Shown: positions 1 through 64,000 of the stretch, piece after piece
Layout: every line of letters begins with the position of its first letter
Position numbering within the stretch: the first letter of the stretch is position 1
Translations under genes and position numbers: made by a program
Notes under the pieces: model-generated
Seen by the model: the letters and a program-made list of their open reading frames with translations, nothing else
Databases searched by the model: none
What the model was told of the DNA's origin: nothing
Assembly: GCA_950097015.1 (NCBI GenBank)
Contig: CATNEN010000041.1
Span: forward strand, 558,001 to 622,000
DNA: 64,000 bases
Source of the DNA: Macrostomum hystrix
Lineage: Eukaryota; Animalia; Platyhelminthes
Direction: 5' to 3'

Positions 1-2175
1 ACGACTGCACGGCAAACGAGATAATGAAGTATGTTGGCATGGTGCTCTACATGGGGCTTAACAGAAGGGTGGAATTACGGCAGTACTGGTTTATTGATGC
101 GTTCTACGCTACTCCGTACTTTCAACTACCCTGTTGTCTGTCGCGGGATGGCTTTGCAAACATCTCATCGTTTCTGCGATTTTACGACTGCCAATCAGAG
201 GACGAGGAAGACGTCCTGGGGAAAATCCGACCGTTTATGAACATCCTGCAGGGCTGCTTCAAGAGTGTCTATATGCCAGAGAGAGAAGTCGCTGTTGATG
301 AAACCCTGGTGCACTTCAGGGGACGATTCAAGTGCAAGCAGTACATACCAACCAAGCGAGCCCGCTATGGTATCAAGATGTACTGCTTGTGTGAGTCGTC
401 AACAGGCTACCTCAGCAATTTCGCGGTTCACTCCACGTTGGAAGCGAATCAGCAAGTAGGGGTGGAGCTTAATGACGGAACACTAACCTTTGGCGGAAGG
501 GTTGTTGCCGAGCTCTGCCGAGAGATCTTGGGCCTGGGATACCATGTTTACTGCGACAGCTACTTCGGCTCCTTGTCCCTAGCAGAGTTCCTGGACACCA
601 GAGGCACCCTGCTGACTGCAACAGTTAGGGCCGATCGCGGAATTCCAGCAGAGCTCAGGGACTTAAGGCTTACTGCGCCGGGCACTGCCTTCATGCGCAA
701 CGAATCCATACTCGCCGTAAAAATCACGGATAGGAAAGCCAGCGGAGTTAAGCAGCTCTACATGCTGGACTCAGCGAATGTCGCCGCAGAACATGAAGTA
801 ACACGGGTTGGACATGGTGGGCGCCAGGAACGAGTGCGGAAATCACGGTCTGTGCTGGACTACAACAAGCATATGGGTGGCGTGGACCGCCTAGATGCAA
901 CCGTGCAACCCTATAGACCTGATCGAAAGACCTTCCGCTGGTTCGTGCGCCTCGGTGTCCACATGATGTTGGTATCATGCAGGAATGCTTGGGTAGTGTA
1001 CACGCGCTGTGGAGGAAAAAAGGTTTTCGGGCAGTTTCTGGACTCAGCAGTGCGACACATGATCGAATCGACCGGTCCCGGTCGTAAGAGGAAGCTTCAC
1101 CTGGGTCCTGTGAGAGTCGGAACCGGGCACCTGCCAAGAAAGTTGCCGCCAACGGACAAGCAAGCTCACCCGACAAAGCGATGCCGAGTGTGCTTCAAAG
1201 GTCAGTCTGCCAGGAAAACAGTTTTCTGCTGCCCTGAATGCGTCGGCCAGCCTGGGTTGTGTCTTGAAGGCTGTTTTGAACGTTGGCATGCGGCGGCTGA
1301 GATGTAAGGATAAACAATTTTTTCTATGTTAAATACTTTCAAATCTGGAAAAGCGTACAGTCTAGGGCACACGTTTTTAGTCAACTTTTTTATATTTTGC
1401 GCATGCACACATGTAAAACCTGTTTAAAATGAAAAAAAACTGCAGCAACGTTACCGCTTCATGTGTTTTTGTTCATTTGTTTGTATATTGTTAAATGCGC
1501 GTCAAATTTTGAAATTTCTCCCACTAGAAGATGATCTCGTTTTGATTTGATCTATTTTGATTCGCCTAGACAACTGATTGTTCACAGTAGAATTTTAGAC
1601 CATTTTATTACGTCTTAAAAGCCATAGTCGTATCATCTAGCATATTTATATTTTTGGAATTAAAATATGATTGTGATGAGTCTTTATCTGTAAATAGCTC
1701 GTGCATTTACTGGTAATAGCTGCGTAATGTCTCGAAATATATGGAGAAAAAAACTTTTCTTGTACATGTGTCTCCTTAATACAGAATTTTAACCATCACG
1801 TTCTACATGTACACACGTATTAGGTATTTAAATTTTTCCGCTGCAAAACTATTCTAATATGTTTTTTGCTCGTAATATATGCCCAAAATCAACAGTTTTG
1901 TTGGAGGTTGTCTGAAAAGATCATCATATTTTATACACCCGTATTAGCACTTGTTGATTTACATGTAATAAACGGTATACCACTGTTAAATATCTTTTGT
2001 CTGAAAGGTTACGCCAAGAAATGCAAAGCTATTTTCGATTTTGTTTCATGGCCAGCTGGGCTGGCCATTCCGGCAGTTGGGACCGTGTAGCTTTTCAACA
2101 TGAAACTCCCATAGACTATGGGCAGTTTGCTTAGTGAGCCATGGCCAGCAGGGATGGCCATCCGGGTTTTCGGGG
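1..2175 (+). mobile_element. piggyBac DNA transposon copy 1 (left end outside the window)
   Basis: Transposase ORF 24-1307. Right end ...TTTTCGGGG followed by TTAA (2176-2179), the canonical CCC/GGG terminus with a TTAA target. Subterminal repeat CATGGCCAGC-GGG-TGGCCAT at about 2047 and 2140. Confidence 0.85.
24..1307 (+). CDS. piggyBac transposase (PGBD4-like), N-terminus probably upstream of the window
   Basis: Motifs VDET, YCDSYF and MGGVDRLD carry the three catalytic Asp. Also KQYIPTKRARYGIK and a C-terminal Cys-rich domain CRVC...CCPEC...LCLEGCFERWH. No internal stops. Confidence 0.92.
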   Translation: MKYVGMVLYMGLNRRVELRQYWFIDAFYATPYFQLPCCLSRDGFANISSFLRFYDCQSEDEEDVLGKIRPFMNILQGCFKSVYMPEREVAVDETLVHFRGRFKCKQYIPTKRARYGIKMYCLCESSTGYLSNFAVHSTLEANQQVGVELNDGTLTFGGRVVAELCREILGLGYHVYCDSYFGSLSLAEFLDTRGTLLTATVRADRGIPAELRDLRLTAPGTAFMRNESILAVKITDRKASGVKQLYMLDSANVAAEHEVTRVGHGGRQERVRKSRSVLDYNKHMGGVDRLDATVQPYRPDRKTFRWFVRLGVHMMLVSCRNAWVVYTRCGGKKVFGQFLDSAVRHMIESTGPGRKRKLHLGPVRVGTGHLPRKLPPTDKQAHPTKRCRVCFKGQSARKTVFCCPECVGQPGLCLEGCFERWHAAAEM

Positions 2176-2420
2176 TTAATCTCTTGCTCACCAATCAGTT
2201 AATCAGTACGTTTCACTGCACTTTAATTGTTTCGCTTTCTATCGTCCTCTTAGCCCATAGACTACGCATCCTGCCCGCCCCTTGTTAACTCAATCGTTGT
2301 CTATGTTTTTAATTCCGTGCTCGGTACAGTTCCCCTTTAGTTGCTTCTAGTGCGCACTAAGCCCACTAGATCTTCGGACCAAATGCTTTTCACTTTCTAA
2401 ATACAAGTTAAATAAAAAAG

Positions 2421-2840
2421 GAGAATTTAGACTTTTGGCAATTCAAAGTCTAAGCCCTGGATTTCTTAGACTTAAAATGTGGAGCTTGGACTTTTAGCAA
2501 TTCAAAGTCTAAGCCCTGGATTTCTTAGACTTAAAAAGTAGAATTTAGACTTTTAGCAATTCAAAGTCTAAGCCCTGGATTTCTTAGACTTAAAATGTGG
2601 AGCTTGGACTTTTAGCAATCAAAAGTCGAAGCCCTGGATTTCTTAGACTTAAAAAGGAGAATTCAGACTTTTAGCAATTCAAAGTCTAAGCCCTGGATTT
2701 CTTAGACTTGAAAGTGGAGCTTGGACTTTTAGCAATAAAAAGTCGAAGCCCTGGATTTCTTAGATCTAAAAAGTTGAATTTAGACTTTTAGCAATACAAA
2801 GTCAAAGCCCTGGATTTCTTAGACTTGAAAAATAGAAGCC
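2421..2840. repeat. About 59-60 bp tandem repeat, about 7 units, alternating A/B variants, with an internal palindrome
   Basis: Unit core TTAGACTTT-TAGCAATTC-AAAGTCTAA-GCCCTGGATTTCTTAGACTT. Linkers alternate between AAAAGGAGAATT-like and AAATGTGGAGCTT-like. Confidence 0.9.
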
Positions 2841-2868
2841 CTAACTTTTTCTTGCCTTTCTCCTTCAG

Positions 2869-3780
2869 GTGCTTCAGTACTTTCCGGATCAACAGTTCTG
2901 CTTATTCCGGCATGGAATCGGATCGTGCAAGCAGTTGTTGCGTGCACTGGGGCGCATTGCCGCCCCTGCCGCCGCCGCCGCCGCCCCTGCCGCCGCTGCC
3001 GACCCTGCCGCCCCTGACGAAGACGACACACCTGGGCGTCGGGCGTCCCGGGGTTTAAATGTTGCTCTGACGGCATTTGCGGATGCTTCTCGGGTGCAAT
3101 TCGGTGGATTAATGCCTCCTCTTTCGCAGCCCGTAGCAGATATGCTACGAGCTGTGGCAATGTGCCTGCAGCGAAAAGATGCGCAACGACTTCTGTATTT
3201 GGGCAAGGCCGCTGCCGAAGTGGCGGCCTTGGCTGTGTCCTCGGCTTCGGAGGAACTTCGTGGTCCCGGGAACGCCGCTCCCGCCGACGCCGACGCTGCT
3301 CCCGCCGACGCCGACGTTGCTCCCGCCGACGCCGACGCCGATCCCGCCGACGCCAACGCCAATCCCACCGACGCCGACGCCGATCCCGCCGACGCCGACG
3401 CCGATCCCACCGACGCCGACGCCGATCCCGCCGACGCCGACGCCGATCCTACCGACGCCGACGCCGATCCCTCCGACGCCGACGCCGATCCCGCCGACGC
3501 CGACGCCGATCCCGCCCCCGCCGACGCCATCGCACCGGACGGTCGTGGCGGGGCGGGTCCCGGCCCGTCGGCGCCGCAGGCGATGCAGAACGACGACCAC
3601 GACGACGACGACGACGACGACGACGACAACGACGAGCAGCCTCCGAAGAGGCGGAAAGTGGAAATATCATTCAGCACACCATGTTCTTTAGGGAAAAAGC
3701 TGGAGAAGAAGATCAGGGCTCCACGAAAGAAGGCTCCGCCAAAAAAGAAATCACCTGCAAAGAAGCGACGTCGTCGTTAG
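2869..3780 (+). CDS. Unknown low-complexity, probably nuclear protein (terminal exon): PADADAD repeats, poly-Asp, NLS, Lys-rich tail
   Basis: 303-codon open frame starting right after a polypyrimidine tract and CAG acceptor (2867-2868). Contains PPKRRKV and [17 protein letters not shown]. Alternative frames of the repeat are less protein-like. Confidence 0.6.
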
Positions 3781-4361
3781 CGTCGTACCGAAACAGCCCC
3801 CCTGGACTCTCAGACCTTCCCCTTTTCAATGCGCGTAGGTCGTCGTTAGCGTCAGCGTCGTGTCGTGGTCATTGCTATAAACTCTCGATGAGCGAGAATT
3901 AGGGAGTGTTATATATAGGCAGGGCGGCAAACAAGCAAGGAAATTTTGTCCCAAGCGACAACATGTCTGTTTGATTGTTTGATTGTTGTCTATGGCAAAA
4001 GTTGTTTGCCAGTTAAACTTGCAACAAGCTCGGAATATATCCGGGAAAGTGGTTTGTTAAATCCCACAAAAAAAAATCTATGTCAATAACCTTCAAGAGA
4101 GTGACTTTAACGTGGTTAAATTATACTTTTAAGCAAGACGACACCACTCAGTCAGCAGGCTCGGTAATGTCGTCTTTTTCGAAGCTTGTTTTTTCGACAT
4201 TTTTTATTGTCTATGGAAAAAGAACCGCAAAATTTGAGCTTACAGCAATCCAAATAGTATATTAATCATCCACCGGCCGTCCCCTGCAAATCAACCTATT
4301 TGGTCGTACTTTCAAACGAAGTTCAGTAGTCGTACTTTGCGTTTGCATTTACTGCAATCTT

Positions 4362-5247
4362 ATGCTAAGTGCAATACAGTGCTGTGCAGCTGGATGCACA
4401 AGCAGTTTAAATTCCCTGCCAGAGGCTGGAGTGCCAATTTGGCTTCATTGTTTCCCAAATAATGATCAAGTAGCTGAGCGTTGGCGACAAATTTTGGAGC
4501 TCAAGTTTATGGAACTCTCAATCTCCGAAAGAAAAAATTGAGAGTCTGCAGCCTACACTTTCTGGATAGCGCTTACAACTGCTCTCGCCGTCAGCTGCGA
4601 AGTCTGAAAAGCCGCATAATGCTGCGCATTCGGCTATCACATCAAGAGATAGCAACCTGGCATGCCAGTTAAGGAAAACGCGTCAATGCGTGTACAGGCA
4701 AAAAGCGACAATAAAGCGATCTTTAGATCTTTAGTAGATCTTTAGGCGAGTCTACTACTAACATTGCCGCGCAGAGAACATCACACCCAAATTATCCAGA
4801 TCCGGTTCTTGCTGAGGCGTCTGAGTACGTTGGAGGCTTCGTACTCAATAATAGTCGTGTCCTGCATGGAGTGCCCCGAGTGCAAAGAGGTGCTGACCGC
4901 GGCTGAGCCTTCAGGAGTGCACTTAAACAACAATTCGCTCTGGCACGCACTCAAAGGATTGACAAATCCGTCAGCCGCAGCCATTCAAGCGTCTGCAGAT
5001 TGAGTCGTGCGCTTTGCATCCAAAAGTGGCTGCAGAGATTGTGAACAAGTTTGTTTTTGCAGAAATCTACCTACCAACATGCAGTGCGCATTATGCTGAG
5101 GTGCATAACAGTGTTTTCTCTGCGTTTGCTCGCTTGCGATTGCACCACTGGTGTCGTGATAAGATGCGGAGCCTGCGAGAAGCAGCTCTCAGGCGATCAG
5201 GCGAAGTGCTGTTCGTAAATTCAAGAAATTTAACTAAATCTAACTAG
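4362..5247 (+). pseudogene. Internally deleted P-element/THAP9-like transposase: THAP domain joined to the C-terminal region
   Basis: CCAAGC...LHCFP...ERW...LRVCSLHF matches the THAP C2CH pattern across two frameshifts. Downstream EYVGGFVL...CPECKEVL...GLTNPS...CSAH...RLRLHHWCR resembles THAP9/P C-termini. The catalytic core is absent. Confidence 0.65.
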
Positions 5248-5840
5248 TATAATTAGTGTTTCTTTAAGGTTTCTGTTTTTGCATTGTTGTTGAGCTTTAG
5301 TTTTGTTCTTATTTGCTGATATTGGCAAGCAATCATTCAGTTATAAAGAATTTTTATCGTCTCATTTTTAAAGCAACCTGAATAAAAATTGAAGCTGTGA
5401 ATGTGCAAATGAGTAGAAATGCCTTTATGTATTTTGCAAGCTGCGTGATTTGTTTTTTTCGCGTTTAGAGACCTGCAAAGCAAAAAAATTTTTTTTACGA
5501 AGAAAAACATTTTTTGCTACTGAAAAAAAGAGTAGAAAAGCGCTATTTAAGCGAGTGACATATCTAGTTATTTTAGTATCTATGCTTCTTAGTTACTAGC
5601 AGTTCCAATGCATGAGCAACTCTCATATAGACAGACATTTCGATTTCATATAGACCATGGAATAGACAGCGATATCGCGATGACTGCAAGAAAGTGCGTC
5701 CTATGTCAGGAAAGCCGAAGCAGCCTATTGTTGTGCGAAGAGAACCGGGAGCGAATATTCTAAAATCTGTACGCAGAATTGTGCGCAGTACGAAGTTGAT
5801 TTTCCAATACACTAAGAATAAGTTTCTGGTGAAAATGCTT

Positions 5841-7161
5841 CCGGACAAAAACAGGACTGCTCAAATATTACTTCAGCTATGTGAGATATGAATCTGAAAA
5901 TCGATAATAATAATTTTCAATGTCTATGGACATAACTCCTGTAAAAGCTACAGCAGCTAATTTATGGTTTCTTGTCACTGCTTAATGCAAGCTTTTGCCT
6001 ATCGCTACCCCTGCGGAATTTCCTAGCTCTTATCTTACCTCTTACGATGGTCAAACAGCGCGAAATCGTTGTTGACTGCTTCAAGACCGGGAGATCGGCC
6101 AGGGAGTGCATGTAGCACCTGCAGGCCATCTACGGCAGCGAAGCCTTTTCGCGGAGCCAAGTATATCACATATTTGAACAGCTTCGTGAAGGTCACAATG
6201 GCTCTGATGGCAGAGGTCACCATCGTGATCCAACTGTTAGGACGCCAGCGAATGTGGCGATGGTTGAAGAGCTGATCAGCGACGACAGGCGCATCACTGT
6301 CAGGGAACTGGCCGGCTGGACTGGCATCTCGAAGACAACTGTTGACGAGATTCTGACCAAGGATCTGCAGCTGAAGCATGTGTCAGCAAGATGGGTGCCG
6401 GACCTGCTGACTGAGGAGAACCGAGCTGAGCGAGTTCTCTGAGCCAATAACTTCTATCGCCTGATGCGCAGCAATCCCGGCTTTCTTGATCGAGTCATCA
6501 CTGCTGATGAGACTTGGCTGCACTATGTGACGCCAGAGACCAAGGTTCAGTCGAAGCAGTGGGTTCCGCGTGCAGCTGCGGCCCCAACGAGAGCGCGGGT
6601 GTCGCGCAGTGCCAAGAAGGCCATGGCCATTGTGTTCTTCGACTCGAGCGGGCTGGTGTAAACGCATTATGTGCCAAATGGGCTGATGGTCAAATGCCAG
6701 TACTACTGCGAGGTTCTGGACACACTGCAAGAGCATATCAGCCGCAAGAGGCCGCAGCTGGCGCGAAGAGGCTGGTTCCTCCATCATGACAATGCCCGCC
6801 CCCACGTGTCAGCGTTGACCCAGCAGTTCCTGGAGAGGCGAGGCATTCAGACTGTGCCACATCCGCCGTACTCCCCGGACTTGGCCCCATGCGACTTTTG
6901 GCTATTTCCCAAAGTCTCAGCCGCGATCGCTGGCGCCCGTTTTGACTCCCTGCAGGAGGTCAAGAATGCTTGAGAGGGGGTCATGACCCCTATGCCTGCG
7001 TCTAGCTTCGCAGAGGCCTTCGACAAGTGGCTGGTGAGGTGGGAGCGGTGTCTGGAGAAAGGTGGCAACTTTGTTGAGAAGTGACTCAAGTTTCGTTTTG
7101 TTTGCATGCATTGTTGCTGAGTTGCTGAAAGCAGTCCTATTTTTGCCGGACAACCCTCGTG
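5841..7161 (+). mobile_element. mariner (DD34D) element copy 1, defective
   Basis: One reading frame 6047-7084 (345 codons) with 4 in-frame stops. Motifs WVP, TADETW, HHDNARPH, YSPDLAPCD; 34 residues between the 2nd and 3rd Asp. Right TIR ...GGACAACCCTCGTG then TA (7162-7163). Partial left TIR at about 5841-5861. Confidence 0.9.
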
Positions 7162-7807
7162 TATAATAGCATCTGGACTGGAAGCGAAATATAAATTTCA
7201 CAATTATTTTAACACATGGGGCCAATGTTTAGTTGAGCACAGCGGCACTCCAGAGAAAAATAACTACTTAAGCCGTCACACATCACAATGCGCCTACATT
7301 CCATGCATGCACATTGAATGTGGTGGAAATCCTATGTTGTGGAGAGAAATGGAGTCTACTTTTTCGGAGAAGCATTTCCCATTGATTTCAATGGCGTTTC
7401 AATTGGCATTCAATCGGTCCCCCAGCTTTTCACCATAGACACTTGTTCCAGAAATGCCACGACTTATGGCCACGTAGTGGTACCCTTTGAATTGAATTAG
7501 ATTTCCTAGTTGTTTCATTTCATACTCAACCTAGTTTCCTCAGTTTTCTTTGCCAAGGATTTCTGCACCATGAAAGCATATCTGGCATTCTTCTCGAATC
7601 TTTCATTAAACAGTTTTCTCTGAAAAGCTTCATTTTAAATCGATGCAACGACTTGGAATTTCGATCGATAACTTCTACAAGACGGGCATGGTTAGCTATC
7701 ACCCCTTTGCTGACGGCTGTCCCGTTTTTGGGCCATAGACTATTTGACAGAAGTCGCTGATGCTGCCCATAGCACCCCCTTCCCGCCTGCTGCTCGCTGA
7801 ATGGAAC

Positions 7808-8000
7808 TTTACCAGTTGGGTGCCGAGCAAGTTAATGGCGGTCGATCGAGGCGCGTAGCGCCGAGATCGTAATCGCCATTAACTGCGAGGCAGCCAACCG
7901 GTAAAAGCATTATAAGGCTTCAGGCCATAGACAAATCAACTCCCCCTATAACGCCGTTGCTTGTCGACCGTCATTATTGTGGCGTTGATTTGTCTATGGC
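7808..8000. other. Two adjacent hairpins upstream of YR1: about 98-nt imperfect stem-loop (7808-7905) and a perfect 17-bp inverted repeat bounded by CCATAGAC (7924-7940 / 7984-8000)
   Basis: AGTTAATGGCG (7830-7840) pairs with CGCCATTAACT (7874-7884). TTTACCAGTTGGGTGCC pairs with GGCAGCCAACCGGTAAA (2 mismatches). GCCATAGACAAATCAAC and GTTGATTTGTCTATGGC are exact reverse complements. Confidence 0.85.
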
Positions 8001-8066
8001 TAAGAGTGGGCAAGCGAGTCATCGTGCGAAGAGGGAGGGGGTTAGGAGCAGGGAGCGAAATTTATT

Positions 8067-9681
8067 TTGAAACTAAGTTTGTCTGCTTCTATCTTGGCTC
8101 TGGCTGAAATGGAGGAAATGGCAGCATTTCCTACCGGATTACTAGACCTGCGAGAAAGGGACGTGGTCGGTCTCACTGTGGACCAAATTGTGGAGCGCAT
8201 TGCCAACCAGCGGCTATTTAATGAGCCGCCAGATGAACTGCCTGAACTGCCTGTGGATGACGTCACGGAGGCGCTATTGTCTGGATTGCCTGAACTGCCT
8301 GATGATGACGCCACGGAGACGGTACTGTCTGGATTGGATCAGGTGGAGCTACAGAATCGCAATCGCACTGCTGTTGTCCACGAGAACTCTGCCGTCAAGA
8401 GGTTCAACGTCTGCATGAGGAAACTGAATATTGAGTGCGACCTGGCATGCGTCAATACTGAACAACTGGGCAAGTACCAACGGATCTTTTATGGCCTACT
8501 GCGCAAAGATGACGGTGGTCTGTATGCGCCGGCAAGCCTGGCATGTTTTCGCGCCGGACTTTACCGCTGCCTGAAGCGCACACGGTCAATTGATATAATC
8601 GGTGATATTGCCTTCACGCGTGCGAACGACTTGTTGAAGGTAATGGCTGCATTATTTGTGAAGGAAGGCGGCGAGTCGAAACAGTATGCCGCCATAGAAG
8701 AGGCAGATTTACGTTTGCTAGGACAATACTTCAATCGTATGGATCCTGTTTGTCTGATGCACGAGGCTTCAACATGATGTACCACTTCGGTCTACGTGGA
8801 CGGGAATGGATACGTACACTGGATCGGGACTCGTTTGTCGTGGTGAATGTCGAGAATGGTAAGCAGGCCTTCGCGTTGAACCCGATGGAGTCCAAAAACC
8901 GACAAGGTTCGCTGAAGCCGGGTCGGCTAGCAACACCAAGCAGCCTCTCATGGCTCAGACGGGCGCACCCGGTTGTCCGTTCGAGGGATTTAAACTGTTT
9001 CTGGAGAAGGTGGATGAGTCGAAGTGTACTCAAAACGTCGAATCCCGCGGTCTGTTTTACAAGCCAAAGATTGCTAAGCTGGGCAACGATTGGTACTACG
9101 TGAAGTGCCCTCTCGGAGTTGGAAAGCTCAGCACACTAATGCAGGACATTTCGCAAGCAGCGAGTCTCAGCCGGGTGTATACTGCACACTGCATTCGTGC
9201 TACAGTTGCCACTGAGTTGCATAACAGAGGCTTCAGAGTAGAAGAGATCGCCCGCGTCACAGGCCATGTCAGCTCGAGGACCACCGAACGGTACATACGA
9301 TTCGGCAGGAAAAGAAATGCCGACATGGCGAAGTTGTCTGAGGCACTTCAGTCCACACTCGGAACTGGGTCATCAACCGCAACAACAACTAGCAGTGATT
9401 GCATTGGGAGCGCCGGAAATGAGGACGTCGACTGCTGCGTCCGTGCCGGCAGCAGCACTAGCGGCATTGGCAAACTGCGTGCACCGCAGCTGAGATCCTC
9501 TGTTACGAATGCTGCTTGCAGCCAGACGCTCCGCCTATCCACTGCAATCGACGCGGAGCACGAGACCGACGAGGTGCTGGTTCAGGAGCTGCTGATGCAG
9601 AAGACGTCGCCGCATGATGCGGCCACCGTTCCACGAGTCATCATCATACGCGGTGGTACTTTCACGGGATGTCACTTCTAA
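8067..9681 (+). CDS. Crypton-like tyrosine recombinase YR1 (DUF3504/KCTD1-type), 2 frameshifts
   Basis: LRKDDGGLYAPASLACFRAGL, catalytic Arg in FGLRGRE, WYYVKCPLG, H-x-x-R in YTAHCIRAT, TGH, and Tyr in ERY. Frames join at about 8775 and 8945. Confidence 0.85.
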
Positions 9682-10156
9682 CAAACGGTCGGAAAGCAGG
9701 ACTGATTGTCACGCCGCAGCTGGTAAACTGAAATACATTTTCCTTATTCAATCGAACTAAACTTGCTGCACCCAAAACTGTTGCCCGTTTCTGCGCACCG
9801 TTTTTCCTACATACTTTAATTGATAATTGCTTCTGGCTCATGGCGGATTGGCGCAGTTTGTGCCATAGACATGCCATTATCGCTGAGTGATCGTTTATAC
9901 CATAATACGTTGCTGAAGCCTTATAATGGTCTGTGCGAGAGAGAGAGAAAGAGTGACAGAGCCATGTACATTCGTTTCGCTACAAGCATCGATCGATACT
10001 CCTACGACACCCACCCCCAACCTGTGGGGTGGGATTAGCTGTTAGCGCGGTATAAATGGAAGTGGTGTGCAGGCTGCAACAACAGAAAATTTTGTGCTAG
10101 CATATTTTTTTGGTATACAGCTAATTTTCGGGCCTTATTTACTTACTTTCTTTTGA

Positions 10157-11512
10157 ATGGAATCCTCCGACGAATATTTTTTACGGATGACGATTCGCTG
10201 ATCCGAACGATTCGTTCGGACTATACAAACAAGAGGGCGTGGAAGTTTTTTGAAAGACTGCATTGAGGAGGAACAAGTTCCAAAACTGGTGATGGACTGG
10301 CGTGACTGCACTGACGATGAGGTGAGGAAACTGTTTGGGATTGTTCTGCTGATGGGCCTGGACAAGAAGCCGGAGCAACTACTGGAGCCAGGATCCTGTT
10401 TACCATTGCTATTTTCTATCCCAGCCCAACGCTCTCTCAATGGATAGATTCAAGCAAATTCTTTCCTGCATGCGCTTTTACGACTTCACGGATGTACAGG
10501 AGGGACGATTAGCCAAAATGCATCCGTTTTTGGGCCTGGTGCAGCAGGCGAGCCGCGACAACTACATGTCACAACAACACATTTCCGTGGATGAGACGCT
10601 AGTCCTGTACAAGGGACGCCTAATATTCAAGCAATATATCCCTACAAAGAGGAGCAGATATGGCATCAAACTGTACTGCTTGTGTGAGTCCGAGACTGGC
10701 TACCTGTGGAATTTTGCTATCCATTCCACGGAGGAAGCAAATGGTCAGTTTGCACAGGGACTCGAGTGTGGAAACCTGTCCATCAGTGAGCGGATTGTGG
10801 TGGAGCTGTGCCGCGAGCTCCTTCAAATGAACTACAACTTATTTACGGATAGCTGGTTTACATCCTATCGTCTTGCAACCTGGCTACTGGCGAATGGCAC
10901 TCGTCTCACCGGCACCGTTCGCAGCAACCGTGGCGTTCCGCAGCTGCTACAACAACTGCAGGTTCAACCCACAAGTGCTGCGTTCGCGAGGAACGGCGAA
11001 GTGCTTGCCTGCAAGTTCGTGGACCGCAAGAACAGCGGGACGAAGAAAGTTTACTTCCTGGACACTGCTCGGCAAGCTGCGTGCGTGAACGTGCCTCGCG
11101 TCCGTCGCGGAGGTGAGCAGCAGGTGGTGGCCAAAGCCAGTGACCGTGATGGCCTACTCAAAGAGCATGGGTGGCGTCGATCGCATGGATTCGGCAGTGA
11201 CCCCCTACATCGCTAATCGGAAGACACTGCGTTGGTTTCATAAGCTCGCGTTTCACCTGCTGCTGCTGCTTCTGGTTCGCAACTCGTGGATCGTCTACCG
11301 CCAGCACGGTGGCACCAAGCCCTTTGTCGAGTTTCTTGGTAATGTGATCAGCATTTTGGTAGATGAGACTGGCAGGGGCAGGCGAATCTTCATTGTCAGG
11401 GCAAATGCAGCGGCTGGTGTACGCTCGTACCGGCAGGTCCGGCACAGCACTCTCCGAGCAAAGTACCGCTTACAGCTGCTCACGTTCGGCCCCGCAATCG
11501 ATGCCGCGTGCT
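10157..11512 (+). pseudogene. piggyBac transposase copy 2, frameshifted, truncated inside the Cys-rich domain
   Basis: VDET, KQYIPTKRSRYGIKLY, FTDSWF, MGGVDRMD. Clearly related to copy 1. Ends at RPRNRCRV where the IS630-like TIR begins. Confidence 0.9.
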
Positions 11513-11681
11513 CGACTTTGGCAAAAGTGACTTCAATTTCGGCAGCCCAGAGAAAAAGCATACGCCTGCCAGCAACATCTCTATGGTCAACTGTGGTAGA
11601 ATCGGTTAAAGCGTGCATTCAACTTTGGCAAAAGTGAGCGAATTTTGGCAACTCAACCGAACAATATGCCGAACGCGCGTA

Positions 11682-13020
11682 GGGCTATCCCAAAAATAAG
11701 TTTCGCTGCATTATAAATTTTCTTAAGTACATTTTTGGCAAACGCGGTTAGTCATTCCTGAATCTATATGTCCATGGCAAAAGGCACCAAAAGTTTTAAA
11801 GCAAATGCAGTCTCACAAGCTGCAGGGCATCAAGTTAAACACAGCTTCGTTTGCAATAATGGCCACTTCGGCTTCGTTCACACGATACGACGTGAGAAAC
11901 ATCATCAAGTTTTCAGTTTTGGCTGGCAAATCAACATCAGAGATTCATGAAGAGCTTGGACAAGTTCTAAAGAAGATGCTCCATCAATTCAAACGGTTCG
12001 GAAATGGGTCCGTGAAGTTCAAGGAGGCAGGCTGTCGATGGAAGACAAAGAGAGCGGTCTGTAAGGCCAAGAACAGCCACCACTGATGCAAATGCAGAGC
12101 GTGTCAAAGCTGCAGTCACTGTTGACAGCAGATTGACTTGCAATGAGATCGAGGACCTCCTGGACATTCCTCACAGCACAGTGCATCGCATTATTATTGA
12201 GCAGCTGAACATGCAGAAGATCTTCGCAAAGTGGGTGCCTCTTCTCCTGAATGAGGACCAAATGAAGGAGAGGGTGACACTGGCGAAAGAGCTCCTTCGA
12301 CGGTTTAATCGATCAGCAACTATCTCAGCAGAATTGTGACAGGAGACGAGACATGGGTCTACGAGTGGGATCTTGAGCTCAAGCGCCAGTCAGCACAGTG
12401 GCTTCCAAGGGGATCAGCGAGTCCTGAGAAGGTTTAACGGAAGCAGAGCTCCTTGAAGGTGATGCACATAGTCTTCTTTGACATCCATGGGGTCCTGGTG
12501 GACTGGCCAGTGCCAATCGGCACCAAGGTGAATGCAGAATATTACCGATGGGTACTGCAAGAAAAATTGAGGCCAGCCATCAGGAAAAAGCGGCCTGGTT
12601 TGCTGGAGAGAGGCGTGATTTTTCACCACGACAACGCACCTGTGCACCGCGACAGAAGAGTGGAGGAGCTCCTGGAGTCCTGGAACTGGGAGGTCCTGGC
12701 ACAGCCACGCTATTCACCTGATTTGGCTCCAGCGGACTTCTATATATTTCCCAGAATGAAGGAGAGCCTTCGTGGACAACGTTTTGCCTCTGTGGAGCAG
12801 AAAAACAACAACGCTTCATCAGCTTTGCGGCATCTGGCCACGGGCGGCTGCGATGCTGCCTTTCAAGCGTGGGTACGGCGCTGGCAAAAGTGCGTGGACC
12901 TTGGCGGAAAATTTGTTGAGTAACTATGACCTTTTTTGACTACTGTTAAAGTTTTAAGACTTTCCTTCAAACTGTTCGCTTTTTATTGTTGACCGAAACT
13001 TACTTTTGGGATAGCCCTCG
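11682..13020 (+). mobile_element. mariner (DD34D) element copy 2, frameshifted
   Basis: TIR GGGCTATCCCAAAA(A/G)TAAGTTTCG at both ends. TA duplication at 11680-11681 and 13021-13022. Transposase 11859-12923 with WVP, GDETW, HHDNAPVH, YSPDLAPAD. Confidence 0.92.
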
Positions 13021-13623
13021 TATATCGCTGCAGGATCGAGAACGGCTGGTGCGCAGCAAACATAAAGAGAAACACGGCCGACACAACTATCCACAGGTTT
13101 GTCACTGAAGATCGCGTTGCGCTGAAGCAACGAGGAGGAGCCGTGAGGCCAAAATTTACACCACCAATGTTAAATGCTGTGACTCGGTTTGTTGAAGAGA
13201 AGCCCACCATAACGTTGAGGGAGATAAAAGAGAAGATGGAAGCCGAACTTCCAGGCGCACCTGGCGTGTCGGTGCAGGCGATCAGCCGTCGCCTGGACTG
13301 TACTCTGTACATCACGCTGAACGACGTTCGGCGAGTGCATGAGCACTGGAATTCGGATATCACCAAGGCGGCGCGCTTCGACCACATGCAGTGGTTTATG
13401 GAAGCCGGCATCTTCGCACACAATCTCATCTACGTGGACGAGTTTGGCTGTAATTTGTGGACGGCAAGGACAAAGGGATGGGCAGGTGCCGGTGAACGTG
13501 CCGTCATGATGTCCGACAGCCAGTGCGGACAGAATCTGACTGTCGTCCTGGCAATCAGTCCGCAGCTTGGATTGGTACACCTTCGACACCATACTGGAGG
13601 CTTTACCGAAATCAAGTTCCATG

Positions 13624-13918
13624 TGTTGTACGTCTCATGCACACAAGCCTCGTCCCATAACCGTTTTGTACTACATATTATTGTCTTACTTCGATGGTTT
13701 GGCAGAGCCTCTCCCATTTCTTATTTCAAGTCCACATTTATGTCTATGTCTTATTCTGTCTCTTTCCCAGCAGTCGTTCCTGTGTGCGCGCCGTTAATGT
13801 GTTCTGATGCTCTCTTTATGCTCGAGGCTTGACTGACTAAATAAAGTGCTAGCTCGGTAGCAGCTAAGAGATCCAGTTGTTGATAACCCACGACGAAGCT
13901 CTTCCTTGGGTCACATCA
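13624..13918 (+). mobile_element. Solo LTR (295 bp) with 5-bp target duplication
   Basis: Starts TGTTG, ends CATCA, contains AATAAA. Flanked by CCATG at 13619-13623 and 13919-13923. Removing it restores the transposase frame (GFTEIKFHEFMNEF). Confidence 0.85.
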
Positions 13919-15318
13919 CCATGAGTTCATGAATGAGTTTAGTGCATTGGTGGACGACCCATTTGTTGTACTGGCAGGCAATGCTAGGCCGCACGGTAAC
14001 CAACTCAACCTTGGCCGAGAAGATCAGTCCATTCGCTACATGCCGCCGTATTCACCTTTCTGAACGCTGCGGTGATCGCCTGTTTGAAGGCAGATCTCAA
14101 GAGGCGCCTGACTGAACCCTGCATCGTGCAGGGGCTTCACGACAGGCATGCTGCAGCGCAGGCTGAAGAGACGCTGCAGCATCGTCGACTGCGCATTCTG
14201 ACGGCTCAAGTTGAGGCAGCGTCCAGTTCCATCACCGCCGAAAAATTTCGGCAGTGGCACGAACACGTGCTGAGCTACGGACCCCGCTGCCTCACCTGCA
14301 ATGACATTGATCAGTGATGGTATTCAATGACTTCAACAGTAACAACGACAGTATCGTGCTTTGTGCTTAAATCTAGTTTCCTAGTCCGTTTGTTACCGTT
14401 TTCCGTTCAGTTGATTGTGTTGCCAAAATTCGCTCACTTTTGCAAAAGTTGAATGCACGCTTTAACCGATTCTACCACAGTTGACCATAGACATGTTGCC
14501 GGCAGGCGTATGCTTTTTCTATGGGCTGCCAAAATCGAAGTCACTTTTGCCAAAGTCGGGCTTGAAAAGGTATATTAGCACATCTTCTGCGTTCTGCTAA
14601 TCTACAAATTTTCTACCGTTAACTAACACACACTTAAAGTATATTAACACCATGCCAGGAGGCCACCCGGCAGCACCGTCATATATTGTGGATCCAAACT
14701 CCCTTATTATTTCCCCTGCTGAATTTGGACACGACATTTGACGCTCATCATATCATTGTTTCCCATTGTTTAATTGTTTCCCATTGTTTCAAAATTATTT
14801 CCCAATGTTTTCGCATCGATTGGAAATGAAACTTTTCTGAAAAACTATTGTGCATTAGAGCTCAGCTCATAGCTTCAATTAGAGCTCAGCTCATAGCTTC
14901 AATGCACAGCTTGATTCTGTTATTGTTAAGTTAGTCTATGGCATTATATTCTTTCTTTTGCAGTGCTCCCCCTTTCGGTTTCATACCACCTTTCCTTCAA
15001 GACCCCACCTAAGGCTACGCGCTCAAGATCTCACCTTTGACTTCCAAATACAAACGATAACCCCAACTTACACTGCTGAATAGAAACGGCAAGTTTGCGT
15101 TGTTCATAATCGAAACCTCGACTTACATCAAAAACTGTTTGACGAAAAGAATGCCTAAAATGGAATAAGGCAAATCCGAGGAAGGCGTTTGAGCCCACCA
15201 AGTATTCTCGTATCCGCTCGCTTCATTTCACCACTGAGGACTGAGGATCTCCCCCCCGCTTGAAGACCTACTTCGATCGCAGCACGCCACTTCGCCCCAC
15301 TACCCCACTCCACATGAG

Positions 15319-15810
15319 GTGTACTTTTCGATTTTGTACTACTTTGGCAACAGGGGACGCGAGGCTTTCCGAAATTTGACAGTGGACAGTTTTGTGTTTG
15401 AAGAGCACTCTGAAGTCAAGGTGGTTCGCATGCGCCTTGGAAAAGTGAAATGCCTCGGGAATAAGCTGAGTGCTGACTCCGCTCGAAATAAGAAGGATCC
15501 AGTGATGATAACAACCAATTCATTTAACTGTCCGGTTGCCGGTCTGCAGCTCTACCTTCAGAAGCATGCCGAATCAACACCGTCAAGCAGCTCGACATCG
15601 ACACCCAACAATTCTAAGGCCTTCTTCCGGAAGCCGAACCCCAAGACCTGGCAATCCGGTGTGTGGTACTACCACAAGCAGCTCGTGGGACTGAATTCCA
15701 TCGGGACACTAAGAAGCAGAGACAGACAGTCAGGCAGACTTTATAACGGGTGTCGCAAAGAAGGGGTAACACCTTGTGCGCTCACTGTGAGTGAGCAGTT
15801 ATGCCTATAG
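15319..15810 (+). pseudogene. Crypton-like tyrosine recombinase fragment YR2
   Basis: YFGNRGREAFRNL (catalytic Arg region), CPVAGLQLYL, FFRKP...WYY...VGLNSIG. Truncated before H-x-x-R. Confidence 0.75.
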
Positions 15811-16302
15811 CCAAGTAATTTAACAAGTCTACAGTAAACATTTGTAAGTTTTTCCCTCAAAAATTTGGTTACGAAAAATTGCTCTAGAGGCGAGTTATTG
15901 AGCATAGAAGTGTACGCTAGCTTTTCTGCCTAGCTTTGCCTACACAGCTGCCATAGACAATATTTTGCTTTAAAAAATCTTAAGGAGCATAGACTCTGAG
16001 ACGGTGTGTGTGGTACTGGCGATCCCAAGACGCTGCTGCATACGCTTGTGTTCTACATTGGAAAAAACTTCGCCCTACGTGGTGGAACAGAGCTGCACAG
16101 TCTGAAGAGAGGCCAAGAGATTCGCATTGAACTACACGATGGCAATGAAATGTTGGTGTATAGAGAGGAGCGGAGCACGAAAACTAATAATTCTGGAATA
16201 CGAAGCAATAATCGTCCATTGAAGGTTGTCATGGCGACGCACACCCCGGATCATGCGCGCTGCCTTCCATGCATCTACAAAATCTACGACGGCTACCGAC
16301 CG

Positions 16303-19300
16303 GATTTTTTTCTTGGAACACTACCGGCCCTACTTGGTAGGTCGTCATTTCAAAGTACGGACGGACCATGCAGCCCTACAGTGGCTTAGAAAATGCAACG
16401 GCGCCAAAGGAATGTTAGGTCGTTGGAACATGATCCTAGAGCAGTTCGACCAGTTCGAAGTAATTTCCCGATTGGAAGAATATGATTTTGCTATCCACTA
16501 CCGCCAGGGCAGTTGCCATGGAAACGCAGACGCTTTAAGTCGCAGGCCGCAGAGGGACGGTCCTCCTAAGAGATACCACGAAGAGTGTCCCACGTGCAGT
16601 GTCACAAAAGCTGACTCTATTCACTGCGGCGCAATAGATATTGACACGCCAGCAGGAATCATCGACTTGCAAGACAGTCAACCAGAATTAATCTTATTAA
16701 AAAACCGACTCATTCACGGTGAGCCCTGTCCACCCAAGACTGAATGGGCAGGCCTGAGTCGAAGTTACAAGTCATTATATAGCGATTACGACCAGTTAAT
16801 AGTCAAAAACAATGTCATTTACAGAGTGTGGCACGACGCCGAAAATAGAAAATTCGAGCAGATAGTGCTACCCGAGAACCCAGAGCTAGAGAATCAGCTA
16901 TTTCGATCTTACCATGATCAGATGGCCCATGGCGGCATTTCAAAAACTAAAGATTTGATTCGCCAGAGATTTTGGTGGCCTAATTATTCGACTAATTTAG
17001 AGAAATACATCAAAACTTGCGCCGAATGTCAGACTAGGAAGAAGTCTGGTCCGAATCTGAGAGCACCATTAGAGCCAGAAGTCAGCGGCTACATGGGCGA
17101 GAAAGTACACATCGATTTTGCAGGCCCATTTAACGCCACAGCGAGGGGAAATAAATATCTCCTGCTGATGGTAGATCATTTTACAGGATGGCTGGAAGTT
17201 AAAGCTTTAAGGGACTGCACGGCTGAGAGCACAGCCTGGGCCCTCTACACAGAGTGGATCACGCGTCACGGAGCTCCGGAAGCTTTTGTGTCGGATCGTG
17301 GTGCTTCTTTTATTTCTGAAGTAGTAAAATCATTATCAGACAATTTTAAAATAGATCTCCGCCATACCGCAAGTTATCACCCGCAGGCTAACGGCCGCTG
17401 CGAGCGGATGGTGAGAGTTGTAAAAGACAGTATTAGATTATCCCAGAGTGAGCTTGATTTAGCATGGGACGAAGTGCTCCCACACGCCTTGATGGTGCAG
17501 AGAAGTACTGTTAGCGAAAGTAACAAGTTCAGCCCATTCGAATTAATGTACGGGAAAAAAATGCGGCTTCCGGTTGACGCCGAACTCGGTCTGCCTTCAC
17601 CGGAGCGCAAAACCCGTGACAGGCACGTACATGATCTATATAGAGCGTGCATGGAGTCCTTTAGAATCGCCAGAGAGAAGCAGAAAATTTCGGTAAACCG
17701 ACAGAAAACTAATTACGACGCCAAAGCCTTTAGAAATTTCTACAAAGCAGGAGACCTGATATGGCTCGCGAATACCCAGAAATGTTTCGACAGTAACAGG
17801 AAGTGGGTCGGACCATACAGAGTCTTAGAAGTTAGGAATAATGGAAAAAATCTGAAAGTCGAGCCTGGACCTAAAGTTGATGGCATAGAACAGCCAGCAA
17901 GAATTCATGATGTGATCACTGTAGACAGAGCAAAACCCTGCCATCTTAGAGACGACCAGTTGCGGCAGTGGCGAAATGGAGATGACCGCCCTGTCGAAGA
18001 AGAAGACTCAGAAGAGTCTAGCATTCAAATAGAAGTCCAGAGACCAAGCTTAGGAAATCTAATCCACCGAGACAGAGAAGGTGAAGGTGCTAGAGATAGA
18101 GTCAGCGAAAGGGATAGAATTCAGAATACTGATAATACCAGTCCACAGACAGAACAACAGAACAGTCCACAGACAGGACAACAGACCAGTCCACAGACAG
18201 GACAGGTAGAAAGAAACAGTCCGCGGACTCCACCCAGAGCGGTGAGCCCGGACGAGACGCCAGCTAGGCAGAGCCCGGGGCTAGCCAGTCCGCCAAGACA
18301 GGCGACTGCGGGTCGCATTCCGACTCCTCAGCGAGGGGGCACACCTCCGGCAGCAGCCTGGGGTCGGCGGCTGAGAGACCGCGCGAACATTAGGCCCCCT
18401 GCGTATTATTATCATTGAAATCTTCTTAAGTGACTAAAAAAATCCGCCGAGACCATGAAGGTTACAATGTCAAGAAAGTGAAAGTGAGACGTGAGAGAGT
18501 TAACTGAAGGAATTGTCTCCATTTTATTGCTTCGATTTGGCTACTGAGAATTAAGTTATGACAGTGTCAGACCCATGTTTTAGATTTTACTTGAATCCGA
18601 AGGGAGTTGTGACTGTGAGATATTGTTACGGTATGCTAATATTACTGGGATAATACAGCTACATGCAAAGCTGCGGTCAGGAAGATCGGCCAGCTTGTAG
18701 TGCTAGTTATGAATAATTTAAGATGAAAATTCGGCTCAGATTTAGTCTGCAGTCTGGAGAAAATAGAAGGCATTCCAGATGGTTGCCATGGACGCGTAGC
18801 ACAACCAGAAAAGTTAACGATCAACGCAAGTTGAGTTGTAAATTACTACTCATTACTACTTACATATATTAAACGTCCTGGGACATGACGTTAAACTGTA
18901 CCGAAGTAGAGTAATTAACGTCCTGGGACATGACGTTAAACTGTACCGAAGTAGAGTAATTAACGTCCTGGGACATGACGTTAAACTGTACCGAAGTAGA
19001 GTAATTAACGTCCTGGAGGCAAGACGTTAAACTGCACCGTAGCTATAAAGCGCGAATTATGTACCGAATTACGTCCTAAAGCATTAATTTATAGTTCATC
19101 GATTAACCCATCATTGCAGGGCAATGATTGCGACAAATAAAGAGGAAAATTGAGCCTTGTCTAAGTCGTAGAGTCTGAGTTCTGTTCGCCGTGCTTGGAG
19201 AGTCCTTTACGAATTATTGTCTTGAATTTATCAGTTTCCGCTGTCAAGAAAACAGTGAAGACCCCTACTCCACCTCTTTTAGGAGGGGGGAGGTGGTGAG

Positions 19301-21162
19301 AGTGTATCATGTTCGATTTTTTGTGCCGTGCATTATTAGTTATTGTCGCCGTGTCGGTTATTGTAAAATACGTTCATTTTCTTGCTTCTATCGCTTAATT
19401 TCAAATTGCTGGTAAAACTTTTTGTCAGAATAATGCTCCGCTATTTTTGTGAAGTTACTGCGTTCTTGTATTGTTGCCGTGTGTCCCAGTTGCATTGTCC
19501 CGTTGTTTTTGCTATTTGTCATTTGCTTAATTTAATTGTCGTTGCCTTTGTGTGTGTCATTATGGAATTTCGTTGGATTCTTTGTTATTTTTTACTCGCC
19601 GCGTTGCTACTGTTACTGTCCGCCGTGTTCGATTATTGTTTCCTATTGTTAGTTGCTTAAGTGGTCAGATGCATTGCTAAATTGTTGCTGTGTTATTTCC
19701 TGCTGTGTTGCTTAATTATTACTGCTTATTGCTTAGTTATTACTCTGCCGAGTTGCGACTGCTTTGTATTGCTATTGCTCAGTTATTATTCGAATTGAAT
19801 TTGACTCCTGAACTTTTTAATATATATTTTTTTTCAGATTTTTGCTAAGATAGTCGTAATACTTTATTTCGCACGAATTCAAACTTTTAGCGAGTTACGT
19901 ATTTCATCCGCGAATATTTATTTGGTCTTTGTTAATTTTCGAATCGATATTGTCATGTTACAAATTTTTCCTCATTTTCCCTACTTCTTTTAGGAGGGGG
20001 GAGTGTAGTGTCAGCTTGTTTGTACTTCTATCTCCCCGTGTTATTTTTCAGTGCTTAATTATCTATTTTTAGACGCGTGTGTTTTTTGCTAAGAGTCACC
20101 CACGCCAAGCCGGGCCGGACCAGCTGGGGGAACGGACGCCCACCACCCCGCGAGCGCTACCCCTGGGCTACGGTCCCGGCCAATCAGCGAGCGACCTGGC
20201 CTCACTACCTGTCTACCCTCGGCATGAAGCAACCCCGGGGCTCAGAACGGCGGTCGCAAGTCTACTGTGATTTGTCACCTCGGCTCAAGCTACAGCCAGG
20301 CATCCACCTCGCCGATCGACCTAGTTTGGGGTTGAAATGACTCTATATAACGAAGCGTGTTTTTGTAGTCCAAAATTATATTTTTCTGCAATCCGCCTCA
20401 CACTGTGAGAAGCACGTGCAAATTATCGCTATCGGCAATTTGCCTCACACTGTGAGAAGCACGCGCCAGCAAATTAAGTCCACTTGTTTTGTCCTTCCCC
20501 GCCCGACCACGCTCCGCTTGTTCAGTTAGGTAGCTTTCGGCGCTACGCGTCTTGAGAGTGCGCCGCTGACAAGGGTGGTCTAGATAGGCGCTGGTTGTCG
20601 AAGTCAGTACGTGCTCTCTTCGGAGACTCCGCCGTCCGGCAGAAGGAGTGCCAACCGATAGGATTTGTCGGGGCAGCGCTGAAAGCAGAGACAACCGGAG
20701 CCTCTCGGGAAGAGTAGGGCGCGGATTAGGCCAGTTAGGTAAAATTGTTATATCCAAATTGTTAGGCCAGACTTGCTTCTCACTGTGAGCGCGCTATAAT
20801 TTAATTCTGTGCGAACATCTATTCTGTCAGTATAACTTTTAAGTCAAGTAAACGATATTCAAAGTAATTCCTATTCGTATCTGGAATCTTAGTCACAGCT
20901 GATCAAATCACTTCTAATCAAATTATTCGAGTCTTGTGTTCACACTGTGTTATTCCTTTTTCATTGGGAGTTTCGCCGGGCCGGAGGACGACATTTCCTA
21001 TTCCGCTTCGCTTGCTACCCTAGTACTCTAACGCTATTTAATTTCAGATTCCCTGCTGCTATTGAAACGATTGGTAGGACACCGACCCCGGTGAATAGTG
21101 AATAGTCGCTAGCTTTAAAATTCCTCTCGCTCCAGCTAGGACATTCATTTTATTACACTACG
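16303..21162 (+). mobile_element. Gypsy LTR retrotransposon 1, 5'-truncated (end of RNase H, integrase, long 3' region, 3' LTR)
   Basis: FFLEHYRPYL...RTDHAALQWL (RNase H end). Integrase HHCC (H...HGG...CAEC) and DDE (IDF, SDRG, ERM). Polypurine tract 19992-20003. LTR TGTAGTGT (20004) ... ACACTACG (21162). Confidence 0.88.
18870..19030. repeat. 45-bp tandem repeat (about 3.5 units) with an 8-bp palindrome, inside the Gypsy 1 3' region
   Basis: Unit TTAACGTC-CTGGGACAT-GACGTTAA-ACTGTACCGAAGTAGAGTAA starting at 18870, 18915, 18960 and 19005. Confidence 0.9.
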
Positions 21163-21673
21163 CTCTGCACGCCGGAGGAGTAGTCGCGTCTATTGAGCCT
21201 ACATTGAATCCTGTTTCTGAAGAGATCAGTGTTCCCCCGAAGAAGAAGATGCGTATGATCGTCAACGGTGAGGCTAACACGGTAGAGATCACGTTTGAGT
21301 GATTTTCTGGTGAACTTGCGAACAATAGAACGAACGAGCAATATAAATTGATTTGCTGAACGTTGTTACGCTCGTACTTTTGGTGTCTTTTAATAAAGTA
21401 AAGTTTAAAATACAAAGTTCACTGGCCACGTTTTCAGGCCTGTGAACTGGTTACTTGGCCTCGTTTCGAGTTCTCAGGCTTCATATTTTAGTGAGGTTTG
21501 GCCATAGACGGTCATTCCACTGGTAAAGAAAGAGCCTAAAAATCAAGCGCGAGCCCTCATATCTGTAGGTTAACCTATTAAAACACTAATGCCTTTTATG
21601 TGTAGACTTGTGCCTCGTGAAACAAAGCTTTTTGAAATAGTTTTTCATCCAGTGTCAGTAATCCGTCAGTGAC

Positions 21674-23104
21674 ATGGATCCGTTGGGTCAACCTGGAGCG
21701 TTGGACTGGTTAGATGAGTTGTTCGAACCAGCTAATTGAACAACAACTGGGGTATCAGAACCAACAGATTCGATGCGGCCTGTTATTATTAGGGCTGAAA
21801 CAGCTTCTGCATCTACATCCTCAGTGCGATTCGTTAAGCTAGATGAAGCTGATATTGAAGCGAAACTGGCCGCCGCTATTCCGAACAATACGCGTCGCAA
21901 AGAACAATGGGCCGTTAATATTTTCAACGAGTGGCGAAATGAGCGCCAAAGCGCAATTCTGCATGGCGATGCCAAAGGACTTCTTGCCTCCAAACAGATC
22001 GAAGAATGGAGTCGAGGCGATTGGAACGATCTTCTGAGGCGATTTTTCTTCGAGGTGCGCAAACAGGAGGGTGGCAAGTATAATGCGACAAGTCTGAAGG
22101 ACATTTTTGCCATGCTGCAGCACTATGTCATGGTTACTCTAAAGAAGGACTTTTCGTTCTGGAAAGACCCACAATTTTCGGACGCCAGAGCGACTCTCGA
22201 CGCTGCGATGAAGGAAACCGTTCGCGAAGGTAATATTCCTTCCATAGAGCAAGTGAGCCTATACCTCACGATTTTGAGCTGGCACTCTGGGAGCGCGGAG
22301 ATCTTGGTACATCTAATCCTCGGCTGCTGCTGTTTACCGTCATCATTTACATCGGCAAGACCTTTGCTCTACATGGAGGAACAGAGTTGCATGCGTTAAA
22401 ACATGACAAGAACATCATTGTGAGCAGTACTACTGATGGAGAATGTTTACTCTTCACAAAGCAGAGAGCTAATAGAACCAACAACCGTGGCTTGAAGGCC
22501 AAACCTACTCCTCCTCGTGAAATGCGTGCCTTCCATACACCTGGACACAAGCGCTGTCTTGTTTGTATTTACATGAAGTACAATGAGAAGCGCCCGGAGA
22601 ACTGCCATGTTAGCAGCATGTTCCTGAGCTACTACGAGTATCGCAGACAAGCATTGCTGCCGGAAAGTGGTATCAGAACGTAGCTCTTGGCCGCCACACC
22701 CTTGACAACATTGTTAAGGAGCTAACTAGTACTGGCAATGGCAATGGCATGCGTTTTACGAATCAATCATTAAGGAAGACCTGCGCAACTGAATTACGAA
22801 AGGCTGGTTTCGAACGAGCTGACATTGCTAGGGTCACGGGTCATTCAAGCAGTGCTATAGAGCGATATATTCGTCTCGACAGTACTGTCCATGTGCGCAT
22901 CTCAGACGCGTTGCACGCAGGCCATGCAGGGGGTACCACTACCACACTGACCAATCTACCAACGCATGCTACGGCTCTATCTGGTGCTACTGCCACTGGG
23001 GGGGCATTACTGCCTTATTTGCAACTGAAGACCATCGTCCTGCGAAGAAGATGAAGATTGGGGCGAACGGAGAGGAGAACTGTGTAACCATCACATGGGA
23101 GTGA
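21674..23104 (+). pseudogene. Crypton-like YR4 (ZMYM/DUF3504-type), full length but degenerate
   Basis: NTRRKEQWAVNIFNEW, FFFEVRKQEGGKY, FALHGG (catalytic Arg replaced by His), FTNQSLRKT (His replaced by Gln), TGHSS, ERY. Several frameshifts. Confidence 0.85.
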
Positions 23105-23456
23105 CAATCTACTTTTATTCCTTCAATAACGTGAACTTTCGGTGATCTGTTGTTCTTGTTCTCGCGTTTCGCGAATTCGTTTTTTGTGTTCATCCCATTT
23201 CCTGACGCTCCAAGTCCTCAAATCGTTTCTCAGGCCTCAAAACGAGGACTGAGAAACGGTTTAGAGCCTCGTAAAATAAAGCGTTTACCATAGACAGTTG
23301 GTTATTCTACAAAAAAGTAAAACCTCGTTAAACGATACATTAAATAGTTGTAGTAGGTTAAGTATACATTCTCCTCCTTTTCTCAGTGTGGCTATGGAAA
23401 ATAGCATCCGAGGACTTTTTTCCATAGACATATTGAGAAAAGGAGGAGAAAATATA

Positions 23457-24587
23457 CCTTTTTGCAATCTAGTTTGCCAAAACCGCAATCAATTTTGCCC
23501 CCTAAGAGAATTTACTTGTATATTTCTAATATCTTGGCTTAACCTGCCCATTCATTGCCACAGTTTGAATCATAGACAAATCCTTGAAACTGCATTCAAT
23601 TTTGCCAAAACTGCGATCAAGTTTGCCCATAGTAAAAAGCAAGCACCGCAGACAAACATAGCAGCGCAAGAATGGCTCAGCGCGGATCTTATAACAATAT
23701 TTCTACGAAGGACCGGCAGCGCTTAATTCAAGCATTTCAGAACGGAGAGGACTGGCAAGATTTCGGTAGACTTTTGGGCATCGCACGAAGAACCGTGACC
23801 TATATCGTTGGGCGATTTATTGCAAGTGGTCGCATTGATCCTCTTCCTCGCGGAGGTGCCAAACGGAAGTCACTCAGCGATGCTATGGTGGAGAGAATAT
23901 GTAGCTATGTCCAAAGTAATCCAACAGCAACCTTGCAACAAATGAAGAACAATCTCAGACAGGAATTTCCAGACGCCCCCGATGTGAACCTCTCAACCAT
24001 TAGCCGCGCTCTTGGCGGCCAGCTACGCTAAAGCTTGCTCGACAAGTGCCCCAGGACTGGAACAACGACATGACAAAGGAGGCGCGAAGGATGCATGCTC
24101 AGTGGCTGCTAGATGACGGAAGTGTACGCCATCTTTTGTACCTGGATGAGTTCGGAGTTAACTTGTGGACTGCGCGGACACAAGGCAGAGCTCCACGTGG
24201 CGATCGGTCCATAACAATCGTCGATTGTTGGGTTTCGGCCAGCGTGGACGAAATCTGAGCATTTGCCTGGCGATTTCCCAGGAGCTTGGTCTTGTGCACT
24301 TTGCTCTGGTCGAAGGCGGATTTCGCAACGAGCACTTTGCCGGATTTTGTAGTTCTGTTTGACGGAGCAAGGGCCCTGTTAGTTTTAGTTATTCGTTCTC
24401 AAATAAATTCGTTTCGGGCAAACTTGATCGCAGTTTTGGCAAAATTGAATGCAGTTTCAAGGATTTGTCTATGGTTCAAACTATGGCAATGAATGGGCAG
24501 GCTGAGCCAAGATATTAGAAATATACAGGTAAATTCTCTCCGTGGGCAAAATTGATTGCAGTTTTGGCAAACTAGATTGCAAAAAGG
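23457..24587 (+). mobile_element. IS630/Tc1-like element B, internally deleted, 172-bp TIRs
   Basis: 23457-23628 is the reverse complement of 24416-24587. The left end follows TA (TATA then CCTTTTTGC). ORF from 23672 has an HTH region and LDEFG but stops before the second Asp. Confidence 0.9.
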
Positions 24588-24957
24588 GTGGAACTATCTA
24601 TTAAAGATGTTCATGCTCGAAGTGAGAAAAGTCGATGGTACTAAATACAATGCTACGACTCTTAAGGACATATTTTCTATGATGCAGCACTGTCTGCAGC
24701 ACACGCTCAAGAAAGAACTAAATCTCTGGAAGGACGCTGCGTGCAAAGATGCAAGAGTGGCATTGGACGCTGCCATGAAAGATGCTACTAGAGAGGGCTT
24801 AGTTCCTGGAGTAAATGCGTCGAACCCAATTCCTTCAAGCCTGGAGGATGATTTGTGGCGGAAAGGACGTCTAGCAACTACGTCGCCGAAATTACTGCAG
24901 TTTACGCTAGTGTTCTACCTTGGCAAGCATTTCGCTTTGCGTGGGGACATAACTTGA
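24588..24957 (+). pseudogene. Crypton-like YR5 fragment (same subfamily as YR3/YR4)
   Basis: FMLEVRKVDGTKYNATTLKDIF...YLGKHFALRG closely matches YR4. Truncated at both ends. Confidence 0.85.
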
Positions 24958-25807
24958 CGCTATAGGCGCTGCTATTTGAACTTCCTGTTGAGTACGTTGT
25001 GTTAATTCGAATTTGCTAAATAAAAATTTAGCAGGACTGAGAACTACTTCTCAGGCCTCGTTTGGGGACTGAGAAACAGTTCTCAGTCCTCAAACAACCA
25101 AAAAACTACCATAGAAGGTTTGTTCCTCGGGAAAAGGATGAGACTCGGAAAGAAGCGAGAAACGCACTTTCCGTAGGTTAAATAAATTGATGGGTACGCC
25201 TGGGAATGCCACAATTGTCGGAACCAACACTCCATCCGACGGGTTTCCTTCTTCGATGGCTCCTACCTACAGCTGGCCAAGATAGTGGAGCTCACCTACT
25301 TTTGTTCCCTGGAGAACAAGACTGTGATTTTCTTCTGAATGACCGACCAAATGACCATTTTCACTCGTTGCTGTTTGTTGTTCTTAGTTCATTTCATAGT
25401 TCTCCGATATTCCGTAATGAGGAAGTGAAATTTCAAAAGGGAAAATAACTACGCGAAACAAAGTAAAACATTGCCAAAAATATACCTTTTTGCTTCTTAT
25501 TTGGTTTTTTTATCATTCAAATTGGTGCGTGGCCGTCAGCAGTCTGACGTGGCAGCGTAGTAGAGATTCTGCATGTTATGTTATGATAGACTCATTCTCT
25601 GTGTGTTTGATTTATGTCTATGGACACGATTAATAAACGAGTACTAAAGAGCACTTATAGCTACACAGCTGCTCTATATCCTTCCTAGCATCCAGAAACT
25701 TAAGACTTCTGTGTCGGAACACAACATGGTGTCAGAGGTGCACTTGTGAAGGGCGCTTGATTTGAATAGTCAAATGCAGCACTGTGCTCAACTGGATCTG
25801 AATTCAA

Positions 25808-28800
25808 ATGGACGGCGGGCTGAAACCCCCAAAGCAATTCTGCTTTGATGAGCACAAGGCGGAAAACTGGAGTAAATGGATTTCTGCGTTCGAGCTCTAT
25901 ATGACCGCAACAAAGCGTGACGAATCACCTGCTAAAGTGCAAATAGCGACACTGCTAACAGCCATCGGAGAAGAAGGTCGTGAGATTTATTCAACTTTCG
26001 AGAAATCGGAAGGAGACGCAGAGCTGTCGAAAGTGACGAAACAATTCGAAGAATACTGCAAGCCGAGTGCGAACGAAACTTTCGAGCGCTACAAATTTCG
26101 GCAACGCAGGCAGAACGAGCATGAGAGCATTGACTCATTCGTGAGCGGCCTGAAACAACTGATCAAGAAATGCTCATTCGAGAAGCCAGCCTACGAATTG
26201 ACGGTGAAAGAATCAATAATCAGAGACCAGATTGTCCTCGGTATCAGAGACACGGAGTTGCGAGAACGGCTCCTACGTGAGCAGGAATTGACGCTAGACA
26301 AGGCTATATCTATCTGCCGTGCAAGTGAATCATCAAAGACCCAAGTGCGGATCATGACGGGAAACACCTCCAGAGAGACTTCGAATTACATCCAGAAAGA
26401 AGTAAATTTAGTTGTGAAACCTCGCTCAACAGGCAGACCAGATTTCACGTACAAGGAGAGACAACAGAACAGAAGGTGTGGGTCCAAAGGAAAGCCGATG
26501 GTAGGAAAGTCGGAGGGTTGCTCATTCTGTGGGAAGAAACATAAAAAAGGTGCATGCCCTGCATATGGCAAGACGTGCAAAGCATGCGGAAAGCAAAACC
26601 ACTTCAGTAACGTCTGTCGAAATAAGACCGTTAGAGCCTTGGATCAAAATACAAACGGGAGCTCAGAATCTGATCGTCAAGATTCGTGGGTCATGTCACC
26701 ATCTCTACGACCGGGTGGCAACCACAGAGACAGTAGAACAACTGTCGGTATCAAAATCGAAGGTCAGCTGGTGAAATGCAAATGCGACACAGGAGCGGAC
26801 GCAAATGTACTCCCTGAGCATTTGCTTAGGCGGATTTCACCAAACACGCGGATACAGGAAACGTCCTGCAGACTCTTTTGTTATAAGAGGACACGCCTAA
26901 CAGTCGCAGGGAAGGTACAAATGAAACTGGAATATGAAGGAGTCAAGCGGGAAGATGAATTTATTGTGATCAAAGAGAAGCTCATTCCACTCATAGGATG
27001 GAAAACCGCGGAAGAGATAGGCCTGGTGAAATTTAACTTCGGAGTTTCTGTTCAATCTGAAGGGTTCAAGTCCACGTGGACGGATGAAAGATTTCTTCGT
27101 GAGTATCCCGATGTCTTTGAAGGAACAGGTTGCTTACCTGGGAGTTATCACATCAGCCTGCGCGATGACAAAGAATCTTGGACGGATCGCCCTCGAAGAA
27201 TCCCGTTTGCTGCAATGCAACCCTTGAAGGCTGAAATAGATCGCCTGGTTTCGGATGGACTTATCACCAAGTGCGACGAGCCTACGAAGTACGTTTCAAA
27301 TGTGGTCGTCGTCTGGAAGGCAGACAAGACTATACGTCTTTGCCTAGACCCTCAGCGTCTGAATGCCAACATAATAAGAGAGCAGTACCAGATACCGTCT
27401 TATGACGAAATTATTGCGGAAATCGGAAACGCTGCTCTGTTCTCAACTTTTGATGCGACTGCGAGTTTTCACCAGATTGCATTGGATTATGAAAGTTCGT
27501 TGATGACGTGCTTCACACGCCTTTTGGACGATATCGTTGGCTCAGAATGCCCTATGGAATTTGTTCCGCGTCGGAAGTCTACCAGAAGCGAGTTCGAGAG
27601 GAGATCTCGGACAAGATCAGAAACTGCAACAATTTTATAGATGACTTCATTGTTTGGGGCAAGACTGTGGAAGAACACGATGAAGCTGTGAAGCAGCTTA
27701 TGGAAATATGCCGTGCGAAGAATTTGCGCTTGAATTATAAAAAGCGGAAAGTCGGATTGAAGGAGTTGAAATTCCTCGGCAATATACTTTCGCACACCGG
27801 AATTAAAGTAGACCCAGACAAAGTGAAAGCAATGCGCGATATGCCCCGACCAAATACTCTATCCGGCAATGAGAGAAAACAGCAACTTATGCGATTTCTG
27901 GGATGTGCACATTTTTTGTCCAAATTCATTGCGGATTTGTCATCTAAAGCAGCACCGCTACGAAGATTGCTGACGAAGAATGCTCAGTGGAACTGGACGA
28001 ATGAACACGAAAAAGCGTACGAATCAATTTTGCAGAGTCTTAGCTCGCTATAACCCAAACGTGCCACTAACTCTGTCAGTCGATGCTAGTCAACACGGTC
28101 TCGGAGCAACTATCCTGCAAGATGGACACCCGCTGGAATACGCTTCGTCATCACTGACGCAATCCCAACGGAAGTATGCTCAGATCGAAAAGGAACTTTT
28201 GGCTATTGTGTTTGGCTGCAAGCGATTCCACCAGTACGTCTGGGGACACAAGGTAACTGTCGAGAGCGACCACAAGCCACTAGAGAACATCTTCCGGAAG
28301 CCAATTTCAACTCTTACAGCAAGATTGCAGAGACTGATGCTACTAGTTCAGAAGTACGACCTGCACATTGTATACGTTCCCGGTAAAGACCTGCACATTC
28401 CAGACACTCTGAGCCGCGCTTTCTTAAAGAACGTGCATGCCTCAAAACAACTCGAAGATGACATCGAAGGTCACGTGCTCGGTGTTAGAATTTCGGTTGG
28501 ATTCCCAGAACTGATGCAGAAACTGGAAAATGAAACGGCAAAGGACTCAACACTGCAACAACTCGCTGAAATCATCGGTGTTGGTTGGCCACACCACAGA
28601 AGCCAGCTCGTGACTGAGCTTCGTTGTTTCTGGAACATCAGACAGGATCTGACTGCGCATGGCAATCTGATCTGGATGAAGAACCGAATAGTCGTTCCAA
28701 ACTCAATGAGAATGGAAGTGCTACAGAAGCTGCATACTGGACACCCTGGAATTGTGAAGGCAAGCTTAAAGGCGTCAGAGAGCGTCTACTGGCCTGGAAT

Positions 28801-29884
28801 TCGAGGTGATATTCAAAATATGACTTCAGCGTGCATTGCCTGCCAGGAAAGCCAAAGAAAGCCACAGAAGGAACCAATGGTGGTTCAGTGCTTACCGGAC
28901 TACCCATTTCAGGAATGTGGCACAGATATTTTCCATATTGACGGGAAGAATTACCTGATATATGTTGATAAATACAGTCGGATGATCGAGTACGCTAGGA
29001 TCAACAATACTTCAGCTAACTCTGTGATTCCCCAACTAAAGAAGTATTTCCAGACCTATGGAGTTTGCGAGACTTTAAGATCTGACAATGGACCTCCATT
29101 CTCAGGAAGAGAATTTGCCCGTTTCGCTAAAGAGTACGGCTTCAAGCATTTTACATCATCGCCGAAGTACAGCCAGTCCAACGGATTAGCGGAAAGAGGC
29201 GTTCAAACGATCAAAAGTATTTTAAAGAAGGTTCTAAAGAGCAATGAAGGCGAGCACATGGCACTGCTACATTACAAGAACACTCCTATTGAGCATGGAA
29301 TGCCATCACCCGCTGAACTGGTCTTTGGACACAAACTGCGCTATGATTTGCCGATCCCAAAAGCAGATCTGATTCCTAGACATGTCATGTCCAGGAAAGT
29401 ACTGCAGAAGCTGAAGGACCAGCAGGACAAGACTGAAGAGTACTACAACCGTGGATCTAAGGAGAGGAGAGAATTTGGTTGTGGAGAAAAGGTTTGGATG
29501 CACGAATCAACACGACGATGGCAGCCAGCAGAAGTGCACATGAGAGTGAATGACCGTTCTTATATAGTTCGCGATGGACAAGGAAAGCTACTACGTCGGA
29601 ACAAATCGTTTTTGACTCAACGGACTGGAGCAGCAGAAGAACTCGCTGTTCCACAACGAGAAAACCTTAAAGACGCATTGGGAATGGAAACTGCCGCACC
29701 ACTGAAAGCTTCTCAAAGTCAACCGGATCAACACGAAGCAGTGGAGGAAAATGGAGGAAGCAAACCATCAGTACAAGCACCTAATGCTCAACAATGTCAG
29801 TCACCTAGGACAACTGATACGCATGGCTATACGACACGAAGTGGACGTGTGGTGAAGCCAGTCGTGCGATTTCAGGCACATTGA
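25808..29884 (+). CDS. Gypsy 2 gag-pol (CCHC, protease, RT, RNase H, integrase), 2 apparent frameshifts
   Basis: CKACGKQNHFSNVC; KCDTGAD; FIDD; DASQHGLG, EKELLA, SDHKPL; integrase H/H/C/C, DIF, SDNG, E. Frame changes at about 27510 and 28030. Confidence 0.93.
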
Positions 29885-30056
29885 TTGAAAAAGTATAAGT
29901 GTAGAACAGAACTTCCGGAAATAGGATTTATTTTTATTACATACAGGAATCCCTCTTAAGAAGGGAGATGTTATGTTATGATAGACTCATTCTCTGTGTG
30001 TTTGATTTATGTCTATGGACACGATTAATAAACGAGTACTAAAGAGCACTTATAGC

Positions 30057-30112
30057 CACAGATTCTATATTACCTGTTCTTCATATTATTCTATGATAAT
30101 ATAGAATCTGTG
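30057..30112. mobile_element. 56-bp micro-MITE in the Gypsy 2 3' LTR
   Basis: Perfect 16-bp TIR CACAGATTCTATATTA / TAATATAGAATCTGTG. 8-bp direct repeat CTTATAGC at 30049-30056 and 30113-30120. Absent from the 5' LTR. Confidence 0.75.
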
Positions 30113-31210
30113 CTTATAGCTACACAGCTGCTCTATATCCTTCCTAGCATCCAGAAACTTAAGACTTCTGTGTCGGAACACAACACTGCATAGACAAACC
30201 ATAGAAAGCCATAGACAACAGAAATCAATTTGGCTTTGACTGCGAGCAATTTGGGCCATAGCTGGAAGGCATAGCTAAAGCAAAGAATGTCGCAGAGAGA
30301 GGACCATTCGCTAAAATCCGTCTGGTGGACAGAGAGGATAGTGAATGCATACGTGACGGGTGGCGACTGGAAGGCGCTTGGTCGAATGATGGGTTTCGCA
30401 AAACAGTCGGTTCGAAACATTGTGACCACGTACGAAGAGACCGGAAGAACGCACACTCTGCCGAAAGGAGGAGTGAAGACGCAAAAGCTCACCGAACCTT
30501 TGGTGAATAGACTGGTTGAATTTGTCAGTGACTACCCTGCCGCTACGCTGGAGCAGATGAGATCGCACCTGCTTTGGGGCAACGACGATGACTTCAACAT
30601 CAGTCTCAGTGCCATTTGTCGTGCTCTGGATGGTCAGTTGATCACACTATAGCTTCTGCGCCAGGTCCCTGTTGATTGGAACACGCCTGTCACGAAAGAA
30701 AGTCGCAGGAATGCACGTGCAGTGGCTTCTGGACGAGGGCAGCCAAGAACATCTTCTGTTCATGGACGAGTTCGGCGTGAACATCTGGACGGCCAGAACT
30801 CAGGGGCGAGCCCCCAGAGGGATACGAGCAGTGACGGTGGTGAATGGTCAGCGAGGCCAAAATCTTACAATCTGCCTTGTCATCTCGCAACATCTGGGGC
30901 TCGTGCACTACACGCTGGTCGAAGGTGGATTCAGAAACGAGCATTTCGTGGATTTTCTCTCGGAGGTCGACCAGCTGGTGGAAGGAAGCTTCGTGCTTCT
31001 GTCTGATGGCGCCCGTGCTCATCTGAATGCGCCAGGGATGAGCGATGGCCACATTCACAGATTCCTTCCACCTTACTCGCCCTTCCTGAACCCGGCCGAA
31101 AGAGCTGGCGCTGCCATGAAGGCTGACCTGAAGAGACGCCTGCACGTGGGTGGAATCCAGGTGGAGGTCGCCAACAGGCAACAGGCTGCAGCACAGGGCC
31201 TCACGTTGCA

Positions 31211-32561
31211 TCACCCATCGAAGAGGCATTTGGCAAACATCGGCTGTTGCACACTTCGCATGTCAACTTGAGCTTGCTGCATGACTGTTGCACTAGTGGT
31301 TGCACTCGTAGTCGCCTCGGTTGGTGGGGCCAAATTGTCACTAACAGCGGTAGCAACCTTCCTGAGGGTTCTGTCACGCTTGCGTGCGAGATAACGTCGA
31401 ACAGTGGACTCCGATCGTTGTCCCGTTACCGCCATTATCTCACCCATAGGCATTCCTTTGTCGAAAAGATCTGCAATATGCGTGACGCGTATGCAGTGAT
31501 TCGTGTACTGCTTGAAGAGGTTGCACACACTACTAACGTGCTTCATGAATGCAGCCAACCAATTGACACCGCGCACGTGCGTAGTAGAGAAGCGAATTTG
31601 TCCTCCCGAATTGTTAGTCAGAGGGCGCGGAAAGAACGAGGACGAGGACGAGGACGAAAGAACGTAACAAACTCTGATAATGCAGGATCAACTCCCGCTG
31701 AGCGCCGTAGATCCGACTCTGTTTGCGCTGATTTCCCTTGCATTTTGTTGGATCGCTACTCTGGTTTTTTGTCTTTAACGGCGGCAACGCAAGATATGGA
31801 TTCCCATCAGCGTCGACTTCTTCTTGGAGCGTGCCAACTTGCTTTAGACTTGACAGGTGTTCTTGACCTCTCTCGCCCAGGACATACAGCAGCGTAAATA
31901 GTACTTCATCTTGCAACCGTTCAGCTGTAGAATGGTCAAAATAAGCACGCATTTTCTGTAAATCGCCTTCTTCTATTGGCTCGTGCTGATTGACAGTGCC
32001 TCCATCAGCATGAAAATGCCGCACCTTTACTCGCAGCATCCGGTTGGCAGTGGCGAACTCGTCACTGGAAATAATATTTGTTCGACGCTTCAGCACGAGA
32101 GTCAAGTACCTCTGCACTCCAGCACGAATGCAGACCAACGTAGCTGGCGAATAGCAACTGCCGTCAGATTTTTTTAGACAGAAGTAAAAGAACCTTAGAA
32201 ATTCGGCCAAGCGACTGTCACTGATCACGCTCACATCCACAGCACCATGCTTCTTCAAAAACTCCACGAACATTTTGCCATACAGAAACATGTGTTCTCG
32301 TGTAGTTCTCGGCAGTGATTCCAGTTCGACAACATCCATCGCACTGGGTAAATCAGATAGTTCTGGAAGCTCGACACTAGAAACCGCAGCGGCCTCATCA
32401 GCCGTCTCGATTTTAGACAGGTAGTCGATAAAATCTCCAAGAATTTCATCGGAACTGTGGTTCACGGCGCTCAGTTCACTCAGAAAATCTAGTTCAGTAG
32501 ACGAGACGCCATCTAATTCTAAACTGTCGACCGGTAGATTTTTCCAGTTGATAAGAGGCAT
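31211..32561 (-). CDS. Crypton-like tyrosine recombinase YR6 (related to YR1), frameshifted
   Basis: LKKSDGSCYSPATLVCIRAGV, LGERGQE (catalytic Arg), YTNHCIRVT, TGQRS, RRY. Frameshift near 31600. Confidence 0.85.
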
Positions 32562-32890
32562 TTTTAATTCGATTTCTCTCGCTTCTTGCTTCTAGTTCTT
32601 AACTACCTAACAGACTTCATGGTCGAGCTTTTCTTTTAGAGAACTGTATTCTAAAAAATGTCTATGGTACGATTAGTCGGGGCTCTGCCCCCACACCCCC
32701 GCAAGGGAGCTGCGCTCCCTTGACCCTGCTCACTGCCGAGCTATTATCTATGGCACGAAGACACTGCAGCGTTACTTAATGGCGTGGCTTAATGGCGTTA
32801 CATAATGAACAACCGAAAATGCTAGTCTAATAAGTCTATATGATAATGCGCTTATGTCTATGGTTTCAGAATTAAATAATGATCAGCATT

Positions 32891-32932
32891 ATTCTGATTC
32901 TGATTCTGATTCTGATTCTGATTCTGATTCTG
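32891..32932. repeat. (ATTCTG)7 microsatellite
   Basis: Read directly from the sequence. Confidence 0.95.
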
Positions 32933-33759
32933 TGATCATTATTCAAGTCGGAAACCATAGACTTAATCTACCATTATACGAGTAAATTAGGCCCTAGGAT
33001 ATAAGTAATAAATCACGATATAAGCGATGCGAGCTCGTGTTCGGGGGACTCACCGTTTGCTGATTGTGGCACAGTGGCAGAGTGTCAGCGATAAAATTTT
33101 CTAACAAAAAACCAAAAAAGTCTGTTCCTCAGCTTTACTTCACTCGACTGTTCACTGGCCATATAATATGGCAGACGGATTTTATCCATAGTCTATGGCC
33201 GTGTGTGTTTTCAGTAGAAGCCATAGACAAACAGTCGATTTTGGAGGGTGCTAAAAATTTTAGTCCGTTAAGCCCATCAAGACCGTCAAGCCCTTCTCTC
33301 GCACCAAGGTCTAGAAAAAACGATCGATAAAAGCCTATTTTCTCTTATTGGTTAATACAGGGGGGAGTTAAAAATGTGTAAATGACTCGATTAACGCCAC
33401 CCCACCCCTCCGACCACTTTGTAGCGCGCCCAGACTGGACTTTGCTATCTGCACCCCAAACCCGATGTCTTCTCTTGAAAGACAAAAAAACTAAATAACA
33501 GGAAAGGTTTAACTGACAGAATACATAGAATGGTGGATTCTGTGGTTTAACTGCATTTTTTCTATAGAGTAATATAATATTCCTTTCTGCAAAGCAGTTT
33601 GCATATGTAGTTTATATTTAGGCTCAATGGCGCAACTAGGAGACTTTGGTCCGGCCCCGCCCCTATTTTCTGAAGGGGGGCGGACCAAAGGTGAATCATC
33701 CTGGACGAGTGGCGGATGTGGTTCAAGGGCCGTTTTGGTGAAAAATTCGCTTGGTCCCC

Positions 33760-33880
33760 TCAAAGGTTGCCCTTATAGGGGCGTTTACTGCACGACAAGC
33801 CCCAAAACCTTCTCTACGCGGAATCGAGCTGAGTAACCTTGTTGCGATCCTCAGCGGAAACCACCCTGCGACTCACCCCC
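33760..33880 (-). mobile_element. SINE-like repeat fragment related to the 39.2-39.6 kb SINE
   Basis: Shares TGCACGACAAGCCCC (33789-33803 vs 39463-39477) and CGCGGAAT(C/T)GAGCT(G/C)AG (33817-33833 vs 39523-39539) in the same order. Confidence 0.5.
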
Positions 33881-34311
33881 GCAGACAGGGGGAGTGATGC
33901 ACAAAAAACCAAAGTCAAGCCACAAGCGCGCAGTGAGGGGTAGGGTTGCACGCGTTGGCCAGAAGGATGAGGCATAGTCGCGCAGAACTGATTGGCAGGA
34001 GCGGCAAAGCCACGCAGGGCTGGGGGTAGGGCTGACTGACAACGCCCCCGCCCAACCAATCAGGTGGCGGCGCAGGGCACTCGGAGTGGGGGACGGGGGG
34101 AAGGGCGAGACAAAGACCGAGCAACCTCAACCGGGTGGAAACCAGCCTGGCGGGCAACCGACACTGTTCACCAGCTTGAGGAGCACAGGCAGTAAATATT
34201 AATAAATTTAACCTGCCCGTACAGCAAAAACTATTCAAACGATTATAGGGATAAGAGAGGCGTGAATCACTTTATAATCTACTCTAATTACACAAGAGTA
34301 CTCGCTTATTA

Positions 34312-35578
34312 TCAGCTACTAAATGGCTCTTTTCTGCCGAACAGAACATAGCGAAACATATCGCCCAGGGTGTTGTTGACAGTGCGGATGCTCGCCAAGT
34401 CATGCTGCTGTCCGTATAGGCGGTAGAACAGGTGCATGGCGAAGTTCCTGGCCTGCCAGTCCCACGTGCGGACGCCCATGCCGTAGATCTGGCTGAATCC
34501 AATCCAACCGGGCCGATCCAGCGAATCCTCTTCAATGTGGCACTGGCCAGGAAAGTATTTGCAGATGTCGCCAATAACGTAGAGCGAGTGGCCGCCCCAG
34601 GAGCTATCGTCGAAGATTTGGTAGGACAGGTGCCACATTGCCAGCACTGTACTGTTTGGGGCTGCTGCGAACACTCCGTTGCATAGGACACTGGGCAACT
34701 CCTTGCCGATGGTAAATGTGTACTTTCGCAGCGGCTCCATCAGGCGCAATGCGATAACGTCAAGGTCGAAATAGATACCACCAAGGAGTAGGACTGCCTC
34801 AATGCGCATGACATCCGCTTGGTGCTCCTTCACCTTAACAGTCATGTTGTACAACCTGGAACAAGAAGAATGCAGCGTCCCGGCTAATAACTTAGAGCTA
34901 AAGAATATTCGAAAAACTAATTACCCCGTCATTGTAAGCACTTTGGACCTACTTCTGAGTTACCGGCCTTTGTACCATAACAACGCGACGCTCCCACTCC
35001 TCGGCTGTCATATTTTTCATTAGCATCTTCCAGTACGTGCCGAACGGTGGCTTGGCATACCAGAACACCACTTTCTGGGCCCGCATCACCCAGAATCCGC
35101 TGAGGATGCACACATAGTGGTGAAAGGCCAGCTGTGGGTCATGGAATGGCAGGATGTAGTGCGCTAGGTTTGGTACGGTGTGGTTCGAGTCGTAAGTTTC
35201 CAGCTGCAAGCCGGCTAGGGTGAGATTCCGACCGGACGGCGTGTGAAATCGCCAGCCTTCAGTGCTGAGGTCTAGCCTACGATGCGTAACCATTTTAGCC
35301 ACCATGCTTTGATATCGGCCCGATGGCGAAGCCGAAAGAGCCTTCTTCAGCCGTTCAAAATTGGTGTCAATGAAGTTCGTATCGAGCGGCGCATACGCGG
35401 CTGGTCGGAGAAACCTGTTGGTAGCATCAGCTGACGTGTCCACGCCGAGCTGCCAGAAATAGACGTTTTCGTGATGCCAGGCCGACGTCAGGAGTAGCAC
35501 AATTACCGCTAGCACTAGGCCGAAGACAAGCAAGCCCATGAGGACCGTCCCATGCCGAACTGACAACAGGCGGGACAT
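34312..35578 (-). CDS. Glycosyltransferase family 32 (alpha-1,4-GlcNAc/Gal transferase-like), 2 exons: 35578-34953 and 34855-34312, 389 aa
   Basis: N-terminal type II transmembrane anchor, VPNLAHYI, HQADVMR...GGIYFDLDV (DxD). A 97-nt GT-AG intron joins the two ORFs in frame. Confidence 0.88.
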
Positions 35579-37273
35579 GTAGACTGCCAACAGTGCTGCA
35601 GTCGGGTAGTTCAGTTGGCTGGATTTGTGTCGGCACTGATAGCTCGGAGAAGAGAGTTCTGTGGTCGATCAATAAATATCTGTGCAGATATATATCTTTT
35701 TGAACATAGTTTTAGTACTCGTACGTATGCCTCGTTTGCCTCGGGCGAGTGTCTATCTAAGGCATGTTCTCGTGTATTTGCCGCTGCCGCAGCCATATTT
35801 GCAGATGGCTGAATAACTCTGAGCAACAACCCTGACTAACAACAACTAACAGAAAAGATGAAGCGCAGAAAGCTCAACTACGCTCGCACTTAACTATTAT
35901 CAACGCCCTTAACTATTTGATTAAGGCAACAAAATAAATGGGAAATATTATACATGTTTTGAGATAACGGTTTGGTACGCAAATATTTATATAATTTGAT
36001 GTGACTAAATGTCCTTACCTCGCTTACTGGTACAGCAGTGTTTTTGCAACTTGAGGCCCCAAATAACTTGCTGTTCACTGTAGTTGTGGAAGATTTTCCG
36101 CGTCCCGGTTACACAATCGAAGGAAACTGGCTTGCCGTTCATGCCTTCGTGCGATTCCTGGCTTATTTTTATACGAGCGTAGATTAACTTCAACCGTCCA
36201 GATTAACGAAGATTAGGAATAGCGATGGCATGTGCCGTAAAAGACCTGCCTATTTAGGTTGTTTATTTTCGTAGAGGGTTGCCATTTAGGCTTAATCGAT
36301 AGAAAGCAAAACCAACTGCCGCTTTAGCTGCACTATAATTGACCACAGTAGTATGAAACAGATTCTGCCACGTTGGCAGCTGCTGCTGGCTGACAGAACT
36401 GAAGGCTTCAGACGGGGGAAAAATTGTCTGGAGAAACATTGTCTAATTCTTTTGTTTTGTAACCAAAATGGAGACTACCAGTTGCACCACCCCCTGAGGC
36501 TTAGGCCCCAGCTGTCCCTTGCATTTAATCCACAGTTGGTTGAGCAGCCTTAATCGCGCAGGGACAGCAGCCGCAGTGTGCTGCCAGATGTGCATGCGAT
36601 TAAGAAGACTTGAAGAAAAACAAAGCAGCAAGGCTTCAGTTTTATCAGATGCGCTCGTGTGACAGCTTCTAACAGCGCTTATTTTATTTCAAATTTCATT
36701 TCCTACATTTCATTTTTAACCTTCAAAATCTTCAAAATGTAAAGTTCTAGCAAAGAAAATGTTGCCAACAAAAACAGGGCAGCACGAAAATAAATATAAA
36801 GGTTGAGCTGAAACAAAAAATGCTCCTTTTTAGGATTTTGATCCTGAATTTGAGCGACTAGAGTCTGAAGTACCTTAAATCCTGACTGCTGAATGTTTTG
36901 AACTCTATGCATGCAAACTTTTCACACGGCAAATTCTTGAAATGAAAGCATTTTTGTAAAAAGGGATTGCAAAATATCTAAATTTCGGATTTTCAAGCAC
37001 TTAAAAATTCATTTTAGGTTCCGAGGTTGAAAAAATTTACGAGACCGGATTCACGGAATTTAAAATTAAACAACACTAAACTGCAAGTTTCAAGTGTCTA
37101 CTAATAGTAGTGTCAGAAAAAACAAGATTTTCAAGCGAAAAACTATAATAGAAAATCTTCTGACTTAAGGATTGTTTGTTCGCTCTTTTCATTGTTAATC
37201 AACTACAGCAGCTTCCAATCCGCCCCTGGAATCTGTAATCCGCTAATACAGAAGGTAATCCACTCCTGATTTC

Positions 37274-37420
37274 GCTAATTCACTCTGTGGATAGCTAATT
37301 CACTCTGTGGATAGCTAATTCACTCTGTGGATAGCTAATTCACTCTGTGGATAGCTAATTTACTCTGTGGATAGCTAATTTACTCTGTGGATAGCTAATT
37401 TACTCTGTGGATAGCTTATT
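37274..37420. repeat. 20-bp tandem repeat, about 7 units
   Basis: Unit GCTAATTCACTCTGTGGATA. Confidence 0.92.
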
Positions 37421-37529
37421 CACCCTTGAGTTTCAGGGATTGCTAATTCACTCTTGGATTGCCAATAAAGAGAGTTATTTCGGTGTTTTGGTGCTTCAAT
37501 TATTGATTTCATTTTTCATGGGTGAGAAG

Positions 37530-38580
37530 TATTTCCTGGATTGCTAATGTATTTCCTGGATTGCTAATGTATTTCCTGGATTGCTAATGTATTTCCTGGA
37601 TTGCTAATGAATTTCCTGGATTGCTAATGTATTTCCTGGATTGCTAATGTATTTCCTGGATTGCTAATGTATTTCCTGGATTGCTAATGTATTTCCTGGA
37701 TTGCTAATGAATTTCCTGGATTGCTAATGTATTTCCTGGATTGCTAATGAATTTCCTGGATTGCTAATGTATTTCCTGGATTGCTAATGAATTTCCTGGA
37801 TTGCTAATGTATTTCCTGGATTGCTAATGTACTTCCTGGATTGCTAATGTATTTCCTGGATTGCTAATGAATTTCCTGGATTGCTAATGTATTTCCTGGA
37901 TTGCTAATGTATTTCCTGGATTGGTAATGTATTTCCTGGATTGCTAATGAATTTCCTGGATTGCTAATGTATTTCCTGGATTGGTAATGTATTTCATGGA
38001 TTGGTAATGTATTTCCTGGATTGCTAATGTATTTCATGGATTGGTAATGTATTTCATGGATTGGTAATGTATTTCATGGATTGGTAATGTATTCCATGGA
38101 TTGATAATGTATTTCCTGGATTGGTAATGTATTTCATGGATTGCTAATGTATTCGAAGGATTGGTAATGTATTTTTTGGATTGATAATGTACTTCCTGGA
38201 ATGCTAATGTATTTCATGTATTGGTAATGTATTTTATAGATTGGTAATGTATTTCATGGATTGGTAATGTATTCCATGGATTGATAATGTATTTCATGGA
38301 TTGGTAATGTATTCGAAGGATTGGTAATGTATTTTTTGGATTGATAATGTATTTCATGGATTGATAATGTATTTCATGGATTGGTAATGTATTTCATAGA
38401 TTGCTAAAGTATTTCATCGATTGATAATGTATTTCATAGATTTGTAATGTATTTCATGGATTGCTAATGTATTTCATGGATTGATAATGTATTTCATGGA
38501 TTGATAATGTACTTGTACGAGTATTTCATGGATTGATAATGTACTTGTACGAGTATTTCATGGATTGGTAATGTAATTTA
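37530..38580. repeat. 20-bp minisatellite, about 50 units, diverging rightwards
   Basis: GTATTTCCTGGATTGCTAAT grading into GTATTTCATGGATTG(G/A)TAAT. Confidence 0.95.
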
Positions 38581-38809
38581 GGGATTAAGTTTTCTCATTT
38601 TTTCGTCCCAGCAACAGGAATGGCAGCGGCGGCGGCATGGCCTCTCTGATTGGTCGCCGCTGCTGATGACACCCACCCCAGAAGCAGCCTCCGCGCTGCC
38701 TCAGGAGTCCGGTTGGGCCGCAGGCTCTATTAATTAGATAATTTTCTGAGCTACTAGCAGAGTTTCATTGCTTTAGCCTGAATTCTTAAGCGTTGATAAG
38801 CCACAAATC

Positions 38810-41800
38810 ATGGTGGACAACTCCAGCAGCAGTTGTGGCAGTAGCGTAGACGCGGACTGGTCCATCGTGTCCACGACTGGAAGTCCAGGTCGGCGGAAGC
38901 AGCAGCTCTCCCAGCAGCAGTTTCCAGGCATGTCTGCCAGAGCTTCGGCCTTCCGGATCGAGGCGCTGATGGAGCTGCAGCCGCAGCAGCCGAGGCTGCC
39001 AAAGAAGCGTCGACACTTGGAAGTGTTGCAGACGCCGGATCAGCTAGAAGCCCAATCGGGTGAGTTCAAATTGGAAGCTGCTATACTCACTCACAATGTC
39101 TGAGGCCCACTCGGAGCTGAGCACGAGCACTGTGGGATCTGAGCGCAAAAATTTGGGATCTGAAAATGGAACTTTTAATCAAGCACAATATCTGCTTGAA
39201 ATTACAAGTTAATGCTAAAGTACAATTTAATAATAATAATAAGAATCGCAGGAGGGCTGCAGTCAATGGCTCATCATTTGGTGACACTAGACCTGTAGCC
39301 AGCGAGGAGGCAATTCTGCCCATTTCACAGACTCCTGAGCACACACGCACACAGATACTGTACGCGGGCACACGCTCACACAGGTGTTCATCTGCCCTGA
39401 CTTTCTCATCGTCAGGCCTACACTTCACTGTGCCTTGGAGGTTGGCCCTCAAGGGCGTAAATTGCACGACAAGCCCCCAAGCCTTGTCTCCACGGCCGCG
39501 CCCCAAATGAATGTGACCTCGCCGCGGAATTGAGCTCAGGGACCTTAGTGCGAGAGGCAAATGCGTTATACCGCTCTGCCACGCACCCTCTTAACACATT
39601 ATCTGCGCTCAATGATTCAATTTCATAGTCATAATCGGTCCGTTCCATGATTCAATTTCATAGTCATAATCGGTCCGCTCAATGATTCAATTTCATAGTC
39701 ATAATCGGTCCGCTCAATGATTCAATTCCATAGTCATAATCGGTCCGCTCAATGATTCAATTCCATAGTCATAATCGGTCCGCTCAATGATTCAATTTCA
39801 TAGTCATAATCGGTCCGCTCAATGATTCAATTCCATAGTCATAATCGGTCCGCTCAATGATTCAATTTCATAGTCATAATCGGTCCGCTCAATGATTCAA
39901 TTTCATAGTCATAATCGGTCCGCTCAATGATTCAATTCCATAGTCATAATCGGTCCGCTCAATGATTCAATTCCATAGTCATAATCGGTCCGCTCAATGA
40001 TTCAATTCCATAGTCATAATCGGTCCGAAATTGAAATCTGAACACAAAATTCGTTCATCACTATGGGAAACCTTTGAGGCCGACCCTGCTGCAATGTGAT
40101 CCGACCACTTTCTATAAACTGCGCGAGCATGCCGGAAATTCTGCTGCTCATAAAGTTGTTGCATTAGCAGGTTGAACAGGACTGACTCCAGTTGTAAATG
40201 TATTAGCTGACCCTGCACCGGCCTGCCTGCCTGGCCTGCGTCAGTGCGAAAATGAGGGCGCCGATTTCCAGGACTGCCGCGACGCGGGGATGTTTTCCAT
40301 CTTCTGAGATTACATTTTACCGCAGCCTTATTTTCCCCAGGCTTTTAGGAGCTCCGAACTTTCCTAAAACTTGAAATTTCCTGGAATTTTAATTTCCCCT
40401 TCGGAAAGACTGGAAAGAGCAAAACACGTTTTCATTTACATTTTTTCTCAATTCTCGCTTTCAATTAAAAAAACCTGACACTCAATTTTAGGGCTTAAAT
40501 AATCCTGACTTTTTTCAGACGAACCAATCACATTTGTCCAGCAGCAGCAGCAGCTTCAGGAGCCGCGCTGCAGACTTGAGAACAGGCAGCTCTGGCAGCA
40601 ATTCCGGGCTCTGGACACGGAAATGATAATTACTAAGACTGGCAGGTAGGTACTAAGTTGGTGTACGAGTGAAGCACAAAGCAATGCGGTGCCCCCCATC
40701 TGCCCAGACCAGTTTTATTGCCGCGGCTTGTCGCCAAGCGGGCGAACCGGTTTTCCATTCCCAGTCAGTGTTACACCCAGCATTTCCGTACAACCAGCCT
40801 TTACAGCCCAATTCTGATTCTTCGCCCGGCGATTCAGCTCTCATTTTGAATTTGGCTTGTTTTTGTGCGAAAATTTGCCTAAAAATCATTGGCAACTGAA
40901 ACCTGAGCCGCCCGCTGCAGCTTCCCGGCAACTCCCTGATTTAGGGCCTCACACATCGAAGCGGGGACACTTCAAAGGTAGAGAAACGAAAGCGGTGAGG
41001 CAGAACACGCAGTCTCAGGCTTCAAATTCTGCCCCAACCGGTTAATTGGACCGTGCAGCCGATTCCTCGGCCCACCAACCCCCAGCAGCGCTGATGAAGC
41101 CGAGAAGCTTCGAAAGAAACTCGAGACTGTTAAAAACAGAACCGCCACTGACAGAGGCCCGTCAATGGTCAGGGTGGCCAATAAATTATAGAGACAAGAC
41201 AGCCTTTTGTCAACCAAAACCAAAGAATTACCAAGATTGTGCTGCCCTCACACTTGCTACAATGCGCAATGTACAATACTTGCTACAAGCTACAATGCCC
41301 ACCAGACAGAACTGCTGCCACTGCCTTCCAAGACATGCATGCACAATGTGCCAGAAATTGCTATAAAACTTTGCGGCTTGAAGACAAACTCGTTACACCC
41401 ATTTGGAGCTGGGATCGTGGGAACTGACTTTGCCTGGCTAGCTGGCAGCTGAACCAGATGTAACTGAGACACATCCAGCATGCTGCGGTCAGCGCCTTCG
41501 TCACTGCTGTTGCTTTCAGTCTATTCTCCCATCATCTCCCAGTCCATCATCCATCATCTCCCAGTCCATCATCCATCATCTCCCAGTCCATCATCCATCA
41601 TCTCCCAGTCCATCATCCATCATCTCCCAGTCCATCATCCATCATCTCCCAGTCCATCATCCATCATCTCCCAGTCCATCATCCATCATCTCCCAGTCCA
41701 TCTTCCATCATCTCCCAGTCCATCATCTCCCAGTCCCTCTCCCATCATACTCCAGTCTCTCTTCCATCATCTTCCAGTCTCTCTTCCATCATCTCCCAGT

Positions 41801-44010
41801 GCATCATCCATCATCTCCCAGTTCCATCATCTCCCAGTCCCTCTCCCATCATATCCCAGTCTCTCTTCCATCATCTTCCAGTCCATCATCCACCATCTCT
41901 ATATTGTTTGCATCAGTAACCAATGAGAAACTTGCCACCCGCCGACCCGCCGCAGGCGCATGTTCCCCATGGTTCGGGTGTCCTTTTCCGGCCTCCAGGA
42001 GCGCGCTCGCTACCACGTGCTGATGGACGTTCAGCCCGTTGACGGCTACCGCTACCGCTACGCCTACCACCGCAGCGCCTGGACTGTCACCGGCCGGGCC
42101 GACCCGGACCCACCGATGCGCTGCTTCCTGCACCCTGACGGCCCCTTCACAGGCCAGCAGCTGATGCGACAGGCGGTCAGCTTCGAGAAGCTGAAGCTCA
42201 CCAACAACTCGGCTGATAAGGCTCAGGTTCGGGAAACCGGGCGGATTCATGGGATAACCCCAGATGAAGAAATGGGAGCAGAGCATCGCTTGGAATTTTA
42301 AAGATGTTTAGGCTTGATTACAGAATATCCGGAGGTGCGAAAATGGGGAGTTTTAGAACGGGATCAAGGCGTATATTTGGGTGGGACATATTAGTTCCGG
42401 TTCCATGCGATTTGAGCTTAATAACCCCGCCCCCACCTGAAAACACCAAATGAGCAGCACATTGTGCTGAACTCGATGCACAAATACCAAGCGCGGGTGC
42501 ACCTGATGCGCCTACACACGACTGATCAAGGCGGCGTTGTCGGCGACTTGGGAGCAGCGTTGAGCTCAGTGAGCTCGGAGCACAGGCAGTTCATATTTCC
42601 AGAGACTGTCTTCATAGCGGTGACGGCCTACCAGAACCAGCTGGTGAGCGGCTCGGCTGCTTTTCTTAGAAACCGAAGGCCCTGTTTCTTAGAATTAATG
42701 TATTTTTCTTATACCTAGAATCCCCTTGCAAAAATCCCACAGATCACGAAGCTGAAGATCGATCGCAACCCATTCGCCAAGGGTTTCCGCGACACCGCCC
42801 GAACCTGCAGCTTTGGAAGGTGAGGCCTGGCGAACATGTTGCTGCTGCTACATGGCTGGGCGCACTTCACTTGTATCTGTTCAGTTCGCAGTTTTTGCTG
42901 TCTTGTTGCCTATAAGACCATTGCGGCAGGTTGGATAGGTTCGCAGCCTTGTAGCAGAGAATTTCGCAATGTGGCACTCCGACACAGGTCGGCAGTGTTG
43001 CTTCTTCGCTGAAAATGTTTGTTTTTTCCCAGCATCCACTTGACATTTCACTGCAGCTCGCTGCTCCCTTCTTGCGAAAGTTTCAGTCCTAAAAAATTGC
43101 GATTCTAACATGACCACCTGAACAGATGAACTTGACTGCTTTCCGATCTTTCCTCACCTGGTTCCTAAGCATCCTAACCGATTTTCTTGTTTGAGAGCCC
43201 AAAAGCAATTAGCCTGCGCAATGCACAGAATTGAGACAACTGTGGAACTGATTGCAGGCTTTTAGTATAGCAAAATAAATAATTTAATCTGAGCAGATTC
43301 AGTTGCAGACAACGCATCACACAAGGCGTGTGGGTGCCGGGTAGCTGGGGGGCGGCCTTGCCGGCAGGTTTGCCTGGCAACATGCCTAATAAAATCCATG
43401 ATGCCACCCGCCATACAGTCAATACAAGAGGCCAGCAAGGTGAGAGAGATCGTGTCCAGTTGCGGTGTCTAGACACCCGATGCCAGGTGCAGTGCGGTGG
43501 AGCCGCTGGTAGCGGAGTGGGCGGGGCTCGCCTCACGCAAAACTGATGCCCCCCGCCCACTTGAACGGGACCGACCCGACCCTGGGCTACTTCACTTGTC
43601 TGTCTGGCTGGCGGGTTCCAGATTCAGTTAGGCTTTCAAGTGTCCGGGCAGGGAACACCGAGTGAAAGTATCCATTGCGATGTGTTGGACAAGCTGGTCA
43701 ACCGGATATAGTGATAAATGTGGCCTGACATAGGCAGCAAAATTGTCGCATGCGTTAATTGCATCAACCATGGGATATGGGACTTAAATAATCAATGTCA
43801 CATTCCTCCTGCAGAAGCTGCGCTGATGACCGCACAGCAGAGGCTCAGCTGGCATCGGGGCTTGACACGGTCAGCCCGACCATGTGGCCACTGCATCAGC
43901 AGCCGCAGCAGTTCAGCAGCCTGGCTGACTTGCAGCACTCCGCTGGTCTCATGATGCTGCAGAAACGGCTGACGGCCGGGTCTGGTGAGGAGAGACTGGA
44001 GATAAACTGA
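38810..44010 (+). CDS. TBX20: T-box transcription factor, Tbx20/H15/midline subfamily. Exons 38810-39059, 40519-40645, 41956-42226, 42458-42643, 42743-42819, 43815-44010
   Basis: eh1-like SARASAFRIEALM. T-box pieces LWQQF...EMIITKTGRRMFP, RYRYAYHRSAW (Tbx20-typical), SFEKLKLTNN, HIVLNSMHKY, FPETVFIAVTAYQNQ, ITKLKIDRNPFAKGFRD. All junctions are GT-AG and phase-consistent. The last exon is less certain. Confidence 0.88.
39228..39588 (-). mobile_element. tRNA-derived SINE in Tbx20 intron 1
   Basis: Minus-strand head GGGTGCGTGGCAGAGCGGTATAACGC (A-box-like) ... GAGCTCAATTCC (degenerate B box). (TTA)n tail at 39228-39242. Confidence 0.6.
39607..40026. repeat. 35-bp tandem repeat, 12 units
   Basis: Unit AATGATTCAATT(T/C)CATAGTCATAATCGGTCCGCTC. 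Confidence 0.95.
41490..41900. repeat. Intronic CCATCAT/CTCCCAGT minisatellite
   Basis: Repeats of CCATCATCTCCCAGTCCATCAT. The 41480-41926 ORF is a repeat artefact. Confidence 0.9.
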
Positions 44011-44716
44011 CGCCTGCAGTACAACAGTTGCTTTGAGCTCTTTTTTAACAAGTTACAAGTTCTGCGGTAACGACATATTACTGCCGTAATTACTCATTGT
44101 ATGATTATTCCCCTGAGCCCCATTGAGTTACAGCATCAGTGAGATAACTGCGGCTGCTGGCAATTAACTGAACAGCTCCAGCAGGACATATTTTTGCTTG
44201 ACTTTCTCAAATATCATTCTCAACAGCTCGTGCTACTATAAAATGCAAGGTGTGCCACAGCCGCAACATACCTTGTTGCGCACCTTCGCTGTGAGGCACT
44301 AACTTCCTTTTCTCCGCTTTTAGACAATCACAAAATAGATTTTTGTTCTCTGCTCGACTTAGGGAAATGTAAAACTTGAAGGCCACTCAAGTTTGAGTAG
44401 ATTTCAGCTCAGTTACACACAGCCTTTGAAATGAGTCTCACTCGCTACCTAAACTCCCAGTGTCCAATGCTTTTTAATCCCCAGTAAAATTAAACGCCGG
44501 TGCGGACTGAAATGGCATTCTTAAACTGCTGCCTGGCCCTGCAATCGCGGCCAAGAAAGTTGAAATAAAAACAATTCAAAGAGGCACGGCCTGCGCAGTT
44601 GTCTTCGTTGTTGAATGTTCAGCCGAAATCCAATGGCTTCCCTGCCAAGCAGGTAGCTCGCACAATGTACAGTGTGAGCATCGCTGCATAGGTACTTTAA
44701 TGCATGTAGCTGGGAC

Positions 44717-45286
44717 TGGGAGACAGCAGCTACCCGAGAGGATCTGGGAGATAGCAGCTACCCTAGAGGATCTGGGAGACAGCAGCTACCCTTGGGGATC
44801 TGGGAGACAGCAGCTACCCTAGAGGATCTGGGAGACAGCAGCTACCCTAGAGGATCTGGGAGACAGCAGCTACCCTAGAGGATCTGGGAGACAGCAGCTA
44901 CCCTAGAGGATCAGGGAGACAGCAGCTACCCTAGAGGATCTGGGAGACAGCAGCTACCCTTGGGGATCTGGGAGACAGCAGCTACCCTAGAGGATCTGGG
45001 AGACAGCAGCTACCCTAGAGGATCTGGGAGACAGCAGCTACCCTAGAGGATCTGGGAGACAGCAGCTACCCTAGAGGATCTGGGAGACAGCAGCTACCCT
45101 AGAGGATCTGGGAGACAGCAGCTACCCTTGGGGATCTGAGAGACAGCAGCTACTCTAGAGGATCTGGGAGACAGCAGCTACCCTTGGGGATCTGAGAGAC
45201 AGCAGCTACTCTAGAGGATCTGGGAGACAGCAGCTACCCTAGAGGATCTGGGAGACAGTGGCTCCCAGATCCCCAAGGGTAGCTGG
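44717..45286. repeat. 28-bp tandem repeat, about 19 units, with one inverted partial unit at the end
   Basis: Unit GGGAGACAGCAGCTACCCTAGAGGATCT. 45261-45286 is a reverse-complement copy. Confidence 0.93.
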
Positions 45287-46056
45287 AATGGAAGCGGCTT
45301 TCCATTCCCATTCATGGGATTCTGAGTGGGAGCAGCTCATCTTGGAGAACTGAAATCTGGTGACTGTGGATTTGAAAATTAGTGATAGGACTGCCCCAAC
45401 TAATAGGTACTGAGCCTGTACCTGATCATATCAATCAATTATTTGAATTTGAACACTTCAGCACAAAGGTGCAATCTCAGTATCTGCTGGTTGCAGAAGG
45501 AAATGTAGCAACAAGCTGCACAGAAGCAATACAGCAAAACTCAGCTCACTGTATTTGACAGTCGTGTTAATCTCTAGTTTTCGAAAGCCTAAAAAGCAAG
45601 CCTCGTATTGTTATCTGGCAATTTTATCTGGTAGAAGACGCTAAAAATACTACTACGAGTACTTAACACGGTTAGTAGGATAAGTTGAATAATGAATAAC
45701 AGTTGCGTCAATAAACACCAATAGCATTTTTAATCAGAACTATAAACAAATTCATCATAATCACAAAATTGATGCATGAGCAAAGACAGCAAGCAAATAG
45801 AATATTCGAGCTAGTAGTGTGTTGAGGACATGCAACACAATCGAATAAATATTAAAATAGAGCCTCGGGTGATGCAGAAGTATGCAGACTTACCTTATCT
45901 CTTCATGCACAGATTAAATGTAGTAACCAGAAAAAAGCGATGGCCATAAAAAATACAACCCGCGACTTGCCCAGGCCCATGGAAAAATGAAACTCATTCA
46001 AACATATTCAATTCACTTCAAACCATGGGAGATTAGCAATCCCTATATGAGGATAT

Positions 46057-46195
46057 GGGAGATTGATCGATCTCAACATGGGGATCGGGGAGATTGATCG
46101 ATCTCAACATGGGGATCTGGGAGATTGATCGATCTCAACATGGGGATCGGGGAGATTGATCGATCTCAACATGGGGATCTGGGAGATTGATCGAG
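46057..46195. repeat. 31-bp tandem repeat, about 4.5 units
   Basis: Unit GGGAGATTGATCGATCTCAACATGGGGATC(G/T). Confidence 0.9.
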
Positions 46196-46306
46196 CTATA
46201 AGATGTGACTGCAAGTCTTGAGTGAAAAAATTGTCAATGGGGACAATCAAACTATTGCGTTTCTGATTTGAACAGAAGAATAATGCCAAGTCCCGAACAC
46301 CCGGCC

Positions 46307-48760
46307 TCACTGCCTCGGACTCTTGTACTTGGAGAAGATTGGGAGGCCCACCCGCAGGGCGGCCTTCAAGTCGCCGGCCACGAGCTCCTCGGGCCGAGTG
46401 GCCGGGCGCAGAATGCCGGCGTCCTCCATCAGGTCGAACAGCAGAGACACGTTCGCCACCCGCTGCTCCTTGGTGGCCGACACGCTGGTGTAGAAGTGCA
46501 GCGGCACAAAGTAGCCCTCCAGTAGGCCCAGCAGGATGATCAGGTAGACACCGTCGGCCAGGTCCCTAGCCAGGTCCGTCACCTCGATGTTTAGGCAGGC
46601 CAGGTTGCTGTTGATGAACAGCATCAGGTGGCGCTCCAAGAGGCCCACCCGCTCGGGGCTTCTCTCGAAGATCTCATCCAGCATGTCGCGCTCGGCGTCG
46701 GCCAGGCAGAAGACGTCCTCCGGGCCCGTGACGCTCTCCAGCCGCTTTGTGTACTGCAGGGCGCCGTCACGCTTCTGCACCACCAGCACCGGCACCGTCA
46801 CCCGGCCAGGCAGCTTGATTGGGGCTCTGGAGACAATGGGTTTCAGGGGGATTAGACTCGAGACTGGATAGGAGGGCAGATTGAATTATGAGGGCGGATT
46901 AAATTAGAGGGTGAATTGGTTTGGAGAGTTTGGATTGGATTTAGGAGGCTGGATTGGAATTGGAGGCCAGATTAAATTAAGGGGAGGAAGGCAGGACTGC
47001 GTTAATTAGGAGGGCGGATTGGATTAGGAGGGCGGATTGGATTAGAAGGGCGGATTGGATTAGAAGGGCGGATTGGATTAGGAGGGCGGATTGGATTAGA
47101 AGAGCGGATTGGATTAGGAGGGTGGATTGGATTAGGAGGGTGGATTGGATTAGGAGGGTGGATTGGATTAGGAGGGTGGATTGGATTAGGAGGGCGGATT
47201 ATGTCACCTGGCCGCGGAGGCGATGGCCACCAGCAGTCTGAGCACTGGTACCAGCTGACGGCCGTAGATCTCCTCGGCCGTCCATTCGGCCCTGCGGCCC
47301 AGCAGTTCGTCCAGCGCGTTCAGAACGCTCTCGAGCCGCTGCCGCTGCCCATGCGCCGAGTGAATAACCTCCGGCTCGTCTAGAGTTCGATGGAACAGCC
47401 GCTGAAGAAGAATCTGCAACACCTGGCCGTCATAGAGATCGTCGGCTAGAGAGCGGACAACCATGCGATCGGCGACAAGGACCTCGTTGAGCCAGTCCTT
47501 CAGCACCGTAATCAGGCTTGTCAGGGCCTCGTCAGCATCCTTCTCAACCACCATGCGCCGCTCGCCGCCCTCCTCCAGCTTGAAGTCTTCGGGCTCGAGT
47601 TTGTCGTCAGACCGGCCATCAGTTATGATGGCATTTAGGCCCTCCTGCTCCAAGGCAGCAGCTGCCAAGGAATGAGGGTGGGTGTTGGGCTAGGGAGTTC
47701 ACAGAGTGTACAGAAAAACATTTCCAACATTGTTTTGTTTTAGCTTACTGCTTTTGTCTTTACAAATAAATATAATATTGTGCTTTTGAGTTTTGCTTCT
47801 TTTTATAAACATGTAAATCAGTAAAAATAAAACACAGATGCACTTTTAAAGCAATTATATCTGAAATTAACTCTACATACATGCATGAGCTAGTTGTGTC
47901 TATTTATTATATCCTTTTGTCCACAGTAAAGCATAGCTAGTTTTCGTTCTTCTTTTATAAACACTTTATTTAGACTTAGAATTGCAAGTTCCTCTTTCAC
48001 TGACTCTACCTAGAATTGAGTTTTTAAACTTTCTATATGGCTGATCTATTACTATAAGCTCTTTAATACAGTTTCTCAAGTGCAATGACCTGTTCTACTG
48101 CTTAAACTTGCTTTTGTTTGTTTGCTTACAATTTGGGGTAAAAAATTAACATGGAAACTAGGGCATTGCCATATTTTTATATTTGATTTAAACAAGCTAA
48201 GCATAATGCCATAATTTATTGCCAAGATGAAAAACATTATGCCATGGAAATAATTGATTTCTGATGAAAAAACTTTAGCAATTTAATTTCTTTACACTAT
48301 AAAAACTGGCTCAAGAACTACTAATGAACTAATCAATGTTAATTTTTTTCTCTTCATTAATTCAAAAAATATTATACATTCATATAATGTAAAGCACATA
48401 ATCAATTTTATAGTTACCTGAAAAATATTATAGCTAAAATATTGTACATAAGCCTTTGTTTATTGTAATTACATTACATTGTATTACAATTACATTAGAA
48501 ATTAATTATCTAGGTATGTAAAGTAGCTGGTAGAAAGTAGTACAGCCGATACTAGTAGCCGATTTTATGCCAAAATGGATTGCTGTTCTTACAGATAAAA
48601 TATTAAAATAAAAAAGATATATAAAGTTACAGCTTTTTACTATATTTTTTTAATGAGTATAATTACCTTCATCCTTCTGTTTGGCTTTCTTTTTTGATAA
48701 TGTCGTAAATTTGTCGAACAAAGGAAATGAATCATCGGGTTTGGGAGTTTTAGCCGCCAT
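46307..48760 (-). CDS. parvin: Parvin (two calponin-homology domains). Exons 48760-48667, 47661-47208, 46826-46307; 355 aa
   Basis: DDSF...KKKAK N-terminus; DWLNEVL...DDLYDGQVLQ; RAPIKLP; DLADGVYLIILLGLLEGYFVPLH; DLKAALRV. GT-AG introns are phase-consistent (1068 nt total). Confidence 0.93.
47005..47200. repeat. 18-bp G-rich intronic minisatellite
   Basis: Unit GGAGGG(C/T)GGATTGGATTA, about 10 copies. Confidence 0.9.
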
Positions 48761-50216
48761 GTGAGGGGGTAAATATTTGTAGATTTGATTTCGAACTATA
48801 AATCCCTTTTAGTGAGCAAGAGACTAAACGTAATGGATCTTTAATTTGTAAATCAAATGCGGCTCTTTAAGTCCGTAAAATACAATGATGAATTGTGTTT
48901 TTGATATTGGTGATTTTGATATTGGATGCACTTCAATTAATTCCAGGAAACATAACTTTTTTTAAATTGCTTTCCGATGGTTCTAACAAAAGTAGACTAT
49001 AGTACATTTAAATTTAGGTTGCTCTAAAAAACACATTTCGATTGATACAACAGAAATTTACAAAAAACAAGGCTAATACATTTATTTTCACTACAAAAAT
49101 GCAGAAACTACATTTTGCATTAACTGCATTTGCATTTGCATTAACATTTTGCAGAAACTACATTACTACAGGGCTGCACGTAAGTTTTCTTTCAGTAAGC
49201 TGTTCATGAGCGATAAAACAATTATATTAACACTGTGTACTGTAAATTTTGGATAGATACTCTAAAACGCAAAAGCTAACTGAAACTTTGAACTTTAGCT
49301 AATTTCATGCAACATAAAGCAATGGCTTGTCAAAAAATAAGTTAATAAATTTGCTGATCGTCGTCCTCCTTCATTTAAAGAGCATCGCATAGTACAACGC
49401 AGTTGCACCATACGCTTTGCCTCGCCGAACTAATGAAAAATAGATTTTTCCAGAAACACACTCGAACATCAGAACAAAGAAACTGAAAACGGACGAGAAC
49501 AAAAAAGGCCTAAAAATAAAAAGCTGAAGTTTATTTCACCCTGCATGTGCTGAAATGAGACCAGCAACTTAATAACATGAAAAGTTAGCATGCCTAATGG
49601 ATTTTTTTAAGTTATGCCCGTGGTAGTCCTGAATCTTTAATCATATTTTGCATGAATAGACGCATTAAAGTGAATTTATCAATTGCACCTTGTCGAAAGA
49701 AGTATCAAAGATACCTAAGACGTACCAAAAAAGTCGACTCCTATAGAAATAACATAACACAGAAAATGATTTCATTTAGACTCGCTTATTTTCGACAGCG
49801 GCTCTGTTTTCGAGCATGCAGTCGCAGTGCAGAATCTCTATATGAGTATTGTCGATGTCAGGACGACTGGCATTGCATGCATGCCACGGCATGCCACGGC
49901 ATGCATACGACAGCATTCCGGATCTGCTGTCGCTCGTTTGATCTCAGAATCTGTTTTAAATGAGGCTGTATTTTATGTGATTGGGATCAAAGAGAGAGAA
50001 TAGGATTGAGCTCCCAGGGTCATGCAGGCCAGGGGAGTTCAGTGCAGGCTGCTCCCAGCCAATCGCTTCGCTTAGAGCTCGCATCTCGCATCTGCATCAT
50101 TGGTCGCTCCGAGTATCTGTATAAGCCTGCGCGGTTAATGCCGCCTAGGGTTGCCTTGAATGCTCAAAAGCAACCAAGCCATTTCCAGTCAATCCAGGAA
50201 CAGCAAGCAATCGACA

Positions 50217-53200
50217 ATGCGGCCGCAGCTTTCTGTTCCAGAGCAGCCAAACCTGACATGCGCCTCGCCAATGTCCAGCATTCGCCAGGCCTTGGCAAAT
50301 CGATCCGAGTGCCAGCTGACTGCACCGGAGCTGCGGCTAGAGCTGCTGTTCACCTTCTACCTGCCCATGCTGCTCTGCGTCAGCGGCTTCCTGCTCAACG
50401 TGCTTAACTTTCGCATCTTTCGCAGGCAGCAATTTGAAGGTCCGGCCTATGCCTACATGGCGGCCATCTCGTTGGTGGACGCGCTGTTCCTAGTCTTCTA
50501 CACCTCCTATGTGGTGACGGCGCTCAGGTAGGACCAAAAGGGCTCCCGCATTGGCGAGGGTCTTTCTCAGAAATCCTCTTTGAGTTTCGGCTAATGGCTG
50601 CTCAAGCCACTTGAGCACACCTTGAACTCATCCAGGCTATACTTCTAATGCTGCCAAGTGAGCTATATGACAGTGAAATTGCGAAGCTCTTTGTGGCCAC
50701 ACAAATGGTGCGAGCGCACCTTGACTGTTCACGGCACAGGCACTATGCATTATCCGAACCACTCCATCATGTAATTGCCATGCGGCCTGCATCCCCCCTC
50801 TCACCGGTTGCTGTCAACAGTTTCCAATCTGCCATTGTGTACGGGGCGAAAGCATAGCAACTGCATGCAATTCGACAGGGATAAATTGTGGTCCAATTAT
50901 AGCTGTCTGCGCTGTGAGGGATTCAGAATTGTTGGGGCATAAAGCAAGAGAAGAGATCCCAGAGAGACTACTCTGATTTCCTCAGAGACTCGCACCTGAC
51001 TCTCAAGGCAATCGAGTACTCTTGTTCCCCAGAGCAAGTGGCGCAGTTTCTTCTGACCGCACAACTGACAGGCCAGCTGCGCACGTGACACGCTCAAATA
51101 TGAATCATAGTTCTCCTGCTGGCCCTGAGTTCTGAGCTGCGAGATTCTTGAGCTGCCAATCATTTACAAAAGCTGCACCGCTGATGGGCAGCGCCAAGGG
51201 GTCCCCGTTGGTCGCAACTTTGAGCGAACCGCCTCTCAATGGGCTCCTGGCTGGAATTGGCATGATTAGGAGGCCGGCACGCGGCAGTCGAAGAGTTGCC
51301 CGAATTGACTGGCAGATAAACTGGCTAATGTACTTTTAGCAGCGGCGCATTTCCATATGTGTCCCGGGCCTCACTAATAAGTACATAATACATCAGTAAA
51401 TAATTAAATTAGCGTGCGGAGTCAACAATGGAGGGGGCGAAAGTCTTGAAGCCCTGTCCGAGGTGGACAGGAAATCCAATATGCGGGCATGAGGTTAGCT
51501 GCCCAACCCGCATAGCGAGCCGACAGATGCGACCTGGGCAGCTCGGGCCAGCCAGCACTGGACAAAGGTGGGGGCGTGTCGTTCTTTTGCGCTAGCAATA
51601 GCATCTTCAGCAGCTCCGAGGACCTTCGGCTGCTGTCTACAGGGGAATGAAAGTGTAATGTAAGTGTAATGTAAGTAACTGTGGGGGTAATGCATCGATG
51701 AGAAGTGCATGGAGCAGTATGTGCTGAAAGTTTCGAAATAGTAAATTACTGGAAACTCGAAGTGCGGGCGATTGAATCGGGTAGAACAAAGGCGGATGCG
51801 GCCTCTGAGAGCGGGTTGGCAGCGGGGCATCCGCTTTGATTTGCGGCAGCCCAGGCAGTCAGCTGGCCTATTGTCTCCTCCCCAGCTGCACCAGATCCCA
51901 GATTCTGCATCCAGGGCAGGATGGGGGCCTCCATTGTAATCATTGCTTTAGTAGCAGAAAAAAGCAATGCAATAAAAGGGATTTCTTATTAATGCAGGTG
52001 GGAAGGCTGCTTAAAAAATTACCTCTCGGGGATCAGAGCTGCGATGAGGCAGCCAAATGAGGAAGGGATTTCAGGCCCATCAGATAAACATCCCCCTCAT
52101 TGCGTGAATGATTGGTACTTACCCTCCCCCCAACACCATATAGCTCCAGCTGCGACATCGCATTAAAAATTCACAGATTAAATTCATTTTCCTTGTCACA
52201 GAATCCAGCAATTCTTGGGGCGTGATCCCCCAGCCTCAGCCAACTCCGCCCCAGCCTCAGCCAACTCCGCCCCAGCCTCAGCCAACTCCGCCCCAGCCTC
52301 AGCCTACTTCGCCCCAGCCTCAGCCAACTCCGCCCCAGCCTCAGCCAACTCCGCCACAGCCTCAGCCAACTCCGCCCCAGCCTCAGCCAACTCCGCCCCA
52401 GCCTCAGCCAACTCCGCCCCAGACATTGCTCTCTGAAGTCAGGCAGCTAAATTGCATTCTGTCTCCGCAGGTGTCAGGACCACCCTGGTGAGTTCCCCTG
52501 CCACGCCAAGGCCTTCCACTTGCTGCGCTCCGGCCTGGCATTTGCCAGCGTCTACGTCACGACCACGGCGAACTTCACCCTACAGACGGTGTGCGCGTGG
52601 CTCACGGTGATTCTGGGCATCGAGCGGTACATGGCCATGAAGTACTTTCACTTCAGGCGCACCCGCTGCCACCGCAACGACACAAAACTCACCATCGTGT
52701 GCGTCTGCTGCCTCAGCTTCCTGTTCAACCTGCCAAACTCCTTCACCTCCGGCATCGCCTTCAACAGCCGAGTAGCGCCGGGGAGCAACGCCACCATCCG
52801 GTTCATCACGATCGAGCAGACCCGGTTCGGCAGCTCTCTGGACTATGGCGCCTACGCCTTCATCAAGCTGGCCTGCACCTCCATACTGCCCTTCGCGTTG
52901 CTGGCCATGAACAACACCATGCTGCTGTTTCTGGTGCTGCGCCATCAGAGGGCCAATAGCGCGAATCAGCCGCGCCAAGCGGAAGACCCGGCAGCCAATC
53001 GCACCTCCAAGGTGTTGCAGGCGTCGCTCAGCCGCATCCGAGCTCAGAAGAATCTCACCATTTTGCTCATTGTGGTCATCTTCGTGTTCCTTGCCGGCCA
53101 GGTGCCCCGCTCGCTGCTGCTGAAAGACGTCTTTGCCTTCATCTACGCGCGCTGTCCTTGCGGCACCAGCCTGCTTTGGGTCTGCTGCCCGCTCTACCGC

Positions 53201-53821
53201 CGGCTCCATCCGCTGAGCGAAGTCGTCTACCTGCTGTGCCTGAACCTCAACTTCTTCATCTACCTGGGCCTCAACCAGCACTTCCGGGAGCACATCCGCC
53301 TGCCGAGGCTCGGCCAGTGCTGGACCAACGCAGGGCAGGGCGGCGACAGCTGCCGTCCGCGCAGCTGTATCGAGGACGACCGTCTGGCAGTTCGTGATGC
53401 TCGGGTGGATCGCTTCTCAGCGGCCGGCGCCACCACCTGCGACTGCAGTCCCACCCAGTCCTGCAACTGGCCCGGGCCACCGTGCGAGGCTCCCCTGCGC
53501 CACTCGCGGGGTCGCCAGAGCGGGGCACCGCTGGCGCTGCGGCGCCACTCATGCGCTGCTCCAGGCTGCTTCGAGGATTTCGACGACAACTTGGGCGATG
53601 ACGAGCTGGCAGTCGAGGCTGTGACCTTCGTCCAGCATCATCAGTGCCGGCGCTCCCGCTCGCCCGCTGGCAGCTCACGGAGCATCGGCCGGCTCGACGG
53701 TGGAGGCAGCGGGAGCGGCGGCATCGGTGGCGGCAGCAGCGGTGGAGGCGGCAGCGGAGGCGGTGCGTGGGAGCTGGACGGCCTTCTTGGCTACCGACCC
53801 GTCATGGTCAGCCAGCTGTGA
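50217..53821 (+). CDS. Class A (rhodopsin-like) GPCR, FMRFamide/sex-peptide-receptor-like. Exons 50217-50527 and 52471-53821; about 553 aa
   Basis: TM1-2 in exon 1 (GFLLNVLNF, YMAAISLVD). Exon 2 has GIERYMAM, FNLP, ILPFALLAMNN, FVFLAGQVP and NFFIY. The splice is in frame; the start codon is inferred. Confidence 0.88.
52228..52420. repeat. 21-bp tandem repeat, about 9 units, intronic
   Basis: Unit CCAGCCTCAGCCAACTCCGCC. Confidence 0.92.
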
Positions 53822-55506
53822 AACGGCCAGCAACCCTGCGACTGTCAGTATTACTGCGGCAGACTTCAGACAACGATAATATGTTTTTGCACATCCAGAT
53901 AAGGCCATAATGAGGCCAGTGTTGGCAATATTGAAACTCACTTTCTTTGAAACCCTTGACAAAAGCCGACAAGCTGCCTGCAACTGCCCGAATTTTAGCT
54001 GTTTCACGCGTCTTTAGATGAATTGTTACCTGCAGAGCACAAAGTGTTACCTTTTGTTAGTCTATAATCAACACTTGAGGCTGAAATTTTGCGAGCACGC
54101 GTTTCCTGTTCTGGTAAATTGGGATTTCAATTTTTTTATTGTCCAATTGTAGCGCAGTTTTTGGCTTGTTTTTCGCAGAATTTTCCCACAACCCCCCTCC
54201 CCTTAGGGTGGCGCCCTTAGCTACAATGCTCTGAACCAGGCAGGCGGGGGGAGGCTGACATTTTCCTAAGACTGAGGCACTGTGCGTGATTGGAGCTGCA
54301 GCTGCATGTTATTCTAAAATAACAGGAAATGTCAGTTATCTTTAGCCGAGCTGCGCAATGTTACAAGAAATAAAAATTAGCCCACAATGATAAACTTATT
54401 AATTTCAATTTTTGGCATTCAATCTTTCATACCTGTCTACTGCTGCTGGGTTTCGCGGCTTGCTGAGTATCGCATTCCAAAGCAGCAGCAGCAGGGCTCT
54501 GGGCGGGGCATGACAGATGACAGATCAGCAATATCTGAGACGGAGTCACGCAATTTCGGGGGATTTTATTGATAAAAATAGAAAAAATCCCTGGCTAAAC
54601 GATCGGGAAGAACCTCCCAACTCAATCAAAATTTGTATTTCAAATACCAAAATACATTCTCCTTTCTTTATATCCAAAAATATTCAACCAATCGTCATGA
54701 AAATCCATCACAGCCTTGCGATCACAACTCAATTCTACCGCATCACAGCTCACAACTCAATTCTCCCGCATCACAGCCTTGCGATCACAACTCAATTCTC
54801 CCGCATCACAGCTCACAACTCAATTCGCGTCGACCATTGCAAGTCAGGGCCCAGGAGTCAATGAGCTTCCGCTTTGAAATTCGCCGGAAAAAAATTCTCA
54901 CTGTGGGTTGGTCAGCATTCGAACTGCTTTGACTAAATCCACCTGCTGCGTACCCGGCCAGAGTAATTAGAGCCTGATGCTCATCTGCCCCCTCACCTGT
55001 CACCTGTCATCATGGCTGACTCACTCACACACTTCAGACTGCTTGTGCAGATCCATCACAGCTTTGAGAACAATTAATTAGCCAGTTTCTGAGGAAATTC
55101 AGAAATCGGTGGGAGGCAGTTGTGAAACTGCAGCTGCTCGATCGCATTGCTCGGCAGCAGTTCCCGGGTTCTCTCAGCTGCAACCTGAAGTTCGAAGTTA
55201 ATCCGCGATTTTCACTTTCCTCGATTCAAAGTCGATCGCTCGACTTTCTTCGAACATATTATCGAACAAAGCAGCCATGGAATCGAGAGCGATGGAATTT
55301 TCCCGGGATTTCATGGGAAATGCTGCTGCTGGCGGCAAACAGATTCTGGGGCTTCACCTGAAAGAAATCGCGAAGGTAGTTTAAGTGAGCAGCCCTGTGT
55401 GCCTGGCGGTGCGTGAAATTCTGCGCTTCACTGAGCTTCCATCCGCCCGCTCCAAACAATGGAAGCCGCGAATTGCTTGTGAATTTCCCGCATTTATTCC
55501 AGCATC

Positions 55507-56184
<678 letters not shown>

Positions 56185-56953
56185 AGCCCTGAATCCCCGA
56201 AATAGCTTGAGTCAAGTCTGTATCATATTTAAATCCTATTATTTGCAAAGTAAAAAAATTGAGCAGTCGCTCAGGTGCTCAGGCCAAATTAGGATAACCG
56301 TGGAGAGCTGTCGGCGCTGCCGAGGGATATTTATGTCCCATTGTACGGCCTTAAAAGGCAGCGAGAAGGCAACAAGGCCCCGCCCCGCCATTGGCTGCAC
56401 TTTTCCCTGTCGGTGAGGCGAGTTGCTACTAGAAGCAAGGCCTGCGAGTCATGCCAGCATCCATTATTTACACTGCCTGCTCCCCTGAGCACTAGAGATG
56501 GGATTTCAGCTGCAACTCGCTCCCCCGTTTCTCCTTTTTGGCGATTCTCACAGTTTTTATCTTCCCATTATCCGATGTTTTTTATCCTATTGCCGCCGAT
56601 CGCTATTCCTTGAATTCCGAATTCCTGATCAAGAGAGTGATTGCTGATTGTTCTACTATTCTGCTCTGCACTGAGCACTAAATCACAGATTCCCTATGCC
56701 TTCCCAGGCAGCAAATATTCAAGCGCATGAGAAGCATTTTACCTGCAATTGTTGCAGCAGTAAAGGTGTTGGGGATTCGGTATCGGATTTGGGATTTGGA
56801 TTTGGGACCGGGGTAATTGGTGTTCTGTGGTCTTTCTGCAGCTTTCTTAAATAAAATTCGACTGAAAGATTTATTTATCCCACAAAAATTAATTTTCCAA
56901 TTTGATGTAAGGTTTTTAGAAGCTTTAATTAAAGCTAAATTTGTTAGTTTAGG

Positions 56954-57300
56954 GTGGATCCTGTTTGTCGCTGCAGGGTGTTTACAGTGGATCCTGTTTA
57001 TCGCTGCCGGGTGTTTACAGTGGATCCTGTTTATCGCTGCCGGGTGTTTACAGTGGATCCTGTTTATCGCTGCAGGGTGTTTACAGTGGATCCTGTTTAT
57101 CGCTGCCGGGTGTTTACAGTGGATCCTGTTTATCGCTGCAGGGTGTTTACAGTGGATCCTGTTTATCGCTGCAGGGTGTTTACAGTGGATCCTGTTTATC
57201 GCTGCAGGGTGTTTACTGTGTTGATCCTGTTTATAGCTGCAGGGTGTTTACCGGGGATCCTGTTTATAGCTGCAGGGTGTTTACCGGGGATTCTGTTTAT
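56954..57300. repeat. 33-bp tandem repeat, about 10 units
   Basis: Unit GTGGATCCTGTTTATCGCTGC(A/C)GGGTGTTTACA. Confidence 0.95.
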
Positions 57301-57649
57301 CTCGCTACAGACTTTTGTTTATTCGATGACATTTTGTGGCTCGTGAAACACCAGATTTTTTATTGCAGGGAGATTGTTGTCTGGTGCATTTAATTGCAAA
57401 TGCATTCTCAAATGTACTCTAATGCAGCAGTACGCAGTATCTTTGGCCCTCCCAAGCTCACAATGAAGGTCCGGGCTGCTAAGTGCCGACTCGGCTTTCC
57501 ATCTCATTAGCGAGCGATTTGCATCGCTCAAGCTTCTGGAGCAGCTCGGAGGCTGACCGCAGTCTGGAGAAACAGCCAAGGGCAGCTCTGGCTTTGGGGT
57601 AAAGCAAACTCAACGGTGTGCTGTCAGAGGAGCGAGATTTCTGCACTTC

Positions 57650-59866
57650 GACGTCCCACTCGACATGACTAACGGTCTCCCCAACCACCGAGTCTGCGCA
57701 GACTACGACAACGAACGCGAACTTCTACAGGTGCTGCGTCTCCGTGGAGGCAACGTCAACGCCAACCCCAGCCCCAGCGTCGGCCAGCACGCAAGCGCAA
57801 GGGGCGTGACCGGAGGTCACAAGCAGAGCCGACTCAAGAGCTCCGAGCTCTCCAGTTCAATTCCGACAGACTGATGGCCCGCCTGACGGGGCTGAGTCAT
57901 TGGCTCGCGAAACCACGCCAGGCCGTCGCCCTGATCCAGGAGACAAAGCTGGTCAAGGTCGAGGATTTCACCCCACCCGCGAACTACTGCGTTGCCGCTC
58001 GGGTCGATGGGATCCCGTACCTAGAGAGAGAGCGTCAACCAGGATGCCCAGCCGCCCAGTTGCTGGCAGTCTAGTGGCCAGACCTACTTCCGCCTCCGGT
58101 TCACAGACGACCGAATCGACTGGTGCTGAGGCTGCCGCTCCCGTCGTACCGCTTGCTTCGAGCGTGACAACCTGCTCCCACATGCCACCTGGACCAACAA
58201 GCAATGCCCGCGCAGCTGGCGGCTCGCCAAAAAAGGGAGGGACCCGACACTTGTGGGTGGTGGCCCTCACGAGCTGCGTTGCGAGCTCTCGCCGGCCCAA
58301 GCTGGGTCCCGCAGCGGACGAAGCACGGAGGAACAACCGGTGCGTGTCTGCCAAGACATTTTTGACGGCCTCGAGCGCCCTTCGGAGCAGCCTCAGCTGC
58401 CAGGACTTCAAAGGCGCGAATGAAACCGTCTGGAAAGAGGCTCTGACCTTTAAAATGGTCCAGCTCGGCATCGATGCCCACACGACCAGCTGGACAGACC
58501 ACAGAGCCACGGTGTGCTGGAACTGCACACTGAGCAGCCAACGCACCTTCCATGGTGACCAGGCGGTGATCTGCGCCATACGGGCGGCCCCCATACGAGC
58601 TGATGGCGGGGCCACGGTGCTTCGATCCGGATTCAACAGCAACTCGCTGGCGCCGCTGACAGCCCTCGAGCACGGCCCCTGCAATCAATGCTCGGTTGAT
58701 GGCAGCCTATGCTGGTCAACATTGAGCGCTATTTAACACAGATGCGAGTTTTTCCGGGTCCCGGCGCACTGCGAAATCCTGGGAAACGAGATGGCTAAAC
58801 GCCGCGCCAATTGCGCACGCCTGGAACATCAGCAGGAAAGGCCCATTTCATTCCAAGCTGCTAAGGCGGCTATCGCCGTCCGAGATCCACCACTAGACCT
58901 CGAGCTGCTGGGGCCGTGCGCTGGCGCACCACTCCCCTGCACCTCATTCGCGCCGAGACGGTCGCCATCAACCAGCTCAGGGCGCGAAGCTCAGTGCTGG
59001 CTAATTCCACCCGCCATCGTCTGGGCCTCACTGACGACCCGCTCAGCCGTGACTGTAGCAAGCTCGACACAGATCAAGACCACATTATAGAAGTATTCCA
59101 GTGCCCGCGCGGCGATGGTATTCGCGTTTATGCCAACTGGGATGAGGTCCTGAAACATCCTGAGCAAGTCCTCGCCCTTCTGCGCAGACTGGGGCGCCTC
59201 TGAGGGGCGAGGGGGGTCAGCGGCTAACGTCGCTGCCTCGCACTCCAAAGGACGCTAGTTCGATTCACCCTTCAGGTCACGATTAATTTCGGTACTTGTT
59301 GGGGGGGTTTGGACAGTAGCGACCGGCGGAGGTGCACCTTATTTCGTGCAATCAAAGCTTGAAAAATAGCTTCGCTCCTACCTTCTGTGTGCCTGTTCTG
59401 CGTTGTTTGAGTTTGTGCGTTGGCGCTGGGGCGTTAGACCTTGCGGGGGGGTGGCTGGGGGGCGGGTGTACACCGCCGCGCGCTCATCTGGATTTCCGTC
59501 AGCGCGATTGGATAAAGTGTACACTCGTCACCCGCCCCCCCCCTGAGGACTGATTTCTATCAGCCTTCCGCCCCGGCTTGGTCTGCTCTGTGCGTGTGCG
59601 GGCCTGGGGTGAGAGGCACTCCGGCTGCCGCCCCCTTCCCCGCTTGGCTTGCTGCTGTGTGTGTGAGGTGCCTGCTCAGGGGAGGCGGCGCGATGGGCGG
59701 CTTTCGCCTAGTTCGCCGGCCTGGGGGCATGCCGTTCCTGTGTTTGTGCGTCAAGTGCCCCAGGCCCCCCTGCAAAGTAAGAAAGTAAGTAAGTAAGGGG
59801 CGCCTCTGAGCGCTCCTCCACCTCGCTGCCTGTAGCAGCTTTGAGGACGTTGGACGAAGAAAGAAA
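57650..59866 (+). mobile_element. Heavily deleted non-LTR retrotransposon (I-group-like: APE, RNase H and C-terminal CCHC remnants)
   Basis: LRALQFNSDRL...LIQETK (APE); VPAHCEILGNEMA (RNase H); INQLRARSS...RHRLGLTDDP...DHIIEVFQCP (C-terminal). Stop at 59201-59203; GAAA-rich tail at about 59856-59866. The 5' boundary is approximate. Confidence 0.7.
59205..59796 (+). mobile_element. tRNA-derived SINE with 14-bp TSD and (GTAA)n tail
   Basis: GGGGCGCCTCTGAG at 59191-59204 and 59797-59810. A-box-like GGTCAGCGGCTAA. B box GTTCGATTC at 59258-59266. Tail AAAGTAAGAAAGTAAGTAAGTAA. Confidence 0.82.
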
Positions 59867-60002
59867 GGGTGTCAGAGCAGGCAGCAGGGTGTTAGAGCAG
59901 GCAGCAGGGTGTCGGTGTCAGGGCAGGCAGCAGGGTGTCAGAGCAGGCAGCAGGGTGTCAGGGCAGGCAGCAGGGTGTCAGGGCAGGCAGCAGGGTGTCA
60001 GA
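59867..60002. repeat. 20-bp tandem repeat, about 6 units
   Basis: Unit GGGTGTCAG(A/G)GCAGGCAGCA. Confidence 0.9.
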
Positions 60003-60138
60003 ATGGCTACGGCGATACCACATTGAAAACACCGGTTCTCGTCCGAGAGCCGTTTATGGCTATGGTTATAAAACAGTTTGTGGGATGATTTTCCAGCTGC
60101 ATCGCCAGTTTATTTAATCAGATAATCAGCTAATAAAG

Positions 60139-60771
60139 TCAAAACTGCTCAAATTCTTCTTGAGTCTTCGCCGCTTTATCGTCAAATAATTCTTCAGCCT
60201 CCTGTCCCGTTTCCATTTCTTCCGGCTCCTCATGGGACAGGGGCAGCACACCGGCGGAGTCGGTGGAGGATTTGCGCAGTATCTTCGATTTCCGCTGTCC
60301 GCCGTCATTAGCGATCTGTGAGCCGCCGAAGAGCTGCTGCAGCTCCTCCTTCGCTGCCTGCTCATTGTGACCGCGGTGGTTGCAGCGAATGATGGTGGCA
60401 GCGAACTGATCCTTGGCCAGGATCTGCACCAGGCAGCTACTGCTCTGGGACCTTGCGTGCGCCACCGAGTCGCAGGCAAACAGCATCATGCTCGAGTAGT
60501 CGAGGCGGGTCGAGTGCAGCCAGCCGCAGTCGAAGCACTGGCTGTCGATGCCGATAGAGCTCCACAGGCTGGTGTAAAAGTCCACCAGCTCGGCGTGATG
60601 CAGGAAGCCCGGATGACCCCGCAAGGCCCAGCTGGGCTGCGCGCTGCCGTCCCGTCTTTTCAGCTGGAACACCGCGAACGGGTAGAAGACGGAGGCAACG
60701 CCAGGGCTGGAGTACAGGTCGCAGAGAGCCTCGGATGGGTGGGAGATCAGGTGGCGGGGCTGGTCAGGCAC
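60139..60771 (-). CDS. Hypothetical protein (probable terminal exon), acidic C-terminus
   Basis: 210-codon, GC3-rich, non-repetitive frame ending in a stop. No family recognised. Confidence 0.45.
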   Translation of the reverse strand: MPDQPRHLISHPSEALCDLYSSPGVASVFYPFAVFQLKRRDGSAQPSWALRGHPGFLHHAELVDFYTSLWSSIGIDSQCFDCGWLHSTRLDYSSMMLFACDSVAHARSQSSSCLVQILAKDQFAATIIRCNHRGHNEQAAKEELQQLFGGSQIANDGGQRKSKILRKSSTDSAGVLPLSHEEPEEMETGQEAEELFDDKAAKTQEEFEQF

Positions 60772-60794
60772 CCAGTGAGCCAGCTCGGAGGCCT

Positions 60795-60985
60795 TGTTGG
60801 TCGTACACTGGCGATGGCTGGCCAGGATAGCACTAGGATTGCTAGTACACTGGAGATGGCTGGCCAGTTCTGGATAGCACTAGGATTGCTAGTACACTGG
60901 AGATAGCTGGCCAGGATAGCACTAGGATTGCTAGTACACTGGCGATGGCTGGCCTGCAGTTCTGGATAGCACTAGGATTGCTAGA
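60795..60985. repeat. About 41-47-bp tandem repeat, about 4 units
   Basis: Core GGATAGCACTAGGATTGCTAGTACACTGG. Confidence 0.85.
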
Positions 60986-61677
60986 CTGTCTCTCAAACTC
61001 GCTTGATTTTCTATTAAAATTCGAACCGCAATTGACAACACCTCAAATAAACTAGCTCGGCACAATTGGTCTATGGTCAAAACTGCCTGTTGGGCTGTAA
61101 AGAAGCCAAAACTCAGGAACTCAAAAACATGGCATCAATCCTTGTGGCTGCTTTCTGAAAGTCCCGTTTTCTGGTGCACAGAGAATTTTTGCCGCTGAGG
61201 CTCCAGACAGGAAAGCGTAGCTCACGGCAGCCACCCAGGCTGGCGAAGAGTCGGTCATAAATTGCTGAAAAATAATAAATATCGCTAAGAAGCTTGTCAT
61301 TTTTTACTAGCGAGTCCGAACACTGCTGCAATTGAAACCTGGAAATATCCGTGCAGAGCGTTTGGTGCTACTCATGCGCACTCAGTAGTCTATATCATCC
61401 GTGCAGAGCATGCTGTGCTACTCATGCGCACTCAGTAGTCTGTATTTGGAGTGCGAAACTCATTTGAATAAAACTCGAGACAAAGCGGGCGCTCTCCGGT
61501 GCGCGAGCATGGGGTTGGTGACATGAGCTAGTTTATTTGATTTGTTAGAATTGCACAGAGATAGCTGCATGCCATCTACTAGGCAGCATCCGGGATGTTC
61601 GCAAAGGAAGAGAACCAATTCCCATTTAGAGAAAAATAGTGCACATCGATAAGAGTACAGAGAAGGTCAGTAGCCAA

Positions 61678-62037
61678 TCAGCTGCAAGGCTGGGTCATGT
61701 CGCTTGCCAGGCCCTTGTAGATCTTGCAGTCCGGCCCCCTGTAGGAGCGGCAGTTGCCATCGTCCGGCGGCAGTTTATCGCCCAGCAGGCAGTCGCCCCA
61801 GAAGCAGCTCATGCAGCTGTACTGCTCAACACGACCTGTGCGGAATGTCTCGTTAGTCGAGGACGGGAACACCTTCATGCACGCGCTGAACTGTGTGATG
61901 TACTTGCTTTCCAGCTGCTGCGACAGAGACTGGCCCCCGATCACCAGGCTGTCCAGGTAGGAGGGGCCGCATGCCTGAGCCTGTTCGCAGCAGGCCACAG
62001 CCGCAGCGAGACAAAGCAGAGCCACGCAGCGAGACAT
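61678..62037 (-). CDS. Small secreted cysteine-rich protein, 119 aa
   Basis: MSRCVALLCLAAAVACCEQAQA resembles a signal peptide. The predicted mature part starts CGPS and has 8 Cys. GC3-rich codons; a splice acceptor lies just upstream of the ATG. Confidence 0.7.
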   Translation of the reverse strand: MSRCVALLCLAAAVACCEQAQACGPSYLDSLVIGGQSLSQQLESKYITQFSACMKVFPSSTNETFRTGRVEQYSCMSCFWGDCLLGDKLPPDDGNCRSYRGPDCKIYKGLASDMTQPCS

Positions 62038-62665
62038 GACGGCAGTTACTGTCTGAAATTTAATTTTTTTCCTGTCTGCAAAATGATTCAACAGGTGAGA
62101 TTGCTTGGTGGGCTATGGCTTCGGAGGCAGCGGGCCCTGCAGCTGAATTTATACCCTGTCGGATCCTCCACCGCCCGCGAGATTATCCCGCATAATCCTA
62201 TTTATTTCTGTTGCCACCAAGTCCTTCAAGCTTGGCGGATTAGCCATGCCCCATTGTGCGAAGTGGACATTGTAAATACCAGCTGTGACACGGGAGAACA
62301 AAAGGCCCAACTATCTCGGCAAATCGAATGGAGAGCCAATTATTGAATAATTTGAACTTACCAAATTTGAGATGATCGGCTTATCGGCAAGGTGACAGGC
62401 GACCTCTGAGCCAAGGATTTTTGCTTTTCCTGGAGTTCATTGGCTTGGCGGGTTAAATAGGCGAGAAATGACCGCTCAGGCAGCTGTTTACATGAATTTG
62501 ATGCAAACAGTAAACAATCTATTTACTGTTTGCATGACTCCCGAGAATCACACGACAGCCTCCCCCAGACTCACCGGCTGACAGACAGTGTCAAATAAAA
62601 CACAAAGTTTACCTATTATTAGGCTGCTGTGCACATTCCCACGCTTAGTCCGAAAATGCCGCAGG

Positions 62666-62841
62666 AGATTCACATAGAATTCACATAGAATTCACATAGA
62701 ATTCACATAGAATTCACATAGAATTCACATAGAATTCACATAGAATTCACATAGAATTCACATAGAATTCACATAGAATTCACATAGAATTCACATAGAA
62801 TTCACATAGAATTCACATAGAATTCACATAGAATTCACATA
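62666..62841. repeat. 11-bp tandem repeat, about 16 units
   Basis: Unit AATTCACATAG. Confidence 0.95.
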
Positions 62842-63695
62842 ATTCCGCGAGCAGTAGCCAACAATAAAAAGTTGTCATTGCAGCTCGGAGCAGAAGAAGC
62901 AGAAGACAGAGCGAAAGCAATAAAACACAGATTTTGCGTGTTTGCTTGCTCACATTTGGGTGTTCTTTAATATGCGCACAACGCGGTGCATTTGTCTATT
63001 TTTGGGTTCGGAGGCCCGCTTAGAAATAGACAAATATTAAAAAATGATTTCTTATAATTATATGCAGAAGTCCATAGAAAAATAGATAATATGCTGCTGA
63101 GTTTGCAAGGTAGAGATAGCTTAATACAATAGACTTGTGTGGCAGTAGGTTAAACTGTTTAGACTAAAATTAAAATCTTAAAAAAATTTCAGCGGCATAA
63201 ATAGGAGAATACATTCGGATAAGGATTTTCAACAAAAAACTGACAGTTGAAATAAAAAAATCGATAGTCAATAATCAACCTTTGTGTGCTTAAATGGCTT
63301 CTCAGCATTGGAATTCGAATCGGTGCGCATATCTAAATAGCAGCACATTAAAACAAATTAAATAAAAAAAATCTGCAAATTATTTTAATATTAAGTCACT
63401 ATATCCATAAAGCAATATAACATAAAATAAGAAAATATAATATCCCTGGAATTGGGGCAGAACACAGACATAATGCAACCGCTGCAATCTGCAACAGCTG
63501 CCAACTGCAACCGCTGCAATCTGCAACAGCTGCAATCTGCTGCAATGTACAAATCGTCACAAAAAATAAAATGATGTCAATCAACTGCTCAAGAAAAGGA
63601 ATGTGAAGCATAATCTGTTACTTTGGTGCTCAGTAATGACAAAGATAGGCACATTATAAAGATACCGCATTAGTGCACGTGCAAACTGTTAGAGC

Positions 63696-64000
63696 ATCTG
63701 ACATAATCCACCACAGTCTGACATAATCCACCACAGTCTGACATACTCCACCACAGTCTGACATAATCCACCACAGTCTGACATAATCCATCACAGTCTG
63801 ACAATCCATCACAGTCTGACAATCCATCACAGTCTGACAATCCATCACAGTCTGACATAATCCACCACAGTCTGACATAATCCACCACAGTCTGACATAA
63901 TCCATCACAGTCTGACAATCCATCACAGTCTGACATAATCCACCACAGTCTGACATAATCCATCACAGTCTGACAATCCATCACAGTCTGACAATCCATC
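63696..64000. repeat. 17/20-bp mixed tandem repeat running off the window
   Basis: Units CA(C/T)CACAGTCTGACA(TAA)TC. Confidence 0.92.

Follow-up and report, generated by a model that had tools for sequence, protein, structure and literature searches.

A handful of retrotransposons are known to be guided to their integration sites by a landmark bound to DNA, and host-factor sites within transposons are familiar too. The bacterial host architectural factor IHF binds an asymmetric site beside an A/T tract near the ends of many unrelated mobile elements; we know of no sequence-specific eukaryotic equivalent, and the likeness of IHF sites to the 8-bp word described here, CCATAGAC, is one of analogy only, the IHF system being bacterial. 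Among eukaryotic elements, Tf1 insertions cluster at two positions counted from the Sap1 motif, -9 and +19 (PMC5741268). In the genome studied here, insertions of a P-superfamily transposon (P element A) likewise cluster at a set distance (20-116 bp) from a short motif, CCATAGAC, but this is a cut-and-paste element rather than an LTR element and its distance window is wider. The word is also borne by around 20 TE families instead of marking host promoters, and its reader protein is putative.

Transposition of the Drosophila P element “is not site-specific”, with a broad preference for promoters and origins (PMC7776569), and homing refers to insertion near genomic sites matching DNA borne by the element (PMC3261919). 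P element A resembles the Drosophila element in its transposase with THAP and RNase H-like domains, its TIRs and its 8-bp target duplications, and it recalls homing in bearing the same word beside which its insertions lie; homing in Drosophila, however, is engineered and acts over kilobases, whereas P element A is a natural element whose insertions lie within 120 bp of an 8-mer in 24 of 28 cases. In Pol III-gene targeting, the unrelated elements Ty1, Ty3 and Dictyostelium TRE/DGLT are reported to converge on a protein-bound landmark and reach safe sites (PMC6101501, PMC7459421). The likeness lies in several unrelated elements converging on one landmark class that gives safe insertion sites, and the difference in the landmarks, which are host tRNA genes there; here the word lies inside other transposons, hence islands would be self-reinforcing. 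LTR retrotransposons of M. lignano are reported to carry heat-shock elements (PMC12801592), which are similarly short motifs embedded in TE non-coding DNA, but which are also known host regulatory elements and limited to certain families, whereas CCATAGAC is sharper (eight invariant bases), spans at least five superfamilies and is linked to integration. Cryptons have terminal direct repeats of 4-6 bp, with TATGG termini common to most CryptonS (PMC3212892). Crypton B in the present locus ends in AATG, and CCATAGAC contains TATGG, but the word is internal rather than at the crossover and extends beyond Cryptons.

What is unusual here is a single sharp word across about 20 families, comprising cut-and-paste, tyrosine-recombinase and LTR elements, a word that genes and gene-rich DNA almost entirely lack. 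New, too, is the landing of a P-superfamily DNA transposon, from a group regarded as not site-specific, within 120 bp of such a word in 24 of 28 cases. The word gives a testable handle on the formation and sharp borders of transposon islands, and a putative factor binding it could be isolated with a simple oligo. Macrostomum is a regeneration model with working transgenesis, and the word may also open a route to site-directed transgene insertion in this genus.

The word and its transposon island

The window is the whole 64,000-nucleotide stretch of Macrostomum hystrix DNA that was analysed; negative coordinates lie upstream of its start (position 1). CCATAGAC occurs in it 26 times, with 14 forward and 11 reverse sites in 2109-33228 plus one at 61069, exactly as listed in the original prediction. 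The enrichment claimed there was borne out, as 100 dinucleotide-preserving shuffles of the window held a mean of 1.23 and a maximum of 6 copies, none of the 100 reaching 26. Scaled to 33 kb, the density is ~40-fold over the shuffles and ~7.7-fold over the M. hystrix genome average. Genome-wide, 21,428 copies compare with 6,012 of the reversed control word (3.6-fold over-representation), and satellites with 52-bp, 21-bp and 84-bp periods hold part of this excess. One-mismatch variants are present in the window in 0-5 copies each, except for CCATAGTC (n = 10), most copies of which come from a 35-bp satellite at 39606-40027.

Among 52 non-redundant contexts (flank identity below 60%), the extended consensus is TT-N-N-R-CCATAGAC-W-W, in which positions -5/-4 are TT, -1 is a purine and +1/+2 are A/T. 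The expectation that the next bases would be A and then A/T holds in these contexts, position +1 being A or T in 94% and position +2 in 88%. Two palindromic occurrences, at 2108-2122 and 33186-33198, were confirmed. The avoidance of transposase ORFs also stood, with none of the listed sites in an ORF and 0 of 37 island sites inside ORFs of at least 150 aa; Pfam-supported TE ORFs make up 34% of the island (P = 2.5e-7 for avoidance).

All 37 of these sites belong to one transposon island of 50 kb, which extends from -16.4 kb to +33.2 kb. The cluster proposed earlier is real, although it starts 16.4 kb upstream of the window and not at 2109, and the word drops out after 33.3 kb because the island ends there. 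In the adjoining 214 kb outside the island only 4 sites were found, which is chance level and matched by the control word (also 4); the word is therefore not similarly frequent in bulk non-TE DNA, an objection raised alongside the original prediction. No excess was seen near host genes (JAB, BRE, GPCR, FYVE, cadherin, ABC) in these 214 kb, a small and unannotated sample. We rejected a general host core-promoter or TF motif on this count, the 4 sites in gene-bearing DNA equalling the control word. Within the island (Table 1), element K is flanked by two copies of the word, at 28 and 47 bp, and several other elements lie 23-79 bp from a neighbour’s copy or abut a neighbour’s terminus exactly.

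Table 1. Elements and isolated occurrences of CCATAGAC in the window (positions in bp; sites are given by their first base).
Feature	Position	Strand	Details
piggyBac element	1..2180 (begins at -603)	+	Transposase ORF ends 1304; Pfam DDE_Tnp_1_7
Repeat H	2180..2428, continuing 3931-3964	+	Site 2255, 75 bp inside left end
Sites 3988 and 4209	3988..4216	-	Low-copy island DNA; only other match is a near-identical duplicate on contig 10
Repeat J	5840..6250	+	Site 5922 (-), 82 bp inside left end
P-superfamily transposon A, old truncated copy	7162..7582	+	Site 7433
Site in another repeat	7733..7740	+	59 bp outside Crypton B left end
Crypton B	7800..9928	+	Phage_integrase domain; terminal direct repeat AATG
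IS630-like element C	11510..14578	+	147-bp TIRs; site 14485 in right TIR, 86 bp from end
Tc1/mariner-like element D	11681..13023	+	Nested in C
Site in further repeat (14849-15130)	14934..14941	-	Upstream of single-copy Crypton-type ORF 15238-15807
Repeat U	15741..16010	+	Site 15951, ~55 bp inside end
Site in repeat N	21502..21509	+	60-79 bp outside Crypton Q left end
Crypton Q	21589..23361	+	QRICH1/DUF3504-type recombinase ORF; site 23288, 66 bp inside right end
Palindromic unit, 96 bp	23362..23457	.	Site 23422; sits between Crypton Q and MITE R
MITE R	23457..24587	.	172-bp TIRs; site 24467 in right TIR, 113 bp from end
Gypsy LTR retrotransposon	25574..30185	+	Sites 25616 and 30011 (-)
IS630-like element F	30186..31213 (first 98 bp at 25477-25574)	+	DDE_3 domain
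Crypton T	31212..32979	-	At least 10 copies; site 32660, 69 bp upstream of recombinase ORF, sense
Palindrome CCATAGTCTATGG and third copy	33186..33228	.	Low-copy DNA, right edge of island
Isolated site	61069..61076	-	Outside island, consistent with chance

Carrier families

Copies elsewhere in the genome show that the word is common to unrelated TE superfamilies, as had been claimed, with about 20 carrier families from at least five superfamilies. The carriers are piggyBac, P, IS630/Tc1-mariner, Crypton and Gypsy LTR elements, MITEs and unclassified repeats, and independent copies show the word as the own sequence of K, L, M, H, J, Q, R, F, T and U too. It lies mostly 40-130 bp inside termini, in non-coding DNA, with 1-3 copies per element, a position that is to some extent expected, since autonomous transposons have most of their non-coding DNA at the ends. 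Orientation relative to the terminus is mixed (9 vs 4). Sense copies are found 55-433 bp upstream of the TE ORF in several elements, but other copies lie at 3' ends or in both TIRs, and ORF-less derivatives have the word as well.

The ends of the piggyBac element, set by three 99% identical copies, confirmed the subterminal location on both sides, with the word lying 68 bp inward of the left end (-535) and 64 bp inward of the right (2109), in a subterminal block common to the two; the right-end site is the palindrome CCATAGACTATGG. Adjoining this end exactly is repeat H (at least 15 copies at 91-98% with an identical start base), which is split by tandem-repeat expansion (arrays 2415-2832 and 3272-3528). 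Repeat J is present in at least 12 copies at 88-96%, with its start at query position 4591. Sites reported inside IS630-like TIRs were recovered in elements C and K; the left TIR of C has CCATAGAG, and an independent copy in L024 keeps the right-TIR site. The window copy of element D is without an exact CCATAGAC, which 7 of 8 other copies retain ~90 bp from one end, and repeat U proved to be the long TIR of another DNA transposon, its copies occurring as inverted pairs 1-2 kb apart. Both Gypsy LTRs carry the word, as was reported, 42 bp inside each LTR, and a 98% copy on contig 1 has both LTR sites as well. This retrotransposon inserted into element F, of which intact empty-site copies exist elsewhere in the genome, 23 bp from a cluster of three motif-like words (30189-30216, the exact one at 30209).

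Crypton B is also represented by a full-length copy at 96% and by many deletion derivatives at 99%, with aligned junctions. Its sites 7925(+) and 7992(-) make up 16-bp inverted arms that lie 125-192 bp in from the left end, and site 9863(+) is 58 bp in from the right end. Its ORF-less derivatives, about 400 bp long and present in at least 10 copies at 99%, retain only the three motif-bearing end pieces. Crypton T has a terminal hairpin with one site per arm (32856 and 32955). Sites had been placed at YR junctions in the original prediction, but they lie either within Cryptons, 17-312 bp from the end and mostly no more than 125 bp from it, or 59-79 bp beyond the end. A role as recombination crossover site was therefore rejected, as Crypton B ends in AATG with the word 58-192 bp inside, and in L, Q and T it is likewise internal. 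Restriction to tyrosine-recombinase elements was rejected too, the word being intrinsic also to piggyBac, P, IS630/Tc1-mariner and Gypsy LTRs.

Insertion of P element A beside the word

P element A fits the P superfamily in its THAP (PF05485) and TNP-like RNase H (PF21787) domains, 45-bp TIRs and 8-bp target-site duplications (TCTCCATA and GGTCAAA(+1)). Intact P element A carries an exact, sense-oriented site at 285 bp from the left end, ~60 bp ahead of the transposase ORF, and this site is kept in 7 of 7 copies of the element; a one-mismatch version of the word lies ~80 bp from the right end. A further copy of the word lies 20-116 bp outside the terminus at 45 of 84 exact ends and never closer than 20 bp, with distance sets of 20-53 bp (n = 20), 34-56 bp (n = 8), 61-116 bp (n = 13) and 61-101 bp (n = 8). 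Near 84 termini, the genome-wide density of the word predicts ~1 occurrence and the island density ~7.5; tested against the latter, the 0-60 bp set gives P < 1e-14. Counted as paired insertions, 24 of 28 (~86%) are within 120 bp of the word, and the DNA separating word and terminus is mostly unrelated among copies. Of 13 mini-elements (48-99 bp, without the internal copy), 10 still lie within 60 bp of CCATAGAC, though they may have arisen from larger copies by deletion at the insertion site. This young P-superfamily transposon uses the word as an integration landmark.

Precise targeting was seen in this one family only. It is weak in Crypton B, where 6 of 46 right ends are within 60 bp of an outside copy and ~2 are expected at island density, and absent in Tc1/mariner D, where 0 of 16 flanks have the word within 150 bp, though D carries it.

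Readings of the word

We consider it probable, at roughly 60%, that CCATAGAC is the recognition site of a putative sequence-specific DNA-binding factor, carried by many TEs and serving as an integration landmark. A protein reader is inferred solely from motif shape and targeting, and its carriers would presumably benefit through help with end recognition or transposition, through transcription, or through homing to safe DNA. The original prediction had offered either a host-factor site adopted convergently by many TEs or a recombination/targeting site around which the cluster nucleated; the word is indeed intrinsic to ~20 families and is a landmark for the P element, but it is no crossover site, given the AATG ends of Crypton B. 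The putative factor would bind the word in the non-coding DNA of many unrelated families, and new insertions would land by existing copies, as exemplified by P element A at 20-116 bp. Each newcomer would bring further copies, and insertions would therefore accumulate end to end and nested, the pile-up yielding a transposon island with sharp borders and host genes on either side, hence the apparent disappearance of the word at 33.3 kb. More tentatively, the island may be self-organising, with one putative factor whose site most active TE families of this flatworm, from at least five superfamilies, would carry near their ends, cutting and joining being set ~20-120 bp away, so that the word would serve both the end recognition of residents and the integration of newcomers from several superfamilies. 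Elements would in this way settle end to end within safe islands and spare genes, a natural multi-family transposon homing.

A rather unlikely alternative to a landmark-binding factor is that the word is only a TF site in TE promoters (e.g. for germline or stem-cell expression), the P element landing nearby owing to open chromatin at factor-bound promoters. Such a role fits the sense copies upstream of ORFs in P element A (~60 bp), Crypton L (55 bp), Crypton T (69 bp), piggyBac (307 bp) and F (433 bp), but it does not account for the word's presence at both piggyBac ends, in each TIR of C, K, R and U and at the 3' end of Crypton B and of Crypton Q, nor for the antisense copies in the Gypsy LTR, C, D and a Merlin-like element. 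ORF-less Crypton B derivatives keep, and even duplicate, the word, and the gene-bearing 214 kb has no excess of it. TE-borne factor sites are known, including the heat-shock elements reported in M. lignano LTRs (PMC12801592), and promoters and origins are rich in Drosophila P insertions (PMC7776569); insertion within a narrow window of 20-116 bp, with a hint of helical phasing, is however more specific than an open-chromatin preference.

Less probable still is an accessory or arm-type binding site of Crypton tyrosine recombinases, the island being a Crypton pile-up and the other carriers incidental. There are five Crypton-type ORFs in the island, all four resolved families (B, L, Q, T) carry the word close to their termini, on inverted arms or within terminal hairpins, and TATGG, which terminates most CryptonS of oomycetes and diatoms, is part of GTCTATGG (PMC3212892). 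Against this, the word is away from the crossover, Crypton B is only weakly close to outside copies, and piggyBac, P, IS630/Tc1-mariner, Gypsy LTR and several MITE or unclassified families carry the word, with copies elsewhere showing no Crypton association. We think it very doubtful that the THAP domain of the P element A transposase reads the word, in which case targeting would be private and the spread among other TEs would have a separate cause: the element does encode such a domain and has the exact copy at 285 bp and the one-mismatch copy ~80 bp from its right end, but these two point the same way instead of being inverted and lie far from the TIRs, what the subterminal regions do have in common, at 66 and 56 bp, is CATGAGGCCA, a word unlike CCATAGAC, and ~20 other carrier families are left unexplained. 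The probability of chance, base composition or a single small repeat family misread as several is negligible, even though a single element accounts for sites 25616 and 30011, one in each LTR, and satellites contribute to the genome-wide excess. A single dispersed family was rejected, as the flanks do not align (<60% identity over the 52 contexts), which also answers the earlier worry about one misread repeat; 0 of 100 shuffles reach 26 sites, and the ~20 families have distinct ends and proteins.

Distribution of the word and limits of the transposon island

The exact 8-mer CCATAGAC (the word; GTCTATGG in the other orientation) was found 26 times in the window, every time at a position listed in the original prediction, whereas dinucleotide-preserving shuffles yielded 1.23 copies on average and 6 at most. 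It is the commonest window 8-mer outside tandem arrays. Its one-mismatch variants are present in 0–5 copies apiece, bar CCATAGTC with 10. The majority of these 10 belong to a 35-bp satellite (Table), hence CCATAGTC was rejected as a functional variant. Flanks of the window sites are unrelated to one another, the sole exception being the LTR pair 25616/30011. Pooling 52 non-redundant contexts extended the motif to TT at −5/−4, a purine at −1 and A/T at +1 and +2, an asymmetric ~15-bp site of the kind that would be expected of a sequence-specific protein. To our knowledge, none of the YY1/Pho, SRF/MADS, Smad, Sox/HMG or p53 half-sites matches all 8 positions. A literature search for the word itself returned only primers and unrelated matches, and the M. 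lignano genome paper makes no mention of such a motif.

Across the M. hystrix genome (220,453,370 bases, 42 contigs; pattern counts cover exact matches only) the word was counted 21,428 times versus 6,012 for a reversed-letter control, part of the copies lying in satellites. These have periods of 52, 21 and 84 bp with one motif per unit (C1:750456-751087; C1:1762462-1762679; L029:1200-1460). We read contiguous DNA for 100 kb either side of the window, plus 22 loci elsewhere. In the window and both flanks, 37 sites fall within −16.4 kb to +33.2 kb (the island; negative coordinates lie upstream of the window), and 4 in the remaining 214 kb, where the control word likewise occurs 4 times. This outer DNA contains ordinary host genes (JAB, BRE, GPCR, FYVE, cadherin, ABC) and one word-free Gypsy element. 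Bulk non-transposon DNA is therefore not enriched, and the predicted near-loss of the word past 33.3 kb is a real drop at the island edge. Beyond the island, window positions 34300-64000 hold many short-period satellites (Table).

A second, inverted copy of the whole island is found on contig 10 (window 1-34200 plus loci L009-L010 versus C10:80373-114597, 98–100% identity); it is either a haplotig left over in the assembly or a segmental duplication of very recent origin. This duplicate raises some counts by one. It has ~1.28 kb extra exactly at the right end of Crypton L (gap C10:109157 to 110438).

Transposon families carrying the word

Pfam scans of the island detected two piggyBac elements, two Gypsy elements, four IS630/Tc1-mariner DDE_3 transposases, one IS1595/Merlin-type transposase and five Crypton-type tyrosine recombinases with Phage_integrase, DUF3504 and QRICH1-type domains, which are Crypton-derived (PMC3212892). 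With element boundaries set by genome-wide searches using island pieces, nearly all island sites were assigned to discrete families, each with its own ends (Table). The word is also kept in independent copies elsewhere, namely 7/7 of the P-superfamily transposon A, 7/8 of Tc1/mariner D, a copy of IS630-like C (locus L024) and both LTRs of a Gypsy copy on contig 1. The word is therefore shared by unrelated transposon superfamilies, as first proposed, rather than contributed by one small repeat family misread as several. None of the 37 island sites overlaps any ORF (P = 2.5e-7), which agrees with and extends the earlier observation for transposase ORFs.

Location of the word in each family, its distance outside termini of P element A, and other features of the window
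Feature	Window coordinates	Position of word	Detail
piggyBac		68 and 64 bp inside the two ends	subterminal block common to both ends
Repeat H		75 bp inside an end	
Repeat J		82 bp inside an end	
Repeat M		68 bp inside an end	
IS630-like C		86 bp inside	in both long TIRs
IS630-like K		244 bp inside	in both long TIRs
IS630-like F		~121 bp inside	
TIR repeat U		~55 bp inside	
MITE R		113 bp inside	
Tc1/mariner D		~90 bp inside	
Gypsy		42 bp inside each LTR	
Crypton B		125, 192 and 58 bp inside	
Crypton L		48 bp inside	
Crypton Q		66 bp inside	
Crypton T		both terminal-hairpin arms	also 69 bp upstream of ORF
P-superfamily element A		285 bp inside	~60 bp upstream of ORF
A terminus, GTCTATGG		20-53 bp outside	20 termini
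A terminus, CCATAGAC		34-56 bp outside	8 termini
A terminus, GTCTATGG		61-116 bp outside	13 termini
A terminus, CCATAGAC		61-101 bp outside	8 termini
20-bp satellite	37529-38511		
35-bp satellite	39606-40027		
28-bp satellite	44716-45258		
GPCR-like ORF	52451-53818		
(TCTG)n run	55507-56184		
11-bp tandem unit	62668-62841		

Several of these families showed further features. At the left end of Crypton B (7925-7999) two motifs form perfect 16-bp inverted arms (CCATAGACAAATCAAC) ~43 bp apart, and AAATCAA turns up again immediately downstream of the motif at several further sites unrelated to these (3988, 24467, 25616, 30209). The Crypton L recombinase has relatives in M. lignano and Logan, with 48% identity to the M. 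lignano protein. Repeat H in the window (2415-3930) is split by ~1.5 kb of tandem repeats (59/118 bp and 21 bp) that the remaining H copies lack, and the long “ORFs” in this interval are low-complexity artefacts.

Insertion of P element A beside the word

Repeat A, a young transposon of the P superfamily, has a transposase with THAP and RNase H-like domains, TIRs of 45 bp and target duplications of 8 bp, and its copies are 98–99.6% identical. The word, or a one-mismatch version, was found just outside the left end in five of seven fetched copies, in unrelated DNA. Genome-wide, pattern counts detected 84 exact A termini, of which 45 have the exact word within 120 bp outside, as do 24 of 28 paired insertions; the expectation for each class of orientation and distance (Table) is ~0.25. 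Distances peak at 30–49 bp with none below 20 bp, and the 0–60 bp set exceeds even the island's own motif density (P < 1e-14). Copies mostly have unrelated DNA separating the word from the terminus, and the word may face either end of the element; this is hence target choice and not a composite repeat. The word is thus an integration landmark chosen by P element A, a new result. Transposition of the Drosophila P element, in contrast, is described as not site-specific (PMC7776569), hence the behaviour of element A is a real departure.

Insertion distances also showed a best period of 10.25–11.5 bp (P ~0.007–0.03), a suggestive phasing that we treat as a lead only, as the pattern was spotted before being tested. 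In 7 of 20 target sites of the GTCTATGG 20-53 bp set, CGGGC or GGGCC was seen by eye between motif and insertion point. This resembles the GGCC core of CATGAGGCCA, the subterminal word of A, hence the THAP domain may read it as a second determinant of target choice. Thirteen “mini” A copies of 48–99 bp consist of little beyond the two TIRs (e.g. C7:4651760-4651846, C37:2556311-2556363, C11:2638609-2638656) and are probably footprints left by excision or gap repair; ten have the motif within 60 bp. In the 84-bp satellite array, one motif has an A copy 29 bp away.

Precise targeting is shown for A alone and no more than suggested for other families. For Crypton B, 6 of 46 right ends have the word in the 60 bp beyond the terminus, well over the genome average but only ~3x the island-density expectation. 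Within the island, several junctions are near a word copy of a neighbouring element: IS630-like K (only 6 exact termini) sits between two word copies 28 and 47 bp away, Gypsy is 23 bp from the word cluster of F, and outside copies lie 59 bp from Crypton B and 60–79 bp from Crypton Q. Some elements abut exactly (piggyBac/H at 2180, K/L at −4804). Tc1/mariner D shows no targeting, none of its 16 flanks having the word within 150 bp. Repeats H, J and M, at 4–8% divergence, have too few exact termini for targeting counts.

Putative role of the word

A purely promoter role would account for the word lying upstream and in sense in A, L, T, piggyBac and F, and a sense-strand excess was seen by eye upstream of ORFs (~10 sense versus 4 antisense), too weak to decide. 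Such a role fits poorly, however, with four observations: piggyBac has the word at each of its ends and TIR elements have it in both arms, Cryptons B and Q have it at their 3′ ends, ORF-less Crypton B derivatives (~400 bp, at least 10 copies, 99% identical) keep three copies of it, and host gene surroundings have no excess of it. A role confined to Cryptons leaves its presence in the other superfamilies unexplained. In Cryptons the word sits within the ends and hairpins and is not the crossover site. Given the poor fit of both, we favour the word as a putative factor-binding site which would serve transposon ends and also mark integration sites, to which P-element homing offers an analogue (PMC3261919). 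The THAP domain of element A was considered as the reader and judged unlikely, as the word common to both A subterminal regions is CATGAGGCCA and not the motif.

In oomycetes and diatoms, most CryptonS elements reportedly have TATGG termini in common (PMC3212892). TATGG is also the 3′ half of GTCTATGG, a likeness that may be due to chance or to a long-standing preference of the recombinase.
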